A model generated the notes under the pieces. That model saw only the letters and a program-made list of their open reading frames with translations. It was not told the origin of the DNA and did no database searches. A stretch of DNA of 64,000 bases, from positions 14,864 through 78,863 of the forward strand of contig CAIYIS010000061.1 in the NCBI GenBank assembly GCA_903926385.1, given 5' to 3'. The position numbers were made by a program, and so were the translations under genes. Below are positions 1-64,000 of this stretch, one piece after another. Positions within the stretch are counted from its first letter, which is position 1, and each line of letters opens with the position of its first letter. Source of the stretch: an uncultured Bacteroidota bacterium. Lineage in GTDB: Bacteria > Bacteroidota > Bacteroidia > 2-12-FULL-35-15.

Positions 1-214
1 TCACATCACGTGCTATAGTTTGAACATCAAGATAAGCACTCGATTTTACTTCGCCTGCTAATATTACCTGTCCGGTAGTAACCAGCGTTTCGCAAGCTAC
101 TTTCGACTGAGGGTCGAATGCTAAAAAGTTATCAATTAAAGCATCAGAAATCTGATCTGCTACTTTGTCCGGATGTCCTTCTGACACCGACTCGGAGGTG
201 AATAAATATCCCAT
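1..214 (-). CDS. metK: S-adenosylmethionine synthetase, 5' part (runs off the window start)
   Basis: Manual translation from ATG at 214 gives [50 protein letters not shown], the MetK N-terminal FTSESV..GHPDK signature. Not in the ORF track. Confidence 0.95.
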
Positions 215-265
215 TTTTTTAAATTATATTATGAATTAAGATTTGTGAATTATATTTTAAGTTTG

Positions 266-273
266 CAAAAGTA
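266..273 (-). promoter_or_regulatory. Bacteroidota housekeeping sigma -7 element (TACTTTTG) for metK
   Basis: Exact TAnnTTTG match on the minus strand about 50 nt upstream of the metK ATG. Confidence 0.55.
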
Positions 274-279
274 ATATTA

Positions 280-1425
280 TTATTTAAAAATCTCGGCCAA
301 TTTGTTTTCCAAATCTTCACCACGCAGACTTTTTGCAATAATAATCCCATTTTTATCAATCAACACATTGGTAGGTATGCCCTGAAAGTTGTACAGTTTT
401 ACCACAGGCGATTGCCAAAACTGAAAATCGCATACATGATTAGACCACGAAAGATTGTCTTTCTGAATAGCCGCTTTCCAGTTTTCTACTTCCTTATCAA
501 GCGACACACTGAACACATCAAATCCTTTTGATTTGTATTTATTATAGGCTTTAACCACATTCGGATTTTCGGCTCTGCAAGGTTTGCACCAAGATGCCCA
601 AAAATCTACTAGCACCACTTTGCCTTTTAAAGACGATAGAGACAAAGGTTTTCCGTCAGGGTTATTCATTGTTATTTCGGGAGCAGGCTGACCAACGGCC
701 ACTTTCTTTTCTTGCTCTGCTTGTTTACGTTGTTCGGTAAGGCCTTCGTGAAAAGATTTGATATAAGATGAGTTTGGATATTTTTTATACAACCCGTCAT
801 CCAATTTAATATACAACTGAACAAATTCTTCGCCCTGCAATTGCTGAATGGCAGCAAGCGATGCAAAAGATGTGGTATTTTTTTCTACAAACTGTTTCAA
901 ATAGGCGTTATGTTGATTTACCAAATCAGTATACGGACGTTCGAGCACTTTACTCATCGAATCCATGCGCATTGAGTCTTTAGTAGTGCTCATAAAGAAC
1001 TGAAACATTTTCTGAATCGAATCTCTCTTGCGATAATTGTTGGCCGAAGCATTATTTACTTCCCAAAATAATTTAGAATCGGGCGAACCATCGACAGTAT
1101 ATGTATTTCCAAGATTGCCTGCATCACCTTTTACCGTAACTTTTTCGTCCGGATTAAAAATAAATGTGGCAAAGTTTTTTTCGCTGATTCGTAAACGATA
1201 AAAACCAATTTCTTTTATTGCGGTATTCATTTTAAACTCTCCGCTTTCGCTTAGCACTACCGAATCGAGTTTCTTAATTCCTTCGGGCGACATTTGTTCT
1301 AAAAACAAATGCTCACCATGTGCATTCTTTAAAGAACCTTTTAGTTCGAAACCTGCAGTGGCTGAGTTGGAATTAGAACAAGCCATTACCAGCATCATGG
1401 GTAATAATAATAGTGTGTTTTTCAT
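280..1425 (-). CDS. TlpA/AhpC-TSA thiol-disulfide oxidoreductase lipoprotein with DUF4369-like N-terminus
   Basis: Lipobox VMAC; C-terminal thioredoxin fold with DFWASWCKPC (CxxC) and GIPTNVLID. Confidence 0.9.
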   Translation of the reverse strand: MKNTLLLLPMMLVMACSNSNSATAGFELKGSLKNAHGEHLFLEQMSPEGIKKLDSVVLSESGEFKMNTAIKEIGFYRLRISEKNFATFIFNPDEKVTVKGDAGNLGNTYTVDGSPDSKLFWEVNNASANNYRKRDSIQKMFQFFMSTTKDSMRMDSMSKVLERPYTDLVNQHNAYLKQFVEKNTTSFASLAAIQQLQGEEFVQLYIKLDDGLYKKYPNSSYIKSFHEGLTEQRKQAEQEKKVAVGQPAPEITMNNPDGKPLSLSSLKGKVVLVDFWASWCKPCRAENPNVVKAYNKYKSKGFDVFSVSLDKEVENWKAAIQKDNLSWSNHVCDFQFWQSPVVKLYNFQGIPTNVLIDKNGIIIAKSLRGEDLENKLAEIFK

Positions 1426-1580
1426 AATAAGTTCTTCTCTTTATCTCTCCCCTTAGGGCGAGGTGTAACGTAATTTTTAGGGTTAATTATATATTTATTT
1501 TTCTGCTTTTTTTAAACTTTATTCTCTTTACTTGCCTTCTGTTCTACCTTTATTTGCGGGAGAATAAAGAAGGGAAACAG

Positions 1581-3029
1581 TTACTTTTCCAATTCTTGTT
1601 TCACCAGTTCTGTTGTCACTTTCGGGTCGGCTTTTCCTTTCGATAGTTTCATCACTTCGCCCATAAACAAACCCAGTAACGAAGCTTTTCCATTTTTATA
1701 TTCTATCACTTTGTCCGGATATTTAGCAATGGCTTGTTTTACATATTCGGTCAAAGCACCGGTGTCGCTTTCCTGAATCCAATTGTTATCGGCAGCTATC
1801 TGAGAGGCTGATTTATTGGGCTCTTCCAGCATTTTTGGAAATATTTTTTGAACCGCAATGGTATGACTTACTTTGCCTGTGTCAATAAAATCGACTAGTT
1901 CGGCTATACGAGCCGGAGTAATTTTAAAGTCGCTGATGTGAAGAGCCGATTCGTTGAGAAACGATTTTATCTGCACAGTAAGCCAGTTTGATGCCGATTT
2001 TACATTTTTAGTTTTAGCAATTATCTCTTCAAAATACAATGCTATTTCTTTGGAATCGGTGAGCACTCCTGCATCATAAGCCGAAAGCCCAAGCGACAAA
2101 TATTTTTTATACAAATCATTTGGCAAAGGAGGTAAAGCCGCTTTAACCTTTGCAATGTATTCTTCCGAAACAATAACAGGTTGCAAGTCGGGCTCGGGGA
2201 AATAGCGATAATCATTGGCCATTTCTTTGCTTCGCAAAATAAAAGTGGTGCCCGCCACCGCATCAAAACTACGGGTGTCTTGCTGTATCACTTCTCCGTT
2301 TTCTATCGCTTCTATTTGTCTTTTTATTTCGTATTCAATAGCACGCTGAACGTTGCGAATGGAGTTCATGTTTTTTACTTCATTGCGTTGTCCGAATGTT
2401 TTCGAGCCTTTCAGCATCACCGATATATTAGCATCGCAGCGCAAACTACCTTCTTCCATGTTTCCATCGCAGATATTCAAATATCGCACCAGCTTTCTGA
2501 TTTCGGTTAAATACTGATATGCCTCATCTCCATTCTTAATTTCGGGTTCGCTAACTATCTCCACAAGGGGCACACCCGCTCTGTTCAAATCGATGAGTGT
2601 ATCGAAGGGATCGATGTCGTGAATGCTTTTTCCGGCATCTTCCTCCATGTGAATTCGGGTAATGTTTATGTTTTTATCTGTTCCGTCACTCAGTTTAATA
2701 GTAATGTAACCGCCCGTACAGATAGGGGTTTTGTCTTGAGTAACCTGATATCCTTTTGGCAAATCGGCATAAAAGTAATTCTTACGGGCATACTCGTTTA
2801 CCTCTCTGATATTGCTTTTGCAGGCAAGCCCAAGCTTCACCGCATATTCAATTGCTCGCTTATTCGATTTGGGCAATGTGCCCGGATGGCCAAGCGACAC
2901 AGGACTTACATTAGTATTGGGCAACACACCAAACTCCGCTGAATCGCTGGAATAGGCTTTGGTGTTGGTTGATAACTGTGCGTGAACTTCGAGACCTATT
3001 ACGGCTTCGTACTTATCGTAGATGCTCAT
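1581..3029 (-). CDS. gatB: Asp/Glu-tRNA(Asn/Gln) amidotransferase subunit B
   Basis: Motifs VIGLEVHAQL, RKNYFYADLPKGYQ, HMEEDAGKS, DLNRAGVPLVEIV, GSLRCDANIS and YRYFPEPDL. Confidence 0.97.
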   Translation of the reverse strand: MSIYDKYEAVIGLEVHAQLSTNTKAYSSDSAEFGVLPNTNVSPVSLGHPGTLPKSNKRAIEYAVKLGLACKSNIREVNEYARKNYFYADLPKGYQVTQDKTPICTGGYITIKLSDGTDKNINITRIHMEEDAGKSIHDIDPFDTLIDLNRAGVPLVEIVSEPEIKNGDEAYQYLTEIRKLVRYLNICDGNMEEGSLRCDANISVMLKGSKTFGQRNEVKNMNSIRNVQRAIEYEIKRQIEAIENGEVIQQDTRSFDAVAGTTFILRSKEMANDYRYFPEPDLQPVIVSEEYIAKVKAALPPLPNDLYKKYLSLGLSAYDAGVLTDSKEIALYFEEIIAKTKNVKSASNWLTVQIKSFLNESALHISDFKITPARIAELVDFIDTGKVSHTIAVQKIFPKMLEEPNKSASQIAADNNWIQESDTGALTEYVKQAIAKYPDKVIEYKNGKASLLGLFMGEVMKLSKGKADPKVTTELVKQELEK

Positions 3030-3160
3030 TTAATTCTGCTTCCTTTTTTTTAAGTTGCGAAAGTACAAAATTTATTGAGACAAGAACGGCCAGAAGTGAT
3101 ACATGTAAACCAAATGTGAATGAAGCTTAGGAAAAGGCGAAAACGAATTAAAGCCCCCGC

Positions 3161-3195
3161 ATTCATAATTTACAACTTATAATTTATAATTCCTT
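3161..3195. repeat. Five degenerate 7-bp units (minus-strand consensus TATRAAT) immediately 3' of the T9SS gene cluster
   Basis: attcata atttaca acttata atttata attcctt; same family as 51342-51376. Confidence 0.6.
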
Positions 3196-4194
3196 TTACT
3201 CTTTAATAAACTTCCTGTTTATTATTTTTTTCTCATCTCTTATAGATATAAAATATACACCGCTAGGGTAGGTGCTTATGTCTAAGGTAATGGTGGGTGG
3301 GTGTATTGTTTCGGTATATACTGTTTGCCCTAGCATATCCTTTATTTCAAGCATATTTTTTTGCTTGTTATTCTTAAGTTGTATGGTTAGTTGGTTTGTT
3401 GCCGGGTTAGGGTAAACCTCTACTGCTTCATCATTTGTATCATCTCCCACCCCATCATTAGTGCAATCTCTTACCGTTACATCATCTACAAAATAATATG
3501 ATGCCGAATAGTTATTGTGATGAACAATACCCATAGTATCTGTTTGGCTATTAAAATTACCAATAGTGATGTACCTTTCCCCTCCAATTGCAATGTATGT
3601 ACCCGAAATTTCTACCCAATTCACTGTATCACTTAAAAATAAACCATGTGGCGATTGTATTTGAGGAGTATTTTGTAATGTTAAGGTATTTGTAGTTAAC
3701 ACGGCATTATTGGAAATATATATCCCAATTTCCGTTATAGCAACATTATTATAAGTAAAAGTATTAGGAGGTTTTGCAAGGTTTACATAAAAACTAATAC
3801 AATATTTTCTATCCTGAATTAAACTGTCAATTAATTTAACTTGTAAATATTCTTTGGTCTCATTAGTTGCACCAACATAACTATCATAAGTATAAATACC
3901 AGCAAATGCGTCTCCTGTCTTTGCATATTGATACCCCAAAACATTTAATGGTACCCCCATAACTGTTATAGAAGATCCTGCACAAGTGTTAAAATAATCA
4001 GCACTACCCCAAGTTGGATTGTACCACGGAGGAGCATAATTAATTTCACTTCCTCCATCAGGACACAGACTATCTATTTCAAAGCTCCAATTAGGAACAA
4101 GGTTAGTTTGCGCATAAGCCTCACCGCCTGCCCCTCTCCAAAGGAGAGGGGTGAGGATAAGTACAATTAAAAAATGCTTGCAAATAATTTTCAT
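3196..4194 (-). CDS. T9SS type A sorting domain protein with CBM-like beta domain (paralog 1)
   Basis: Signal peptide, then QTNLVPNWSFE...YITIGNF...YYFVDDV domain; C-terminal VYPNPA...GVYFI...KFIKE CTD. Confidence 0.85.
   Translation of the reverse strand: MKIICKHFLIVLILTPLLWRGAGGEAYAQTNLVPNWSFEIDSLCPDGGSEINYAPPWYNPTWGSADYFNTCAGSSITVMGVPLNVLGYQYAKTGDAFAGIYTYDSYVGATNETKEYLQVKLIDSLIQDRKYCISFYVNLAKPPNTFTYNNVAITEIGIYISNNAVLTTNTLTLQNTPQIQSPHGLFLSDTVNWVEISGTYIAIGGERYITIGNFNSQTDTMGIVHHNNYSASYYFVDDVTVRDCTNDGVGDDTNDEAVEVYPNPATNQLTIQLKNNKQKNMLEIKDMLGQTVYTETIHPPTITLDISTYPSGVYFISIRDEKKIINRKFIKE
4118..4151 (-). repeat. REP-like palindromic element inside the signal-peptide coding region
   Basis: Minus strand reads cccctctcctttggagaggggcaggcggtgaggc, 32/34 identical to the intergenic copy at 12319-12352. 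Confidence 0.85.
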
Positions 4195-4209
4195 TGATTA
4201 CAAAGATAC

Positions 4210-5199
4210 TTATTTTACAATTATCAGTTTGTCCGACTTTATTTTTGAGTCGTTCACTTTTATTTCGTAAAAATAAGCACCTGCATTCAGCTTACTTTCG
4301 TCTATTACCATACTTGTGGCAGCACTGTTGAAAGAATGGCTGCTTACCAACTTACCTGTGATATCGTAGATAGTTAAATTACCTGTTTGTCCTTGGTCTA
4401 ATTTATAATCCAGTGTCATGTTGCCATTGTTTGGATTAGGGAAAAGCGAGAAATATTCTTTCTCCTCCAATTCTCCCACCCCATCATTAGTGCAATCTCT
4501 TACTGTTACATCATCCACAAAATAATACGATACAACCACAGTATTATTATTATTGTTAGGCATATTAAAAGTATCTGTAGGATTATTAAAATTACCTATT
4601 GTAATATACTTTTCTCCTCCATGTGCTATGTACGTTCCCGAAATTTCTGTCCAGTTTAAGGTATCATTTAGAAATACACCCACAGGGGATTTAATTTGTG
4701 GTATAAAAGGTAAAGTTAACTGGTCATTGCGGAAAACTGCCGTATCTGATATGTACATTCCCATTTCAGTTATTGCTACATTATGATAAGTTTGAGCAAG
4801 AGTAGTTGCAAGGTTTATATAAAAACTTATACAATATTTTCTATTAGTAGTTAAGCTATCTAATAGTTTTACTTGTAAGTATTCTTTAGCTTCAACAGGA
4901 GGAGGACTGGATAATATATAATAACAAAAAAAACCTGCATAAGCATCTCCTGTTTTAGCGAACTGATATCCACCCCAGTTTAAAGGGACGCCAGCTGTTG
5001 TAAGCCCCATACCATCACAGGCATTATAATAATCCGGATTTCCACCAGCCGAGTGCCAAGGAGGTGCAAATTCAATCTGACTTCCATTCCAAGGGCAAAG
5101 AGAATCTATCTCAAAACTATAATTTGGGACAATATTATTCTGACCCTTGGTAAAAGAGTAAAGAAAAAGAAATAAAATTAATATTTTTATTTTTGTCAT
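4210..5199 (-). CDS. T9SS type A sorting domain protein with CBM-like beta domain (paralog 2)
   Basis: Clear paralog of 3196-4194 (SFEIDSLCP, GYQ.AKTGDA, KEYLQVKL, RKYCISFY, DDVTVRDCTNDGVG); CTD LFPNPNNG...DKLIIVK. Confidence 0.85.
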   Translation of the reverse strand: MTKIKILILFLFLYSFTKGQNNIVPNYSFEIDSLCPWNGSQIEFAPPWHSAGGNPDYYNACDGMGLTTAGVPLNWGGYQFAKTGDAYAGFFCYYILSSPPPVEAKEYLQVKLLDSLTTNRKYCISFYINLATTLAQTYHNVAITEMGMYISDTAVFRNDQLTLPFIPQIKSPVGVFLNDTLNWTEISGTYIAHGGEKYITIGNFNNPTDTFNMPNNNNNTVVVSYYFVDDVTVRDCTNDGVGELEEKEYFSLFPNPNNGNMTLDYKLDQGQTGNLTIYDITGKLVSSHSFNSAATSMVIDESKLNAGAYFYEIKVNDSKIKSDKLIIVK

Positions 5200-5205
5200 T
5201 TTTAA

Positions 5206-5241
5206 AACTACCCTTGTGCAAATGTTTGCACAAAGGTAGTT
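5206..5241 (-). terminator. Intergenic hairpin (terminator/attenuator) between the 1742-aa gene and the two small paralogs
   Basis: aactacccttgtgcaaa-tg-tttgcacaaaggtagtt inverted repeat followed by Ts on the minus strand. Confidence 0.65.
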
Positions 5242-5253
5242 ATTTTGTTTTTT

Positions 5254-8200
5254 TTACTTTACAATAATCAATTTATCCATTTTTACTTTTCTATCGTTTA
5301 CCATTACTTCATAAAAATAAACACCTGCATTTAATTCAGCACCATTTATATTTATGCTTGTTTCATTACTGTTAAAAGGATATGATTTTATAAATTTACC
5401 AGTAATGTCAAAAATAGACAGAACTCCTATGTCAGTATCCGAAATGTGATAACCCAATGTAAAATTACCATTATTAGGATTTGGATAAAGTACAAAATTA
5501 CTAGGTGTTGATTCCTTATGATTATTGGTTATCATCATTTTCTCTACTATATCCACATCATCCTCCAAATCCATAAACAGTAATACCCTTGCCATATACA
5601 CGGCATCGCCTCCCATAAATGGATTTTGGTAAGCCACATTCATAAGCGTGGCGGTTTCGGCACTGTCGAATGGATAGGGTTGCATCAATGTATTAGTAGA
5701 ATCTTGCTCATAAGCCACTTTATTAAGATAAATATTATTTACCATTTTTGCATTATCCTCCTTCGATGTATGGGTAATGATATTTTGGTTTATCGTTTTA
5801 GCATCTGCAGCATTAGCCACTGCTGTGTCTTGAACCAATGCAATTACTTTCGAAAATTTACCAATATTACCTGTTTTTGCATACGCAAAAAAGTTTTGAT
5901 ACAACTCATCGTCTGGAGTGCCCAAATGAAGTAAAGTATCGTTCGATTTTAAATAGTGAAACGCATAAATAGAATCGCGTTGCAGATATTCCGCACCCAA
6001 GGTATCATAGGTGTTTTCACCTCTTACTATTTTCCCACAATTAATTTCACGCTCATCTCCCCTATTCATAAGTATTTTAATTGAACAGTCGTTTGAATTA
6101 CTAGCGCTTACCGGTCCAAAATAATGTAAAAATGTTGCTGTACTAAGTGAAGGATCATTCCCTGTCTCCCAATACCAATATGGGTGCAAATCTGATCCTA
6201 CCATCCACGTAAACACATTACCTGTGTTAAAATTTGAACTAGCCATATTGAACCATTTGTTTCCTGTAGATTTTCCAATATAACCAGGTATTTGAGGTAA
6301 TTGGTCCCCAATTTTAGCACCGGTCAAAGCATAGTTTTTAAAAACAAAACCATTAAAACAGTCATGAAACTCGTTGCATTCCAATCTGGCAACATCACAG
6401 TCGCCATACACATAAACACCCGCTCCTGTATGGGTAAGCACGTTTCTAAATACGGCACTGTTTGGGGTATCCTGAATATGAATACCTCTTAAAGTAGTAG
6501 TAACATTAGGTGTAAACGAAGCATAAGTTACTTTGTTGTCACCAATAGTTAATGCAGCGCATCCCACTACCTTTATACCGCTTTTTGGATTTCCTACGGT
6601 ACCAGTTGTTGTGAATAAAATTTCGTTGTCTTGTTCAATTCGTCCACCTTTAACATTAAACATATAAATACCTGTTGAAGGATAATTTATCTTGTTTGTT
6701 TCAATGGATATTTTAGTACTAGCAAGCGAAGCATTACCAACATAAATACCATAATTGGTTATAAATGGTGGGTTACCTTGCCCTGTAATATTCATGTGAT
6801 TACCTTTTATTAACGTGCCTGATGTTCCACTCATGTACATACAGTTTATACCGCCCACTACTGAGGCAAAGGTGTTGTCTTCAATATCATTTATTCTGAG
6901 GTTACCATAACTAAGACTAATTCCGTTATTGTACATATATTTAAAATCATTCTTAAATATTTTATTATGATAATTAGCCGAGTTAATACCAATGGTACAA
7001 ACTTCAAAATGGTTCGGCTCATATGCGTTGGCTCCACCCACCTGCAAGGTATGTGTACCAGCAAAAAAAGTAAATGGGTCGGTGGCATATATGGCATTAC
7101 CAGAAGGAGGAGGTTGAGGACAACCTTTGCAAGGGGGTGGTATACTATTTTGCTTAAAGTTCCAAAACAAATTATTATAAACATTGGCAGCTGCCCCTGA
7201 TAGAACAATTCCATTGTCCATGTTATCAAAAACGTTTTGAAAAGCACTTGATGTTTTTCCAAATGTAAGAGATGATGAAAGCAATGCCTCTATACCGGTA
7301 AACGATTTTGTATTGGCCGGATAACTCGGAAATGCAGGTTTTAAATAAACCAAAGGGTTTGGTGGTGCCACGTAACTGCTCATGGGCAGTGAATAGGTTG
7401 AACCATTGCTTGTAAATGGAAATGAAGAATTATTACTTGTATAGGTTAAATTTCTGCAAGTAAAATAACAACCATACACCTCGTTAGTTGTCATGCTTGC
7501 CGGATTGGCTATAACGGCCAAACTTGAGTAATTGCGGTTAAATATAGAGCTCCATAACGAATACTGCCCTCCTCCCGAAACGGTAAGAGCATTTTTTGCA
7601 TCTTCTAGTATAGATCTGTCGATAACAATTTTCGACATACTACTGCTTTCATAAATTCCATCCCACATCAAGGTACAAGCGCTTAAATGCGAACCAGTAA
7701 TTTCTAAATTAAACCCTGGCGATATAATTATTTTTGCATTTGTTCCCATCAATATATTTGCATTTGATATTTTCAAATCATGATCCACGGTTAAAGTACC
7801 GTTAATAGAATACGAAGAGGAATTAATAACTGTAAAGCTTCCTATAGTTGACAAAATTAACCCCGGAATATTAGCTAAATTTGAAGCAGATTGGTCGTAA
7901 ATTGTCAGATTTCCACCAGTATTGAAACAACATGCCGATACTTGATAAACAAACGGAGGAGAGACACAGGTTGTTACCGGGTCTTGAAAAGTAATGGAAA
8001 TACTACCTCCATTGCTTACAGCAGTGGCGTTCCAAGTTACCGTAAAAGTTCCAGTTGTGCTTATTCCAGAAGCTAGCACACCGTTAGTAATATTAATATT
8101 ATATTGGTTAATATTACTTGCTTGAAAATTAGCAATGGTATATGTTACAGGTGTTACTGTGCTGCATGCTGATGGGTCACCACTAATAACTGGTGAAGCA

Positions 8201-10482
8201 GGTAAAGGATTTACAGTTACTACAACGGTTGCTTCTGTAGAACAACCATTCGGTGCTGTATATGTGAAAGTATAAGTGCTAGTAGAGGACGGTGTAACAG
8301 TTATCGAGCTAGTTGTTTGTGTCATTGCCACTCCATTTTCCTCCCAATGATATATGCCTCCGGTTGGAGTAGCATTGGTAACAGAAATTGTTGCAGATTC
8401 CCCTAAACAAATGCTTGCATGATGTGGAGTAATTGTAAAAACTGGACTTTGATAAACCTGTACTTGAAAAGAGGCTGTTTGCTGACCATTGGTTGCTGTG
8501 TAAGTAGTGGTAGTTACTGGATTTACCGTTACTTCGCTTCCAATGGTATTATTATATGCAATAGTTGAACCCGGGATAGATGACCATACATAGTTAATAG
8601 GGTCGACTGGAGTCCAACCTACAACAGTACCTGTACTCAATCCATAATCGGGATACGCAAGATTAGCACCTGAAAGAGTCAATGTGCTTGAGTGGCCGCT
8701 GCATATTGGTGTGGTTCCACTTATACTTATTGGACATAATCCAGACACCTGTGTAGGAGTTGCAATACAGTTAGGGTTGGCATTTAGAGGCGTATAAAAT
8801 CCTAATCCTAATTCTCCACTTGAGTTTTCACCAAACGCATATAACACTCCATCGTCTCGGTAAGCAAATGTTTTAAAATTTCCTCCCGTTACTGCCCTAA
8901 TATTGGTTAAGCCGGATATTGGCTTAAATACATGACAAGATGTAGAAGGAATGTTTGCCAAACATCCACGATAATTATTCCCAACACCCCATACATAACC
9001 ATCCAGATCTACCACCAGCGAATGTTCTCTTGCCCCTCCTATAGCTCCAATACCTACTCCAAAAGGAGGAGGACCCGGATAATTCGCAGCAAAATATGGA
9101 TTCATGAGATGATCAAGATATAGCTGATTACTTACTCCACAAAGTCCTAATTGTCCCATAAAATCCGAACCACAAACTGCTAATCTTTGCATTTGCGCAT
9201 TAATATCATAATAAATTACCATCGATTGTCCGTCATAGTGAGGGATTGAACCGCCACCAGCTGAAATTGCTAGTGCAATAACATGATTAATATCACTTCC
9301 TCCAACAATGCCATTCATTTCTTGAGGTACTATAGTTTGATTAATATACCCAATTTGATATTGTCCTGCTTGCCCATTCCCAAATTGTCCTTCACTATTA
9401 TCCCCCCACGCCCATACATGTCCTGAACTATTACTCGCATAATCATCCATTGCCAAAGCATGATAGGATCCAGCCGAAATAGCAATAATTTTATGCAAGT
9501 AGTTTTGGGGTAATATTTGAAGTTCTACAGGCCAAACAACAAAAGAACCTGCGTTGTTTAGTAAAAGCTGATTATGATCATTATTCCCCCACCCATAAAC
9601 CGTTCCATCGGCAGCTAATGCAAGTGCATATTCCATTCCGGCAGAAATAGCTATTATCTTTTTTTGAGGATCTAGATTTTCATCCCCAAGCAACACACCC
9701 GAACTAAAAGTTACTCTTTCAGGATTACAATTTAGTATCGGGTTACCTCCGTTAGTACCGTTAGGGTCATCATAAGCACCATTTCCCAATTCTCCCCACT
9801 CATTTCGTCCCCATGCCCATACATGTCCTTTGTCATCGAGTGCCAAGGAAAAAAATGAACCTGCCGCAACTGCTTTGAATCGCCTGCCTGCCCAGTATGT
9901 ATCTGAACTTATCACTTGTGTAGGTGAACAATGATTATTACCGCAGTTGTTATAAATACCTAACTGTCCGTACACATCAGCTCCCGAGCTGTATATAGTT
10001 CCATACAGTCCCGATTCATCTAAGTTGCAAAGAAAGAGAGAATGACTCGTTCCTCCTCCTCCTCCCATCGATTTTACCCGCAAACTAACATCACTTACCG
10101 ACAATGCTGTCGGATTATCTATCGTTAGTTTTAGCTTATAATGCGTTCCTATGGATAAGCTGCGAGCCTCAAAGCTAACAAATCCCATTGCAGTATCACC
10201 TATAATTTTTGATTGCCCAGCACAAGTGCTTGTATAGAGCTCTAATCTAAACAGAGGAGCATTGATGGTGTCGGCCTGTAAGGCAACCACCATGCTGGAA
10301 TCATTGGCAGTAAAATCGTACCATCGCGTGGTGTCGCTCAGAGTAAAAGGAGCTATCACAGTATCGTGTGCACCCAGCATAATACTTGTAGGACATGTAG
10401 TTTGTCCCATGGCTCCTCGGGGCGCAAAAACTGCCAGCAAGCATATAGCCACAGCAGTAATCAATTGTTTTACTTTTTTCAT
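5254..10482 (-). CDS. Large secreted T9SS protein: RCC1-like propeller repeats, Ig-like Thr-rich repeats, right-handed beta-helix, type A CTD
   Basis: RCC1 motifs (SLALDDKGHVWAWGRNEWGELG, ALAADGTVYGWGNN, WAWGDNSEGQFG); VTVNPVTTTTYT repeats; WDGIY/N..F parallel beta-helix region; LYPNPNNG...GVYFY...KLIIVK CTD. Confidence 0.85.
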   Translation of the reverse strand: MKKVKQLITAVAICLLAVFAPRGAMGQTTCPTSIMLGAHDTVIAPFTLSDTTRWYDFTANDSSMVVALQADTINAPLFRLELYTSTCAGQSKIIGDTAMGFVSFEARSLSIGTHYKLKLTIDNPTALSVSDVSLRVKSMGGGGGTSHSLFLCNLDESGLYGTIYSSGADVYGQLGIYNNCGNNHCSPTQVISSDTYWAGRRFKAVAAGSFFSLALDDKGHVWAWGRNEWGELGNGAYDDPNGTNGGNPILNCNPERVTFSSGVLLGDENLDPQKKIIAISAGMEYALALAADGTVYGWGNNDHNQLLLNNAGSFVVWPVELQILPQNYLHKIIAISAGSYHALAMDDYASNSSGHVWAWGDNSEGQFGNGQAGQYQIGYINQTIVPQEMNGIVGGSDINHVIALAISAGGGSIPHYDGQSMVIYYDINAQMQRLAVCGSDFMGQLGLCGVSNQLYLDHLMNPYFAANYPGPPPFGVGIGAIGGAREHSLVVDLDGYVWGVGNNYRGCLANIPSTSCHVFKPISGLTNIRAVTGGNFKTFAYRDDGVLYAFGENSSGELGLGFYTPLNANPNCIATPTQVSGLCPISISGTTPICSGHSSTLTLSGANLAYPDYGLSTGTVVGWTPVDPINYVWSSIPGSTIAYNNTIGSEVTVNPVTTTTYTATNGQQTASFQVQVYQSPVFTITPHHASICLGESATISVTNATPTGGIYHWEENGVAMTQTTSSITVTPSSTSTYTFTYTAPNGCSTEATVVVTVNPLPASPVISGDPSACSTVTPVTYTIANFQASNINQYNINITNGVLASGISTTGTFTVTWNATAVSNGGSISITFQDPVTTCVSPPFVYQVSACCFNTGGNLTIYDQSASNLANIPGLILSTIGSFTVINSSSYSINGTLTVDHDLKISNANILMGTNAKIIISPGFNLEITGSHLSACTLMWDGIYESSSMSKIVIDRSILEDAKNALTVSGGGQYSLWSSIFNRNYSSLAVIANPASMTTNEVYGCYFTCRNLTYTSNNSSFPFTSNGSTYSLPMSSYVAPPNPLVYLKPAFPSYPANTKSFTGIEALLSSSLTFGKTSSAFQNVFDNMDNGIVLSGAAANVYNNLFWNFKQNSIPPPCKGCPQPPPSGNAIYATDPFTFFAGTHTLQVGGANAYEPNHFEVCTIGINSANYHNKIFKNDFKYMYNNGISLSYGNLRINDIEDNTFASVVGGINCMYMSGTSGTLIKGNHMNITGQGNPPFITNYGIYVGNASLASTKISIETNKINYPSTGIYMFNVKGGRIEQDNEILFTTTGTVGNPKSGIKVVGCAALTIGDNKVTYASFTPNVTTTLRGIHIQDTPNSAVFRNVLTHTGAGVYVYGDCDVARLECNEFHDCFNGFVFKNYALTGAKIGDQLPQIPGYIGKSTGNKWFNMASSNFNTGNVFTWMVGSDLHPYWYWETGNDPSLSTATFLHYFGPVSASNSNDCSIKILMNRGDEREINCGKIVRGENTYDTLGAEYLQRDSIYAFHYLKSNDTLLHLGTPDDELYQNFFAYAKTGNIGKFSKVIALVQDTAVANAADAKTINQNIITHTSKEDNAKMVNNIYLNKVAYEQDSTNTLMQPYPFDSAETATLMNVAYQNPFMGGDAVYMARVLLFMDLEDDVDIVEKMMITNNHKESTPSNFVLYPNPNNGNFTLGYHISDTDIGVLSIFDITGKFIKSYPFNSNETSININGAELNAGVYFYEVMVNDRKVKMDKLIIVK

Positions 10483-10776
10483 ATTCTTTATTTTTTTTTA
10501 AAAATCCAACCAATCCTTTCTTCATTTAAACCTTCCGAAATTCCCATTTCGGGGGTGTGAGTAGGTAAAGGTTGTATGTAAGCCTTGGTTGTATAAATCC
10601 TCCTTTCTAGGTTTGCTATGTGCTTTGGGTTTATTTCCGGCTAATGAAAAATTATAAACCAAAGCGGGTTAAGTGTTCTTGTTGTTGTGTTTTCTTTTCC
10701 TTCTTTCCCCTTTTCCGGTGCTTTTGCACACGGAATAAGGGATTGAAGGGATTTTTGCTTGTCAATTTCAGGTGTT

Positions 10777-11040
10777 TGTAACAAACGGGTGATCGGCTGT
10801 AACAAACGGGTAATCGGCTGTAACAAACGGGTAATCGGCTGTAACAAACAGGTGAGTGGTTGTAACAAACGGGTGAGCGGTTGTAACAAACGGGTGAGCG
10901 GTTGTAACAAACAGGTGAGCGGTTGTAACAAACGGGTGATCGGTTGTAACAAACGGGTGAGCGGTTGTAACAAACGGGTGAGCGGTTGTAACAAACGGGT
11001 GAGCGGTTGTAACAAACGGGTGAGTGGTTGTAACAAACGG
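10777..11040. repeat. Tandem array of 21-bp repeats (13 cores; consensus TGTAACAAACGGGTGAGCGGT)
   Basis: Cores start at 10777, 10798 and so on to 11029 with exact 21-bp period; variation is confined to a few positions; core TTGT-A-ACAA is palindromic. Confidence 0.97.
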
Positions 11041-11076
11041 ATGAATTATTGACAAAACGTTCATCTAATCAGGTTA

Positions 11077-11769
11077 TTAAGAAATTAGTAATCTAAATAC
11101 CTGACTCACGCCTTGTGGGCCATTTTTGTTTACCACTTCATGAGTAAAGTAAACATATTTGCCTACCGGTAGATTTTCGATAGTAGCTTTGGCAGCAATG
11201 GTGGGTACTATCCAGTTCCAAACCACACCATCTAACGAATATTTCCAAATATGACAAGAACGAGTGCCACCCCCGGCAGCAGTTAAAGTAACATTACCCG
11301 AAGTTTCACTGTTTACTACCTTAAATTCATGAAGCGAACTTCCTCCCAGAATTTTAATTCCAAAACCACCCGAATTCAGAATAGCTATTGCATTAGCCGG
11401 GTCATCGTCAGCAGCGGTTTGAAAAGTGCGCATCAACGATTTTAGCGCATTTACCATTGTCCTTTCTGCCGTTGCTCGTGTGGCAGGAGTTGCGGTGTTA
11501 AAAGCTCCAATTTTTCCGTTCAGAGCAGTTATCACAGGGGTAGGAATGGCAACTCGAGAGCTGCCTGCAGCAGTAGTAGAAATAAAAGTAGCTCTTACAC
11601 CTTTGTCTGCATTGCTTTCGGGCATATCCAGAGTGCCAGTTACCACATGTATCACGGTGGTAGTACTCATTAATATTACTATGTTGCCTTTTCCTTTTCT
11701 AAACTTTACACATTTTTTGGCGTAACTTCTGTTCTTTTTAGTGTTTACGCGAAATTCGATTTTTTTCAT
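11077..11769 (-). CDS. Hypothetical protein: Ala/Thr-rich helical N-domain plus C-terminal FN3-like beta-sandwich
   Basis: Amphipathic helices (..P.ITALNGKIGAF...LKSLMRTFQ...AILNSGGF) then an FN3-like pattern (WKYSLDG..W...ATIENLPVGKYVYF). Alternative start at 11670 (MSTTT). Confidence 0.75.
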   Translation of the reverse strand: MKKIEFRVNTKKNRSYAKKCVKFRKGKGNIVILMSTTTVIHVVTGTLDMPESNADKGVRATFISTTAAGSSRVAIPTPVITALNGKIGAFNTATPATRATAERTMVNALKSLMRTFQTAADDDPANAIAILNSGGFGIKILGGSSLHEFKVVNSETSGNVTLTAAGGGTRSCHIWKYSLDGVVWNWIVPTIAAKATIENLPVGKYVYFTHEVVNKNGPQGVSQVFRLLIS

Positions 11770-11996
11770 TTTTTTTAAAATTTAAGTTTTTAGTATTACT
11801 ATTATTTATGTTCTACTTCTTTCCGCTTGTTGTCGTCCTCTTTGCCCTGTCGGAATAAAGCTAATGCAGGGTAGTCGGGTGTCGGAGAGGGTGCGCATCG
11901 GGTGTTTGTTTTGCATTGTTTGGTGGGTGGTAAGCCCTGTATTACCGGTTTTGTTTTTAGTAAATGGCCCTGTGCTGTGCAACCTCTTTCGGCACT
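11770..11996 (-). ncRNA. Candidate conserved 5' leader / cis-regulatory RNA (copy A)
   Basis: Shares ordered blocks with 49820-50033 (see findings); lies just downstream of a TACTTTTA -7-like element at 11998-12005. Confidence 0.45.
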
Positions 11997-12026
11997 GTAA
12001 AAGTAAAGGCCTTGTTGGTTAAAATT

Positions 12027-12117
12027 GCTGCACTAAAGTCTGTATTTGCGCTGTACTAAAGTCTGTATTTTTGGGGAAGAATAATGTACTTTTGTGCAGT
12101 GTAAGGTGCACTAAAGT
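12027..12117. promoter_or_regulatory. Direct repeats GCTG(C/T)ACTAAAGTCTGTATTT x2 (23-bp period) plus a third partial copy; putative transcription-factor sites
   Basis: Copies at 12027 and 12050 are 20/21 identical; TGCACTAAAGT recurs at 12107. They lie just upstream of the minus-strand promoter of 11077-11769. Confidence 0.6.
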
Positions 12118-12199
12118 GCGGTTTTCGGTAAACTTTAGTTTATTTATCTCAACTATTACTTTCTTTGGTATTAAACCTTAAGATTATATTCGTTTAAAT

Positions 12200-12603
12200 G
12201 CCTCATCCCTGTTCAGGCACACAAGCAGGCTCAAATAGTCACCGGCTGTTTGTCATCCTCACTCCTAAGTAGAGGAGGTGAAACTTATTGAATCGTAAAC
12301 TTAGTTAGTACATAGTCACCCCTCTCCTTTGGAGAGGGGCTGGGGGTGAGGCGTTTTGCTATTTGTAAATAATCATAAGGATGAGTACCTTTTCTTCCGA
12401 TTGCCTCACCCCTTTATCTCCTCTCCAAAGAAGAGGGGTTGGGATATAACTATTACCCTAATTAAATAATTAAGAACAATTGAACAAACAAATAGTGAAT
12501 TTAGAAGTGTGTGGCGCAATTCTTAATTCAATTGTTCAGATGTTTGTTGTTCATTCGTCACACAACGGCCCCCTTCTCTTGTGCAGAGGGGCAGGGGAGA
12601 GGT
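12200..12603. repeat. Cluster of REP-like palindromes (CCCCTCTCCNNNGGAGAGGGG...GGGTGAGG family)
   Basis: Copies at 12319-12352 (+), 12403-12438 (-) and 12569-12603 (+, degenerate), with an interrupted copy at about 12200-12280; orientation alternates. Confidence 0.75.
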
Positions 12604-12655
12604 GATTAATGTTGCTGCCAGAAACAATTAGAATTTTTTGGTATAAATAAAATGT

Positions 12656-12663
12656 TACTTTTG
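12656..12663 (+). promoter_or_regulatory. -7 promoter element (TACTTTTG) upstream of the TPP riboswitch
   Basis: Exact TAnnTTTG match about 40 nt before the riboswitch. Confidence 0.6.
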
Positions 12664-12703
12664 CGGTGTTTTTTAAGAAAAGAATACCGTTTTTAAAAAA
12701 CAA

Positions 12704-12894
12704 ATCTTTTAAGGGGTGCCATTTAGAACTTGAAATAATGAATGACAAATTAAGATTTGAAGAGTCTTAACATTTACCATTCAAAATTCGTTACAGAACA
12801 TTTTCTTTCGGCTGAGATAATACCCAATAATTAAAATTTTACTAAAGAAATTTTAATTATGCACCTGATCAGGGTAATGCCTGCGTAGGGAGGT
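12704..12894 (+). ncRNA. TPP (thiamine pyrophosphate) riboswitch with long P3 and an extra J2/4 hairpin
   Basis: GGGGTGCC (12713)...GCTGAGATAATACCC (12811)...ACCTGATCAGGGTAATGCCTGCGTAGGGA (12863-12891): all canonical THI-box blocks, upstream of a TonB receptor. Confidence 0.93.
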
Positions 12895-12962
12895 AAGTTA
12901 AATAATGAATTGCATCCGACTCCTTTGGTTGCTGTAGGTTTAACAAAATAAATTAAATAAAA

Positions 12963-15431
12963 ATGTTTTACAAAATTAGAAAAGCTGTTGCTGTGGTGTT
13001 ATTTGCATTGCCTGCAGTGGCTATGAGTCAGTATGCAGTTTCGGGAAAAGTATTTCGCAAAGATTCTAAAGAAACTATTCCGGGTGCTACTGTTAGTATT
13101 GCCGGGACGTATGCTGCTGCACTCACTAAGAGTGACGGAAGTTTTGAGTTTGAAAATGTAAAAAAAGGAAAATGTGTGCTTGTGGCCTCGTATGCAGGTT
13201 TTCAAACGGTAACTGATACATTGATGGTGGATAAACTAACCAAAGTGGAGCTGGAACTATCAGAAAATACGGTGTTGATGGACGAAGTGGTGGTGTCGTC
13301 AACTCGAGTGGACGAAAAATCGGCAATGGCTTATAGTAATGTAAGCAAAGCCGACATAGCAGAACAGAATGTAGGGCAGGATTTGCCTTATCTGCTTAAT
13401 CAATTAACATCAGTAGTTACCACTTCGGATGCCGGTGCTGGTGTGGGTTATACAGGCATACGCATAAGAGGTTCGGATGCCACCCGAGTAAATGTTACCA
13501 TAAATGGAATACCTGTGAACGATGCCGAATCGCAGGGAACTTACTGGGTAGATTTGCCGGATATTGCTTCGAGCATTGATAATATACAGGTTCAGAGAGG
13601 TGCCGGAACATCAACCAATGGTGCAGGTGCTTTTGGAGGCAGCCTTAATATTCAAACCACCAAACTCAATCCGAAAGCTTATGGAGAGGTTAATTCTTCG
13701 TATGGTTCGTTCTCTACTCTTAAAAATACGGTTAATGTTGGTTCGGGATTAATCAATGATAAATTTGCTTTTGATGTACGATTATCAAAGGTCAACTCGA
13801 ATGGCTTTATAAACAGAGCCACTTCCGATTTAAAATCGTATTATCTCTCGGGCGCTTATTATGGAAAGAAAACAATTATCAAATTTATTACTTTTTCGGG
13901 TGTAGAAGAAACCTATCAGGCCTGGAATGGTGTGCCCGAATCTCGCCTCAATGGCGATGTTCAGGGGATGAATGAGTATATAAGCCGTAATTCTCTGGAT
14001 GCAGAGGATGCCACTAATCTTTTGAATTCAGACAGCCGAACATATAATATGTTTACTTACAAAAATCAAGTAGATCATTACAAACAGGATTATTATCAGC
14101 TTCATTTTTCTCACGAGTTTAACCGCGAATGGAATGCTAATATTGCTTTGCATTATACCAAAGGCAAAGGATACTATGAGGAATATCGCAAGGCGGATGC
14201 CTTCAGCAATTACGGATTGGATAATGTTATTGTTGGCACAGATACCATCACAACAACCAATTTGGTGCGCAGAAGATGGCTGGATAATGATTTTTACGGA
14301 ACCACATTTTCTCTTAATTATAACAACAATAAAAAATTTGCTGCCACATTGGGTGGCGCATGGAATCAGTATAAAGGTTTGCACTACGGAGAAATAATAT
14401 GGGCTCAATATGCCAGCAATGGTGTGCTTCACAATAATTATTATAACGATACTGCTCTTAAAACGGATTTCAATATGTTTGTTAAAGCCAATTATCTGGC
14501 AGGAGAACGAGTTAATTTGTATGCCGATATTCAATATCGTACAGTTGGGTATTCTTTTCTGGGATACGACAGCAATTTAAAGAATGTTCAGCAAAGCGAT
14601 ATGCTCGCTTATGTAAATCCTAAATTTGGAATTAATTTTAATATCAACGACAAAGCCAGTATTTATGCTTCTTACAGCATCGCGCATAAAGAGCCCAGCC
14701 GCGATGATTATACTCAGAGCACTCCTCAAAGTCGCCCACAGGCAGAACGTTTGAGAGATATCGAAATTGGTTATAAACATAAATTAAAGAAAATAATGTG
14801 GAGCTTGAATTATTATGCAATGAAGTATAACAATCAACTTGTGCTTACCGGGCAGGTTAATGATGTAGGAGCTTATACCCGTACCAATGTTCCGAATAGT
14901 TATCGTCAGGGTTTGGAAGCTGAATTGGGCATAAAGATCTTTAAACAATTAACCTGGAATGTAAATGCCACTTATAGCGAAAATAAAGTGGAACAGTTTA
15001 ATGAGTTTATGGACGAATATGATGAAGTGTACAATTATATTGGACAACGTCAGAATACTTATGCCAAAACAGACATTGCTTTTTCTCCTGACCTGATTGC
15101 CGGTAGTACCTTAGTGTTAGAACCTGTCAGAAATTTGAAGTTTAGTTTTATCAGTAAATATGTAGGGAAACAATTTTTGGACAACACATCTGATGAGGCA
15201 CGTAAACTGAATGCCTACTTTGTAAACGACTTTAGAATTAATTACACAGTTAAAACCCGTTTACTTCGTGAAATTGGTTTTACACTTTCAGTTAATAACC
15301 TTTTCAGCGAAAAATACGAGTCGAACGGATACACATATTCTTATGTTTATGCCGGAAAGCCAATTACCGAGAACTTTTATTTCCCTCAGGCGGGATTAAA
15401 TTTCATGAGCGGTATTACTCTTAAATTCTAG
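12963..15431 (+). CDS. TonB-dependent receptor, probable thiamine outer-membrane transporter
   Basis: Signal peptide; CarboxypepD-like N-domain; plug IRIRGSDATRVNVTINGIP; C-terminal F; TPP riboswitch upstream. Confidence 0.9.
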   Translation: MFYKIRKAVAVVLFALPAVAMSQYAVSGKVFRKDSKETIPGATVSIAGTYAAALTKSDGSFEFENVKKGKCVLVASYAGFQTVTDTLMVDKLTKVELELSENTVLMDEVVVSSTRVDEKSAMAYSNVSKADIAEQNVGQDLPYLLNQLTSVVTTSDAGAGVGYTGIRIRGSDATRVNVTINGIPVNDAESQGTYWVDLPDIASSIDNIQVQRGAGTSTNGAGAFGGSLNIQTTKLNPKAYGEVNSSYGSFSTLKNTVNVGSGLINDKFAFDVRLSKVNSNGFINRATSDLKSYYLSGAYYGKKTIIKFITFSGVEETYQAWNGVPESRLNGDVQGMNEYISRNSLDAEDATNLLNSDSRTYNMFTYKNQVDHYKQDYYQLHFSHEFNREWNANIALHYTKGKGYYEEYRKADAFSNYGLDNVIVGTDTITTTNLVRRRWLDNDFYGTTFSLNYNNNKKFAATLGGAWNQYKGLHYGEIIWAQYASNGVLHNNYYNDTALKTDFNMFVKANYLAGERVNLYADIQYRTVGYSFLGYDSNLKNVQQSDMLAYVNPKFGINFNINDKASIYASYSIAHKEPSRDDYTQSTPQSRPQAERLRDIEIGYKHKLKKIMWSLNYYAMKYNNQLVLTGQVNDVGAYTRTNVPNSYRQGLEAELGIKIFKQLTWNVNATYSENKVEQFNEFMDEYDEVYNYIGQRQNTYAKTDIAFSPDLIAGSTLVLEPVRNLKFSFISKYVGKQFLDNTSDEARKLNAYFVNDFRINYTVKTRLLREIGFTLSVNNLFSEKYESNGYTYSYVYAGKPITENFYFPQAGLNFMSGITLKF

Positions 15432-15563
15432 TAGTCAAAAGGACTGTGGTTTTAGGAATTTGTACCACAAAATAAGTATTACGTCTAATAATATTCAATT
15501 GAATTGAAATTATACTTAAAATTGTGCATCCATTGATTATAAAATTATTTAACTACAACAATT

Positions 15564-15866
15564 ATGAACTATCAAAAAGCGATTGAGAAGGTAAAAAAAT
15601 ATACCAGTTTTGTAGGAAAACAAATGCATATCGAAGAACACAGAGAAAAGATTACTATAAAGAAAGTAATGCTTTGTGAAATTATCTCGTCCAAAGGAGA
15701 TTCCGACCCCAAGCCGGAATACATAGTGCTGGATAATCTGGATTTGATGAAAGATAATTCGGAGAAACTAAAAGATAAAAATCTGGATGTAATTGTTGTT
15801 TACGAAAAATCTATTCTGAACGAATCGATAGCTGCCGATTTTAATAAGAAATATCCTCTTTTATAA
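15564..15866 (+). CDS. Hypothetical protein
   Basis: 100-aa ORF with an A-rich translation initiation region and a terminator downstream; no recognisable motif. Confidence 0.6.
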   Translation: MNYQKAIEKVKKYTSFVGKQMHIEEHREKITIKKVMLCEIISSKGDSDPKPEYIVLDNLDLMKDNSEKLKDKNLDVIVVYEKSILNESIAADFNKKYPLL

Positions 15867-15907
15867 AATAAGACTACTTCTCATTCCAACTAACTTTAAT
15901 AATTAAG

Positions 15908-15945
15908 CAAAAAGAAAGGGCGATTAATATCGCCCTTTCTTTTTG
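15908..15945. terminator. Bidirectional intrinsic terminator
   Basis: caaaaagaaagggcgat-taat-atcgccctttctttttg between convergent genes. Confidence 0.9.
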
Positions 15946-15962
15946 TTTATAGTTTTAAATTC

Positions 15963-17858
15963 TTACTTCTTTTTGTTGTTTGCCAAAGCCTGTCTTTCCT
16001 TTGTCATTTGCTCAAGGCGTTGCTGAAACTTAGATTGTGTAACCGGTTTCTTTTTATTGTTCTGTATTTTTGCATGTAATTTATCATGGTCGATAACGTA
16101 TTTCTGCATTACCCATGTTTGTCCGAAAGTAATCATATTGGCAAGGAAATAATACCAACTCAATCCAGCCGAATAACTATTCATAAATCCTAAGAACATA
16201 ATTGGCATCAGGTACATCATCCATTTCATGCCCGGCATTTGGTTTTGAGTGCCCATAAGCTGGCTATTGCTCCAAGTATATAGTAATGTTGAAACGGTCA
16301 TCAATAAAGCGAATAAACTTACATGGTCTCCATACCAAGGAACAGCGAATCCGAAATTGTAAATAGAATCGTAAGTAGACAAATCGTGAGCCCATAGGAA
16401 ACCCTGCTGACGTAATTCGATGGAAGCCGGGAAAAAGTTAAAGAGAGCAATTAGTATTGGCATTTGAAGCAATACGGGAATACAGCCAGCCATAGGATTT
16501 ACACCGGCTTGTTTGTATAAAGCCATAGTAGCTTGTTGTTTTTTTACTGCATCTTCATTTTTAAATTTCTCATTTATCTCATCTATTTCCGGCTTCAGTA
16601 CTTTCATTTTAGCTGAAGAAAGAACTGTTTTGTAAGCAATCGGTAATAAAAGGAGTTTAATAATGATGGTAAGTATTAAAATAATAATACCATAATTCAT
16701 GTGGAATCCATCAAGGAAATTGAATATCGGAATTACCAGGAAACGGTTAATCCAGCCAAATATTTTCCAACCGAGAGCAATTTGTTTTTCCAAATCAACA
16801 TCATATTTTTTTAATGTTTTGAAATGGTTGGGCCCAAAGTAAAAACGCATTCCATACGAATCATTTTGTTGTGCATTGTAAGGTATGGAGAAAGAAGCGG
16901 TATAGTTTTTAATGTATTTTACTGAAGTCTTTTCCATTGCCGATTCCACTTCTGTATGTTTGTCGAATGCATTGTCAGCAATTAATACAGAAGTAAAGAA
17001 TTGTTGTTTGAACGCCACCCATTTTACCTTCTTGTCAAACGATTTTTTGTCTTCCGAACCTTCGCTTATCTTATCAACACCATCTTCAATTGTGTTAAAG
17101 TAAACTGTTGAAGCTCGTTGCTGGTTTTGGTGATTTTGCTCCAGTTTAGGAGTACGCATTTGCCAGTTAAGTTTCAAATCCGTTGTGTTGTTAGCAATAA
17201 CATCCTGCATTCCGGCAGTGTTTATGCGGAAGCCTAACATATATTCATTTCCTGTTAATGAATAAACATATTCAATGTACTTACCTTTACTGCCTGCATA
17301 CAGACGCATCGATAGACTTTTAGTGTCAGTTCCGGTAATTTTGAAAGCCTGTCCTTCTGGAGTAAAATAAAGAGAGTCGGTGGAGAATGGTTTGCCAAAT
17401 GCATTGAATTGAATATTCTGAGTAGACGAATCGGCATCGAATAATCTTAGTGGTTTACCATCGTAAGTTTTATAGTTTTTTAATTCAACCGAAGCTATAC
17501 GTCCTCCTTTGGCTGACACGTTAACTTTCATTACTTCATTTTCGAGAGTAATAATCTCGTTCGAACCTTTAGCGGCATCAACAAACCCTCCGTAAGCAGA
17601 CTTTTGCAGAATGGCTTTTGCCGAATCAGATAAATTAGCTGTGGTATTTGCAGTGCCGGCCACTCCGTTGTTTCCGGTTACATTCTTTTTAGTGTTGAGC
17701 GAAGCTAATTTTGCTTTTTGGATTTCATTAAACTTAAAAGTTGAATCTTGAATGTGTTTAAGTTTTGCCTGCTCCAAAGCGGTTGGCTGACTAAAGTACA
17801 ACCAGCCGATTAATATTCCCCCTATAATGACAAGGCCAATTACCGAATTTTTATCCAT
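15963..17858 (-). CDS. yidC: Membrane protein insertase YidC
   Basis: N-terminal TM; periplasmic domain WVAFKQQFF; GVNPMAGCIPVLLQMP; FLWAHDLS. Confidence 0.97.
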   Translation of the reverse strand: MDKNSVIGLVIIGGILIGWLYFSQPTALEQAKLKHIQDSTFKFNEIQKAKLASLNTKKNVTGNNGVAGTANTTANLSDSAKAILQKSAYGGFVDAAKGSNEIITLENEVMKVNVSAKGGRIASVELKNYKTYDGKPLRLFDADSSTQNIQFNAFGKPFSTDSLYFTPEGQAFKITGTDTKSLSMRLYAGSKGKYIEYVYSLTGNEYMLGFRINTAGMQDVIANNTTDLKLNWQMRTPKLEQNHQNQQRASTVYFNTIEDGVDKISEGSEDKKSFDKKVKWVAFKQQFFTSVLIADNAFDKHTEVESAMEKTSVKYIKNYTASFSIPYNAQQNDSYGMRFYFGPNHFKTLKKYDVDLEKQIALGWKIFGWINRFLVIPIFNFLDGFHMNYGIIILILTIIIKLLLLPIAYKTVLSSAKMKVLKPEIDEINEKFKNEDAVKKQQATMALYKQAGVNPMAGCIPVLLQMPILIALFNFFPASIELRQQGFLWAHDLSTYDSIYNFGFAVPWYGDHVSLFALLMTVSTLLYTWSNSQLMGTQNQMPGMKWMMYLMPIMFLGFMNSYSAGLSWYYFLANMITFGQTWVMQKYVIDHDKLHAKIQNNKKKPVTQSKFQQRLEQMTKERQALANNKKK

Positions 17859-17891
17859 TTCTATTTAATATATGTCTTTTTTTTAAGGGCG

Positions 17892-17899
17892 CAAAGATA
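17892..17899 (-). promoter_or_regulatory. -7 promoter element (TATCTTTG) for yidC
   Basis: Exact TAnnTTTG match on the minus strand about 35 nt upstream of the ATG. Confidence 0.55.
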
Positions 17900-17957
17900 A
17901 TAATAATTCTATGTTGCGATAGGTTAATAAGTGTTATAAGGAAAAGGTGAAAAGAGC

Positions 17958-19982
17958 TTACTTCTCCACTATTTTAAACTCTGTTCTTCTGTTCTTGGCT
18001 CTGCCTGCAGGTGTTGAATTGTCAGCGACCGGTTGAGTAGAACCAAAACCTTTAAAGGCAAGCAGGCGGCTTTCGTTAATGCCTTTTGCCAGTAATATAT
18101 CCCTTACAGTAAATGCTCTGTCGGCTGATAAAGCAAGATTGGCTTTTTCGTTACCTACATTATCGGTATGACCATAAATCTCTATCTTCAGAGAAGGATG
18201 TGCTCTCAGAAAATCTATAAATTCTTCAAGAACGATAAGCGAACGAGGGTCTAAAGTTGCTGCATTGGTAGCATAGTAAATATCGTTAAGTGGATACGTT
18301 TGTCCAATCTTAAGTGTGTCGGTTACCATGTTTACTTTAGCCGGTTTTGCATTTATCAATGAATCCTTTGAAACTAATTGCGAACTGAAAGCATAATTAT
18401 CTTTTTTTACGGTCACAATTAAATCGTGTTTTTCTTTTGCATTCACCATCACAGCATAGGTTCCAGTTAGGGTATCGACCATAGCTTTTGTTACTTTTTT
18501 GGTAACAGCATCTTTCACTTCTACATCAAATTTCTTGATGTCGCTATTACCTTTGTCTTCAATATTTCCTTTAAAGAAGGCTACTTCATCCGGACGAGCT
18601 TCTTTATACAATTCAAATGAATAAATATCTAAACCTCCCACAGATTTACCTTTTATTCTTCCGTTGGCGCTCGAAGTAAAATAGCCAAGATGCCCGTCTG
18701 TACTTACGAAGAATCCTAAGTCATCAGAAGTGGTGTTGATAGGAACTCCAATGTTTTTAGGTTCCAGCCATTCGCCTTTATCGTTTTTGCGAGCATAAAA
18801 AATATCAAATCCTCCTATTCCGGGCTGTCCGGATGAAGAAAAATAAAGCGTTTGAAAGTCGGAGTGAATAAACGGACATTTTTCATCACCATTGGTATTG
18901 ATGGTTCGGCCCAGGTTAGCAGGTTTACTCCATAAACCGGTGAAGTCATCTCTTTTGGTTACATAGATATCGATTCCTCCGTATCCACCCAGACGGTCGG
19001 AAGCGAAGTATAATGTTTTACCATCAGAAGCCAGCGAAGGCTGAGAGTCCCATCTAATAGGGTCGTTTATCCCTTCCACTTTCTTAGGCTTTGACCATTC
19101 TCCGTCTGAATAATCAGAATAATAAATATCGTAATTCATGTTTCCGCCTTTTTCCAGCACTCCCATGGTAAAGTAAAGATGCTTGTTGTCGATACTGATG
19201 GTGGCACCGCCTTCGTTTCCTCCTTCATTAAATGGAGGTGGCATAGGTCCGCCTTTATCAAATATTCCTGTTTTCATATTTCGCTTGCTGATGCAAAACA
19301 TATCTCTGAGATTATCTTCTTGCTGAAATGTTGCGTTACGGTCTTTGTACTCCACTTTGCGTGTGTACAACATCGATTCATCATCCGGAGCAATTATTGG
19401 CAAATACTCATCTTTGTCGGTGCAAATACCTGCTACCGGTTTTGGGTCGAATGGAACAGGATGGCCCATAATTTCGCTGAAAGACTTAGCATATTTCATC
19501 ATATCCTTAGCTTGAGAAATAAAAGCTGGATAGTTTTTGTTGAACTTGGTATCATCATCCGATTTGTAATTCAAGAACAATTTCAGATACTTTGTACAAC
19601 TGTCCCATTTTTCTTCCTCATAATAAATGAATCCTAAATAATAAGGCGGGTCGGAATGGTAATTAGGGCACAGCTGAATTACTTTTTTGAAATAAGGTTC
19701 GGTTGGCTTAAACGAAGCGTTAGCATAAATCAATGTTTTAATTCTTTCTTCGGCATACGCAAAATTGGCATCTACATAATCAGGTTCCAGGTCGAGGGCC
19801 TTTTTGAGAAAGTCCAAACGCTCTTCCTTTTTATTCTTTTTATCCATTCCCTGCTGATAAAGCTTCACTGCTTTTTCATTGTCCATTTGCTGACATTTTT
19901 TTTCGTCCTGTGCAAAAGATTGAAACGAAATAAATACAGCAGAAAGAAGAAAGATGATTTTGTAATATCGATTCATACTCAT
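17958..19982 (-). CDS. TPR / PD40 (WD40-like) / OmpA-C domain protein (PorE-like architecture)
   Basis: TPR-like N-terminus; PD40 repeats (QPSLASDGKTLYFASDR, PFIHSDFQTLYFSS); OmpA GHTD...NLALSADRA...RAKNRRTEF. Confidence 0.9.
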   Translation of the reverse strand: MSMNRYYKIIFLLSAVFISFQSFAQDEKKCQQMDNEKAVKLYQQGMDKKNKKEERLDFLKKALDLEPDYVDANFAYAEERIKTLIYANASFKPTEPYFKKVIQLCPNYHSDPPYYLGFIYYEEEKWDSCTKYLKLFLNYKSDDDTKFNKNYPAFISQAKDMMKYAKSFSEIMGHPVPFDPKPVAGICTDKDEYLPIIAPDDESMLYTRKVEYKDRNATFQQEDNLRDMFCISKRNMKTGIFDKGGPMPPPFNEGGNEGGATISIDNKHLYFTMGVLEKGGNMNYDIYYSDYSDGEWSKPKKVEGINDPIRWDSQPSLASDGKTLYFASDRLGGYGGIDIYVTKRDDFTGLWSKPANLGRTINTNGDEKCPFIHSDFQTLYFSSSGQPGIGGFDIFYARKNDKGEWLEPKNIGVPINTTSDDLGFFVSTDGHLGYFTSSANGRIKGKSVGGLDIYSFELYKEARPDEVAFFKGNIEDKGNSDIKKFDVEVKDAVTKKVTKAMVDTLTGTYAVMVNAKEKHDLIVTVKKDNYAFSSQLVSKDSLINAKPAKVNMVTDTLKIGQTYPLNDIYYATNAATLDPRSLIVLEEFIDFLRAHPSLKIEIYGHTDNVGNEKANLALSADRAFTVRDILLAKGINESRLLAFKGFGSTQPVADNSTPAGRAKNRRTEFKIVEK

Positions 19983-20040
19983 TGAAAAGAAAATAATTTT
20001 TTAAAGTATAGTTTTAATTTTTGTTTGTATTGTTGAATCA

Positions 20041-20081
20041 TCTCTTCCCTGTCAGAGTTTGGAACACTGACAGGGAAGAGA
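20041..20081. terminator. Intergenic hairpin after the AsmA-like gene
   Basis: tctcttccctgtcag...ctgacagggaagaga 15-bp inverted repeat. Confidence 0.7.
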
Positions 20082-20089
20082 GAAAAGAA

Positions 20090-22900
20090 TTACTTCGCAA
20101 GTTTTTTGTCCGATTCGGCTTTTGCTTTCAGTAATATATCATCCGCTTTTTTATTTGCTTCGTCCACTATTTTCTGAGTCTTTTTATCCACTTCAGTTTT
20201 GGCGTTCGGAGCAGCGGCTTTAGCTGCCATCTTTGCTATCGGGTTGTTAATATCATTGATGTTTTTATCAATGGCTGCATAGCCTTCCGATTTTGTACGG
20301 TCAGCCAATGCTCTAGCATCAGCCTTTATCTTGTCGGCTTGGGCTTGCGCATCTTTCATAATTTTATCAGCCTCTTCTTTTGCTTTATCCTTAGCCATGT
20401 CCACAACTTTCGACACAACTTCTTTTACCTGCTCTTTGGGAGCTTGATCGGAGTTAAATAAATCTGTCTTTATAGTTGGTTTGCTTATAGTACCGCCAAA
20501 CAAAGCTTTGATCTTTATTTTATCTCCCATTTTCACATTGGTTCCGGCTTGTTTATTAAACTGGTCGAGTAAACCACCTGCCACAGCATTAGCTTGCGAA
20601 CCAAATTCTGATCGAGGTATCTCCAGATTCCAGGTGTAATCAATAGTTTGATCAAATCCTGTTGAACCTTTTACCTTACCAGTTACATTACCCGATTTTA
20701 TTGGCATTTCCTGAACCTGTACTCTTCCATCTTTAAATTCATAAGTAGCGTTGATATTTTCGAAAGTTAGTTTTTTATATTTTTCCTGCTTCAATGCATC
20801 TGCCAGTTTGTTGATGGGTTCAAAGCCTTCCACAGTAACACTTTTGGTTTCCAGTTTTCCTCCGCCCGACAACGTTTTCAAATCGGGAGACATGTGCTGG
20901 TCGAGGTTGGTTGCAAATCTCATTTGTGTGCCAAACTTACCTTTTGCGTATTTGCCGATAGGCGCAAGTTTCTGAGCACTGTTGAATGTTTTAAATGTTT
21001 TAGGAATATCGAAGTTAGCTATATCAATATCAAAATCTACCGAAGGCTTTTTGATGTTTTGCGTATTGTACACACCACTCATCTTTAATGAACCTTCCAT
21101 TTGGTTCATCTCCATTTTCAAATTGCTTAACGACATTTTGCTATCCTTAACACCCACACCACCGCTCATAGCAGTGATATCAAGATTGTCGTAAAGTATT
21201 CTGGCAATGTTCACCGAAAGATTTACATCCAGATTAGACGGTACAGCCACTACACTCATTTTAGCTGTATCGGCTGTGGCCGCGGCTTTAGGCTTAGTGG
21301 TATCTTTAGGCATAAATTCATTCAAATCTATCAGCGAAGATTTTAAATTGAATGAGCCTTTCAAGAGTTCATTCTTTAATGCATATTGCAAAAAGTTGTC
21401 GATGCGGCCATCCATGCTGAAATCGCTTCTTCCTACCTTAGCATTCAATTTAGATAACTCCACATATTTAGGTGTGAACTCCAATGCTAACTGACTAATT
21501 TGAGTTGGATAGTTCAGCGATTTAGATTTGTAATTCATATTGGTAATGCTGAGTTGTCCGCGAGCATCAAATTTTTCGTATTGCTGTTTTTCAATAGCAC
21601 TCATGCGGCCTTTCATTTTAATATCCGCATTAATATTACCATTGAGGTCGTCTCCTTTTTCGAGCGGAATAACATCACGCATGCTGGCAAGGTTTATTTT
21701 GGCCATTACTTCGGCAACTATATTTGCATCTGATACAGGAGTTGAAACATGCATCTTCGCATCAACCGGATTACCGCCCATCTCCACATGAAACTTCGTT
21801 AAGTCGATTACGGTAGCATCGGTAACTCCGGTTTTATTATCTACCGTTAAATCTACCTCAATGTTGGTAGCCGCTTTAGGCAAAGAAGGATATTGGAACA
21901 TGGCATTTTGAATGAGCAATTTTAAACCATAAGCCGGCATGGTCTTATCATTGTAAATACCTTTAGCAAATCCATTAAGTGCAAGCGTTCCCGATGTTTT
22001 TACATCTTTGAAGTCTTTGGTGTAAACGCCCGGTACCAATGATAGAATGTTTTTGAACTCCGTTTGATTGGCTTTAAATTTCAAGTCCATGTCCATATCT
22101 TTTTTGGGCATGGCAAAGTATCCATCCAAACCAAGTGTAAGTTCGTTGAACGAAAACTCATTCTCTTTAAATGTAAATTTAAAATTCGGCATATCGGCAT
22201 CCAAGTCCACTTTTAGGCGGGTTTTAACTTTGTTCATGTAACTGATGCCACCGTAATTGATGCTTAGTTTTTCTATCTCGGTTAATGTTTGCAACAAGAA
22301 ATTATCCGAAGTAAAATCACCGCTCAAATTAAAATTCATGTCGTATAGCTCAGCTTTCATGCCCATTTTGGCATCATCGTATACTATGTATCCGTTTTTA
22401 ATTTGTAGTTTCTTCAACGTCATCTTGAACTTCGAAGGTTCGGAAGGTGCAGCTTTGGTGGTATCTGAGCTAGGTTTGGTTATGTCCCAGTTAGCTTTCC
22501 CGTTTTTCATCACCAGGGCATGTATGCGAGGTTGATTGATGGAAATAGAGTTTATCTTGTAGTTATCGCCTTTGATAACACTCATCAAATTTAAACCTAC
22601 CGAAAGATTTTTGGTAAACAACAACGTGTCGCCTTCGAAATCGCCAACATTGGCAACGCTTACATTGTCGATAGACAAAGAGAAGTTAGGGAAGGATGTA
22701 AGTAAAGTTAAATCGAAATCACCAAAATTAATCGAAGCATTCAAACTTTTGTTGGCTTCATCTTTTACAAATTGTACAATTTGTTTTTTGAAAACAAATG
22801 GCGCAATGATGATTAAAATAATCAGCACTAAAAACGTGATTCCTGTCCATTTTAAAATTCTGCGGAATAAGCTTTTTTTCTGTTTGTGATGTCTCGACAT
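20090..22900 (-). CDS. AsmA family / AsmA-like C-terminal region protein
   Basis: N-terminal TM anchor, repeated beta-taco-like strands (GKANWDI, LLKGSFNLKSSLIDLN) and a C-terminal coiled coil. Confidence 0.85.
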   Translation of the reverse strand: MSRHHKQKKSLFRRILKWTGITFLVLIILIIIAPFVFKKQIVQFVKDEANKSLNASINFGDFDLTLLTSFPNFSLSIDNVSVANVGDFEGDTLLFTKNLSVGLNLMSVIKGDNYKINSISINQPRIHALVMKNGKANWDITKPSSDTTKAAPSEPSKFKMTLKKLQIKNGYIVYDDAKMGMKAELYDMNFNLSGDFTSDNFLLQTLTEIEKLSINYGGISYMNKVKTRLKVDLDADMPNFKFTFKENEFSFNELTLGLDGYFAMPKKDMDMDLKFKANQTEFKNILSLVPGVYTKDFKDVKTSGTLALNGFAKGIYNDKTMPAYGLKLLIQNAMFQYPSLPKAATNIEVDLTVDNKTGVTDATVIDLTKFHVEMGGNPVDAKMHVSTPVSDANIVAEVMAKINLASMRDVIPLEKGDDLNGNINADIKMKGRMSAIEKQQYEKFDARGQLSITNMNYKSKSLNYPTQISQLALEFTPKYVELSKLNAKVGRSDFSMDGRIDNFLQYALKNELLKGSFNLKSSLIDLNEFMPKDTTKPKAAATADTAKMSVVAVPSNLDVNLSVNIARILYDNLDITAMSGGVGVKDSKMSLSNLKMEMNQMEGSLKMSGVYNTQNIKKPSVDFDIDIANFDIPKTFKTFNSAQKLAPIGKYAKGKFGTQMRFATNLDQHMSPDLKTLSGGGKLETKSVTVEGFEPINKLADALKQEKYKKLTFENINATYEFKDGRVQVQEMPIKSGNVTGKVKGSTGFDQTIDYTWNLEIPRSEFGSQANAVAGGLLDQFNKQAGTNVKMGDKIKIKALFGGTISKPTIKTDLFNSDQAPKEQVKEVVSKVVDMAKDKAKEEADKIMKDAQAQADKIKADARALADRTKSEGYAAIDKNINDINNPIAKMAAKAAAPNAKTEVDKKTQKIVDEANKKADDILLKAKAESDKKLAK

Positions 22901-23000
22901 GATGGTTTTTTATTTGTTGTTGTTTATTATTTATTGTTTGTTTTGATTTAGTTTATTGTAATGCGATAAAGTATTGTCAGATAAAAAATATTATGCTTTC

Positions 23001-24080
23001 TTACATTTTATTGGTTCGAGCCATTAAAATGAAATCGACCATAGCGATTGCGGCCATAGCTTCTACAATGGGCACAGCACGAGGCACCACACATACATCG
23101 TGTCGGCCTATGCCTTTCATTTCTATTATTTCGCCTTTGGCATTTAAGGCATTTTGGGTTTGCATAATTGTAGCAATGGGTTTGAATGCTGTATTAAAAT
23201 AAATATCTTCTCCGTTACTTATGCCTCCCTGTATTCCTCCGGAATGATTTGTATTAGTGAGATTGGCATTGCTTCCTTTTTCGGAAAATGCATCATTATG
23301 TTGACTGCCGTTCATGGCAGTTCCTGCAAAACCACTGCCATATTCAAAGCCTTTCACTGCATTTATGCCCATTACCGCATAAGCCAATTGCGCATGAAGT
23401 TTATCAAATACAGGCTCACCAAGCCCCGCGGGAGCACCTTTAATAATGCAGGTTATCACTCCTCCTAATGTATCACCTGCCTGTTGAGTTTGTTCTATCT
23501 GTTTTATCATTTCCTCAGCAGCAGCGGCATCCGGGCAACGCACTGCATTGGTTTCAGTTTTTGTTAAATCGAGTTGAGTATATTCTTTGGATAATTTTAT
23601 CTGTCCAATTTGTGAAGTGTAAGCCTGAACAGTGATGTTATACTGAGCCAATACTAATTTGGCTATAGCTCCAGCTACTACACGGCATACCGTTTCGCGG
23701 GCAGAAGTGCGTCCACCACCACGATGGTCGCGTACGGTATATTTTTGCTGATATGTATAATCGGCATGCGATGGACGAAAAACATCTTTCAGATGATCGT
23801 AATCTCCGGAGTGATGGTTTTCGTTTTTGATAGTAAATCCTATGGGAGTGCCGGTGGTAATGCCATTGAGGATACCCGATAAAAAAAGAACGGTATCGCT
23901 TTCGTTTCGCGGGCTTACTACTGCCGACTGTCCTGGCCTTCTGCGGTTAAGTTCGTTTTGAACAAAATCAAAATCTATTTTTAAACCGGCCGGACAACCA
24001 TCAATAATACCGCCCATAGCTTCGCCATGCGACTCGCCAAAGCTGGTTAGCTTAAATATTTTTCCAATTGTATTTCCCAA
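23001..24080 (-). CDS. aroC: Chorismate synthase (TTG start)
   Basis: [40 protein letters not shown] motifs. Confidence 0.97.
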
Positions 24081-24367
24081 GAAAAACGAATTTATTTGTT
24101 CAAAAAGTTAAGGTGCAAAATTAAGATAATATGGCTGATATTGTATAGTGGTTCATAAATAAAGTTACTCACTTATTGAAGTAATATATTTTCAATTAAA
24201 AATAAGTTCAAGCCCTCATTCGGTTTCCATTATCCGCCCTCTCTTTGGCTTTAGTGATAACACAAGCCGAACGGATGTGTAAACCTCAATTGTCTGCTTT
24301 GTCATTTATTCGCTTTTATATAATTTTGTGACGAAAGATAGACAACCTTGTTTTATTTCATTTATTT

Positions 24368-25261
24368 TTGACAAAAATATTTATTGTGAAAAAATTATTC
24401 TATCCCCTGCGTTTAGTCGCTTTTGTGGCATTTGTTATTCTTGGTTCGTGCACGCATTACATTTATATCTCGCGAAGCGGATGGCAGGAAAAAACTGTAG
24501 TGCCCGATGGAAAACCAATTGAATGGAAAATTCCGTTGCGCTACTATGACGAAAGTAGTAAGCTGCAATACACTGTTACCAACGATTTCCACAATATGTA
24601 TTTTCTGATTCGTGTGGCCGACCAACAGGCACAGGTTAAAATGCTAAAAGCAGGTTTGCAACTTTGGATTGATACCACCGGACAAAATGAACATCATATC
24701 GGAATAATGTTTCCCCTCTCTAGTGCGGTGCGAAAGGCAGAAGAAGAGGAGCCTGTACTGGTAAATGCCGATAAACGCGATAGTAAGTCGGAGAAGATAA
24801 AGTTCAGAAGCGGTTATAAGGAAATGGAATTAATCGGTTTCAAATCTCCTATAGTTGGCATCAATCCGATAAACAGCAAGTATGGCATTACTGCAAGTAT
24901 TAATTGGGACAGCCTTGATGTGATGACGTATGAAGCCATTGTTCCTTTTCGCACGTTTTACAAAGATTCGATAACACCCAAAGATAGCTTAAAACTAATG
25001 GGCGTATCGATTGTGTTAAATGCAATACCTTTAATGAAAACCGAAGGAGAGCACGAAGGACGTGCCGGACGACTACAAGGAGCCGGTGGAGGAGTGCCCG
25101 GAAGCGGAAGTGGAATGCCTCAAGGAGGAGGACATGGTGGTGGAAGAGGGGGATACGCCCGTCAGGGAAGAGCGCCTACCTTTGGGCCTAGTTATCTCAA
25201 CGAAACCAATGTTATCAAAAAAACATTTCAACTTTCCGGACTTGGCTTACCTCCAAAGTAG
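24368..25261 (+). CDS. Hypothetical lipoprotein with a Gly-rich C-terminal segment
   Basis: Lipobox LGSC; DG...EW motif; GGGVPGSGSGMPQGGGHGGGRGG stretch. The start may be GTG at about 24386. Confidence 0.7.
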   Translation: MTKIFIVKKLFYPLRLVAFVAFVILGSCTHYIYISRSGWQEKTVVPDGKPIEWKIPLRYYDESSKLQYTVTNDFHNMYFLIRVADQQAQVKMLKAGLQLWIDTTGQNEHHIGIMFPLSSAVRKAEEEEPVLVNADKRDSKSEKIKFRSGYKEMELIGFKSPIVGINPINSKYGITASINWDSLDVMTYEAIVPFRTFYKDSITPKDSLKLMGVSIVLNAIPLMKTEGEHEGRAGRLQGAGGGVPGSGSGMPQGGGHGGGRGGYARQGRAPTFGPSYLNETNVIKKTFQLSGLGLPPK

Positions 25262-25266
25262 GCCAT

Positions 25267-25289
25267 AGCAGCAGGTTTTAGCTGCTGCT
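25267..25289. terminator. Hairpin between convergent genes
   Basis: agcagcag-gttttag-ctgctgct. Confidence 0.55.
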
Positions 25290-25292
25290 CAA

Positions 25293-26264
25293 TTATTCGG
25301 TAATTTCTACTACATATGTTGCTTCGTTTACCGAAGATAAATTCTTGAGTATAAAAAATGGAAACGAATTCTTGCCATAGGCAGGAGCCATTTCGTTTTT
25401 GTCTTTCCCGTTGTTCACTATTATGCCTTCGCCAGTAAGCGGTTCATCAGTATCGTGCTCGCCAAAGTAGGCTATAATATTGGCATTGGTAGTTGTGTTT
25501 CTTACATTGATGAGTTGTGTATCCTCAAAAAGCTCATTAAATATAACCACTTTGGCCCCCGGAGCAATACTTCCGCTTTTTACCACATGATGATGACGGG
25601 TACTATTAAATAATAAATGGAAACTAAAAAACGACATAGAGGTTGGTATGTCGCCCGGAAACAAGCCACCAACTGTATGTATAGCCGAACATAAATTTAA
25701 TTCGAGTGTTGTTCGTGTGGTATCGCGGTCGTCTCGTTTGGTCGATACGTTACCTTTTTGAGTCATCTGATTTGATTTTGCAGTTGTCCACTGCGCTTTG
25801 AATCCCTGAAGTAATGCGGCTAAAGTGGTACCTAATGCAGTAGCGTTAGTACTTGCAGCTGTTTTTACACGTTGTGTTAAAGCGTTCATTTCGGTTTGAC
25901 GGGCAATAGTGTATTCCGTAACTTTATGCGGATAAAATTGAAGATAGGCAGTGGTGGCGCGACCTCCAAGGGCAGAGGCTATAAATGGTTCTTGTTCGCT
26001 CATTGTTTTTTTGAACAAGGTCATTGTTCCTTCCACATTCATGGTTCCTCCCTTTTGCAAGGTTAGCGCCACATCCAGATTACTTATGTTTCCTGAAAAA
26101 GCAGGATAAGACGAATTAAGCAAGGTAAGGATAGCGTCAAAACGGCTTCCGGTGTTTCCACTCGTAAGGCGCGCTATGCAATCGGAAGCAAAACTATCCA
26201 ATCTGGTATTGATAATATTTTTGTCATTAAAATAATTTTCAAATATTTTGTCTGGTGAAATCAT
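25293..26264 (-). CDS. Hypothetical protein: long helical N-domain plus C-terminal beta domain
   Basis: 323-aa ORF, Ala/Thr-rich amphipathic helices to about aa 215, then beta-strand pattern; no signal peptide. Confidence 0.75.
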   Translation of the reverse strand: MISPDKIFENYFNDKNIINTRLDSFASDCIARLTSGNTGSRFDAILTLLNSSYPAFSGNISNLDVALTLQKGGTMNVEGTMTLFKKTMSEQEPFIASALGGRATTAYLQFYPHKVTEYTIARQTEMNALTQRVKTAASTNATALGTTLAALLQGFKAQWTTAKSNQMTQKGNVSTKRDDRDTTRTTLELNLCSAIHTVGGLFPGDIPTSMSFFSFHLLFNSTRHHHVVKSGSIAPGAKVVIFNELFEDTQLINVRNTTTNANIIAYFGEHDTDEPLTGEGIIVNNGKDKNEMAPAYGKNSFPFFILKNLSSVNEATYVVEITE

Positions 26265-26399
26265 GATACTTTGTTTTTATTGTTTTTACTACTTGATATA
26301 ATAATTGATTATGTATTTAATTCGTTTTAATTAGTTGCTGTAGTTTGCTTACAGCGATTAAATTTGTTCAACATGTTTTCCCATTTTCAGGAATACCTA

Positions 26400-26656
26400 T
26401 TGAACACGTTCAGGGGCTTTTCCTGATTTTCGGAATAGGTGTTGAACACGTTCAGAGGCCTTTCCTGATTTTCGGAATAGGTGTTGAACACGTTCAGAGG
26501 CCTTTCCTGATTTCCGGAATAGCTGTTGAACACGTTCAGAGGCTATTCCCGATTTTCGGAATAAGTGTTGAACACGTTCAGAGGCTATTCCCGATTTTCG
26601 GAATAGGTGTTGAACACGTTCAGAGGCCTTTCCTGATTTTCGGAATAAGTGTTGAA
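26400..26656. repeat. Tandem array of six 42-bp repeats (TTGAACACGTTCAGAGGCCTTTCCTGATTTTCGGAATAGGTG)
   Basis: TGAAC cores at 26401, 26443, 26485, 26527, 26569 and 26611, partial at 26653; each unit holds two palindromes about 21 bp apart. Confidence 0.97.
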
Positions 26657-26883
26657 ATTATTATATAGGAATTCGGAAAATTTGGGCACGCCATCCAACG
26701 GGTTGCCTTTATTTTCCTGCTTTTTCCCTACTTATTAAATTTTTCAAAGAAGCATTCCCGACTTTTCGGGATGGCACAAAAGTGAATAATTACTGTATAC
26801 AAAATACCTAAGTAGTGATTTTAACAACTTGACTGTAAGGATTAATTTGTATCTTTACACTATAATTATAAATACTTTTTATT

Positions 26884-27234
26884 ATGAAAAAAGAAAATGA
26901 TAATGGAAAGAATACCATCAATTCGATGACGTATTTGAATTCAACTATTGATCGACCTTTTCAGATGATGGTTTTACATTTAATACTGAAAGGGAATCGC
27001 AGCTTCAACAAACTTCTGGAAGAAGTGGGTGGAGAAAACAAAAGGTCTGAGCTTTCGGGCACGATAGGACTTTTTAAACTTCATGGTTTAATTAGTGTTG
27101 TTCCGGTGGAAGGTGTAAAAGGAGTAAAGCACTTTTATGAGTCTAGCGAATTGGCTCATGAGTACGAAACCTACATTAAGTTAAAAGCTGAATTAGGAAG
27201 GAAATTATTAGAGCACAGGAAAAATAACCTGTAA
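26884..27234 (+). CDS. Winged-helix transcriptional regulator, HxlR-like (divergent)
   Basis: Pattern VLHLILKGNRSFNKL...ELSGTI....HGLI...HFYE fits the HxlR/MarR wHTH; divergent from 25293-26264. Confidence 0.65.
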   Translation: MKKENDNGKNTINSMTYLNSTIDRPFQMMVLHLILKGNRSFNKLLEEVGGENKRSELSGTIGLFKLHGLISVVPVEGVKGVKHFYESSELAHEYETYIKLKAELGRKLLEHRKNNL

Positions 27235-27356
27235 CCCTACCGATTTATCAGTATCTGCAAGGTGCCGAAAGGCAAAAATGATTATTTCGGGAATAACCGT
27301 TTGTATTGATTTTGCGCAATGCATAGATTTTGTATTGCGCTGTGCGTGGGTAGTAA

Positions 27357-27470
27357 TTAAATAAACAAATGCACATCATCGCCCATTCTTTTCAATTTTC
27401 CATAACGAGAAAAAAGAAAAGGAAGCATGAAGCGCAATATTGAACCGAATAAATGTAGAATAGATTTCAT
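27357..27470 (-). CDS. Candidate 37-aa small protein MKSILHLFGSILRFMLPFLFSRYGKLKRMGDDVHLFI
   Basis: Manual translation, below the ORF-track cutoff; AT-rich TIR with A at -3; TACTTTTG -7 element at 27636-27643 (minus); hairpin at 27314-27340 downstream. Confidence 0.4.
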   Translation of the reverse strand: MKSILHLFGSILRFMLPFLFSRYGKLKRMGDDVHLFI

Positions 27471-27790
27471 GGTAAAAAATATTTTTATAAAATGGGTTTT
27501 CAATTATTCATAAAGAAGCAAACCAAAACTATATTTTATTTAAAAGTTACCGATTCCCTGTTTTTCATAATAAAAACGGATTTTTAACTATCGGTTTCTT
27601 TAAAGAATTAACTGAATACCACATTTTTTTCGATACAAAAGTAGTATGTCTACATTAATAGAATATGAACAGAATACTATTAAAATATGAACGGGAAGCG
27701 TAACCTCAAAAAAAACTAGCACTCTCTGTTGTGTCCAATCATTAAAAAAACTAATTTTACCAAACGAAAAACCACGAAAACTTCTTAACG

Positions 27791-29314
27791 ATGAGCGCCA
27801 AGCTTAACAAAACTGCAAAACACACATCAGTAAAAAACATTAAAACATCTGTAAAATCGACTGCCGTAAAGAGTGTGGTAAAGCTAGCTCATTCACAAAC
27901 TAGCTCTGGTAACACTGAAACAAACCATGAAGCGAGCATTCATCAATATAATGAAATGCGTTTGCAATATGCTCTCGAAGGCAGTAATCAAGGGGTGTGG
28001 GACTGGAATTTGATAACAAATGAAGTGTACTATTCTCCAAAATGGAAAGAGTTGATAGGCTACAAAGATGATGAACTGGAAAATAATTTTGAGGAATGGA
28101 AATCCCGTGTATATCCTGATGACTGGACAAAAATAAGTGATGAAATAAAAAAGACACTGCGTCTGAAAAACTATGATTATAATATAGAGCATCGATTGCT
28201 ATGCAAGAATGGAAGTTACAAATGGATTGAAGCTCGAGGTAAAGTGCTGGAGTACGACAAACGGGGGCGTCCTGCTCGAATGGTGGGAACTCATACCGAT
28301 ATAGCTGCACTTAAACATAACGAAGAGGCTTTGCAGCGCAGCGAAGAGAAGTATCGTGCGCTGGTAGAAAACTCGCCTGTGGTGATTATGACTACAGATG
28401 AGAAGGAGATTATAACTTTTATTAATTTTGATGAGGGCGAAAGTACAACAGAGTATATTATTGGTAAAAGTTTGTATAAATTTTTGAAACCGGAGTATCA
28501 TGTTATGGTGAAAAGGTGTCACAAAAATGTATTTCTAAATAAAGGAATAGAAACGTACGAAACCGAATCTGTGGATGAACATGGTGAACAGATATGGATG
28601 CAAACTCAGGTTGGGCCTATATTCTCGGGGAAAAAAGTTACGGGATTAACCTTGTTTAAATTGAATATTACAACAAGGAAAAATGCTGAAGAAAAAATAA
28701 AGCAGTCGCTCAAAGAAAAAGAAGTACTGCTCAAAGAAGTGCATCATCGGGTAAAAAACAATCTTCAAATCATCTCGAGTATTCTCAATTTGCAAACATC
28801 AAAATCTACAAGCAAAAAAACATTGGAGATAATTTATGATTCGCAAAAACGCATCAAAGCCATGTCGCTTATACATGAGTTGCTTTATCAGTCGGATGAT
28901 TTTTCGAGAATAAATTTTTCTGAATATTTAAATGAGATTCTCACCAACCTGATGTCGTCTTATGTTAGTAGAAAACCAATAACACTAGAACTCGATTCAG
29001 ATAAAATATTTCTAAATCTTGATGTGTCAATTCCTTGTGGGTTGCTTATAAACGAATTGGTGACGAATGCAATGAAATACGCCTTTACTAATCATAAAAA
29101 AGGGATACTCACCGTAAGTTTAAAACGGAAAGATGGTAAAATAGTACTTCGAATAGCCGACAATGGTAAAGGATTACCGGCTCATATTGATTTCAAAAAA
29201 ACAAACTCCCTCGGTATGCAGTTGGTAATTGGCCTAACCGACCAGATAGATGGAACTATAGAGCTTGATAATAGTAATGGCGCTGCTTACACCATCACAT
29301 TTAAAGAAGTTTGA
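27791..29314 (+). CDS. Soluble PAS-PAS sensor histidine kinase (HisKA_2/HWE-like)
   Basis: GVWDWN PAS3; LLKEVHHRVKNNLQ H-box; NELVTNAMKYAF; DNGKG; SLGMQL. Confidence 0.93.
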   Translation: MSAKLNKTAKHTSVKNIKTSVKSTAVKSVVKLAHSQTSSGNTETNHEASIHQYNEMRLQYALEGSNQGVWDWNLITNEVYYSPKWKELIGYKDDELENNFEEWKSRVYPDDWTKISDEIKKTLRLKNYDYNIEHRLLCKNGSYKWIEARGKVLEYDKRGRPARMVGTHTDIAALKHNEEALQRSEEKYRALVENSPVVIMTTDEKEIITFINFDEGESTTEYIIGKSLYKFLKPEYHVMVKRCHKNVFLNKGIETYETESVDEHGEQIWMQTQVGPIFSGKKVTGLTLFKLNITTRKNAEEKIKQSLKEKEVLLKEVHHRVKNNLQIISSILNLQTSKSTSKKTLEIIYDSQKRIKAMSLIHELLYQSDDFSRINFSEYLNEILTNLMSSYVSRKPITLELDSDKIFLNLDVSIPCGLLINELVTNAMKYAFTNHKKGILTVSLKRKDGKIVLRIADNGKGLPAHIDFKKTNSLGMQLVIGLTDQIDGTIELDNSNGAAYTITFKEV

Positions 29315-29454
29315 TATACCTTCAAAAAAGTGTTGTTGTAAAATACAAAACCTATACTAGGCAGAAATATAAGGCAGCACAAACATACACACCAAATAAA
29401 TAGCTGAAATGTGAGTGCATTGCATTACCTTTGTCCTTCATCTAAACTAATACT

Positions 29455-30783
29455 GTGTCGTTCGATAAATTAAATTTAAACAAAGCCCTCATCAGTTCGC
29501 TTGACGATTTGGGGTATGTGGAGCCAACGCCTATTCAGGAAAAAGCCTTCCCTATCATCATGTCGGGCAAGGATGTTATCGGGATAGCTCAAACCGGAAC
29601 AGGTAAAACATTTGCTTATTTATTACCTATACTTCGTAATCTTAAATATTCCGATCAGCGCCATCCACGCGTGCTTATCATTGTTCCAACGCGTGAGCTT
29701 GTTTTGCAAATTGTAAAAGAAATTGAAAAGTTGAGCACCTACACAAGTCTGAGATTTCTGGCTGTGTACGGTGGCACTAATATTAATACCCAGAAACAAC
29801 TTGTATATAACGGAGTGGATATAATTGTAGCCACACCGGGTCGTTTGGTGGATTTGTCGCTTACAGGCATTCTGCGTTTGAAAGACATCAAGCAATTGGT
29901 GATTGATGAATTTGACCAGATGTTGAGTTTGGGCTTCCGTCAGCAGTTGCTTAGTTTTTTGGAAACCATTCCGAACAAACGCCAGAACTTAATGTTTTCG
30001 GCTACTATGAATACCGAGATAGAAGCTGTGATTGCTAAATATTTTTACGAACCGTTAAAAATAGAGATTACCCCACACGGAACTCCGATTGAAAAAATAA
30101 TTCAGTTGTGTTACCATGTGCCTAATTTTAATACCAAAGTTAACCTACTCGAACACCTACTCAAAACAGATGATACACTGAACAAAGTGCTGGTGTTTAC
30201 TTCCACAAAAAAACTTGCCGATAATTTATTTGATGCTATGAAGCTAAGGTTTCCGGACGAAGTGGTGGTTATTCATTCCAATCTTGCGCAAACAGCACGT
30301 ATCAATTCGTTGAAACAATTTCACGAAGGCACAAAACGAGTGTTGATAGCAACCGACATTGTAGCCCGAGGTCTGGATATATCAGATGTTACGCACGTAA
30401 TCAATTTCGATACACCTGATACGCCTGAAGATTATATTCACCGCATAGGCCGTACTGGCCGCGCGAACAAAGCCGGAACAGCTATAACCTTTATCAACGA
30501 AACGGAGCAAGTTTGTCAGGTGGCTATAGAAACCATGATGAATAAAGCTATTCCTTATGAATCGTTGCCGGAAGAAGTAGTGATTTCGAAGGTACTTACC
30601 GATGACGAAATACCGAAGATGATTGATAAGATTAAGCAGAAAAAAGGGAAAGATACCTATGTTCCCGGGCCGGCATTTCACGAGAAAAAACTAAAGAATC
30701 AGAAAGTAAATCTTGGTGGCCCTGGTCGCAAAGAGAAACTGAAAGGCAAAGACGCCAAGATAAGAACCTACAGAAGAAATTAG
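29455..30783 (+). CDS. DEAD/DEAH-box RNA helicase (RhlE-like; motif II DEFD)
   Basis: Q motif PTPIQ, AQTGTGKT, PTREL, TPGRL, DEFD, SAT, ARGLD, HRIGRTGR; TACCTTTG promoter element at 29426. Confidence 0.95.
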   Translation: MSFDKLNLNKALISSLDDLGYVEPTPIQEKAFPIIMSGKDVIGIAQTGTGKTFAYLLPILRNLKYSDQRHPRVLIIVPTRELVLQIVKEIEKLSTYTSLRFLAVYGGTNINTQKQLVYNGVDIIVATPGRLVDLSLTGILRLKDIKQLVIDEFDQMLSLGFRQQLLSFLETIPNKRQNLMFSATMNTEIEAVIAKYFYEPLKIEITPHGTPIEKIIQLCYHVPNFNTKVNLLEHLLKTDDTLNKVLVFTSTKKLADNLFDAMKLRFPDEVVVIHSNLAQTARINSLKQFHEGTKRVLIATDIVARGLDISDVTHVINFDTPDTPEDYIHRIGRTGRANKAGTAITFINETEQVCQVAIETMMNKAIPYESLPEEVVISKVLTDDEIPKMIDKIKQKKGKDTYVPGPAFHEKKLKNQKVNLGGPGRKEKLKGKDAKIRTYRRN

Positions 30784-30807
30784 TGGTAGCACTAAATTCC
30801 TTTGTTC

Positions 30808-32079
30808 TTATTTTCGAATAATAAGTTTATTGTTTTGCCTTTTGTTTTTCGAAACAAGTTCTGTTATGTACACCCCGTTGGTCAGATAACTTACATTTAT
30901 TTGTTGTTTGTTATGCCAGATTGTTTCGCTACCTGCCAACTGCCCTAAAACAGTGTAGATATTTAAAGTCATGGCTTCTCTCAACATTATTCCGGTATTA
31001 ATTGTTATCAGGTCAGATGCTGGGTTAGGTTCTATGTAGTTCTCGGAAAAGCCTGCGTTATCTGTATTTTCAACATCCACCGACTGATTACAATCCAATG
31101 TGGCTGTTCCTGTAAAGTGAATCTGAAAACCACTCTGAGTAGCATTAGCATTGTTCAGAACCATATAATAGATTTCACCGGCATTCACATTAATGCTTGG
31201 ACACATAGGGTTTCCCGGACCGGGAGGAGTAAAATAAGATGTTCCCGATGGGTCGATTCCCGTAATTCCGTTAGCTCCCATCGAACTGCTGGCATTGCAG
31301 GCAACAGGGTTTGGAGGATTCACCGTATCATAATTTGTACAAAAGTTGGGGTTGTTATCTTGAAACAAAACCCAGTCGTAGTCAGGATAGAACCCCGTTG
31401 CAGTAGAATCGGGATATATCATAAATACAAGTGTTCCTGAATTACCGATTTTAAATTTCAGCCAATGGCTTTGAAACTCCGGACTTCCGCAAATATTGCT
31501 TTGCCCCATCAGCTCTGTTATAGTACCATTTCCTAAAGCGTTTTGCGGAAAAACTTCCATCTGATTACAAATAAATGAAGCAGCATGACAGTCGGAATGT
31601 GCTTGAACCAAACAGATATGAAAGGTGCCTGTGGAGCTGCTACCAGCATTCCAAAAACGAATATGAATGGTGTCTCCGGGAATGAAATCAGTACGATCAA
31701 TGATAGGCATAAAGCTTGCACCGGCATCGTCACTGCAATCTATAAACTGAAGATTATTACAAGGACCGTGGTAAACAGCCATTGCTCCATCGGTAATCGT
31801 TCCGGCAGTGGTGGCAACACTAACCGCTCCGGAAGCAGGTACAATAAACGAATACCAAACATCAGGCGTTCCGGGAAAACCACAAGAAGGAGTGCCCCCA
31901 TTAGCTGCATCATTTTGGTATGTAGCTCCCACCGTTGTACCCGTTACATAGGAACAATTTAATGTATTTACCGTTAATAAAGGCGCACCACAGGGTGTGT
32001 TGGATTGAGAAAAATAAATATTTAAACAGAAAAAGTTTAAAATGACGAGGAGAATAATTTTTTTCATTATTTGATTCAT
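30808..32079 (-). CDS. Cys-rich T9SS type A sorting domain protein
   Basis: Signal peptide; DVWYSF and DYDW adhesin-like motifs; CTD IEPNPA...GVYI...KLIIRK. Confidence 0.85.
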   Translation of the reverse strand: MNQIMKKIILLVILNFFCLNIYFSQSNTPCGAPLLTVNTLNCSYVTGTTVGATYQNDAANGGTPSCGFPGTPDVWYSFIVPASGAVSVATTAGTITDGAMAVYHGPCNNLQFIDCSDDAGASFMPIIDRTDFIPGDTIHIRFWNAGSSSTGTFHICLVQAHSDCHAASFICNQMEVFPQNALGNGTITELMGQSNICGSPEFQSHWLKFKIGNSGTLVFMIYPDSTATGFYPDYDWVLFQDNNPNFCTNYDTVNPPNPVACNASSSMGANGITGIDPSGTSYFTPPGPGNPMCPSINVNAGEIYYMVLNNANATQSGFQIHFTGTATLDCNQSVDVENTDNAGFSENYIEPNPASDLITINTGIMLREAMTLNIYTVLGQLAGSETIWHNKQQINVSYLTNGVYITELVSKNKRQNNKLIIRK

Positions 32080-32390
32080 TTAATTGTTCAAACTTAATAA
32101 ACAAGATACTCTTTCAAAGGATGAATAATCAAGTATCTTTAGCCGATTACAAAAGTAAATGAAATAAATGTGATTTAAAAATTAGTTTTAGCTCTAAAAA
32201 ACTATTGATATTATAGGTATGTTATTTTTACGGTTGTTTAGATTTTTTGAAAGACTATTTAATTACGGGAAAACGTATTGTTAATCGCTTTTAATTCCTA
32301 TCAAATTCATAATATTTATTAAAGATGATATTTTTATAACTATCGCACATTTTCAGACTATACTAATTCGTATCTTTCGGCCTTGTAAAA

Positions 32391-33644
32391 ATGGAAATTC
32401 TAATTAAAAACATAAAACAATTAGTCCAGGTTGAAGTTGAACCCAAACTAAAGGTGTCAGGTCGCGACATGAAACAGCTTCCTTGCATCGATGATGCATG
32501 GTTGGCTATAGAAGATGATACGATTGCCGGGTTTGGTAAAATGCAGGACTGGGAAGGCATTTCCGATTGGTCTAACCTAACTGTTATTGACGCAACCGAT
32601 AAAATTGTAATGCCGAGTTATTGCGACAGTCACACACATCTTGTTTATGCCGGTACGCGTGAAACAGAATTTGCCGACCGCATTAATGGCCTTACCTACG
32701 AAGAAATATTTGCAAGAGGAGGAGGCATTTTAAACTCTGCTAAAAAACTTGCTGAAGCATCTGAAGAGGAATTGATGCAAAGCGCGATGGTTCGTCTGGA
32801 AGAAATCATAATGCAAGGCACAGGAGCAGTTGAAATAAAAAGTGGCTACGGACTAAGTACAGATTCGGAACTGAAAATGCTGAGAGTTATCAAAAAGCTG
32901 AAGAGTATTTCACCATTAACTATTAAGTCTACATTCCTTGGCGCACATGCGGTACCTGCCAATTATAAAGGAAACAAACGAGGGTACATAGATTTGTTGA
33001 CAAATGAAATGATGCCTATTATAGCTACCGAAGGGCTTGCTGATTATTGTGATGTTTTCTGCGAACAAAACTATTTTACAAAAGAAGAAACTATTGAGAT
33101 TCTCAATGCAGGTAAGTGGTATGGGATGATTCCTAAAGTTCATGCAGAACAGTTAAGTAATTTTGGAGGTACTCTGGCCGGAGTAGAAACCGGTGCTATC
33201 AGTGTTGATCACCTTGAATATGTAGGTGAAAAAGAGATTGAGGCTTTACAGAATTCGGATACCATTTCCACTATATTACCAGGAGCAGCTTTCTTTCTTA
33301 ATCTGCCATTTCCTCCTGCGCGCAAAATGATAGATGCAGGTTTACCGGTTGCTCTGGCAAGCGATTTCAATCCGGGTAGTTGTCCAAGTGGCAACATGAA
33401 TTTGATGATGTCCATTGGATGCATTCAGTATAAAATGACACCCGAAGAAGTAATCAATGCAGCCACCATTAACGGTGCATACGCCATGGATTTGAGTAAA
33501 ACGCATGGAAGTATAGCTGTTGGAAAGCAGGCAAATGTTTTTATCACCAATAAAATATCAGGCTATTCCTTTATTCCTTATGCTTTCGGAAGCAATCCTG
33601 CAGAAACAATTATTTTAAACGGAAAATTAATTAATAGAAAATAA
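32391..33644 (+). CDS. hutI: Imidazolonepropionase
   Basis: DSHTHLV, GGGI, EIKSGYGL, FLGAH, KVHAEQ, SVDHLE, ASDFNPG. Confidence 0.96.
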   Translation: MEILIKNIKQLVQVEVEPKLKVSGRDMKQLPCIDDAWLAIEDDTIAGFGKMQDWEGISDWSNLTVIDATDKIVMPSYCDSHTHLVYAGTRETEFADRINGLTYEEIFARGGGILNSAKKLAEASEEELMQSAMVRLEEIIMQGTGAVEIKSGYGLSTDSELKMLRVIKKLKSISPLTIKSTFLGAHAVPANYKGNKRGYIDLLTNEMMPIIATEGLADYCDVFCEQNYFTKEETIEILNAGKWYGMIPKVHAEQLSNFGGTLAGVETGAISVDHLEYVGEKEIEALQNSDTISTILPGAAFFLNLPFPPARKMIDAGLPVALASDFNPGSCPSGNMNLMMSIGCIQYKMTPEEVINAATINGAYAMDLSKTHGSIAVGKQANVFITNKISGYSFIPYAFGSNPAETIILNGKLINRK

Positions 33645-33658
33645 ATCAAGAAATAACA

Positions 33659-35347
33659 ATGAATCAATTAATCGAATGTGTTCCTAATTTTTCGGAAGGG
33701 AACGATATAAATATTATCAAACAAATTACCAACGAAATTGAATCTGTAGAAGGAGTAAAATTACTTAATGTGGATCCGGGAAAAGCAACCAACAGAACCG
33801 TTGTTACTTTTGTTGGCCATCCTGAAGCTGTTGTAAATGCAGCTTTTTTAGCAATGAAAAAGGCAGCAGAATTAATCGACATGAGCAAACACAAAGGAGA
33901 ACATCCTCGAATGGGCGCCACTGATGTTTGTCCGTTGATTCCTATTTCCGGAATAAGCATGGAAGAGACAGCTGAATATGCAAAGAAATTAGGTGAAAGA
34001 GTAGGTAAAGAATTAAATATAGCTGTGTACTTGTATGAGGCTGCGCAAAAGGATGCAAATAGAAACAACCTTTCCGTTATCAGAAATGGAGAATATGAAG
34101 GGTTCTTCAAAAAAATAAAACTGCCGGAATGGAAACCCGATTTCGGCCCTACTGAACATTCTGTAAAATCAGGATCAACAGTAATAGGTGCCAGAGATTT
34201 TCTGGTAGCGTATAATGTCAATTTGAATACAACATCAACCAGAAGAGCAAATGCAATAGCATTTGATGTTAGAGAGGCCGGAAGAGTGAAACGGGAAGGA
34301 AACTCTGTTACAGGGAAAATTGTAACAGATGATAAAGGTAATCCTATAAACATTCCCGGCTCATTAAAATGCGTAAAAGCCATAGGATGGTTTATTGAAG
34401 AGTATGGAATAGCGCAGATATCAATGAACCTTACAAATATTAATACAACGCCTGTGCATATTGCATTTGATGAAGTTTGCAAAAAGTCAAATCAGAGGGG
34501 AATACGAGTAACTGGCTCGGAGTTGGTAGGTTTGGTTCCTCTCAAATCAATGTTGGATGCAGGACGTTATTTTCTGGAAAAACAGAATCGTTCAACAGGT
34601 GTTTCTGAAAAGGAATTAATAAAGATAGCGGTTAAATCTCTTGGTTTAGATGAACTCGGTGCATTCAAACCCGAAGAACGAATCATAGAATACTTACTGA
34701 GTAATGATGCCTCATCTGCTCGGTTAATAAAAATGAACTTAGTTGAATTTGCTGACGAAACTGCGAGCGAAAGTCCGGCACCGGGAGGAGGTTCTATTTC
34801 TGCTTATATCGGAGCACTTGGAATTTCACTCGGAACAATGGTTGCCAATTTATCTTCCCACAAACCGGGTTGGGACGATAGATGGAAAGAGTTTTCTGAT
34901 TGGGCAGAAAAAGGACAATTCTACAAGAATGAATTACTAAAGTTGGTAGATGAAGATACAAATGCATTCAATCGAATAATGACAGCATTTGGATTACCTA
35001 AAACCACAGATGAAGAAAAAAAGGCAAGAACACTAGCTATTCAGGAAGCTACCAAATATGCTACTGAAGTTCCGTTTAAAGTAATGAAAACTTGTTTCGA
35101 CTCATTAACCGTAATTAAAGCAATGACAGAAATTGGAAATCCAAATTCAATTACCGATGCAGGTGTTGGAGCGTTGTGTGCAAGGTCTGCCGTTTTAGGA
35201 GCCTTTCTCAATGTAAAAATAAATGCATCCGGATTGACTGATAAAAATTTCGCTTCCCAGATAATTGAGGAAGGCAGAGTGATTGAAACAAAAACTAAAC
35301 TGATAGAAGAAGAAATTCTGAATTACATTAATTCGAAAATTAAATAA
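33659..35347 (+). CDS. ftcD: Bifunctional glutamate formimidoyltransferase / formimidoyl-THF cyclodeaminase
   Basis: IECVPNFSEG, HKGEHPRMGATDVCP, GSELVGLVP and C-terminal cyclodeaminase SPAPGGGS; adjacent to hutI. Confidence 0.95.
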   Translation: MNQLIECVPNFSEGNDINIIKQITNEIESVEGVKLLNVDPGKATNRTVVTFVGHPEAVVNAAFLAMKKAAELIDMSKHKGEHPRMGATDVCPLIPISGISMEETAEYAKKLGERVGKELNIAVYLYEAAQKDANRNNLSVIRNGEYEGFFKKIKLPEWKPDFGPTEHSVKSGSTVIGARDFLVAYNVNLNTTSTRRANAIAFDVREAGRVKREGNSVTGKIVTDDKGNPINIPGSLKCVKAIGWFIEEYGIAQISMNLTNINTTPVHIAFDEVCKKSNQRGIRVTGSELVGLVPLKSMLDAGRYFLEKQNRSTGVSEKELIKIAVKSLGLDELGAFKPEERIIEYLLSNDASSARLIKMNLVEFADETASESPAPGGGSISAYIGALGISLGTMVANLSSHKPGWDDRWKEFSDWAEKGQFYKNELLKLVDEDTNAFNRIMTAFGLPKTTDEEKKARTLAIQEATKYATEVPFKVMKTCFDSLTVIKAMTEIGNPNSITDAGVGALCARSAVLGAFLNVKINASGLTDKNFASQIIEEGRVIETKTKLIEEEILNYINSKIK

Positions 35348-37624
35348 ATGTCGTTTAGTAGTACAATCAGGAAAAGAATTAATAAGCATCCGTTATTCAG
35401 ACGAATCTTCTTTTCATTTCCTTTTCGTCTGCTTCTTCTCGACATAAAAAAGAATTCAGCTTTACTGATATTCTGGTTGTTTTTCTTTGGAGCTGTTACC
35501 AATGCCATATCACCTGCATACGGTGTAGCATTTCTCTTCTGGGGCCCGGAATATCTTGACAACTTAAATTTCTTTTCTTACTTCTTATTAGGGTTTTCCT
35601 GCGGAGGTTTTATTATGGCTTATAACATTGCAAGCTTCATAAAAAACGCTTTTCGTTTTCCTTTTCTTGCTTCGTTAAGATTTCCATTTCTGAAATATTG
35701 TTTAAATAATTTCGTCATTGCATTAAGCTTTATTATTCTCTTTTGTTTTCAGATTTTCTGGTTTCTAAAAGGTGAAGATGTGATGAGTATTGGTAAAATT
35801 CTTTTTATGATTTTTGCTTTTCTCATGGGAATTGCCATTTCACTCTTTGTTTCTATCATTTACTTTTATCGAACCAATAAAGATATCTTTAAACTTTTCG
35901 GACTAAAGCAGAAACCAGAAATGAGTGTAAAAACCGAAACGAAAATTACGGGAGAGCGAAACCTTCGATTAATAAAAGAATCTCGCGACTGGTATGTTGA
36001 AACCTATTTAAGCACTCCCTTTAATTTGCGTTTGGTGAGACCTGTAAGCCATTATAAAAAAGAAATGCTAAAAGATGTTATACGTCAAAATCATCATTCA
36101 GCATTCTGGTTTCAACTCATTATTATTGGAACAATAATTAGTCTTGGATTATTGGGCGATATAGATATTTTTCAGATACCAGCAAGTGCAAGTTTATTTC
36201 TATTATTTACTATGTTTATCATGGTCTATAGTTCATTCTACAGATGGTTCAGAGGGTGGTCTACACCTGTTTTTATTCTATTTTTAGTCGGCTTTAATTA
36301 CATTCACAAAATCGAATTCTTATCAACTGATCGGGCCTACGGATTAAATTACAATACTACCAAATCTGAATATAGTTATGAAAGTTTTAAGAAAATTGAC
36401 AAACAGTATAATTATTTAAAAGATGATTATAACCAAACTATACAAGTTCTTGAAAGATGGAAAACTAAGAACACTTCGATAGCACATCCTGATAAAAAAC
36501 CGAAATTAATTTTGATCAATACAAGTGGCGGAGGATTGCGCTCTTCTTTATGGACTTTATACACGCTCATGTATGCTGATAGTTTATCGAATGGAAAGCT
36601 ATTTTCTCAAACACAATTAATAACGGGCTCTTCTGGAGGAATGATTGGTGCTGCTTTTTTTCGCGAATTGAATTTATTGAAACAAAAGAACCAAAGCACT
36701 AATATTTACGACAAAAAATATTTAACCGATATTTCCAAAGATCTACTTAACCCCATTGCATTTAAGGTAGCCACAAGCGAATGGTTGTTTCCGATGCAAA
36801 GTTTCAGCATGGATGGAAATCGTTATCCAAAGGACAGAGCGTATTCATTCGAAACCAAACTTGGGGAAAATCTGAATCACATTTTCAATAAACGCTTGGG
36901 TGATTATAAGTTTCCTGAAGAAAATTCGAACGTTCCAATGATGGTCTTTTCTCCATCGATTGTTAATGATGGCAGAAAACTTCTTATTTCCCCCCTTGGA
37001 GTTTCTTATTTAACCCAAAACTCCAGAACTTCAAAAATATTTTACAATCGTTTGTTTGATGGAGTAGAGTTCTCCCGCTTTTTCAAAAAACAAAATGCTG
37101 AAAAAACATTATTCACTAGTGTGATGAGGATGAGTGCCACTTTTCCTTACATCTCTCCCGTTGTTTCATTGCCTTCCGAACCAAGAATCGAAATTATGGA
37201 TGCCGGATTACGCGATAACTATGGTCTCGAAACTAGCCTTCGATTTATAAAAACATTTAACGACTGGATAGAACAAAATACAAGCGGAGTTGTAATCATT
37301 CAGATTAGAGACAAGCATAAAAATGATCAGATAGATGATAATCCTTCTACTACATTAATGCAAGCACTAACTCGACCCATGGGAAGTTTCTATGGAAATC
37401 TTTTTGATGTTCAGGATTACAATCAAAACCAGCAAATAATTACTGCTGATTTATGGTGCAAGTCCAAAATCGAAATAATCGACTTGCAGTTGAGAAATAA
37501 TTCTAAAGACCACATTTCTCTTAGCTGGCATCTCACTAATAAAGAAAAAAGAAAAGTACTTGCATCTTTAGATCTTCCCGAAAATCAAACAGCAATCAGA
37601 CGAATTGTAGAATTGCTAAAATAA
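35348..37624 (+). CDS. Multi-TM membrane protein with a C-terminal patatin/cPLA2-like phospholipase domain
   Basis: Several TM helices, then SGGGLRS oxyanion loop, GSSGG nucleophile motif and DAG aspartate motif. Confidence 0.8.
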   Translation: MSFSSTIRKRINKHPLFRRIFFSFPFRLLLLDIKKNSALLIFWLFFFGAVTNAISPAYGVAFLFWGPEYLDNLNFFSYFLLGFSCGGFIMAYNIASFIKNAFRFPFLASLRFPFLKYCLNNFVIALSFIILFCFQIFWFLKGEDVMSIGKILFMIFAFLMGIAISLFVSIIYFYRTNKDIFKLFGLKQKPEMSVKTETKITGERNLRLIKESRDWYVETYLSTPFNLRLVRPVSHYKKEMLKDVIRQNHHSAFWFQLIIIGTIISLGLLGDIDIFQIPASASLFLLFTMFIMVYSSFYRWFRGWSTPVFILFLVGFNYIHKIEFLSTDRAYGLNYNTTKSEYSYESFKKIDKQYNYLKDDYNQTIQVLERWKTKNTSIAHPDKKPKLILINTSGGGLRSSLWTLYTLMYADSLSNGKLFSQTQLITGSSGGMIGAAFFRELNLLKQKNQSTNIYDKKYLTDISKDLLNPIAFKVATSEWLFPMQSFSMDGNRYPKDRAYSFETKLGENLNHIFNKRLGDYKFPEENSNVPMMVFSPSIVNDGRKLLISPLGVSYLTQNSRTSKIFYNRLFDGVEFSRFFKKQNAEKTLFTSVMRMSATFPYISPVVSLPSEPRIEIMDAGLRDNYGLETSLRFIKTFNDWIEQNTSGVVIIQIRDKHKNDQIDDNPSTTLMQALTRPMGSFYGNLFDVQDYNQNQQIITADLWCKSKIEIIDLQLRNNSKDHISLSWHLTNKEKRKVLASLDLPENQTAIRRIVELLK

Positions 37625-37625
37625 G

Positions 37626-38405
37626 ATGAAACACAAAAGATATTTTTTACAATTATCCTATAATGGAACAGCCTATAGTGGATGGCAGATTCAAAGGAAT
37701 TCTCCTACCACCATTCAACAAGTGTTGAATGAAATGCTTTCCAGATTGCTAAATCAAGCGATTACTGTAATGGGATGCGGACGAACAGATACAGGTGTTC
37801 ATGCGAGAGAGTATTTTGCTCATTTCGATACATCTGTTGAAGATTTGATAGAAAATCAGAATCACTGGATTTTGAAATTCAATCATGCATTACCCAAAGA
37901 TATTGCCGTTCAAAAAATTATTAAGGTAAATGAAAAAGCGAATGCCAGATTTGATGCTGTAAGCCGCACCTATGAGTATATCATTACCAAAAAGAAAAAC
38001 CCTTTCGAAATTGACAAGGCAACTTTTCTTTATGGGCAATTAAATATAGATGCGATGAATCAGGCCGCTCAACTCTTATTCGAGTATTCAGATTTTTCGG
38101 CTTTCGCAAAAAGCAATACTCAAAACAAAACAAACCTTTGTAATCTTTACAAAGCTGAATGGAGAGAAGAAAACGATTTATTAATTTTCACTATCTCTGC
38201 TAATCGTTTTTTAAGAGATATGGTTAGAGCCATAGTAGGAACCATGTTAAAAGTAGGAACAAGTAAAATTACTTTGGAAGAATTTAGAAAAGTGATAGAA
38301 AGTAAAACACGATCCAATGCAGGGCTATCAGTTCCTGCCTGCGGATTATATTTAATAAAAATAGAATACCCAGATTCGGTTTTTGTGCTATTAAATGATT
38401 TTTAA
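37626..38405 (+). CDS. truA: tRNA pseudouridine(38-40) synthase
   Basis: YNGTAYSGWQ, GRTDTGVHA, ARFDA, RFLRDMVRAIVG, GLYL. Confidence 0.96.
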   Translation: MKHKRYFLQLSYNGTAYSGWQIQRNSPTTIQQVLNEMLSRLLNQAITVMGCGRTDTGVHAREYFAHFDTSVEDLIENQNHWILKFNHALPKDIAVQKIIKVNEKANARFDAVSRTYEYIITKKKNPFEIDKATFLYGQLNIDAMNQAAQLLFEYSDFSAFAKSNTQNKTNLCNLYKAEWREENDLLIFTISANRFLRDMVRAIVGTMLKVGTSKITLEEFRKVIESKTRSNAGLSVPACGLYLIKIEYPDSVFVLLNDF

Positions 38406-38434
38406 TTTTAACTGAAAGACCTGCAAATAAATAA

Positions 38435-40207
38435 ATGTCAAAAGAAAATAAAATTACTGGTAAAGCTGTTGACCTTGCCATATTGAAAAGAATAGTTTCG
38501 TATGCCAAAGCTTACAAGTTTAACTTTACCTTGGCTGTTTGCACCACTGTGGTATTTGCATTTATTTCACCCATTCGCCCCATTCTCGTTCAATATACCT
38601 TCGATGAATATGTAGCCAAACACAATCCGGGGATGTTGTTAAATATGACAATAGTTCTCGTTTTGCTTTTAATTCTCGAAGCGTTTATGCAATTTGCTGA
38701 CTCATTTCTTACCAATAGACTTGGACAAAATATTATAAAAGATTTGAGAGTTCAGTTATACAAACATATTACAAGTTTGCGTTTAAAATATTACGATAAC
38801 ACACCAATTGGAACACTTGTTACCAGAGCGGTTTCCGACATTGAAGTGGTTGCAGACATGTTCTCTGACGGTTTGATCTCTATTATTGGTGATTTACTCA
38901 AACTATTTGTAATACTTGCTGTGATGTTGTTTCTAAATTGTCAACTTACATTGATAATTTTAATTCCTATTCCATTTTTATTAGTGGCAACATGGCTGTT
39001 TAAAAAAGCTGTTGCCGCTTCATTTCAAGATGTACGTACTCAGGTGGCACGTCTGAATGCCTTTGTTCAAGAACATATAACAGGAATGAACATCGTTCAG
39101 ATTTTTAATCGAGAAAAAGCAGAGAGCATCAAATTCGATGCGATTAATACCAAACATCGTGATGCAAACATACGTTCTATTAAGGCGTACTCCATATTTT
39201 TCCCAGTGGTAGAAATTCTATCTTCTGCATCATTGGGATTACTTGTTTGGTGGGGTGGCCGCGAAATATTACAAAAAATAACAACCATGGGACAATTGGT
39301 TGAATTCATAATGTTTCTCAATATGATGTTCCGACCTATTCGTCAATTAGCCGACCGTTTTAACACCTTACAAATGGGAATGGTTTCTTCGGATCGCGTT
39401 TTTAAAGTTTTAGATACAAATGAAATTATTGAAAACAAAGGGAAGACACCAGCCTCCAATATTAATGGTGCTGTAGAAATTAAAAATCTTTGGTTTGCAT
39501 ACAATGAAGAGGACTGGGTGTTAAAAAATATTTCATTTAGTGTAAAACAAGGCGAAACAGTAGCTTTAGTTGGTGCTACAGGTGCCGGGAAATCTTCAAT
39601 TATTAATTTATTGAATCGCTTTTACGAATATAACAAAGGCGATATTACAATAGATGGTATTAATGTTAGAGATTACGAATTAACATCACTCAGAAAAAAC
39701 ATTGGAGTAGTTTTACAGGATGTATTCCTGTTTTCTGACACACTTGCTAATAATATTTCTTTAAACAATCCCGAAATAACAAGAGAAATGATTATCGAAG
39801 CTGCCAAAACTGTAGGTGCTCACGATTTCATTTCAAAGCTCCCTAATGGATATGAATACAACGCTATGGAAAGAGGAGCTATGTTATCGGTTGGGCAACG
39901 CCAATTAATATCATTCATCAGAGCTTATGTTTATAACCCCAGAATTCTTGTTCTTGATGAAGCAACCTCTTCAATTGATACGGAGTCTGAAAAATTAATT
40001 CAAAATGCCATTGATATCATCACTAAAAACAGGACCTCAATTATAATCGCACACCGACTTGCTACCATTCAAAAAGCTGATAAAATAATTGTAATGGAGA
40101 AAGGAGAAATTATTGAAGTGGGAAGTCATCAGGAATTATTGAAACAAAATGGCCAATACAAGAGATTATTTGAACTTCAATTTAAGGAAGAGGTAGCGGT
40201 TGGTTAA
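38435..40207 (+). CDS. ABC transporter, fused permease/ATPase (MdlB/MsbA-like exporter)
   Basis: TM domain plus GATGAGKS, LSVGQRQ, LDEATS, IAHRL. Confidence 0.95.
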   Translation: MSKENKITGKAVDLAILKRIVSYAKAYKFNFTLAVCTTVVFAFISPIRPILVQYTFDEYVAKHNPGMLLNMTIVLVLLLILEAFMQFADSFLTNRLGQNIIKDLRVQLYKHITSLRLKYYDNTPIGTLVTRAVSDIEVVADMFSDGLISIIGDLLKLFVILAVMLFLNCQLTLIILIPIPFLLVATWLFKKAVAASFQDVRTQVARLNAFVQEHITGMNIVQIFNREKAESIKFDAINTKHRDANIRSIKAYSIFFPVVEILSSASLGLLVWWGGREILQKITTMGQLVEFIMFLNMMFRPIRQLADRFNTLQMGMVSSDRVFKVLDTNEIIENKGKTPASNINGAVEIKNLWFAYNEEDWVLKNISFSVKQGETVALVGATGAGKSSIINLLNRFYEYNKGDITIDGINVRDYELTSLRKNIGVVLQDVFLFSDTLANNISLNNPEITREMIIEAAKTVGAHDFISKLPNGYEYNAMERGAMLSVGQRQLISFIRAYVYNPRILVLDEATSSIDTESEKLIQNAIDIITKNRTSIIIAHRLATIQKADKIIVMEKGEIIEVGSHQELLKQNGQYKRLFELQFKEEVAVG

Positions 40208-40251
40208 TGTGGTGAAAACAATTCCATACATTTTTTACCATTTTAGTTTTT

Positions 40252-43155
40252 TCAAATCTTTCCTTTCAAATATTGACCTGTATAAGAAGCCTTGCATTTA
40301 ACCAAGTCTTCCGGAGTGCCTTCAAAAACTATATTCCCTCCTTTATTTCCTCCTTCAGGGCCAAGGTCTATTATCCAGTCTGCACATTTAATAATTTCAG
40401 CATTATGTTCAATTACTATCAGCGAATGACCTTGTTTTACTAATTCATTAAATGCATATAATAATTTTGATATATCATGAAAATGCAATCCTGTCGTGGG
40501 TTCATCAAATATAAACAAAGTGGCATCACTGCTGTTCTGTCCTATTCCTAAAAACGAAGCGAGCTTTATCCTTTGCGCTTCTCCACCACTCAGTGTGCTT
40601 GACGACTGTCCGAGATGAACATAACCCAATCCTACGTCAGATAAGGGTTTTAATTTTTGTATTAGTTTTTTCTCCGTGTGAGTTGAATCTTCTGTTGTCG
40701 AAAAAAATGCAATTGCATCATCCACGGTCATGTCTAGTACATCAGAAATTGTTTTTTCGTTGAACAATATTTCCAGTATCTCCTGCTTAAATCGTTTCCC
40801 GTTGCAGGCCTCACACACCAAATGAATATCGGCCATAAACTGCATTTCTATCTGAACTTCTCCTTCTCCTTCACACACCTCACATCGTCCTCCGTCCACA
40901 TTAAACGAAAAATGTGAGGGCTTGTATCCTCTGTGTTTCGCCAGTGTTTGGTCTGCAAACAATGCTCTTATTTCATCGTATGCTTTCACATACGTTACTG
41001 GGTTCGAACGTGTCGATTTTCCAATCGGATTCTGATCTATCATTTCCACAGCCTTCACACTATTGTAGTGTCCTGTCAGCTTATCAAAACTTCCCGACTG
41101 CTCATTCGTTCCCCCATGAATTTTTTTCAATGCCGGATAAAGTACCCGTTTAACAAGCGATGTCTTACCGCTACCCGATACTCCCGTTACCACCGTTATT
41201 GTATTTAGTGGAAACTTTACAACAAATCCCTTGAGGTTATTTTGTCTTACTCCTTCCAGTTGTATATAATGATTCCAGTTTCTGCGAATCTTCGGCACCT
41301 CTATCTTTTCCTTACCGGTTAGATAGAGTGCTGTTAAACTTCTTTTTTCCGTTGCTAGTTTTTTATGATCGCCCTGAAACACCAATTCTCCTCCGTGTGT
41401 ACCTGCTAGAGGCCCTATATCTATTATTTGGTCTGCTGCACGCATTATTTCTTCATCATGCTCCACCACTATCACCGTGTTTCCAATATCTCTCAGTGTA
41501 TACAATACCTTTATCAGTTGCGAAGTGTCTCTCGAATGCAGCCCTATACTTGGCTCATCCAAAATATACATCGAACCCACCAAACTACTTCCCAAAGATG
41601 TTGCAAGATTTATGCGTTGCGATTCACCGCCCGACAATGTGTTCGACAATCTGTTTAATGTCAAATAACCCAACCCTACCTCATTTAAAAACCTCAGTCG
41701 GTTTGTTATCTCTATCAATATTCGTTTTGCTACTTCCGTTTCATATTTGGTCAGTTCAATATTTTTGAAAAATAAATACGATTCACTAACCGGCATCAAT
41801 ACGATATCGTTTATAGATTTCTCTCCCACTTTTACATACGAAGCATCTTTCCTCAAGCGCGTGCCATTGCATTCAGGGCATATCGTTTTTCCTCTATACC
41901 TCGACAACATCACTCTGTATTGAATTTTGTATGCCTGAGTTTCCAGATGTTTGAAAAAAGCATTTAATCCCGAAAAATATTTATTTCCCGACCATAACAA
42001 ACGCTTTTCTTTTTCCGTCAAATCATAATATGGTCGATGAATTGGAAAGTCAAATTTATGCGAATTATTTACTAGCATATTTTTCCATTCTTCCATTTTA
42101 TCTCCCTTCCAACACACAATCGCATCTTCAAACACCGATAAGTTTTTATTCGGCACCACCAGGTCTTCGTCCACACCAATCACGGAACCAAATCCCTCGC
42201 AGCTTTTACACGCTCCAATCGGGTTATTAAAACTGAAAAAGTGAGTAGTAGGTTCTTCAAACTTCATCCCATCTAGTTCAAATCGGTTCGAAAACTCTCT
42301 AGAACCTCTGTTTTTCTCCGGTTGTTCTTCCTTACTTTTCTTTTTCCCTCCCTTTTTTACTTCCGTGTCCAAGTTAGTATTCCCCTCATTTGATTGTTCC
42401 ATCACTTCTATCAAACATTCACCTTCTCCTTCAAAAAATGCTGTTTGCACCGAGTCCGATATTCTATTCTCATTATCCTCATCTTCCTTCCTCACCACAA
42501 GCCTGTCCACCACAATGTATAATCCCTCTTCCTCCGTTATCTCCTCCAGCATAAATTCATCTATTTTATGCACCATATCTCCTTGCTTCACTCTCGTAAA
42601 TCCTTGTTGCGACAATAACTCCAACTGCCTCTGCCATGTCTTATCTCCATGCTTTTTTATTCTTGCAAGCACCATAAACTTGCTCCCCTCTTCCAATCCG
42701 TTCACATATTCCACCACATCCTCCACAGTATCTCGTCTCACTCTGTTCCCCGATTTCGGTGAAATAGTTTTACCCACACGTGCGTACAACAATTTCAGAT
42801 AATCATATATCTCTGTTGATGTTCCCACTGTCGAACGTGGATTCCGAGAGTTTACCTTTTGTTCTATCGCTATCGCAGGCGAAATCCCCTTTATATAATC
42901 CACATCCGGTTTGTCTATCCTGCCCAAAAATTGTCGTGCGTATGACGATAAACTCTCCACATATCTCCTCTGCCCCTCCGCATATATTGTATCAAATGCC
43001 AATGACGATTTCCCCGAACCCGAAAGTCCCGTTATTACCACCAGTTCATTTCGCGGAATCGCCACATCTATATTTTTCAGATTATGTACCCGCGCTCCTT
43101 TTATTAGTATAAAATCCTGCGGACTCAATTCTTCTATTTTTTTCGTCTTTGCCAT
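40252..43155 (-). CDS. uvrA: Excinuclease ABC subunit A
   Basis: [34 protein letters not shown], zinc fingers, LSGGEAQR. Confidence 0.97.
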
Positions 43156-43320
43156 TTGCTCAATTAAAAGTTCGTAAAATTACTTAAATAACACCATAAT
43201 CATCCCTTTTCTTTTTTCTCAGTTTCTTCCATATCTATTCAACTTCTAACACGCCAACGTTCGATTATTTTGGTCAAATTTCTGCCAAAATTGGTAAAAC
43301 ATGACAAACTGACCACTTTT

Positions 43321-43508
43321 TCCTTAATTCCTTTTCTCGGTTCTCTAATTCCCTTCCTCGCGTCCCCAATTCCCTTACTCCGGTCTCCAATCACCCTCCT
43401 CCGCTCCCTTATTCCCTCCCTCAATTCCCCAGGGATATCCTCTGGTCTCTAATTCCTCCCCTCTACTCCTTATTTCCTTTCCTCCATACCCTAATCCCTC
43501 TCCTCCGA
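43321..43508. repeat. Degenerate pyrimidine-rich 21-bp tandem repeats (about 9 units, TCYYWAATTCCYTYCTCNNN-like)
   Basis: Units start at 43321, 43342, 43363, 43384, 43405, 43426, 43446, 43467 and 43488. Confidence 0.75.
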
Positions 43509-43570
43509 TGTATAATCACCATATTTCAACCATCATTTACTATAAGATTTTTGTCCGGAAATGGCAAATG

Positions 43571-43675
43571 TTCTCCAATTACCACCCTTTACTCTTCAAT
43601 TATCACCCTTCACTCTCCAATTATCACCTTTTACTCCTCAATCATCACCCTTTGTCCTTCCAAACTACCCCATTT
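43571..43675. repeat. Second 21-bp repeat block (CTCTCCAATTATCACCCTTTA-like, 4-5 units)
   Basis: Units at 43571, 43592, 43613 and 43634, degenerate at 43655. Confidence 0.8.
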
Positions 43676-43717
43676 CCCGGAATAGATTTCCCTTTTCTCT
43701 TTATTTATCCATTTCAT

Positions 43718-43753
43718 AAAAAAAGAGGAACGACTTAAAGTCATCCCTCTTTT
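43718..43753 (-). terminator. Intrinsic terminator of rny
   Basis: Minus strand AAAAGAGGGATGACT-TTA-AGTCGTTCCTCTTTTTTT; the G-U pairs work only on the minus strand. Confidence 0.85.
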
Positions 43754-43776
43754 ACAATTCAATTCAAAAAAACTAC

Positions 43777-45318
43777 TTACTTCGCAAAGTTCACAGCTCT
43801 CGTTTCTCTAATTACAGTTACTTTCACCTGTCCCGGATAAGTCATTTCTGTCTGTATTCGTTGAGAAATGTCAAATGATAGTGTTTCCGCATCCTTATCA
43901 GTTACTTTATCCGAAGATACCAACACTCTCAACTCTCTTCCTGCCTGAATAGCGTATGTTTTCTCCACTCCCGGGTATGATAAAGCTAATGCTTCCAAAT
44001 CTTTTAGTCGTTTAATGTATTGTTCCACCACTTCTCGTCTTGCACCTGGTCTTGCACCGCTTATTGCATCGCAAACCTGTACAATCGGGGCTATCAATGT
44101 GGTCATTTCTATCTCGTCATGGTGAGCTCCAATGGCGTTACAAACTTCTGGTTTCTCCTTATATTTTTCTGCCAATTGCATACCCAAAATAGCATGTGGA
44201 ATTTCCGGTTGATCATCTGGAACTTTACCTATATCGTGAAGTAAACCGGCACGTTTTGCTACTTTTACATTCAACCCAAGTTCTGCTGCCATGGTAGCAC
44301 ACAGATTAGCTACTTCTCTCGAGTGTTGAAGCAAGTTTTGTCCGTATGAAGACCTGTATTTCATTCTTCCTACCATTCTAATCAGTTCAGGATGGAGTCC
44401 ATGTATGCCTAAGTCAATAGTGGTTCGTTTTCCAATCTCCACTATCTCGTCTTCTATCTGTTTTTTTACCTTTTCCACCACTTCTTCAATACGAGCTGGG
44501 TGAATCCTTCCGTCCGTTACAAGCTGGTGTAATGCCAAACGAGCTATTTCTCTTCTCACAGGGTCGAAACCAGATAATATAATCGCTTCTGGGGTATCAT
44601 CCACAATAATTTCTATTCCTGTGGCTGCTTCCAAAGCACGAATATTTCGTCCTTCTCTTCCTATCACACGTCCTTTTATCTCATCATTTTCAATATGAAA
44701 AATGGACACGGAGTTTTCGATGGCATGTTCAGTAGCCACCCGTTGGATGGTTTGAATAACCACTTTTTTAGCCTCCATATTAGCCGATATCTTGGCCTCT
44801 TCCACTATGTCTTTTATCATCGACATGGCACCTGTTTTAGCTTCTGCCTTCAGCGATTCCATCAATTGGGCTTTTGCTTCTTCGGCTTTCAGTCCGCTTA
44901 ATGTCTCCAATTGTTCCACCTGTCTGCGGTGAAATTTATCTACCTCCTGTTGTTTGGAGTTTACCAGTTCCAACTGATGAGTCAGGTTTTGTCTCAAGGT
45001 GTCCAGTTCCACATCTTTTCGTTGAACATGTTCCTGTTTTTGCGAAAGACTCTGTTCTTTCTGCTTAAGTCTGTTTTCTGACTGCAGTAAAGCCTGATTT
45101 TTTTCGGTAATTACTTTTTCGTGTTCCGTTTTTAGTTGCAAAAATTTCTCTTTTGCCTGAAGCATTTTGTCCTTCTTTATTACTTCTGCTTCGGCCTCTG
45201 CGTCTTTAATTATATTTTGAGCTTTACCTTCATTCGATTTTTTTATCATCAGATAGGCAACAAATGCTCCCAGACCAATCCCTACAAGGGCCGCTGCGGC
45301 AACCAGTATTACTTCCAT
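43777..45318 (-). CDS. rny: Ribonuclease Y
   Basis: N-terminal TM, coiled coil, KH ([13 protein letters not shown]), HD (LLHDIGK). Confidence 0.97.
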
Positions 45319-45462
45319 AATTTTTCTAAATTGTTAAGTTGTTGTTATTAATTTTAATCCTCTTTCGTCTGTTTAGCGGTTGCCAAATTAAACTTAAAAG
45401 GTGCACTCAAAAAACTAATACAGGTAATTTTGTTTACAATGTTGTGTTCACAACATCAAAAC

Positions 45463-45756
45463 TTAGGCAGACGTGCTCTCTTTTTGAAGGTATTGGGAAA
45501 CAAATAGGTCGAGTTGGTTTATTTCTTTCTCCAGCTCAGGCGATTTTTTAGGTGTGTTTTGTTGCGCTACTAATAAATTTAATGCAGTCATTGCGAGTAA
45601 ATCTTGTTTGTCTCTCACTGCATAGTTTTGCTCCATTTCTTTCACTTTATCACTAATCATTTTAGCTGTATTTTGAACCAATTGTTCCTCTTCCTTTTTT
45701 ACGGTTAAGGGGTAGGTTCTGCCAGCAATTAAAACTTTTATTGATACTTCGGCCAT
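45463..45756 (-). CDS. zapA: Cell division protein ZapA
   Basis: IKVLIAGRTYPL...DKQDLLAMTAL; conserved position upstream of rny. Confidence 0.9.
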   Translation of the reverse strand: MAEVSIKVLIAGRTYPLTVKKEEEQLVQNTAKMISDKVKEMEQNYAVRDKQDLLAMTALNLLVAQQNTPKKSPELEKEINQLDLFVSQYLQKESTSA

Positions 45757-45848
45757 CTTATTTATCTCAGGTTTTTGGTTTTTTGTGCCGGGGAGCTCTA
45801 CTTTGCACTATATGTATTCTTCCCGATACGCGAACTGAAAACTTTTTT

Positions 45849-46133
45849 TTACTTCAAAAGAGTAATGCAATTGTCTATTTCCTGCACTAGCTCATTAATC
45901 TTTAATTTTGTTTCTGATATTACTTCTTTCTGTTCCTGATTATTTCTTTCTGCTAATTCCGCCTTTTCTTTTTCTAATTTCTCAATAATTGATTTTTGTT
46001 CTTCCAGAGTTTTACTTAACGTTGAATTTTCATTCAGGAGTTGTTCTTTCTCTTCTTTCAGTTGTTTGTGCAAACTAACCAAATGTTCTATTTTTGCTTT
46101 TAAGTTGGTAATCGTACCAGTCAATTCTTCCAT
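45849..46133 (-). CDS. ZapB-like coiled-coil protein
   Basis: All coiled coil, ending KINELVQEIDNCITLL; directly upstream of zapA; TATCTTTG promoter element at 46167-46174. Confidence 0.75.
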   Translation of the reverse strand: MEELTGTITNLKAKIEHLVSLHKQLKEEKEQLLNENSTLSKTLEEQKSIIEKLEKEKAELAERNNQEQKEVISETKLKINELVQEIDNCITLLK

Positions 46134-46258
46134 ATTTCTACCCGAAAATTCAAATATTATTTTTTACAAAGATAAGATTGAATTAATATAAAATCAAATT
46201 ATTTTTTTTATAAACTAAATTGCGACTAATATTAGCCGTTTTAAGACACTCTGAAGAT

Positions 46259-46504
46259 CTATTTTTTGATGACAATAGATAATTCCATTCCTCCACATTT
46301 AGGGCAATTTCCAGCTTTGTCAGATAATACTTCCGGATGCATTTCACATTGATAGAAGACTTCTCCATCTTTCAGTTTGGTAGTATCCAGATTAAATGTT
46401 TGTGTTGAATTTGTTTGCTCTCCGGTTGAGGTTGCATTTTTACATCCCACAACAGAAAGAGCAATTATAGCTGTTATCAATAATATTAGTTTTTTTATTC
46501 TCAT
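46259..46504 (-). CDS. Heavy-metal-binding domain lipoprotein
   Basis: Lipobox VVGC; YQCEMHPEV.SDKAGNCPKCGGMEL motif. Confidence 0.88.
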   Translation of the reverse strand: MRIKKLILLITAIIALSVVGCKNATSTGEQTNSTQTFNLDTTKLKDGEVFYQCEMHPEVLSDKAGNCPKCGGMELSIVIKK

Positions 46505-46564
46505 TTTTTAATGTGCTATTCGTGAATTATTTTGATTGAAAAATTAGTTGCAAATGTAGTTTAA

Positions 46565-46690
46565 TTATTTTATAACATTGAACATTTTATTATGGTTATT
46601 AACCCTCAGAAAATACATGCATTGAGCAAATATGGAATTAGATAAAATCAGGAATAATGAAGAAAGGCTTAAAGTGTAAATTTTTTTCAT
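46565..46690 (-). pseudogene. Possible remnant of a secreted-protein gene (signal peptide only)
   Basis: MKKIYTLSLSSLFLILSNSIFAQC is a typical Bacteroidota signal peptide plus Q, followed by a stop about 17 codons later. Confidence 0.35.
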
Positions 46691-46789
46691 ACTTAAATAA
46701 TTAACGTAAAAATAACGAAAATAAGTTGGATTGAATCCAAGGCAATGGCACAAAATTAGAAAAAATCTTATTCTTAAAATGAAAAAGAA

Positions 46790-47443
46790 CTATTCTATCA
46801 ACCCATTTTTGATGGCATACATTACCGCACCAATGATGTTTTTTGCTCCGGTTTTCTTGATAATGTTTTTTTTATGAGTTTCAACGGTGGTTGTGTCTAT
46901 GTGCAATTTTTCGGCTATATATAAATTGGTACATTCTTTACATACTAATTCAAAAACTTCAAGTTCCCTTTCCGTTAAGGTCACCTTTTCGAATTTTGGT
47001 TTAATTTTTTTTGTAATCATTAATTCTTTTACCAAAGCTCTCGGAACTTTATCATTAAAAAAGTATCCGTTTTCTTTAACAGAATAAATGGCGTCAACAA
47101 TGGTTTCAATGGTATTGTTCTTTAATAAAAACCCCCGAGCGCCCAATTCAATTAAGTGCAACATTATTTCTTCCGAATGATGATGAGTTAGGATTATAAC
47201 TTTGAGGTCGGGATGGTGTTTGGTAAGATAGGCCGTGGTTTCAACTCCGTCCATCTTTGGCATATCCACATCTAGCAATACAATATCAGGAACTTCAATC
47301 TTTAATTTTTCAATAAAATCCGATCCGTTTTCGGCTTCCATAAGTATTTTTATATCGCGAAATGATTTGAATAATGTTTTTAACCCCTTAATAAATATAC
47401 CGTGATCGTCAACTATTGCAATTTTTATTTGGACCATACCCAA
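46790..47443 (-). CDS. NarL/LuxR-family response regulator
   Basis: IVDDH, LLDVDMPKMDG, GFLLKN; HTH LTERELEV...TVETHKKNI. Confidence 0.95.
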   Translation of the reverse strand: MGMVQIKIAIVDDHGIFIKGLKTLFKSFRDIKILMEAENGSDFIEKLKIEVPDIVLLDVDMPKMDGVETTAYLTKHHPDLKVIILTHHHSEEIMLHLIELGARGFLLKNNTIETIVDAIYSVKENGYFFNDKVPRALVKELMITKKIKPKFEKVTLTERELEVFELVCKECTNLYIAEKLHIDTTTVETHKKNIIKKTGAKNIIGAVMYAIKNGLIE

Positions 47444-47456
47444 AATATCAAGTTTG

Positions 47457-48290
47457 TTAAAATGTTTTTAATTTGATTTGTGTTTCTTCTAATTCTGTTT
47501 CAGGAACCGAGATTTTAATTCGAGACGTAATTTTATCAGAACTATAATAAAGAGTAGCATTTAATGTTTGTACCCTGCTTTTAATACTTCTCAACCCTAT
47601 GCCATTTGCGGTATGCGAAAGGATTTCTGCTTTTTCATCTGTTAATCCATCGCTGTTGTATTCAAAGTAAATGTTTAGTACTTTGTCGTAATGAATGGTT
47701 AAATTTACCTGTGTGGCATCAGCATGTTTGATAATATTATTGAGTAGTTCTTTTGTAATTCGATACAACTGCAATTCGTTTTTTGGAGAAAATCGTTGGT
47801 TTTTTAAATTGTGAACATATTCAATTCGTTTTTGTCCTGAAGCATTGAGCATCGAGCAAAGTTCTTTCATGGCATACACAAAACCCAGGCGGATGAGAGC
47901 TGGTGGCATTAAATCGTATATTATGGTACGGCTGGTTTCTATGGTGTTTTCTAAAAGCTGTATCGACTCGTCCATAACTTCAGAAACCAAATCTTTGTCT
48001 TGCATATTGGCTTTCATTATTTCAAAATTTTTAGAAATAAAATTAAGATTAGCTCCAACATCATCGTGCAGATTTTTGGCTATTTTTTCGCGTTCTTTTT
48101 CGGTCACCAAAATTTCAGACTCCAACAATTTTTGACGATGCTGAAGGTTTAATAATTCCAGTTCGCTTTGCTTTACAGACATTCGTTTTTTGTGTGCAAT
48201 CACAAAAATGATTAATGCAGAAACCAGCAGAAGCATTCCCATGCAGCCCAATACTATAAAATAGGCTATATTTATTTTTTCAGTTTCCAA
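47457..48290 (-). CDS. Single-TM sensor histidine kinase (HisKA_3), no extracellular sensor domain
   Basis: One N-terminal TM; EREKIAKNLHDDVG; ELLNNIIKHA; GIGLRSI. Confidence 0.92.
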   Translation of the reverse strand: METEKINIAYFIVLGCMGMLLLVSALIIFVIAHKKRMSVKQSELELLNLQHRQKLLESEILVTEKEREKIAKNLHDDVGANLNFISKNFEIMKANMQDKDLVSEVMDESIQLLENTIETSRTIIYDLMPPALIRLGFVYAMKELCSMLNASGQKRIEYVHNLKNQRFSPKNELQLYRITKELLNNIIKHADATQVNLTIHYDKVLNIYFEYNSDGLTDEKAEILSHTANGIGLRSIKSRVQTLNATLYYSSDKITSRIKISVPETELEETQIKLKTF

Positions 48291-48916
48291 AATCCAATAC
48301 TTATAGGTATGTAGTAAATCATATTCATAAGAGGTAATATAATTGCAGCGTTTTTGCTTTCTTTGCAGGCCGCATCATATAAAAAACTGCTGAATAAAAA
48401 GTAGAATAAATTGCCGGAGTAATAAAACAGGAATGCACTATTTATTAAAAATAATGGATTGTTTACCATAGTGCCTTCTGAGGTTAGCATCAGTTGATAA
48501 AAAAGAATCACTGTGTAAATAATCATCAGTAAGGCTTCGAGTGAAAGCGCATAATCATTTATTTTTAAAGAAGAATGTACAATATAATCAAAAATGGCAA
48601 CAATAATATAAATAAGAAAACTTGCTACAATAAATACACGAGCACTTCGGTTTGTTATTACTTTATAATAAAAAAGGCTTAGTAGTGCAAATTCCAAAAA
48701 TGCACCTGTTCTTATAAATATAAGATTGTTCCATTTATGCAGAAAGTAATACATAGAAATTGTTTCAGCAAAGCAATAAAGGATAATTAGAAAGTAAATA
48801 AATTTTAACTGTGGGTGGTTGTATGCCTTGTTGATGCTTCCTGTAATAAGAGGAAAGATGAGGAACAACACAGCTCCATAAGTAAGAAGTTTAATCAGTT
48901 TTATTTCAATTTCCAT
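48272..48916 (-). CDS. Polytopic (6-7 TM) membrane protein, probable sensory partner of the kinase
   Basis: Almost entirely hydrophobic helices; its stop overlaps the kinase start by 19 nt. Confidence 0.8.
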   Translation of the reverse strand: MEIEIKLIKLLTYGAVLFLIFPLITGSINKAYNHPQLKFIYFLIILYCFAETISMYYFLHKWNNLIFIRTGAFLEFALLSLFYYKVITNRSARVFIVASFLIYIIVAIFDYIVHSSLKINDYALSLEALLMIIYTVILFYQLMLTSEGTMVNNPLFLINSAFLFYYSGNLFYFLFSSFLYDAACKESKNAAIILPLMNMIYYIPISIGFWKLKK

Positions 48917-48939
48917 TCCTGTTTCATTTGTTGAATAAA

Positions 48940-48975
48940 AAAGGAAAAAGGCAGAATTAACTGCCTTTCTCCTTT
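48940..48975 (-). terminator. Intrinsic terminator/attenuator between the small gene and the membrane protein gene
   Basis: Minus strand aaaggagaaaggcag-ttaatt-ctgcctttttccttttt. Confidence 0.8.
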
Positions 48976-48978
48976 AAT

Positions 48979-49293
48979 TTACTTAGTAAAAGGACTGTTA
49001 ATATCACATACCGAAAGGCAAGGTGCAGAAAGATCTCCCAATTTTCCATTTGGTAAATCATTACCATTAATATCTACACCAACTAATACTAGCTGACGTT
49101 CACCATTGTTGTTTATGGCTTGATAGATTCTAATGCCGACAGCATTGGGCTGAGTGAGCACTGTATTGATAATGGATTTGCCAAAGTAATGCGCTTTTAC
49201 TTCACCGGGATAATTAGCCTGATACTTTTTTACCATTGTTATGGCATCTGTAAGTTGAATTTCTCCACCTGCGTTTGGATTGAATGTTGACAT
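48979..49293 (-). CDS. 104-aa hypothetical protein with GIRIY/LVLVGVD core and C-terminal PCxxxC
   Basis: Good A-rich TIR; first gene of the membrane protein-HK-RR unit; no signal peptide. Confidence 0.8.
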   Translation of the reverse strand: MSTFNPNAGGEIQLTDAITMVKKYQANYPGEVKAHYFGKSIINTVLTQPNAVGIRIYQAINNNGERQLVLVGVDINGNDLPNGKLGDLSAPCLSVCDINSPFTK

Positions 49294-49440
49294 AATAATT
49301 TAAGTTTTTAAGGTTAAAAATAAAGATTAATTTTTTTGTAAAGCTACTAATAAAAACGAATAAAAAAAGTTAGTGTGCATTTTTTTGAAAAAATGCTATC
49401 CCCTGTTTTCGGGCGTTTGAGTGAGTTGTTAACAATTTCT

Positions 49441-49525
49441 TCTACCTGATTCGGGTAGATAAAATCCCTGAATCAGGTAGAAGAAAAAATCCCTGAATCA
49501 GGTAGAAAATCTACCTGATTCAGAT
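49441..49525. promoter_or_regulatory. Four palindromic boxes CCTGA-W-TC(A/G)GG; putative response-regulator operators
   Basis: Centres at 49450, 49472, 49497 and 49519; two identical 22-nt copies aaaatccctgaatcaggtagaa; the last box abuts TTTG (49525), with TATCTTTG at 49550-49557. Confidence 0.7.
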
Positions 49526-49582
49526 TTGGAACTTCCGTTTGCCCCATTTTATCTTTGCCCCGACAATAATTAGTGTTTCATA

Positions 49583-49804
49583 ATGTGTAATCTTAGTAAT
49601 ATGGAAAAGGATAAATTAAGCTTAGAAAAGCTATGTATAAACATTGCCGATGTGCAGGATGTTTTGTATTGGTGCAACAGACTAAACTGTGACCAGATTG
49701 ATTTGGTAAATGCCGTCAGGTCTATAGGCAATAAAGCCAATATGGTGGACATGATATTGGTGTTAAATAAATGGAAAGGACGTACTCATTCTAAAGTAAG
49801 ATAA
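49583..49804 (+). CDS. Small DUF3606-like protein
   Basis: DVLYWCNRLNCDQIDLVNAVRSIG resembles the DUF3606 pattern (..YW...G.....L..AV..VG); -33/-7 promoter upstream. Confidence 0.6.
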   Translation: MCNLSNMEKDKLSLEKLCINIADVQDVLYWCNRLNCDQIDLVNAVRSIGNKANMVDMILVLNKWKGRTHSKVR

Positions 49805-49819
49805 TAATAGAAAGCAGCG

Positions 49820-50033
49820 AATGCCGAAAAACTCTTAAAGGCATTGCATAATGACCCGAACAGCATTTCATCCGAGGTTGACTCAAAAGACATGCAGAAT
49901 AAATGGCCTGCACATATTTGCAAATAAAATAAAGAACAGAGCGGGAAGACAAGCCGCAAGCCTGCACTGAAAAAAAGCGGAAATGAGTAAACCAAAAATC
50001 TATAAAGAGTAGGAAAAACTAATTTGTTTCAAC
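49820..50033 (+). ncRNA. Candidate conserved 5' leader / cis-regulatory RNA (copy B)
   Basis: Shares ordered blocks with 11770-11996; opens with an AATGCC...GGCATT hairpin. Confidence 0.45.
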
Positions 50034-50534
50034 ATGGCAAATGCAACAGAAAACAGAATAAACGTTACGATATCTGCAGCCAAAATAATCGCAATCGAAA
50101 CAGCATTTACAGATATAAATGCTGCTCTGGATGGCTGTACGGTGGCTCTGACAGATGACGAACGTAAATCGTTATTCAGTCTGGATGTGGAAAACAAGGA
50201 TTTTGCAAACGACTGTATGGCTCAGGGCATGGCACTAATTGCCTCTCTGCCTCCAGCTTTGCAAACCATTGTTACCAATCTGCAAAACGACCTTGCCCTG
50301 AATGCTCAGCTCGATAGGATAGAAAATCTCCTATTAGCGTTGGTACAGCAACGTGTGGCAGACACCAAGCGGATGTCGGCTCACGAGGCTTATGTGGCGG
50401 CTTTGGCTATCTATAAATTTATAGAAGCTATGGCAGGTATGGGTATTGAAGGCTTTCAGGCTGCTTACGATATACTGAAACCACGTTTTGAAGGACAGGG
50501 TGTAAAACCATCTACACAGGGTCCTACTGGTTAA
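50034..50534 (+). CDS. All-helical hypothetical protein
   Basis: 166 aa; pattern LT.DERK.L...DL.L..QL...DT....EAY.AAL.IY...A..G..G....YD.LK.RF, recalled as a widespread uncharacterised Bacteroidota family. Confidence 0.8.
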   Translation: MANATENRINVTISAAKIIAIETAFTDINAALDGCTVALTDDERKSLFSLDVENKDFANDCMAQGMALIASLPPALQTIVTNLQNDLALNAQLDRIENLLLALVQQRVADTKRMSAHEAYVAALAIYKFIEAMAGMGIEGFQAAYDILKPRFEGQGVKPSTQGPTG

Positions 50535-50541
50535 TCTCAGG

Positions 50542-50600
50542 TTGATAAAACCATCAAAATCCTGTTATAATTGTCACTGGCAGGATTTTGGTTTTATCAA
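50542..50600 (+). terminator. Long hairpin after 50034-50534
   Basis: ttgataaaacc-atc-aaaatcctg...caggatttt-ggttttatcaa. Confidence 0.7.
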
Positions 50601-50608
50601 TTAATAAA

Positions 50609-50784
50609 GAAAAAATAATGCATAATGCGCAATAGAGTTATGTATTACATATAATAAACTTATGTGAAACACATAAATGAATTATGCAAAACACATAATA
50701 AACTTCTGTAAAATGCATAAATGAATTATGCAAAACACGTAATGAAATACGTTAAAACACCAAATGATTTAATTAAAACAAAAG
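50609..50784. repeat. AT-rich 22-bp tandem repeats (7-8 units, alternating two types) with CATAA-N5-TTATG palindromes
   Basis: Units start at 50631, 50653, 50675, 50697, 50719 and 50741, with degenerate units at 50609 and 50763; perfect TGCATAA-N5-TTATGCA at 50714-50732. Confidence 0.85.
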
Positions 50785-51141
50785 ATGGCAAAAGAACAAA
50801 GAAATAAATTTAAAGGCATACCACCACCTCACGTTGGCGAAATACTAAAAAAATACATCAAACAGAACAGGCTGTATCAAGCAGGTTGGGCCAGAAAACA
50901 AGGCGTGCTCCCAACCACAGTTCTTGCTTATTTCAAAAAATCTTCCATGCAAATTTCTACCTTATTTACCATTTGTCAGGTATTAGAATTTAATTTTTTT
51001 AAAGCCATAGCCGATGCGCTGCCGCCCGAAATGCCTCCGCAAAACGTCAATCCCCTGCAACCGGAACTTGACCAAATAAAGAAAGAAAACGAAGCATTGA
51101 AAATGGAAAACGACATCTTAAAAAAATTGCTGAATAAATAA
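50785..51141 (+). CDS. Cro/CI-like HTH protein with C-terminal coiled coil
   Basis: HVGEILKKYI...QAGWARKQGV..TTV......SMQISTLFTICQVLEFNFF; tail ELDQIKKENEALKMENDILKKLL. Confidence 0.75.
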   Translation: MAKEQRNKFKGIPPPHVGEILKKYIKQNRLYQAGWARKQGVLPTTVLAYFKKSSMQISTLFTICQVLEFNFFKAIADALPPEMPPQNVNPLQPELDQIKKENEALKMENDILKKLLNK

Positions 51142-51148
51142 CTCCAAC

Positions 51149-51334
51149 ATGTCCAAACGATACACCAAATCTCAACGCGACCGATTAACCCGATATTACA
51201 TAACCTGTCTCATGCTGATGAACCGAAAAGACGAAAACCGAGTGCTTGCCTGGGGCGAAATAGTGTTTGGCTTTGTACTTATTTCTACCATCGCCATCAT
51301 GACTTATTCCTTTTGGGGGATGTGGAAAGGGTAG
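51149..51334 (+). CDS. Small membrane protein (61 aa, one C-terminal TM)
   Basis: Starts 7 nt after the HTH gene; hydrophobic C-terminal helix. Confidence 0.45.
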   Translation: MSKRYTKSQRDRLTRYYITCLMLMNRKDENRVLAWGEIVFGFVLISTIAIMTYSFWGMWKG

Positions 51335-51341
51335 GGGGGAA

Positions 51342-51376
51342 TATGAATTATAAATTATGAATTAGGAATTAGGAAT
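51342..51376. repeat. Five 7-bp units (TATGAAT/TAGGAAT)
   Basis: tatgaat tataaat tatgaat taggaat taggaat. Confidence 0.7.
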
Positions 51377-51573
51377 GAAATGACGTAGTGAGATTCTAAA
51401 TTAAGTGAACGTTTAAAAAATAAAATTCTCATCCAAATTATGGTGGATGTCTATATATAAGGAGTAACCCGAAAATCCTCCCACAAAGAGTAGGGATGTT
51501 TTATTACACTGCCTAATAAAACATTTATTAACAGAGGCAGGTAAATTTAATTAATTTTGTAAACTTAAATAAT

Positions 51574-52155
51574 ATGAAAAAATCAATTTTATTCATTCTA
51601 GCCATAGTATTAACTGCATTGTCTTTGAATGCTAAAGCACAAACCTGTTCAAGTCAAATCCTAAAGCCGTATAACGGGCCAAAAACAACTGATGAATTAA
51701 GTTCGTTACTTTGGACATCTACTAATCCTGTTATAAGAGGGATTGATAGTGCAACAAAAGTTTCACTAATTAAATATGTTGCGTTTTACAATGGATTTCC
51801 AAAAAGCATGAATGGAACGGATGATAATATCCAGACACTTTATAGGTCTGGGGCTTTCGCTCAAATTTTTAGTGCTATTATTGGCTGGAAAGTGAACATG
51901 TGTACTTATGAAACTTTGCCTGTTGCGATCTCGATGTCTGTAGATGATTTTATGAAGCTTTATAACGCAGACCCTACAAAAATGGCTTTTGAACCAGAAT
52001 TAAATTGGTGTTCAAATTGCTATAACCCAGGTGACCCTACTGGTCCTACTTCGAGTGGTGATGGTATTCATTGTTGTCAAACTCCTAGTAACCATGGTTG
52101 TTCCGACCCTGCAATTTGGGTTCCTAATGGTGGTGGCTGGTACATTGTAAGATAA
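51574..52155 (+). CDS. Secreted protein with Cys/Pro/Gly-rich C-terminal tail
   Basis: Signal peptide ending AKA-Q; tail WCSNCY...HCCQ...GCSDPAIW; TAATTTTG promoter element at 51552. Confidence 0.75.
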   Translation: MKKSILFILAIVLTALSLNAKAQTCSSQILKPYNGPKTTDELSSLLWTSTNPVIRGIDSATKVSLIKYVAFYNGFPKSMNGTDDNIQTLYRSGAFAQIFSAIIGWKVNMCTYETLPVAISMSVDDFMKLYNADPTKMAFEPELNWCSNCYNPGDPTGPTSSGDGIHCCQTPSNHGCSDPAIWVPNGGGWYIVR

Positions 52156-52165
52156 TTAAATTAAC

Positions 52166-53215
52166 TTGAAAACAGAACCATCTAAGAATAGATGGTTCTG
52201 TTTTGATAATTATATGCGAATTAGAATCCTTTTATCCATTTTCCTCTTATTTGTGCAATTTTCAATTGCACAATGCAAGTTGTTGATTAAACAAATTAAT
52301 CGAAATGCAGACACAATTCCTCACTTAATTATTGCGAATTTTCAAGAGGTCGTCCCTGTAAAATTAAACGATAGTGTTATGGAATATACTTTTGAAATGA
52401 AACAACCGGAATATTTTTTTGTGGTTGCCGATAAACATAATTGGTGGAATGTAAGGGTCTGGATGGAGCCAGAAATTGAAAAGAGAGAAATTACAATTGA
52501 TTATAAGTCAAGAAAAATTTCTATAAAGGATACAACAGATTGGGAAAAATTATTATTTAAAATAGATACCCTATATAAAGCAAAAAAGCATGATGAAATT
52601 TATTCAATAGAAAATAAATTTATTGAAAACCGACCAAACTCTTTTCTTTCTCTTTGGCTTTATTCATATTGTTCTGTTTTATCACTAACGCAAAATGAAA
52701 ATATTACATTATTTAAAAAACTTAGTTCTTCATTAGAAACGTATAGTATATATAAGCAATCAAAAGCTTCGCTAACTGCACGCAAATACCCCAATTATGG
52801 AGATAATTTTAAAGAGTTTACTTTAAATGATAACAAAGAAATACCATTTAACTCTACATCCATTAACAACAAAATAATTATTCTTCATTTTTGGAGCACT
52901 GGTTGTGGCCCATGTGTAAAAGGAATGGATGAGCTTGTTAAATTTTATAAATCGTTAGACACTTCTAAAATTGCTTTTATATCTGTTTCGCTTGATGAAG
53001 ATAAAAGCAAATGGAAAAAATCGGCCACCACAAATAAAATAATATGGGCAAACTTATGGACAGAAGATAACTCTTATTGCGACCTCTGTTTAAACTATAA
53101 CCTCACGGCAATGCCTTATTTTGTTATGTTTAATAAAGAAAAGAAAATAACTTTCTACAATGATGGAGAAGATATTGAACTTTTGAAAAGTAAATTAAAG
53201 GAGATTGATAAATAA
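52166..53215 (+). CDS. TlpA-family thiol-disulfide oxidoreductase
   Basis: HFWSTGCGPC; ISVSLD; AMPYFVMFN. True start probably MRIRILL. Confidence 0.85.
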   Translation: MKTEPSKNRWFCFDNYMRIRILLSIFLLFVQFSIAQCKLLIKQINRNADTIPHLIIANFQEVVPVKLNDSVMEYTFEMKQPEYFFVVADKHNWWNVRVWMEPEIEKREITIDYKSRKISIKDTTDWEKLLFKIDTLYKAKKHDEIYSIENKFIENRPNSFLSLWLYSYCSVLSLTQNENITLFKKLSSSLETYSIYKQSKASLTARKYPNYGDNFKEFTLNDNKEIPFNSTSINNKIIILHFWSTGCGPCVKGMDELVKFYKSLDTSKIAFISVSLDEDKSKWKKSATTNKIIWANLWTEDNSYCDLCLNYNLTAMPYFVMFNKEKKITFYNDGEDIELLKSKLKEIDK

Positions 53216-53257
53216 CTTTGTTTCTGAGTAAGCATTACCATTTATTAAAAAAGAACT

Positions 53258-53905
53258 ATGAAAAAAATGTTGCTTTACCTGCCTATCCTCATTTGCGGCA
53301 CTGCTATGGGGCAGTCGTATTATTCCGAATATATATACAAATTGGTGGACAATAAAAATCTTAGTGAGAAAATACAAACCAAGGATAAAGAGGGAAAAGA
53401 ACAGATGTCCGAAATGTTTCCAATGCCAATATCAGCTACTTTTTCGGTAAAAGTAATTTCCAACGAAAAATATGCATACATAAAAATGACGTTTGAAAGT
53501 GCCGGTATGGCAGGCCTCACCATTTCTGATGATGAGCAAAGTTTTTTTGTTGATTATTCTAAAAATCTGTGTTACGATATGAAAACAAAATCTTATTTTT
53601 ATTCTAAGCCCAACAAAATAAAAAGTGCTCCAATTGTTTTCAATGATAATTCGTTTGCAGAGGTTTTGATAGACGGCAAAGACACAGCTGTGGTTACATT
53701 CGACAAAAGAATGCCAAAGTTTATGACCAATCAATATCTGTTTGCTAACAATTCGTGCGGAGTATCAAAAATTCAAACCAGAAGAACTTTATTGACCTTA
53801 GTGAAATTTCAGGAACAAAAATTCGACCTCGATAAAGTAGCCGAAATATTTGAAAATAGTTGCGATAAAAAAACAAAAGATTTTAATATGTTGTTTTTAA
53901 AGTAG
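53258..53905 (+). CDS. Hypothetical exported protein
   Basis: Signal peptide ending AMG-Q; beta-rich. Confidence 0.7.
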   Translation: MKKMLLYLPILICGTAMGQSYYSEYIYKLVDNKNLSEKIQTKDKEGKEQMSEMFPMPISATFSVKVISNEKYAYIKMTFESAGMAGLTISDDEQSFFVDYSKNLCYDMKTKSYFYSKPNKIKSAPIVFNDNSFAEVLIDGKDTAVVTFDKRMPKFMTNQYLFANNSCGVSKIQTRRTLLTLVKFQEQKFDLDKVAEIFENSCDKKTKDFNMLFLK

Positions 53906-53957
53906 GCAGTGAAAGGCTTTAAAAATCGTACATTCACAAAAAAATATTTTATACACC

Positions 53958-54521
53958 ATGAAACTAAAAAAGTTTTTTCTTACTGGTTCGTTGCCCATTA
54001 TTTTTTTTAGTTGCAATACATCCGAAAATATCAAAAAAGGAAATGAACCTTTGTTACGAACAGATGGTTTGTATATTGCTATTAATCCCCATTCTCATTC
54101 GTATAGTAAAGATAAAAATGGAAAAGTTGAAGAAGAAGACACTTACGATTTAATACGTTTTTACAATTTAGATAGTGCAATAATCGTGCATTACCAAAAG
54201 TTGAAAGGAGAAAGTATTACAGTTGAAGATGGAAAGAAGTGGTTTCACGATTTCAAAAAATTATGGAAATACTCCCACGATAAGGAAGATAATTTTCAAT
54301 CAGAATTATTTCATCCCAAACTATTTTCGGAAGATTCAATTCAATTTATCTCAGACCGAATGTCGGGAGGAGTAAGAAGTACATCTACAAACTATAGTGG
54401 CAAAATGTGTAAGGATTCATTAGCTTTAAATTTTGTGATCTATCCAACTGTTTCAACTCAATTTATTCCACTGCCTCCAAGGCATCAATCTTTTATTTTT
54501 TATCCTGCTGAAGGGAAATAA
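53958..54521 (+). CDS. Hypothetical lipoprotein
   Basis: Lipobox FFSC. Confidence 0.7.
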   Translation: MKLKKFFLTGSLPIIFFSCNTSENIKKGNEPLLRTDGLYIAINPHSHSYSKDKNGKVEEEDTYDLIRFYNLDSAIIVHYQKLKGESITVEDGKKWFHDFKKLWKYSHDKEDNFQSELFHPKLFSEDSIQFISDRMSGGVRSTSTNYSGKMCKDSLALNFVIYPTVSTQFIPLPPRHQSFIFYPAEGK

Positions 54522-55858
54522 TGAATCGTCTAACTATTAAACAAAAAATAAAGTGCAAAAGCAAAAAGGTAAACACTACCTTTTTGCTTTTTTTAATTGC
54601 AAGTATAAACATAGCGCAAAACACTAATACATGCGGTATACTCAAAAAAACCATAGAAAAATTTAAAAGTAATGTTAATGCATTTCATGTTAAATTCACT
54701 TCTTTTAACACAGATGACGAGGATACTTTAAGATACATTGGTGACTTGTATTATAATAACACTGCCCCCAATCAACCTCCCTTTTACATATTGGAAGCTA
54801 ACAATTCCAATTATATTTATTTTAATAATACATCTTATTATGGAGTAAACAATGTTGGGAGTAAAGAGTTTACTGATTTGTCGAAAACTGATTCAACAAA
54901 AAGGCTAAAAGGGAAAATGATTAGTAATATGATTCCTGATTTTTTAATAAACCCCACTTTTTTTAATGGTTATCTTGAGGATTGTGATTCAAAATTATTT
55001 GAATTAAAGGAAACCAATGAATCATTTATCATTTCTTATGAAGATAAAATAAAACAGCCGATTTTAATGAAAGGGAAAGTTATCGGGATGAAAATTTATG
55101 ATTTAACTTCTTTTGAAATTGATAAAAAAACATATTTAATTAAAAAGCACTATTGGCAAGTTGTAACAGTAATGGGAGGTGTTGAAAGTAAACAAATCGA
55201 AACACATGCATTTACCCCTATTTCTATCTCAAAAGAAGATATTATTACAAAAATTGAAAATGAGAAGCCTTTAAATAAATTAAATGAATCGGCTAAAGCA
55301 CCCGATATTAATAGTGTAAAAACAGGTAGCATATTTCCTAACTTTATTTTAAAGGATTTGAATAATAATGATTATGCAGATAGCAAATTAAAATCAAGAT
55401 ATGTGTTAGTAGAGTTTTTTTATAAGAGCTGTGCCCCGTGCATTATTAATATGAAACAACTCAATAAAATTGATTCTATGTTTTCGAAAAAGGATTTAAC
55501 AATCTTAGCCATTAATGATGTAGACACAGGATTGGCATCGTTAAAAAATTTCATTAATAAATTTAATTTAGGCTATACTGTCTTGTATCAGGCTAAATCA
55601 TTAGCCGGCAAACTTAATTTCAATAGGCATCCACAAACATTTGTTTATGATAATAAAGACAGGAAAATAGTTTATGAAAATTCAGGAGGAGGCCCAACTT
55701 ATTATATAGAAATGAAATTGGTATTGGACAAAATAATTAACCATGACAAGATAAAGTCATACACAGCTGTTCTTATTACATGCATTTCTGTAATATTAGG
55801 TTTAGTTTTATTCGTTCTAACACGCTCGCATACGCGAAGCGCAACTCGACAGCGATAA
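54521..55858 (+). CDS. Second TlpA-like oxidoreductase with LolA-like beta N-domain and C-terminal TM
   Basis: PNFILKDL...EFFYKSCAPC...HPQTFVYD thioredoxin fold; hydrophobic C-terminal helix. Confidence 0.8.
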   Translation: MNRLTIKQKIKCKSKKVNTTFLLFLIASINIAQNTNTCGILKKTIEKFKSNVNAFHVKFTSFNTDDEDTLRYIGDLYYNNTAPNQPPFYILEANNSNYIYFNNTSYYGVNNVGSKEFTDLSKTDSTKRLKGKMISNMIPDFLINPTFFNGYLEDCDSKLFELKETNESFIISYEDKIKQPILMKGKVIGMKIYDLTSFEIDKKTYLIKKHYWQVVTVMGGVESKQIETHAFTPISISKEDIITKIENEKPLNKLNESAKAPDINSVKTGSIFPNFILKDLNNNDYADSKLKSRYVLVEFFYKSCAPCIINMKQLNKIDSMFSKKDLTILAINDVDTGLASLKNFINKFNLGYTVLYQAKSLAGKLNFNRHPQTFVYDNKDRKIVYENSGGGPTYYIEMKLVLDKIINHDKIKSYTAVLITCISVILGLVLFVLTRSHTRSATRQR

Positions 55859-55943
55859 ACCCCTTTATTAACAAGCCCTTTGTTTGTAAGTTCTCTTTAA
55901 TCAAATTCTTTTTCTCTACAAAAGGTTTGTTTATGCTGTAATT

Positions 55944-56702
55944 TTGTACCCACAAAAATTAATTAACCAATTAAATAAAAAAATGATAACGAATATAAAA
56001 TTCAACAAGCTAAAACATGTATCTGTTTTGGGCCAAACGGCAATGCTGGTCATTTGTTTTACATTAGGCTCGGTGGTGGTATCAGCGCAAACGGGAGGTA
56101 AAAAAACAAATGATGATTTTCTGAAATCGAGAAAAGAAAAAAGCAAAGAAAAAAGTAAAGCAATGGCTAATAAAATGGCCGATGCACCTTTTGCCAAAGG
56201 AACCAAAACCTTGGGGCTATCGGTGGGAGCAGGCGTAAACTATGGTTATCCCACTTATTATGGAGGCAGGTATGTTAATTATCCCGCCATCGGTTTGCAA
56301 TACGATATGGGGTTTTTGGACAACATAGGGCCCGGAAACATTGGCTTAGGCGGCATCATTGCTTATAAAAGTGCGGTGTATAAATATTCCGACTATCATG
56401 GTGCCTACAAGTCGCGTTACACCAATTTTGCTTTTGGTGTAAGAGGTACTTATCACTTAACTTTATTAAAAGAGAAGAATGCCAAATTCGACCCTTATGC
56501 AGGTGTTACCCTTGGTTTGCGCATTTTTCGCTATAGCGATAACGACCCTTATAACACCTATAAATATAGTTATAACTCGGCCTACCCTATTGTAGGCGGA
56601 TTTGTAGGAGCGCGTTATTTACTTACCACACATATTGCAGCCTTTGCCGAACTCGGTTACGATGTGTCGATGGCAAGAATAGGTATAAGCGGAAGTTTTT
56701 AA
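55944..56702 (+). CDS. Small outer-membrane beta-barrel protein
   Basis: Alternating aromatic strands, FDPYAG, AFAELGY, terminal F. True start probably downstream of the annotated one. Confidence 0.8.
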   Translation: MYPQKLINQLNKKMITNIKFNKLKHVSVLGQTAMLVICFTLGSVVVSAQTGGKKTNDDFLKSRKEKSKEKSKAMANKMADAPFAKGTKTLGLSVGAGVNYGYPTYYGGRYVNYPAIGLQYDMGFLDNIGPGNIGLGGIIAYKSAVYKYSDYHGAYKSRYTNFAFGVRGTYHLTLLKEKNAKFDPYAGVTLGLRIFRYSDNDPYNTYKYSYNSAYPIVGGFVGARYLLTTHIAAFAELGYDVSMARIGISGSF

Positions 56703-56758
56703 AAGGAAGTAACGGTAAGGATTTTTAAGGAAGAAAGCAGATGCTTTCTGAGGTTTGG

Positions 56759-56786
56759 TTAACTCCGGTCTAATGGCCGGAGTTAA
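56759..56786. terminator. Hairpin between convergent genes
   Basis: ttaactccggtc-taat-ggccggagttaa. Confidence 0.65.
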
Positions 56787-56821
56787 TTATTTAATGTGAG
56801 AGAGTAGAGGTTGAAAGGACA

Positions 56822-57733
56822 CTAACCCAAAGAACCTAACAACCCCTTTAACTCCTCACTTTTATCCGGATATCCAAGCTTTTCGTACGAAGCAATAAGG
56901 TTACGAAGCAAGCGTTTGATAATTTCTAAATTAGAACAAGGCTCATAATATTTGGCCAACGGTGGCAACTTAAGTTGCATCAAAAATGCATCCACCTCTT
57001 TTTGCCCAAACACCGCTCCTTTGCTGAACGGGTTGATGTAAAACAATACATTACTGCCTTCGTTTCCTTTGGTAGTAGGTATTCCCATCACTTCCACATC
57101 CACATAACAAAGTATAAAATGTTCCGGAAGGTTAACCCCGTAAATAGGAATTTCCAAACTTTGAGCCACTATGGTGTAAATTATAGAAAGCAGCAGAGGG
57201 TTTCCTTTTTTGCTTTCTAATACATTATTTATATATGAGTTTTGCGGAGCGTGATAATTGGTAGTATTTCCGCTAAAATTATGCACATCAAAAATTATAT
57301 GATTGATAATTTTTATTTTTTCGAGAGCCGTTAAATAATCATTCAGTTCCAGCCACACATCTTGTTTTATCTGGGCTATCTGTTTATGAATTTTCGGAAT
57401 ATCCACATCGGGATACTGATAGCGGGCAATGAGCAGAGCCCCTTCGAGCAAATCCTGATTTTCGGGTTCAGCCCAGTGTTTCAGTTCGTCTTTTATAATA
57501 TCGAATTGTATCTGATGAATGATGTTTTCAATTCGGTTTTGAATTAACGTGTCGAACGAATGCTCCCAAGCATCCTCGAGCACCGGAATCACATTTTCTC
57601 CTAAAGAGAGGAATTTCATACTCACGTGCTGAAACACGGATTCATCCGGGTCGTCCAATAGAGATATGAGAGCAAAGATTTCCTTTTTGTTCATCGAGTA
57701 GTTATTTCGAGGACAAATGTAGGAGCCTGCCAA
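56822..57733 (-). CDS. Transglutaminase-like (SirB1/Transglut_core2) protein
   Basis: NSYINNVLESKKGNPLLLSIIY, GVNLPEHF, YINPF, RLLRNL. Start probably MNKKE. Confidence 0.85.
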   Translation of the reverse strand: MAGSYICPRNNYSMNKKEIFALISLLDDPDESVFQHVSMKFLSLGENVIPVLEDAWEHSFDTLIQNRIENIIHQIQFDIIKDELKHWAEPENQDLLEGALLIARYQYPDVDIPKIHKQIAQIKQDVWLELNDYLTALEKIKIINHIIFDVHNFSGNTTNYHAPQNSYINNVLESKKGNPLLLSIIYTIVAQSLEIPIYGVNLPEHFILCYVDVEVMGIPTTKGNEGSNVLFYINPFSKGAVFGQKEVDAFLMQLKLPPLAKYYEPCSNLEIIKRLLRNLIASYEKLGYPDKSEELKGLLGSLG

Positions 57734-57769
57734 CAGTAAATTACCGAGGGGGGAAAGAAGATTTCAACC

Positions 57770-58645
57770 TTAGGTTGTTAATCTCTTTAATACAAGTTGT
57801 ATTAATTTTTCGATTGCCAGATGATGATTTTGGCTGTATTGTTTAATCACCCTATTGGCAATAATGGCACAAATGGTGCAGGTTTGGTGGCCGAGCAGTC
57901 CGCCCAAACCATAGAGAGCCGAAGTTTCCATTTCGAAGTTGGTAATGCGGTACTCCCCAAAGCTGAAATTTGTTAAATCCTGGTTAAAATCTTCCACCCA
58001 TGGGGAAAGTCTTAGCTTACGCCCCTGAGGGCCGTAAAACCCCGGAGCGGTAGCCGTAACTCCTTTTTTTAGGTCGAAAGCCACTTTGTTAATCAATGTT
58101 TCCGAACCTTTGATGCAATAGGGGTAAGGCAGGTTTTTGTCCCATTTGGTTTGTTCTATAAAAGCAGCCGACAATTCGTTTTCGTTAATTCGGCCCAAAT
58201 CGGCATAATAATTCAACAATCCGTCAAAACCCAACCCGTGAGACGAAACCACAAAACTATCCACCGGTATGTCATGTTGCAGCGCCCCCGAAGTTCCAAT
58301 ACGAACAATATTAAGTGATGTATGTGTGTCCTTAATGATTCTGGTTTTTAAATCGATGTTAACAGCTGCATCCAGCTCGTTTATCAAAATGTCAATATTG
58401 TCGGTACCAATGCCCGATGAAATAACCATGATACGTTTCCCGTTAACCGTACCGGCATGGGTAACAAATTCCCGATTCTGAATTTTTAAATCCACCGTGT
58501 CGAAAAACGATGAAACTACTTCCACCCGTCCCGGGTCGCCCACAATAATTACGTTAGGTGCTATGTTTTCGGGCAATAGTTGCAAATGATACACACTGCC
58601 ATTGGGATTTAATATAAGTTCTGTTTCGGGAATAATGCTATTCAT
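57770..58645 (-). CDS. Nucleoside phosphorylase (uridine phosphorylase-like)
   Basis: VGDPGRV, REF, RIGTSG, GFYGPQGR, NFEMETS. Confidence 0.92.
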   Translation of the reverse strand: MNSIIPETELILNPNGSVYHLQLLPENIAPNVIIVGDPGRVEVVSSFFDTVDLKIQNREFVTHAGTVNGKRIMVISSGIGTDNIDILINELDAAVNIDLKTRIIKDTHTSLNIVRIGTSGALQHDIPVDSFVVSSHGLGFDGLLNYYADLGRINENELSAAFIEQTKWDKNLPYPYCIKGSETLINKVAFDLKKGVTATAPGFYGPQGRKLRLSPWVEDFNQDLTNFSFGEYRITNFEMETSALYGLGGLLGHQTCTICAIIANRVIKQYSQNHHLAIEKLIQLVLKRLTT

Positions 58646-58806
58646 AATCGTTTTTATTTTTATTTTACCTAATTATAGTTTGCAAAGAGAATTGTTTTTT
58701 TATTACGTTTGTATCCACAAAATATACGAAAAGTTAAACTCTTCGGAAATGGCGTAAAAAAATATACCTATTTCGCTTTAAAAGGCTTCAAAAGTATTTA
58801 AAATAT

Positions 58807-59697
58807 ATGATTCAAGCATCAAATAATAAATTTTTAGTCCCAATAGACTTTACTGAACAATCCGTTACCGCTTTAAAGCAGGCTTATGTTTTGGCGCAAA
58901 AATATGGTGCTTCCATAACCTTACTTCATGTGGTGGAGGACAGAGGTTCAATTGCCAAAATATTTTCAGATAATCAACATCAAGAATTAAAAATAGCCAT
59001 ACTGAAAGATTTGGAGAAATTAACTGAGGGATTGGATAAAAAGGGGAATATTGCCATGAATGCTATGGTGGTTAGGGGAAGTGTTTATGAAAAAGTGACA
59101 GAATTTGCCGATTCTACAGGTGCTACCATGATAGTAATGGGTACCAATGGCGATTCGAATATCAAAAAACGATTTATCGGTTCTAATGCTTTAAGGGTAG
59201 TAAGAGAATCAAAGATTCCGGTTATCACCATAAAGGGCAAAAAGATTCAGAACGAAATAAGAAACATTGTTCTACCTCTTGACTTATCAAAAGAGACAAA
59301 AGAAAAACTGAGCGTTTCGCTGGAATTGTCAAGATTGTTTGAAAATGCTGTTATACGTGTAGTTTCTGTTGTTTTTACTACGGATGAGTTTGTGGTAAAT
59401 CGACTAACTCGCCAATTAGGACAGGTAAAAGCTCTTTTAGAAAAAGAGGGTGTTGAATGTTCGGCCGAAATTGTAAAAGGCACAAAAGGTGAAGACTCTT
59501 TGGCGGAAAATATTTTAGAATATGCGGATAAAGTGGATGGAGATATAATTATGATAATGACTCAGCAGGAACTCGATTTTACTAAGTATTTTGTTGGTTC
59601 GTCTGCTCAGGAAATCATTAACCAATCCAATATTCCAGTATTCAGCATTCGCCCGGTTTTTCGTAAAGATAACGTGCCATCATTTAAATCAAATTAG
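58807..59697 (+). CDS. Universal stress protein (tandem USP domains)
   Basis: LVPIDF, IVMGTNG, FIGSNA..VVR; second domain VLPLD...VGSSAQEII. Confidence 0.92.
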   Translation: MIQASNNKFLVPIDFTEQSVTALKQAYVLAQKYGASITLLHVVEDRGSIAKIFSDNQHQELKIAILKDLEKLTEGLDKKGNIAMNAMVVRGSVYEKVTEFADSTGATMIVMGTNGDSNIKKRFIGSNALRVVRESKIPVITIKGKKIQNEIRNIVLPLDLSKETKEKLSVSLELSRLFENAVIRVVSVVFTTDEFVVNRLTRQLGQVKALLEKEGVECSAEIVKGTKGEDSLAENILEYADKVDGDIIMIMTQQELDFTKYFVGSSAQEIINQSNIPVFSIRPVFRKDNVPSFKSN

Positions 59698-59747
59698 ATT
59701 ACAAGTCAATTAATACAATAATTTCATTACTTTAAAAAAATAAAATT

Positions 59748-60635
59748 ATGAAACCATTTAAAATTCAAAAAATTCTGATTCCGATCGATTTTTCGGAAAC
59801 ATCGTTATTAGCTATCGAACATGCTGCATTTGCAGCCGAATTGTATAAAGCCGAGTTGGTGCTTGTGCATGTGGTTGAAAAATACTGGGAAAATTTCTCC
59901 ATCATCACACCCGAAATTCAGGTGGCGGTGCCCGATGATTTTATGAATACAATTGAAAATAAACTGGAAGAAGTTGCTAACGGAATTCGTTCGAAATTTG
60001 GTGTAAAATCGGAATGTATCACCGCAAGCGGAAATATTTTTACTGAAATAATGAGTATTTCGAAGGAAAAAGAAATAGATTTAATTGTAATGGGAACACA
60101 TGGTGTTTCCGGTTTTACTGAGTTTTTTGTAGGTAGCAATACTTATAAAGTTATAAGTCAGGCAAAATGTCCGGTTTTGTCAGTTCAGGTAGCCACCAAT
60201 CAACATGGGTATAAAGATATTCTTCTTCCTATAGATAATTCCATCCATTCTCGTCAAAAAGTAAATCACGCAATTGTACTTGCAAAACAATTCGCTTCAA
60301 AAGTACATGTGCTTGGTTTGGCCGATACAGATGCTGAAGATGCAGATATTCGAATATTGGATATGAAACTTGATCAGATTATGGATTATGTAAAAAAATG
60401 CGATATTTTATGTGATAAAAAAATTATTAGAGGTTCAAATGAGGCAAAAGTAACACTTGAATATGCAAAAGCAAACTCAGTAGATTTAATCGTTATCATG
60501 ACTGATCAGGATGAAAGTATCACCGGAAGATTATTGGGTACCTACGCTCAGCAAATCGTGAATCATTCTAAAATTCCTGTGATGAGTATTCAGCCGGTAG
60601 AAGGCATTGTGAATGCCTGGGTGAATCCGTATTAA
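59748..60635 (+). CDS. Universal stress protein (tandem USP domains)
   Basis: ILIPIDFS, DLIVMGTHG, FVGSNT, LGTYAQQIVN. Confidence 0.92.
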   Translation: MKPFKIQKILIPIDFSETSLLAIEHAAFAAELYKAELVLVHVVEKYWENFSIITPEIQVAVPDDFMNTIENKLEEVANGIRSKFGVKSECITASGNIFTEIMSISKEKEIDLIVMGTHGVSGFTEFFVGSNTYKVISQAKCPVLSVQVATNQHGYKDILLPIDNSIHSRQKVNHAIVLAKQFASKVHVLGLADTDAEDADIRILDMKLDQIMDYVKKCDILCDKKIIRGSNEAKVTLEYAKANSVDLIVIMTDQDESITGRLLGTYAQQIVNHSKIPVMSIQPVEGIVNAWVNPY

Positions 60636-60665
60636 ACAAATTATATTACTTATTTGTGTAAACAG

Positions 60666-60690
60666 AAAAGGCGACATTATGTCGCCTTTT
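60666..60690. terminator. Bidirectional intrinsic terminator
   Basis: aaaaggcgaca-tta-tgtcgcctttt between convergent genes. Confidence 0.85.
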
Positions 60691-60740
60691 TGTGTTTGTG
60701 AAATTCGGTATTTAAAATATTTCCTGAAAAATCTAAAGAA

Positions 60741-61535
60741 CTATTGATGTAGCAAACTTCCAAAAACATTTTGCAACACATCGGTAACCTGAGCAGCCGG
60801 ATTGCTTCTTATTTTTATTTCTTCATCAGCTATAAGTTTAAATAGTCCTGATAAAGCTCTATCGGTAACATACCCGGTTAAATTCGGATTTTGAGGTTCC
60901 ACAAACGGAATACGATTGTATGTAGAAATAATCGGACTCCAGTATTTGGTGATGTCCACTTTATCAAGTGCAGCCTGAACAATGGGAGTGAAATTGTTTT
61001 TTAATTCAGCCGTTGTTCTCGATTTTAAGAATTCGGTAGCTGCATTATTGGAACCATTCAGAATAGAAAATCCATCTGAAATACTCATACCTTTTATTGC
61101 ATTTACAAACACAGGAGCAGCATTGGTAGCCGCTTCCTCAGCCGCACGGTTTAAGGTCATCACAAATTTGTCGGTCTGCTCTTGAAATCCTAATGCATCC
61201 ACTTTGTCTTTTACCATCTGCGCCTCGGGAGGAAACGGAATAAATATAGAAGGGTTTTTATAAAATCCGTCTAGCTTAGAAGCTAATGCACTCGAATTAG
61301 TAGTTCCTAAAGTCAATGCATCTTTTAATCCTTGTACTACATCGGTATTGGTAAGTAACCCTCTTTTTCCTGAGCTACAGTTGGTGGTTGTACCAGAAGA
61401 AGGTTTCACTGCTGCCGGAGATTTTTGAGCTCCTGTTGCATTCTGTCCTGTTTTTATACGACTCAATTTTACCTGACTTAAACTGCTGGTAATGGTTGCA
61501 ACTACCATTACAATAATTAATGTTGTTTTTTTCAT
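60741..61535 (-). CDS. DUF4197 family exported protein
   Basis: GLKDAL, DGF, LNRAAE.A, AATEFL, ALSGLF..IADEE.KIR.NP. Confidence 0.88.
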   Translation of the reverse strand: MKKTTLIIVMVVATITSSLSQVKLSRIKTGQNATGAQKSPAAVKPSSGTTTNCSSGKRGLLTNTDVVQGLKDALTLGTTNSSALASKLDGFYKNPSIFIPFPPEAQMVKDKVDALGFQEQTDKFVMTLNRAAEEAATNAAPVFVNAIKGMSISDGFSILNGSNNAATEFLKSRTTAELKNNFTPIVQAALDKVDITKYWSPIISTYNRIPFVEPQNPNLTGYVTDRALSGLFKLIADEEIKIRSNPAAQVTDVLQNVFGSLLHQ

Positions 61536-61537
61536 TT

Positions 61538-62149
61538 TTATTTTATTTCAAAGTTTAATAATTTTTCATTTTCTATGTATGCTTCCAGCTTGTCTCCTAT
61601 TTGCACCGGGCCAACACCTTCAGGAGTTCCGGTAAAAATCAAATCTCCGGTTTTCAAAGTAATGAATTTGGAAATGTATGAAATCACGGTATCAAACGAA
61701 AAAAGCAAATCGCCTGTATTTCCTTTCTGTACGGTGTTCCCATTAATCGTCAAATGAAAGTTAATGTTTGCAACTTCCTTGAATTTGCTTTTATTTATAA
61801 ACATTCCTAAAGGAGCCGAACCATCAAACGCTTTTGCTTTTTCCCACGGCAATCCTTTCTCTTTACACTTCGCCTGAATATCGCGAGCCGTAAAGTCAAT
61901 TCCTATGCCAATTTCGTCATAATACTTATGGGCAAATTCCGGTTCAATATTTTTACCTGCTTTGCAAATCTTTAAAACCAACTCCGTTTCATAATGAATT
62001 TCTTTCGAAAAATCAGGATAATAAAATGGTTGATTGTCTCTGATAAGCGCAGTGTCGGGCTTAAGAAAAAAAACAGGTTCAGTAGGAACTGCTGCATTCA
62101 TTTCTTTGGCGTGTTCAGCATAATTTCTGCCGATACAAATAATTTTCAT
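61538..62149 (-). CDS. Fumarylacetoacetate hydrolase family protein
   Basis: KIICIGRNY, PVFFLKP, HYETEL, DFTARD, WEKAKAFD, GDLIFTGTPEGVG. Confidence 0.93.
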   Translation of the reverse strand: MKIICIGRNYAEHAKEMNAAVPTEPVFFLKPDTALIRDNQPFYYPDFSKEIHYETELVLKICKAGKNIEPEFAHKYYDEIGIGIDFTARDIQAKCKEKGLPWEKAKAFDGSAPLGMFINKSKFKEVANINFHLTINGNTVQKGNTGDLLFSFDTVISYISKFITLKTGDLIFTGTPEGVGPVQIGDKLEAYIENEKLLNFEIK

Positions 62150-62231
62150 CTGTTAATATTTATGTTTATGAAACATCGAATAAGAGAGAAAGAAATCAGA
62201 ATCGGGAAGATTCTCTGTTTCTCTGAATATA

Positions 62232-63038
62232 CTATTTCTGCATTCGCTCTTTAATCTCTTTCAGAACTTTCTTCGTGAATAACGGAAAGTCTCCATTCAT
62301 CATCCAGGAGAAGTATGAAGGTTCGTCACGTAATACTTGTTCTACCGGTTTGCCTGTGTGTTTACCAAAATTAAATACTTCAACACCTTTGTCGTTAAAG
62401 GTAATTCGTCCAGCCAGGTCAGCATTTTTGTTCAGATTAGTAAAATCGTGAATGGCTTGCATATCGTTTACTATCGGTATACTTTTCTTTCCTTTTTTAT
62501 CTTCAAATTCTTTCCCTGCATAACGCTCCATTTGTGACAAGAAAACTTCGTAAGTAGCTTCAATATCGGCTTCGGCACTGTGAGCATTAATAATATCCTT
62601 GCCGCAATAGAACAGATAGGCTGCTTTTAAAGTTCTTTGTTCCATTTGGTGAAAAATATTCTGAACATCAATAAGTCTTCTGTTTTTAATATCAAAATCC
62701 ACTTCAGCTCTCAAACATTCTTCCACTAAAATGGGCACATCAAATCTGTTGGAGTTATATCCCCCCAAATCGCAATCATCAAGAAAGGTAACTAAACTTT
62801 TGGCAATACTTTTAAAAGTAGGCTCGTTGGCCACATCGCTGTCGCAAATACCATGTATTTCGGAGGCTTGTTTTGGAATTGGTATGGTTGGGTTAATTCG
62901 TTTTGTTTTTACCTCTTTTGTTCCGTCTACTGAGATTTTTAAAATCGAAATTTCTACAATTCTGTCGGTAGCCACATTTACTCCTGTTGTTTCCAAATCG
63001 AAGAAAGCAATGGGGCGGGTTAAGTTTAGTTGAATCAT
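62232..63038 (-). CDS. DEDDh 3'-5' exonuclease (Pol III epsilon-like)
   Basis: FFDLETTG, GYNSNRFD, AHSAEAD; C-terminal FGKH domain. Confidence 0.92.
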   Translation of the reverse strand: MIQLNLTRPIAFFDLETTGVNVATDRIVEISILKISVDGTKEVKTKRINPTIPIPKQASEIHGICDSDVANEPTFKSIAKSLVTFLDDCDLGGYNSNRFDVPILVEECLRAEVDFDIKNRRLIDVQNIFHQMEQRTLKAAYLFYCGKDIINAHSAEADIEATYEVFLSQMERYAGKEFEDKKGKKSIPIVNDMQAIHDFTNLNKNADLAGRITFNDKGVEVFNFGKHTGKPVEQVLRDEPSYFSWMMNGDFPLFTKKVLKEIKERMQK

Positions 63039-64000
63039 TTTTTTAGTGTAAATTTTTTAAATATCTCATCTTCTTCATCCGTTTTTTCGGACACAATAAA
63101 TTCTTTTGTATAAGTTTTGTATCCTTTTGAAGTGATGGTTATTTCATATTTTCCTGGAGTAAGATATGAAATGAATTTTCCGGTCGAATGATTTGGGGTG
63201 TACATTAATGGTTCAATGTCTTTTCCTTTATCAGCAGTATTTATAATGGATACAACGGCATCAATAGTTTTTGCACTGTCGATTGTTCTGACGGTATTTT
63301 GCAGAAGTAATTCACTTCCTGAAATGAATGTGATTTTATAAATATCCAGGTCACCAAATCCTTCAGGTCGCAGGGCAGAAATATAAGCCACTTTATTGTT
63401 TTTAGAGAAAGAAATGCTTCGCTCTTCACCAACAGAGTTTACAGGATATCCAAGATTCACAGGTATGCTCCATGTGTTCTCCTCCTGATTCCATACACTT
63501 TTAAAAAGGTCAAAATCGCCCATTCCATCATGCCCCTGAGAAGAAAAATAAAGTGTAACCCCGTCCGGGGCAATTTCAGGAAAATCTTCTTTATAAGTGG
63601 TGTTTATGTTTTTTCCAAGATTTTGCGCTTTTGCCCATTGCCCGTTTGGTAATTTTCGAGCCATGTATAGGTCCGTTTCACCATATCCACCTTCACGCTT
63701 ACTGGCAAAGAAAATAGTATTTCCATCAGGCGAAATAGAACCGGAAGTCTCGAAATCGGAATTAACATTTGCACAAAGTTTGACAAGTTTTTTAAACATT
63801 TTGTCTTTTTCTTTGGCTTCATAAATATTGCCTAAACTGTCGATTCGGTCTACATAAACTATCATAGAAGTCCCGTCAGGCGAAAGGCTCACAGCCTGTT
63901 CATCGTAACGTGTGTTTATCGGCCCGCCTATATTTACAGGCTTTCCCCATACATCGTTTACTTTTTTTGATATATATATATCAGACGAAAAATAGCCGTC
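63035..64000 (-). CDS. PD40 (WD40-like) repeat protein, 3' part (starts beyond the window)
   Basis: Frame is open to 64000 (DGYFSSDIYISKK...WGKPVNIG); PD40 repeats SISPDGNTIFFASKR, IAPDGVTLYFSS. Confidence 0.88.
   Translation of the reverse strand, partial: DGYFSSDIYISKKVNDVWGKPVNIGGPINTRYDEQAVSLSPDGTSMIVYVDRIDSLGNIYEAKEKDKMFKKLVKLCANVNSDFETSGSISPDGNTIFFASKREGGYGETDLYMARKLPNGQWAKAQNLGKNINTTYKEDFPEIAPDGVTLYFSSQGHDGMGDFDLFKSVWNQEENTWSIPVNLGYPVNSVGEERSISFSKNNKVAYISALRPEGFGDLDIYKITFISGSELLLQNTVRTIDSAKTIDAVVSIINTADKGKDIEPLMYTPNHSTGKFISYLTPGKYEITITSKGYKTYTKEFIVSEKTDEEDEIFKKFTLKK

Follow-up and report, generated by a model that had tools for sequence, protein, structure and literature searches.

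In the genome of this uncultured Bacteroidota bacterium, orphan genes of unrelated families lie beside tandem arrays of a short non-coding unit that keep a strict period of 21 bp or its multiples. This linkage is near-obligate for the families concerned and is conserved across genomes even though the sequence of the unit turns over. The recurring locus type is apparently undescribed, and our search of the literature found no description of such a gene-array locus. With about even chances in our judgement, the three such loci in the window (the whole stretch of 64,000 nucleotides analysed here) form one class in which a non-coding array of 21 or 42 bp serves in cis as a helically phased protein-binding platform that controls the adjoining gene. 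That a protein binds the arrays, which protein this would be, and that transcriptional control would be the outcome, we infer. A sequence-only reading had drawn attention to the three loci; its observation is confirmed, and its interpretation as a whole is partly supported.

All three window arrays are recovered by Tandem Repeats Finder (TRF), none with an assigned strand, and the pairings of gene and array hold far beyond the window. Array 1 (10776..11044; period 21, 12.8 copies, 93% matches, score 440) starts 33 bp past the stop codon of gA (11077..11769, minus strand), a member of family A with 28 paralogs in the genome, and precedes the start of a T9SS RCC1-repeat gene (5254-10482) by 294 bp. 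Its unit recurs in a second array (G000:C83:42022-42269), where the flanks are homologous as well and a fragment of a gA pseudogene is present. Array 2 (26376..26656; period 42, 6.7 copies, 91% matches), with two short inverted repeats in each 42-bp unit, occupies intergenic DNA between divergent genes, upstream of gB (25293..26264, minus strand; 112 bp to its ATG), a member of family B with 11 paralogs in the genome. It had been described as 2 x 21 bp, but TRF reports a 42-bp row only, so the unit does not consist of two similar 21-bp halves. The third locus runs from gC (50034..50534, plus strand), encoding an acidic, all-helical protein of 166 aa, through the AT-rich array 3 (50631..50757), resolved by TRF as either 22-bp (5.1 copies, 71% matches) or 44-bp (2.2 copies, 88%) repeats, to the small gene hC (50785..51141, plus strand; 118 aa), which starts 28 bp beyond the end of the array. 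Array 3 is the weakest of the three window arrays. Two further weak 21/42-bp arrays found by TRF (43326-43422 and 43572-43653), which the sequence-only reading had not used, are flanked by the start of a UvrA-like gene and the end of an RNase Y gene (Pfam), indicating that arrays occur beside ordinary genes too. An equally unused 22/25-bp TRF repeat (49445..49523), with CTACCTGATTCAGG-type palindromes, lies upstream of a small DUF3606 gene (49601-49804; DUF3606 match E 7e-7). Since the public contigs of four lake metagenome runs are, without exception, interrupted within arrays 1 and 2, array copy numbers in the assembly may be underestimates.

The period near two DNA turns seen in the window proves to be a strict 21n register throughout the genome: among 357 tandem arrays scoring at least 80, 224 repeat every 21 bp or at multiples of that length, with 163 arrays at 21 bp, 54 at 42 bp, three at 20 bp and six at 22 bp. 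Given a density of about one array per 17 kb, with 332 of 3210 crude gene calls within 500 bp of a 21n array, adjacency to an array in the window alone is unsurprising. The association with particular families exceeds this background and is near-obligate. In this genome, a 21n array lies within 400 bp of 25 of the 28 members of family A (5' in 14, 3' in 11), a 42-bp array lies just upstream of all 11 members of family B, and arrays adjoin 12 of 15 members of family C36 and three of five of family D5. The association recurs in other genomes, where across 12 genomes family A retains the pairing at 20 of 27 loci, the unit sequence differing each time, and C36 at 11 of the 15 loci having at least 700 bp upstream. 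Family B carries the array at 17 of 24 loci in six other genomes, again with different units. Six of the seven misses have less than 320 bp of upstream sequence, and among foreign loci with at least 400 bp the array is present in 16 of 17, always 5' and always with a period of 41 or 42 bp. The gene, array, small gene layout of the third locus is found at five of seven gC loci, the window included, with an array of 21-, 22- or 63-bp period just downstream of gC, whose homologs occur in G018, G027, G029 and G031; a weak gC paralog, C81_108886, has the same layout. By the criteria applied here, three of the four hC paralogs in this genome have an array upstream, and the fourth is preceded by a 44-bp x 2 repeat.

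The proteins at these loci are diverse. That gA, gB and gC form one protein family is ruled out by BLASTP, which finds nothing significant among them, by hhalign (probability at most 1.4% for any pair) and by their differing folds. The helical character of all three proteins and the C-terminal beta-sandwich of two, which had been proposed, do appear in structural models, the helical part being N-terminal. In the gA model (pLDDT 77), a disordered stretch (residues 1-40) precedes a four-helix bundle (53-133) and an FN3 domain (137-228; Foldseek E 1.6e-5; structural alignment Z 12.2, rmsd 2.2, 85 aligned); translation probably begins at Met 34, and the protein has no matches in Pfam, PHROGs, PADLOC or NCBIfam. 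The gB model (pLDDT 82.6) joins a long bundle of helices (15-36, 43-98, 123-140 and 143-201) to a jelly-roll-like beta-sandwich at 226-322; structure searches gave no convincing full-length match, and hhalign relates gB to a 318-aa cluster (probability 97.6%, E 4.5e-12). For gC, all-helical in the Atlas's own model, the nearest structural clusters are unnamed, apart from one auto-named as a chemotaxis protein (TM 0.77). Thus, of the single undescribed class with a common fold and enriched flanking arrays that had been envisaged, the recurring linkage of gene and 21n array across genomes stands and flanking arrays are hugely enriched, but the folds are unrelated and the proteins are not one family. 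hB (26884..27234, plus strand), a 116-aa ORF divergent from gB, had been called HxlR-like, but it finds no Pfam match up to E 10 and has no paralogs in the genome, and in the nearest relative, G041, an unrelated ORF takes its place at the orthologous locus; hB is not a conserved part of the gB-array module. The Cro/CI-like call for hC, with its weak HTH-like N-terminal part and C-terminal coiled coil, finds no firm support: its HipB-type HTH match (E 0.0027) stays below the cut-off (17.7 versus 79 bits), and a Pfam search at relaxed E returned coiled-coil-type weak matches only.

We propose that each array is a helically phased row of binding sites acting in cis. Such a class would be defined by a spacing of exactly two helical turns (21 bp), or else of 42 bp, beside several unrelated orphan families, represented in this genome by A, B, C36, D5 and the gC/hC pair. 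Some DNA-binding protein would assemble into oligomers on one side of the helix and regulate how the gene next to it is expressed, the candidate binder being the neighbouring stand-alone LytTR or HTH-zipper protein where present, or possibly the orphan protein itself. gB and its paralog (pI range 5.18-6.39) and gC (pI 4.62) are acidic, and the acidity of gB and gC counts against binding by the orphans. In favour of the platform we count the strict period with free sequence, the gene linkage here and elsewhere, the non-coding nature of the arrays and, as described below, the orthologous locus in G041, the co-occurrence of arrays and families across genomes and the palindromes of the 42-bp units; the arrays at 3' ends or far from genes, the lack of a protected sub-block and the motif-poor leaders, also described below, speak against it. 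The model may be likened to LytTR regulators, whose direct repeats measure 9 bp and have 12 bp between them. The genome holds 23 LytTR-domain genes, 10 of them small and stand-alone; of these 10, eight belong to family A, C36 or gC modules, with an array no more than 1.6 kb away, and six to eight array modules hold such a gene. With 10 stand-alone genes for about 249 arrays, mostly of different sequence, these LytTR genes cannot supply a private binder for every array. At the three window loci, Pfam scans find no LytTR gene, and the weak HTH of hC is the one recognisable DNA-binding domain encoded beside an array.

The LytTR operator is the closest analogue of the arrays, with the same 21-bp spacing. 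According to PMC6193735, these operators, including those of stand-alone LytTR regulatory systems of the HdrR/BrsR type, consist of 9-bp direct repeats with 12 bp, in a minority 11 or 13 bp, between them, giving a centre-to-centre distance of 21 bp and in a minority 20 or 22 bp; the corresponding arrays here number 163, 3 and 6 for 21, 20 and 22 bp. We count as further likenesses their position upstream of the controlled operon (PMC6193735) and the small stand-alone LytTR genes within array modules of this genome. However, the operators are described there as two, rarely three, repeats lying upstream of the -35 element at a distance of a few bp (PMC6193735), whereas the arrays here have 5-18 full-unit copies. 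They also lie 18-405 bp from the start codon, they far outnumber the stand-alone LytTR genes, and the window loci have no LytTR gene. To our knowledge there is no LytTR precedent for 42-bp arrays. Plasmid iterons (about 22 bp, with a Rep gene) and the F sopC centromere (43 bp x 12, with SopB) are likewise tandem direct repeats, of about two and four helical turns respectively, adjoining the gene of their own binding protein. Unlike these, the modules here are chromosomal and number about 60 per genome, Rep, ParA and ParB domains were not detected, and the adjoining proteins combine a helical bundle with an FN3 or jelly-roll-like sandwich.

It is possible, though we think it unlikely, that the arrays are selfish or near-neutral dispersed minisatellites, MITE-like, that spread through intergenic DNA, the gene linkage arising because gene and array duplicate together. 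BrickBuilt of Porphyromonas gingivalis offers a precedent: it is described (Klein et al. 2015, PMC4596501) as an intergenic minisatellite-MITE with a 23-nt unit, present 19 times in one genome and with promoter activity. Also from a Bacteroidota, it is like our arrays a strictly intergenic, spacer-free tandem repeat in many copies per genome, and its distance of 49-591 nt from neighbouring genes and proposed role as a transcription modulator are likenesses too (PMC4596501). That account describes a single, species-specific family of 23-nt units that has leader and tail subunits and ends in inverted repeats (PMC4596501), whereas the arrays here have periods of 21 or 42 bp and the 216 non-genic ones fall into 141 unit clusters; their linkage is to specific protein families and is conserved across several taxonomic families. 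Dispersal is suggested by 39 unit clusters that hold 2-9 arrays each at different loci, the copies in four sets examined sharing just 50-250 bp of flank, by the 40 of 224 arrays within 1.5 kb of a contig end, and by the abundance of other short repeats in array flanks. In addition, the tie to orphan genes that had been proposed holds for the families but not for the arrays at large, since only 48 of the 216 non-genic arrays touch the labelled gene sets (five protein families and the LytTR genes) and about 78% adjoin other, ordinary genes. Among the 216, 46 are found solely 3' of genes and 12 are more than 500 bp away from any gene, and convergent, divergent and tandem intergenic regions are occupied in proportion to their length, all of which is unexpected for a pure promoter element. 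However, family B proteins have diverged to 10-20% identity, over which a neutral passenger would vanish, and still 11/11 and 16/17 loci keep the array. Moreover, period drift is scarce (nine arrays at 20 or 22 bp against 163 at 21), no transposase or recombinase is linked (as had been claimed, the 47 window ORFs scanned hold no integrase, transposase, RT or Cas domain), and the family proteins lack invariant catalytic-type residues.

Perhaps the arrays are instead sequence-independent structural DNA, in-phase bends forming a putative curved or looped promoter element or nucleoid anchor with no specific binder, an option to which we give little chance. In its favour, periods stay at two or four helical turns whatever the sequence, and array units show no protected sub-block (conserved positions are unclustered, with p<0.05 in 4 of 63 arrays where 3.2 would be expected). 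Total lengths are equal, with medians of 229 bp for 21-bp and 232 bp for 42-bp arrays, although this common length may reflect an assembly limit. The locus in G041 orthologous to that of gB, next to aroC, is also of note: the gB ortholog is 58% identical and the 42-bp period and position of its array (L079 4819-5038, 5.2 copies) are kept, but the unit is only partly similar to that of array 2, and only in inverted orientation, which fits an orientation-independent DNA element under selection. Left unexplained by purely structural DNA are the 42-bp period of family B as opposed to the mostly 21-bp period of A, C36 and D5, the restriction of arrays to genomes with the orphan families (4, 4 and 7 21n arrays per 100 kb in three carriers, none in 397 kb from four genomes without a family match) and the enrichment of palindromes. 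The palindromic cores claimed earlier are only partly confirmed: inverted-repeat stems of at least 6 occur in 22 of 140 21-bp units against about three expected from shuffles (mean stem 4.05 versus 3.33) and arms of at least 6 in 15 of 29 family B 42-bp units against three, but in the majority of 21-bp units the stem is no longer than chance would give.

These inverted repeats would also suit arrays that act as RNA, as long 5' or 3' UTRs of repeated hairpins that determine how stable or how well translated the mRNA is, or that serve as binding sites for the encoded protein, which we consider similarly improbable. The leaders between array and ATG of family genes are A-rich and in most cases without the promoter motif TAnnTTTG, which is found in 12-30% of members of A, B and C36, 0/4 in D5 and 49% of other array-flanked genes, so the array might be transcribed, and between array 2 and its G041 counterpart the unit's hairpin-like part is not the same in sequence but is self-complementary in both. 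A search of RNA runs turned up none containing the locus. An RNA element, however, would not tolerate orthologous units that are similar in inverted orientation only; the chance-level stems of most 21-bp units, the occurrence of family A arrays on either side of the gene and an Rfam search that gave no family at the gathering threshold argue against it as well. Finally, that the arrays encode heptad (7-aa or 14-aa) peptide repeats, as periods in multiples of 3, the three open frames of array 1 and 4.25 open frames per consensus unit versus 3.87 in shuffles might suggest, is close to refuted, for the arrays are non-coding: variation within them lacks 3-base periodicity (0.499 versus a null of 0.502), 11 of 102 are closed in all six frames and periods of 41, 62 and 103 exist. 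Returning to the phased, protein-binding platform, the linkage of gene and array in three unrelated families in many genomes points to an undescribed gene-control element.

Tandem Repeats Finder (TRF) recovers all three arrays that the sequence-only reading had placed beside orphan genes in the window. Array 1 (10776-11044; 21 bp x 12.8 copies, 93% matches) lies beside gene gA (11077-11769, minus strand), array 2 (26376-26656; 42 bp x 6.7 copies, 91% matches, the 42-bp row alone being reported) beside gB (25293-26264, minus strand), and array 3 (50631-50757; 22 bp x 5.1 copies at 71% matches, or 44 bp x 2.2 copies at 88%) beside gC (50034-50534, plus strand). Further arrays of a similar kind occupy 43326-43422, 43572-43653 and 49445-49523. 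The three focal ORFs match nothing in Pfam, PHROGs, PADLOC or NCBIfam, and a scan of 47 window ORFs found no integrase, transposase, reverse transcriptase or Cas domain, in agreement with the earlier statement that no such gene is nearby. The setting is that of an ordinary Bacteroidota chromosome, with gatB, aroC, yidC, rny, T9SS cargo genes and two-component systems. Since 332 of 3210 gene calls in the whole genome lie within 500 bp of an array, three array-orphan pairs in one window are unremarkable by themselves.

Other elements share this stretch. A hairpin repeat of the CCCCTCTCC...GGAGAGGGG type is present three times (12318-12352, 12407-12440 and 12572-12606) in the 1.2-kb stretch upstream of gA. 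Many arrays across the genome are flanked by it as well, and lake metagenome contigs cover it to a depth of about 690, compared with 13 for the surrounding DNA. A TPP riboswitch-like element (12834-12908, plus strand; 42.8 bits, E 5.8e-7, below the Rfam gathering score of 54.3) precedes the TonB-dependent receptor gene 12963-15431, and a DUF805b RNA motif (RF02914; 51459-51496, plus strand; 43.2 bits, above the gathering score) is found just downstream of the module formed by gC and its neighbor hC (50785-51141, plus strand). The gene next to array 1 on its downstream side (5254-10482, minus strand) encodes a T9SS cargo protein of 1742 aa that contains RCC1-like repeats.

When the whole assembly (4.27 Mb, 85 contigs) was scanned with TRF and merged arrays scoring at least 80 were kept, 357 arrays remained, 163 with a period of 21 bp and 54 with a period of 42 bp, next to 3 at 20 bp and 6 at 22 bp. 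With multiples of 63-126 bp included, arrays whose period is 21 bp or a multiple (21n arrays) number 224 and make up 1.3% of the genome. On a crude ORF map 189 of them are intergenic; the arrays are spread over tandem, divergent and convergent intergenic regions roughly in proportion to region length (44, 47, 43 and 23 arrays versus 160, 147, 144 and 86 kb), and 40 of the 224 lie less than 1.5 kb from a contig end. Their units are diverse, forming 141 clusters among 216 non-genic arrays. Palindromes are enriched in 42-bp units (arms of at least 6 in 15/29 versus 3 expected), and inverted repeats are moderately enriched in 21-bp units (stems of at least 6 in 22/140 versus about 3 expected). Public contigs of four DNA runs from lake metagenomes break inside arrays 1 and 2 and thus carry no copy-number information, so the median length of about 230 bp that is common to both periods may be a technical ceiling; because arrays break short-read assemblies, they are systematically under-represented in metagenome-assembled genomes. 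A separate repeat family has periods of 41, 62 and 103 bp (mixed 20- and 21-bp steps) and often lies at contig ends (e.g. C2:102138-102473 and C8:627-1114 of the same genome); its unit cluster has 8 members, to which no family gene is linked.

The original observation is confirmed, and it is stronger than the sequence alone could tell. Searched with gA by tblastn, the genome yielded nine loci, each followed by a 21-bp array of differing sequence, and an iterated HMM search converged on 28 members of this family A, 25 of which lie within 400 bp of a 21n array, placed 5' of the gene in 14 cases and 3' of it in 11; a homologous-protein search with gA returned 4 proteins. Clustering of all array-flanking proteins followed by hhalign yielded the other families. 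Gene gB joins a 318-aa cluster (probability 97.6%, E 4.5e-12) to form family B, which with one more copy added by genome search has 11 members, all 11 with a 42-bp array immediately upstream. Two clusters of about 225 aa are joined by hhalign (probability 99%) into family C36, with an upstream array in 12/15 members, and the smaller family D5 has one in 3/5. An upstream array is likewise present in 3/4 members of the hC family, the fourth being preceded by a 44-bp x 2 repeat, and a weak gC paralog elsewhere in the genome repeats the layout gC-like gene, array, hC-like gene. By eye, a T9SS cargo gene lies downstream in 7 of about 26 family A members versus a background of 11%, a weak effect.

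The association extends to related genomes. Family A occurs in 12 of the 40 relatives searched, with 13-24 matches in each of the same-genus genomes G006, G018, G021 and G024, which also hold B and C36. At foreign family A loci a 21n array lies within 500 bp in 20/27 cases, genomes devoid of B and C36 included. Family B was found in 6/40 relatives (4 of the 24 searched within the genus, plus 2 belonging to other families of the class), and 17/24 of its foreign loci have a 41-, 42- or 84-bp array 49-280 bp upstream, each differing in unit; six of the seven array-less loci offer less than 320 bp of upstream sequence before the contig ends. C36 is present in the same six relatives and in G029, with 21n repeats at 11 of the 15 foreign loci that have enough upstream sequence. 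Homologs of gC occur in G018, G027, G029 and G031, and among gC-type loci, that of the window included, 5/7 carry a 21-, 22- or 63-bp array immediately 3' of the gene, and a small ORF in the same direction usually comes next. In 100-kb samples, G027 and G018 contain 4 21n arrays each and G024 contains 7, a number biased upward because the G024 contigs were chosen via family hits; G017, G013, G002 and G019, which lack family hits, contain none in 397 kb together, and 100 kb of G044, a genome outside the family search, contain none. The family counts in the genome itself and in its relatives lead us to reject chance adjacency as the cause of the pairing.

G041 is the nearest relative when aroC is compared (71% nucleotide identity), and its orthologous locus holds, at the same chromosomal site, aroC, a gB ortholog with 58% identity and an array of 42 bp x 5.2 copies (positions 4819-5038 of the G041 locus), whose unit resembles that of array 2 over a 22-nt stretch (19/22), in the opposite orientation only relative to the conserved gene. 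This suggests an inversion or a re-seeding of the array. The remainder of the G041 unit is a differing self-complementary sequence. Thus, position, period and approximate copy number have been retained through speciation, while the sequence and even its orientation have changed. Searches for related loci found no conserved stretch when based on the family B alignment, and the G041 ortholog only when based on a three-sequence alignment. The gene-array module is under selection, as its presence, side and period are kept although the sequence is free.

The sequence-only reading had envisaged one undescribed class of locus, and in part this holds: a class of gene-array modules exists, the expected enrichment of flanking arrays at family homologs is seen in the genome and its relatives (A 25/28, B 11/11), and the literature searches turned up no published description of it. 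A shared protein family and an HxlR-type partner did not survive. The three focal proteins are unrelated: pairwise protein comparison and hhalign, which gives a probability of at most 1.4% between family A, gB and gC, reject a single family. The gene hB (26884-27234, plus strand), taken for an HxlR regulator, matches no Pfam family at E up to 10 and has only a 14-bit NCBIfam match to an unnamed protein; since the ORF beyond the G041 array is unrelated to it, hB lies outside the module. The presumed Cro/CI (XRE) protein hC gives a weak match to an NCBIfam HipB antitoxin HTH model (E 0.0027, 17.7 bits versus a cut-off of 79) and none to a Pfam HTH family.

A helical N-terminus followed by a C-terminal beta-sandwich, as previously described, is found in two of the three proteins, as an architecture rather than as a common family. 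In the model of gA, residues 1-40 are disordered, residues 53-133 form a very confident four-helix bundle, and residues 137-228 form an FN3 domain (Foldseek E 1.6e-5; VIA-align Z 12.2, rmsd 2.2, 85 residues aligned). The family A profile matches multi-FN3 proteins, and Pfam's own fn3 model gives no match to gA. The gB model has very long helices in a bundle and a C-terminal sandwich resembling small jelly-roll proteins; a structural search with its helical part returned generic helical bundles only (best Z 9.7, below the meaningful level for helical proteins), and weak matches to large toxin complexes were rejected as meaningless (rmsd >45 Å). The gC protein is helical, and both it and gB sit among unnamed ESM Atlas clusters. 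No invariant catalytic-type residues were seen in the families.

How the arrays might act is a matter of graded likelihood. The reading that we favor, at about even odds, is that the array is a helically phased, putative protein-binding DNA platform: a protein would bind it as a phased row and thereby control the adjoining gene. Leaders of the family genes are A-rich (46-60% A), and the Bacteroidota -7 motif TAnnTTTG occurs within 80 nt of the start in 12-30% of A, B and C36 members and in none of the four D5 members examined, compared with 49% of other genes having an upstream array. With this motif mostly missing, the promoter would be non-canonical, or lie at or beyond the array. Some results speak against the platform reading: no more than 48 of the 216 non-genic arrays are at labeled gene sets (families plus LytTR genes), conserved positions within units do not cluster and no protected sub-block was detected, and gB and gC are acidic.

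To our knowledge, LytTR is the one DNA-binding domain that uses 21-bp-spaced direct repeats. A scan of the genome found 23 LytTR genes. Ten of them are small and stand-alone (124-189 aa); 8 of the ten belong to family A, C36 or gC modules, with an array no more than 1.6 kb away. The order LytTR, A, array is seen with the LytTR genes C45:409-783 and C72:34287-34661, the order LytTR, array, C36 with C16:20824-21387 and C46:11252-11698, and the order LytTR, gC-like gene, array, hC-like gene with C81:109444-110013. Small LytTR genes are also numerous in the array-rich G024 and G027 and almost absent from G017 and G013, which are array-free; there, LytTR open frames are almost all 230-270 aa long, a size typical of the larger LytTR genes here. 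According to excerpts of PMC6193735, stand-alone LytTR regulators recognize 9-bp repeats 12 bp apart (a minority 11 or 13), so that the 21-bp (9+12) centre-to-centre spacing of their direct repeats is shared by the 163 period-21 arrays. However, a LytTR operator consists of two repeats a few bp upstream of the -35 element, whereas the arrays here have 5-18 copies and lie 18-405 bp from the start codon. Moreover, a LytTR system encodes its regulator at the locus, as do some modules elsewhere in this genome but not the three window loci: PF04397 has no match among the 47 window ORFs, nor at E up to 10 in the focal ORFs. Since an iterated search found no further LytTR genes in the genome, LytTR proteins cannot serve all arrays as private binders.

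It is possible, though we think it unlikely, that the arrays are a selfish dispersed minisatellite. Arrays with related units do recur at several loci with 50-250 bp of common flank (in 4 same-unit sets examined), resembling small dispersed elements, and most lie away from the labeled gene sets: 48 of the 216 non-genic arrays touch a family or LytTR gene, 110 precede other genes, of ordinary size, 46 lie at 3' ends only and 12 far from any gene. The one published element that the literature searches turned up, BrickBuilt, is a minisatellite MITE with one family of 23-nt units, leader/tail subunits and inverted-repeat ends (PMC4596501), whereas the arrays here are of 21 or 42 bp and fall into many unit clusters (141 for 216 arrays). 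The literature searched holds no account of 21-bp-register arrays tied to gene families. Array flanks are full of other short repeats. Tandem motifs of 7-8 bp, of the TTCTAAAA, ATTCGTAA and ATTTCAGA types, crowd the intergenic DNA around arrays (e.g. C33:41785+ and C22:5650-5899) and tie 178 array flanks into one BLAST component.

A more specific proposal, and a doubtful one, is that each orphan protein (A, B, C36, D5) is a new sequence-specific DNA-binding protein that polymerizes on its own private array with a putative 21-bp or 42-bp footprint. Such a protein, with a helical bundle and an Ig-like or jelly-roll domain, would be architecturally akin to eukaryotic Ig-fold transcription factors; dozens of orthogonal protein-array pairs per genome could serve as bistable switches or chromosomal marks, and each pair would have as its regulon the gene-less arrays that share its unit. 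As a check on the regulon idea, multi-array unit clusters that hold a family-linked array number 19/39 versus 18.9 expected.

We rate two other explanations as more improbable still, to the same degree: an RNA element, the arrays matching no Rfam family at gathering threshold, and structural DNA that acts by itself, free of any binder. Coding repeats were rejected: within-array variation lacks codon periodicity (0.499 versus 0.502), none of the six frames is open in 11 of 102 arrays, and some periods are 41, 62 or 103, so the arrays are non-coding. An iteron replicon, which has a Rep gene beside its repeats, does not fit: no Rep family matches in Pfam, PHROGs or NCBIfam, and the loci are chromosomal, beside aroC, yidC and rny, one of them being syntenic in G041. 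The arrays are not CRISPRs because their units run head to tail without spacers, the window also having no Cas domain, and they are not assembly artefacts because they recur in independent assemblies.

If the arrays are indeed phased binding platforms, they would represent a so far undescribed gene-control architecture in these lake Bacteroidota, with hundreds of arrays per genome that conserve helical register alone and are tied to at least five protein families without assigned function. This would provide a function, or an experimental handle, for several large clusters of "hypothetical proteins" in Bacteroidota and other phyla, and it would constitute a natural set of orthogonal protein-DNA pairs.

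Follow-up and report, generated by a model that had tools for sequence, protein, structure and literature searches.

The window, by which we mean the whole 64,000-nucleotide stretch of DNA that was analysed, contains a compact locus of four genes encoding a small protein (S), a membrane protein (T), a histidine kinase (HK) and a response regulator (RR), together with a terminator-like hairpin between S and T and a set of palindromes upstream of S (Table 1). An earlier note on this DNA had described the genes as one co-oriented unit, and indeed all four open reading frames lie on the minus strand at the positions claimed. The membrane gene was also said to overlap the kinase gene, which is the case over 19 nt, and its product has seven predicted helices. 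The four genes can be regarded as real because relatives of S elsewhere have T as the next downstream gene in nearly all cases (see below).

Table 1. Genes and sequence features of the locus, with positions counted from the first nucleotide of the window.
Feature	Position	Strand	Description
S	48979-49293	minus	104 aa, leaderless alpha/beta domain protein, C-terminus GDLSAPCLSVCDINSPFTK
Terminator-like hairpin and T-run	48940-48975	minus	S-T spacer
T	48272-48916	minus	214 aa, seven transmembrane helices, predicted N-out/C-in topology and predicted GPCR-like bundle
HK	47457-48290	minus	277 aa, one N-terminal membrane helix, HisKA_3 and HATPase_c
RR	46790-47443	minus	217 aa, receiver and GerE/LuxR helix-turn-helix, NarL class
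Four operator-like palindromes CTACCTGATTCAGG	49442-49524		Upstream of S, candidate RR binding sites

Pfam searches identified HisKA_3 (33 bits) and HATPase_c (31 bits) in HK, and Response_reg (92 bits) and GerE (52 bits) in RR. The match of HK to the NCBIfam model Strep_LiaS (45 bits, cut-off 450) lies below the equivalog level, and the best NCBIfam models for RR, MctR (142, cut-off 300) and NarL (117, cut-off 250), were likewise not reached. As had been noted from the sequence, the kinase has a single membrane segment and no sensor domain: its sole hydrophobic segment comprises residues 12-30 and is separated by about 35 residues from HisKA_3. Since so little protein precedes the phospho-acceptor helix, HK is presumably unable to detect a signal alone.

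Neither Pfam nor NCBIfam contains a family that covers T. Among 59 members of the T family only stray single Pfam matches were obtained, and none of the Pfam 7TM families was matched consistently. The AlphaFold2 model of T has seven helices and a pLDDT of 93.5. In a comparison with VIA, 50 of the 50 matches listed were GPCR-type 7TM chains, with Z-scores of 14.2 to 10.5 across residues 1-214, the best being a designed GPCR-like fold (Z 14.2, rmsd 4.1, 201 aligned residues), followed by LYCHOS (13.4) and Ste2 (12.8); helical bundles below about Z 13 may match by arrangement alone in such comparisons, and the scores of T, up to 14.2, fall within the range that is reachable in this way. Foldseek returned TMq values of 0.5-0.63, but with E-values of 0.02-0.2. 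The distribution of lysine and arginine residues predicts an N-out, C-in topology for all 63 T family members considered (63/63). The alignment of the family has no invariant or nearly invariant columns; conserved polar residues within the membrane are N64, H69, Y71, E75, Y165, N177 and N202. The possibility that T is an AgrB-like peptidase was rejected, as T has no conserved Cys or His and no AgrB-like catalytic pair. A prediction of the T and S complex, run without controls, had a score of 0.00, and we give it no weight in either direction.

S likewise has no family in Pfam or NCBIfam, and Pfam searches with each of its family members gave stray single matches only. A profile search (E≤1e-3) nonetheless defined a large family of 1877 representatives at 50% identity, and a contig search with the single S protein returned one locus (36% identity), which belongs to the MAG of an uncultured member of the Flavobacteriales. 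Phage copies of S were found neither by tblastn against phage genomes nor in two alignment-based scans of viral contigs. The AlphaFold2 model of S (pLDDT 89.2) is a folded alpha/beta domain of about 95 residues, for which the PDB offered no match (Foldseek E≥0.17; VIA Z≤3.4, with CopG and YpmB among the weak rows). When the S-family and T-family profiles were compared with PDB sequences, nothing was found below an E-value of 0.01, and ESM Atlas searches matched only unnamed Bacteroidota clusters. Conservation extends over the whole length of S, and the invariant residues are spread across positions 55-96; three of them, R55, Y57 and D79, are located far from the C-terminal tail. The family includes single, tandem two-domain, leaderless, lipoprotein and membrane-anchored forms. 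The S protein of the window has no export signal and no lipobox, and from its sequence it is most likely cytoplasmic in this organism.

The C-terminus of S in the window reads C92-L-S-V-C96, followed by the tail DINSPFTK. Most family members end in P-C-P-x-x-C, in line with the PCPPxC tails that the earlier note had mentioned for similar Bacteroidota proteins. The suggestion that PCLSVC could be a specificity variant was not upheld: P93 is found in at least 90% of the members, a 98%-identical relative has CPSVC, and the codon of L93 in the window (CTT) differs from a proline codon (CCT) by a single base. A C-x3-C motif occurs inside the last 30 residues of 54 of the 67 S open reading frames collected for the synteny analysis, with varying residues between the cysteines, and many exported forms stop exactly at the second cysteine, without a tail. 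About 10 of these 67 relatives have lost one or both cysteines and yet retain T, HK and RR, which weakens the idea that the cysteine pair serves as a universal redox or metal sensor.

To define the conservation of the locus we used these 67 S-family open reading frames, which come from 48 Bacteroidota genomes including that of the window; the related loci are kin and should not be counted as independent events. T lies directly 3' of S on the same strand in 63 of the 67 cases. Two of the remaining four are located at contig ends and one is ordered RR-T-HK-S. Within 4 kb, 57 of the 63 T genes are followed by a histidine kinase gene, and 46 by a NarL-type regulator as well. The linkage of small-gene homologs to TM, HK and RR genes, which the earlier note had put up as a test of its reading, was thus found, and an unlinked distribution, which would have refuted that reading, was not seen. 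The T and HK reading frames overlap in 42 of the 57 loci, and in 8 more the gap between them does not exceed 30 nt, while the spacer between S and T measures 30 nt or less in 39 of the 63 loci. Most of the 57 kinases are short HisKA_3 proteins (42), while 3 are longer HisKA_3 proteins (two of them with PAS domains) and 12 belong to PAS-HisKA, hybrid or CHASE3 types; 51 have one hydrophobic segment near the N-terminus. Only 3 switches of kinase class are seen along the tree of T, so that the notion of a portable input module rests on few events. No further conserved neighbour was found in 65 related loci, the next-largest gene cluster covering at most 6 of them, nor did any exporter or processing gene accompany the module in this set. 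A gene for a heavy-metal-binding lipoprotein, which is adjacent in the window and had been considered as a partner, is not conserved in the related loci.

Among 301 sampled Bacteroidota genomes, T was detected in 69 and S in 37. We therefore also inspected 20 T loci that have no strong S match. A kinase follows T in 17 of them, and 16 of these 17 kinases have a single hydrophobic segment in their first 60 residues. Directly upstream of T, most of these 20 loci have a diverged S (7 loci), a protein with a CPPxC or PCPP tail (2 loci) or another small protein (5 loci). Taken together, these data support the view that the four genes form a single conserved signalling unit. A literature search found no paper on an S-T-HK-RR module among the open-access papers covered.

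Two features of the locus may bear on its expression. The S-T spacer of the window contains a 15-pair hairpin followed by TTTATT (spacer MFE −22.9 kcal/mol). A scan of 3.3 kb detected 3 terminator-like sites where 2.0 were expected, and a single site of this kind is therefore weak evidence. However, the terminator claimed earlier gains support from its position, because among 9 loci from the genus of the window, its own included, 7 have a hairpin with a T-run in the corresponding position (L018 and L020-L024 besides the window), with stems that differ in sequence. The hairpin may be a partial terminator that would leave S mRNA in excess over T-HK-RR mRNA in the window. An excess of S cannot be a general feature of the module, given how many loci have almost no spacer between S and T.

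The second feature is the palindrome CTACCTGATTCAGG, which is present in four copies, spaced by 25, 25 and 19 nt, between 149 and 231 nt ahead of the start codon of S. A search of the 4.27-Mb genome of the window for the 14-mer with up to one mismatch gave these 4 copies and no others; of 7 genomic matches to the perfect 11-mer core, 2 belong to the cluster upstream of S and the other 5 are isolated. Of 66 loci, 6 have spaced triple 9-mer repeats ahead of S, compared to 16 of 2422 control windows, and analogous triple palindromes of other sequence precede S in L018, L019, L025, L026 and L031. We infer that the palindromes are candidate binding sites of the NarL-type regulator. Their distance to S is 149 nt but only 59 nt to a divergent DUF3606 gene, and either gene could be the target.

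On the basis of these observations, we consider it somewhat probable that the cassette is an accessory-protein-dependent two-component system, in which S and T together provide the input to the sensor-less kinase. T would be a stand-alone GPCR-like seven-helix receptor module, translationally coupled to HK, and HK would receive its input from T inside the membrane through a presumed T-HK contact. S, with its folded domain and its proline-rich P-C-P-x-x-C knob, would be a dedicated partner that modulates T, probably by touching it directly; the direction of this effect and the nature of the signal are matters of inference. The phosphorylated regulator may then bind the four tandem palindromes and so autoregulate the operon, and if the terminator is leaky, S would accumulate above T, HK and RR and could double as a feedback element. 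The proposal made earlier, that a split receptor consisting of the TM protein and the kinase senses the small protein or a peptide released from it, thus survives in part: a two-piece T/HK receptor is the best reading, while the released peptide is not. A difficulty for the role assigned to S is that 40 S-T pairs have a leaderless S and 23 have one that is exported or anchored, S having switched repeatedly between these states beside a T protein of fixed topology. This makes a single docking face for S hard to envisage.

As a whole, the cassette gives the impression of a new bacterial sensor that relies on accessory proteins, and not of a circuit for a peptide pheromone. The latter would resemble agr or com quorum sensing, with S as an abundant precursor from which a disulfide-cyclised C-terminal peptide is released and sensed by T and HK. 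Several properties of the locus are compatible with such a scheme, including S as the first gene with a terminator behind it, the tandem operator-like repeats in the promoter region as in autoinduced loci, the frequent C-x3-C motif with its variable inter-cysteine residues, the predicted receptor-like 7TM fold of T and the absence of a leader from S, AgrD being leaderless as well. We nevertheless regard it as very unlikely. S is a folded 95-aa domain (pLDDT 89) that is conserved from end to end, its invariant residues R55, Y57 and D79 lie off the tail, and the lipoprotein, anchored and tandem two-domain forms cannot diffuse. Moreover, the 65 related loci have no peptidase or exporter gene in common, T has no invariant residue, the regulator is of the GerE and not the LytTR type, S relatives with missing cysteines keep the rest of the cassette, and many exported S proteins have no residues beyond the second cysteine. 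The claim that S is the precursor of a released, disulfide-cyclised peptide is thus poorly supported by the present data.

The possibility that S is mainly an output, either stress-protective or involved in redox or metal handling like LiaI/LiaH, with T alone as a LiaF-like kinase partner, appears doubtful but deserves more weight than the pheromone scheme. It would agree with the placement of S directly behind the operator-like repeats, with its separation from T-HK-RR by a terminator, with the lack of other co-located target genes and with the fact that T is commoner than detectable S; liaIH, too, is described in the account of PMC3567932 as the sole relevant Lia target. Against it speak the fact that S stays next to T whatever the kinase class and in different classes of the phylum, the many short S-T spacers, which suggest stoichiometric co-production, and the small S-like or lipoprotein genes found immediately ahead of T in the majority of the loci where S has no strong match. 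The overlap of T and HK, and the existence of polytopic 7TM kinases such as BtsS (PMC10653868), could alternatively mean that a polytopic kinase was recently split into T and HK, with S as an unrelated neighbour. This is extremely improbable, since the split arrangement is held in 57 loci across the phylum, S and T are linked in 63 of 67 cases, and the N-out/C-in topology of T implies that a fusion of the kinase helix to its C-terminus would place the kinase domain outside; in addition, searches of longer proteins with the single sequence and the T alignment (E≤1e-3) yielded no fused T-kinase, although this is weak evidence.

A bolder version of the favoured two-component reading is that T is a true bacterial GPCR-like receptor and S its protein ligand. 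The rigid P-C-P-P-aromatic-C knob of S and its tail would then dock in a polar pocket that T forms with its helices 3, 6 and 7, and the resulting change would pass sideways to the single helix of the adjacent kinase. We consider this unlikely. If it were true, the cassette would represent a relay from ligand to 7TM receptor to kinase without known counterpart in bacteria, S could act between cells wherever the leaderless form is released, and wherever S changed from a leaderless to an exported form or back, signalling would have moved from inside to outside the cell or the reverse.

The input of sensor-less kinases is an open problem that has been approached in only a few Firmicute systems so far (Lia, Sae and Bce), and the present cassette is widespread and strictly syntenic. 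It provides a context for two large hypothetical-protein families without a name in any database, one of which is represented by a stand-alone, probably GPCR-like seven-helix protein that is paired with several kinase classes. This is a compact and genetically tractable case in which one might study how a 7TM receptor passes a signal on to a kinase inside the membrane, and the alternation of cytoplasmic-looking and exported S beside a fixed T is a concrete puzzle that is open to simple localisation experiments.

Among known systems, agr-type loci encode a leaderless small product, a polytopic protein, a kinase and a regulator, and rely on an AgrB-type peptidase or an ABC/C39 exporter. The cassette shares with agrBDCA the small leaderless first product, the polytopic protein, the kinase and the regulator in one unit, which is autoregulated in agr and putatively so here. 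However, S is a folded domain and not a short leader with a core peptide, T is devoid of conserved catalytic residues, the kinase is a HisKA_3 protein with one helix instead of a polytopic one, and the regulator is of the GerE and not the LytTR type. In the 7TMR-DISM and LytS-type BtsS proteins (PMC10653868 for the latter), seven membrane helices serve as the kinase input, as we propose for T. There the 7TM part and the kinase form one polypeptide, whereas T is a separate 214-aa protein that belongs to no catalogued Pfam 7TM family; a fused form was not found, which again weighs little.

Two further systems have separate accessory proteins. For saePQRS of Staphylococcus aureus, PMC5083920 describes a ternary complex of SaeS, the kinase, with a lipoprotein and a membrane protein, and autoinduction of the P1 promoter. 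Similar to our cassette, sae has four genes, of which those for a small protein (extracytoplasmic in sae) and a membrane protein come before the two signalling genes. SaeS senses inside the membrane, as we propose for HK, and is tuned by the complex with SaeP and SaeQ, and the first promoter is autoinduced via regulator sites (PMC5083920, PMC3748130), the corresponding sites in the cassette being candidates. The two differ in that T has seven helices and SaeQ four predicted ones, that the S protein of the window has no lipobox while SaeP is a 146-aa lipoprotein (PMC5083920), and that the gene order is P-Q-R-S in sae but S-T-HK-RR here. By Pfam, which has no family for S or T, no family is shared, SaeP and SaeQ having been compared by description only.

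The three-component LiaFSR envelope-stress system of Bacillus subtilis also combines a HisKA_3 kinase that has no extracytoplasmic sensor with a NarL-type regulator, and the gene for its membrane accessory protein is located just 5' of the kinase gene. LiaS has two membrane helices where the kinase of the cassette has one. T, with seven helices in a predicted GPCR-like bundle and no Pfam match, is not a LiaF-type protein, S is unrelated to LiaI and LiaH, and the host of the cassette is a member of the Bacteroidota. For the liaIH-liaGFSR locus, PMC3567932 describes LiaF as the inhibitor specific to LiaRS, and a weak terminator after liaH, with read-through that gives autoregulation. An autoregulated promoter before small genes, a weak terminator and read-through into the signalling genes are features that Lia shares with the arrangement that we propose for the cassette, where autoregulation is deduced from the repeats upstream of S.

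Four co-oriented ORFs on the minus strand encode a small protein (S), a membrane protein (T), a histidine kinase (HK) and a response regulator (RR), together forming the cassette (see the table). Pfam assigned HisKA_3 and HATPase_c domains to HK and Response_reg and GerE domains to RR; no Pfam or NCBIfam family matched S or T, and all named NCBIfam kinase and regulator models scored far below their own cut-offs for HK and RR. Because HK has one hydrophobic segment (residues 12-30) and its HisKA_3 match begins as early as residue 66, it has no space for a sensor domain. ORF calls, Pfam and hydrophobicity thus agree with the earlier note, which had described a co-oriented four-gene unit with a T/HK overlap and a sensor-less kinase with a single transmembrane segment. 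Among the surrounding genes, RNase Y and ZapA are ordinary housekeeping neighbours, the HMBD ORF does not accompany the cassette in related loci, and the cysteine-rich ORF and the Redoxin-like gene may, judged from sequence, encode a secreted disulfide-rich protein and its own oxidoreductase.

Features of the cassette and its surroundings in the window
Feature	Position	Strand	Description
RNase Y and ZapA	43777-46133	-	RNase_Y_N, KH and HD domains in RNase Y
HMBD ORF	46259-46504	-	81 aa, lipoprotein-like; heavy-metal-binding domain (39 bits); 285 nt downstream of RR
RR	46790-47443	-	ORF, 217 aa; starts 13 nt past HK
HK	47457-48290	-	ORF, 277 aa; 19-nt overlap with T
T	48272-48916	-	ORF, 214 aa
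Hairpin between S and T	48975-48940	-	15 pairs, then T-run
S	48979-49293	-	ORF, 104 aa
Repeats upstream of S	49442-49524		four copies of a palindromic 14-mer
DUF3606 ORF	49583-49804	+	73 aa, divergent from S; Pfam DUF3606 (29 bits)
166-aa ORF	50034-50534	+	no Pfam or NCBIfam family; in a stretch of raised GC, 0.44 (about 0.33 around)
Cysteine-rich ORF and Redoxin-like gene	51574-53215	+	193 aa, hydrophobic N-terminus, signal-peptide-like by eye, no Pfam family; directly followed by a 349-aa thioredoxin-like/Redoxin protein

A word-based search returned only five close relatives of S. The profile built from these matched 1877 of 1.84 billion representative proteins at E<=1e-3; of these, 756 remained at E<=1e-10 and 24 at E<=1e-30. 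In a subset of 154 family members, 59 were single domains of 95-125 aa and most others were tandem two-domain forms of about 210-280 aa; the membership of P0105, a 1318-aa repeat protein matching the profile over part of its length only, is doubtful. Many of the longer forms begin with a lipoprotein signal, a Sec signal or a membrane anchor, and in most 100-aa forms the domain starts directly at the N-terminus. Across 60 single-domain members no substitution occurs at R55, Y57, D79, C92 or C96, and at least 90% have P93 and L102. The S of the window has L93 (codon CTT, one transition away from CCT), where a 98%-identical relative and four other close relatives have P. AlphaFold2 confidently predicted a fold of two helices and three strands (pLDDT 89.2), and no solved structure in the PDB was found that convincingly matched the model or the sequence. 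Phage genomes and viral contigs searched with the S family yielded no phage-borne member.

Whole genomes were searched with the S profile, 12-14 kb were taken around every match, and all ORFs in these loci were scored with S, T, HK and RR profiles derived from the loci together with the window. Of 61 genomes related to that of the window, 15 matched the S profile, among them 8 of the 36 that share its genus; across the phylum, 37 of 301 sampled genomes matched. The linkage set comprised 67 S ORFs from 48 genomes, the window included, and since these genomes are kin the counts represent non-independent events. T lies directly downstream of S on the same strand in 63 of the 67 cases; within 4 kb past T, 57 of these 63 pairs have a histidine kinase and 46 also a NarL-type RR. 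The gene-neighbourhood analysis proposed in the earlier note therefore bears out a linkage of S homologs to T, kinase and regulator. The four S ORFs lacking an adjacent T are L049b and L075 (contig ends), L057 (gene order RR-T-HK-S) and L029, where S is a 252-aa exported two-domain form and T is absent nearby; the six S-T pairs lacking a kinase past T are L040, L049a (contig end), L061, L066 (RR only), L081 and L082. No further gene family near the cassette was common to more than six loci, and the cassette is therefore self-contained. Variant arrangements include two or three T paralogs in tandem, placed after S and before the kinase (L046 and L059 on G245:C7, L058 on G143:C1) and a row of leaderless S, T and anchored S (L049, G143:C34).

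The AlphaFold2 model of T consists of seven long helices (pLDDT 93.5). Its best 50 VIA matches were all GPCR-type seven-helix chains aligned across residues 1-214, with Z values of 14.2 for a designed GPCR-like fold, 13.4 for LYCHOS and 12.8 for Ste2; Foldseek gave the same kind of match (TMq 0.5-0.63), but not significantly so (E 0.02-0.2). The modelled fold of T thus appears GPCR-like; we do not claim homology, and no relative of T was found in Pfam, NCBIfam or the PDB. Lysine plus arginine counts place loops 1, 3 and 5 and the C-terminus inside in 63/63 members. A kinase helix joined to the end of T would, on this predicted topology, leave the kinase outside the cell, and since searches among longer proteins also found no fused T-kinase form, it is unlikely that T and HK arose by a recent split of one gene. 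The T alignment has no invariant column; the best-kept positions are polar residues in helices 3, 6 and 7 and outer loop 2, which fits a pocket or relay rather than an enzyme. The T of the window is divergent, with R69, G71, S177, A191 and Y202 where the family has H, Y, N, W and N. T is commoner than detectable S (69 versus 37 of the same 301 genomes). Among 20 high-scoring T loci picked for having no strong S match, 17 have a kinase after T, and 16 of these kinases carry a single hydrophobic segment within residues 1-60. Immediately upstream of T, seven loci have a diverged S, five another small or lipoprotein gene and two a gene for a 250-aa protein whose tail is of the CPPxC or PCPP type; the remaining six have no small gene directly upstream.

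In 42 of the 57 loci the T and HK ORFs overlap, and in 8 more they are at most 30 nt apart; 51 of the 57 kinases show one hydrophobic segment close to the N-terminus. Where no HisKA_3-profile match followed T, re-examination by Pfam identified PAS plus HisKA kinases, a hybrid kinase with a receiver domain and a CHASE3-PAS kinase; PAS plus HisKA_3 occurred among the long kinases already caught by the HisKA_3 profile. Kinase class switches three times on the tree of 63 T proteins, indicating that the S-T pair has joined with different kinases, though only a few times.

Allowing one mismatch, the 14-mer upstream of S has four sites in the 4.27-Mb genome, all within the repeat block (reversed control: 0 forward, 1 reverse). 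Exact matches to its 11-mer core number seven in the whole genome, two in the block and five isolated (control: 2). Three or more spaced copies of a 9-mer, contained in a span of 120 nt, are present upstream of S in 6/66 loci, compared to 16/2422 control windows from the same loci; the repeated words vary by locus, most of them being palindromes with the pattern GTnA...TnAC at a spacing of 22-26 nt. These repeats are candidate sites for the GerE-type regulator, and the operon would then be autoregulated. In the window they lie only 59 nt from the start of the divergent DUF3606 gene, so that the S promoter is only their putative target. The DUF3606 ORF is kept upstream of S in seven same-genus loci and may share regulation through the tandem palindromes. 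As to the terminator noted earlier after S, a hairpin with a T-run recurs in the S-T spacer of 7/9 loci of the window's genus, with differing stems, and several loci belonging to another class have GC-rich hairpins. The excess of S that had been deduced from it would be a local rather than a general feature, because the spacer measures at most 30 nt in 39/63 loci.

In the 63 S-T pairs S is leaderless in 40, with open frames too short upstream for any signal, and exported or anchored in 23. This label changes at least seven times on the T tree, three changes being forced by well-supported branches, and L038 (exported) and L052 (leaderless) form a sister pair. Predicted T topology and conserved residues are the same in both groups. 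Either the face of the complex on which S acts differs between lineages, or leaderless S gets across the membrane by some route. The cysteine pair is kept in 23/23 exported single-domain forms and lost in 7/41 leaderless forms; L028, the eighth in that tally, has the pair upstream of the last 30 residues. This pattern among related genomes hints at a disulfide relevant only outside the cytoplasm and, equally tentatively, at a cytoplasmic location of leaderless S such as that of the window. One or both cysteines are lost in L089, L093 and L094 (also L025, L032 and L077-L079), with T, kinase and regulator kept; tails of cysteine-deficient relatives read PSPPY/F, PTPPFG or PCPPYG.

The earlier note proposed that T and HK sense S itself or a disulfide-cyclised C-terminal peptide released from it. 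A C-x3-C motif does lie within the last 30 residues of 54/67 S ORFs (just upstream of these in L028). However, the cysteines are not universal: 2/67 have C-x2-C and about 10/67 miss one or both, most of these retaining a P-x-P-P-aromatic motif along with the complete cassette. Moreover, S forms a folded domain that is conserved from end to end and has anchored, lipoprotein and tandem relatives, no conserved exporter or peptidase gene lies near the cassette, T has no catalytic signature and the regulator is not of the LytTR type. We consider such a pheromone circuit very improbable. It is instead fairly probable that S and T supply the input within a three-protein sensor and that the NarL-type regulator acts back on the S promoter: HK by itself would be unable to sense, it would be translationally coupled to the receptor-like seven-helix T, and T is almost always preceded by S. 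In this scheme we infer the protein contacts, regulator binding, partial termination and stimulus.

S and T fall only into unnamed Bacteroidota clusters in the Atlas, and no description of the cassette was found in the open-access literature, to which the search applied. We regard the cassette as probably a two-component system that depends on accessory proteins, these coming from two uncatalogued families. The closest known systems, liaIH-liaGFSR and saePQRS, work like the proposed S-T scheme. According to passages in PMC3567932, LiaF specifically inhibits LiaRS, the principal target is liaIH, and read-through of a weak terminator behind liaH allows autoregulation. Passages in PMC5083920 and PMC3748130 describe a ternary complex of the lipoprotein SaeP, the membrane protein SaeQ and SaeS, in which SaeP/SaeQ switch on SaeS phosphatase, and an autoinduced P1 promoter. 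The proteins themselves differ, S and T lying outside the Lia protein families and probably outside the Sae ones too.
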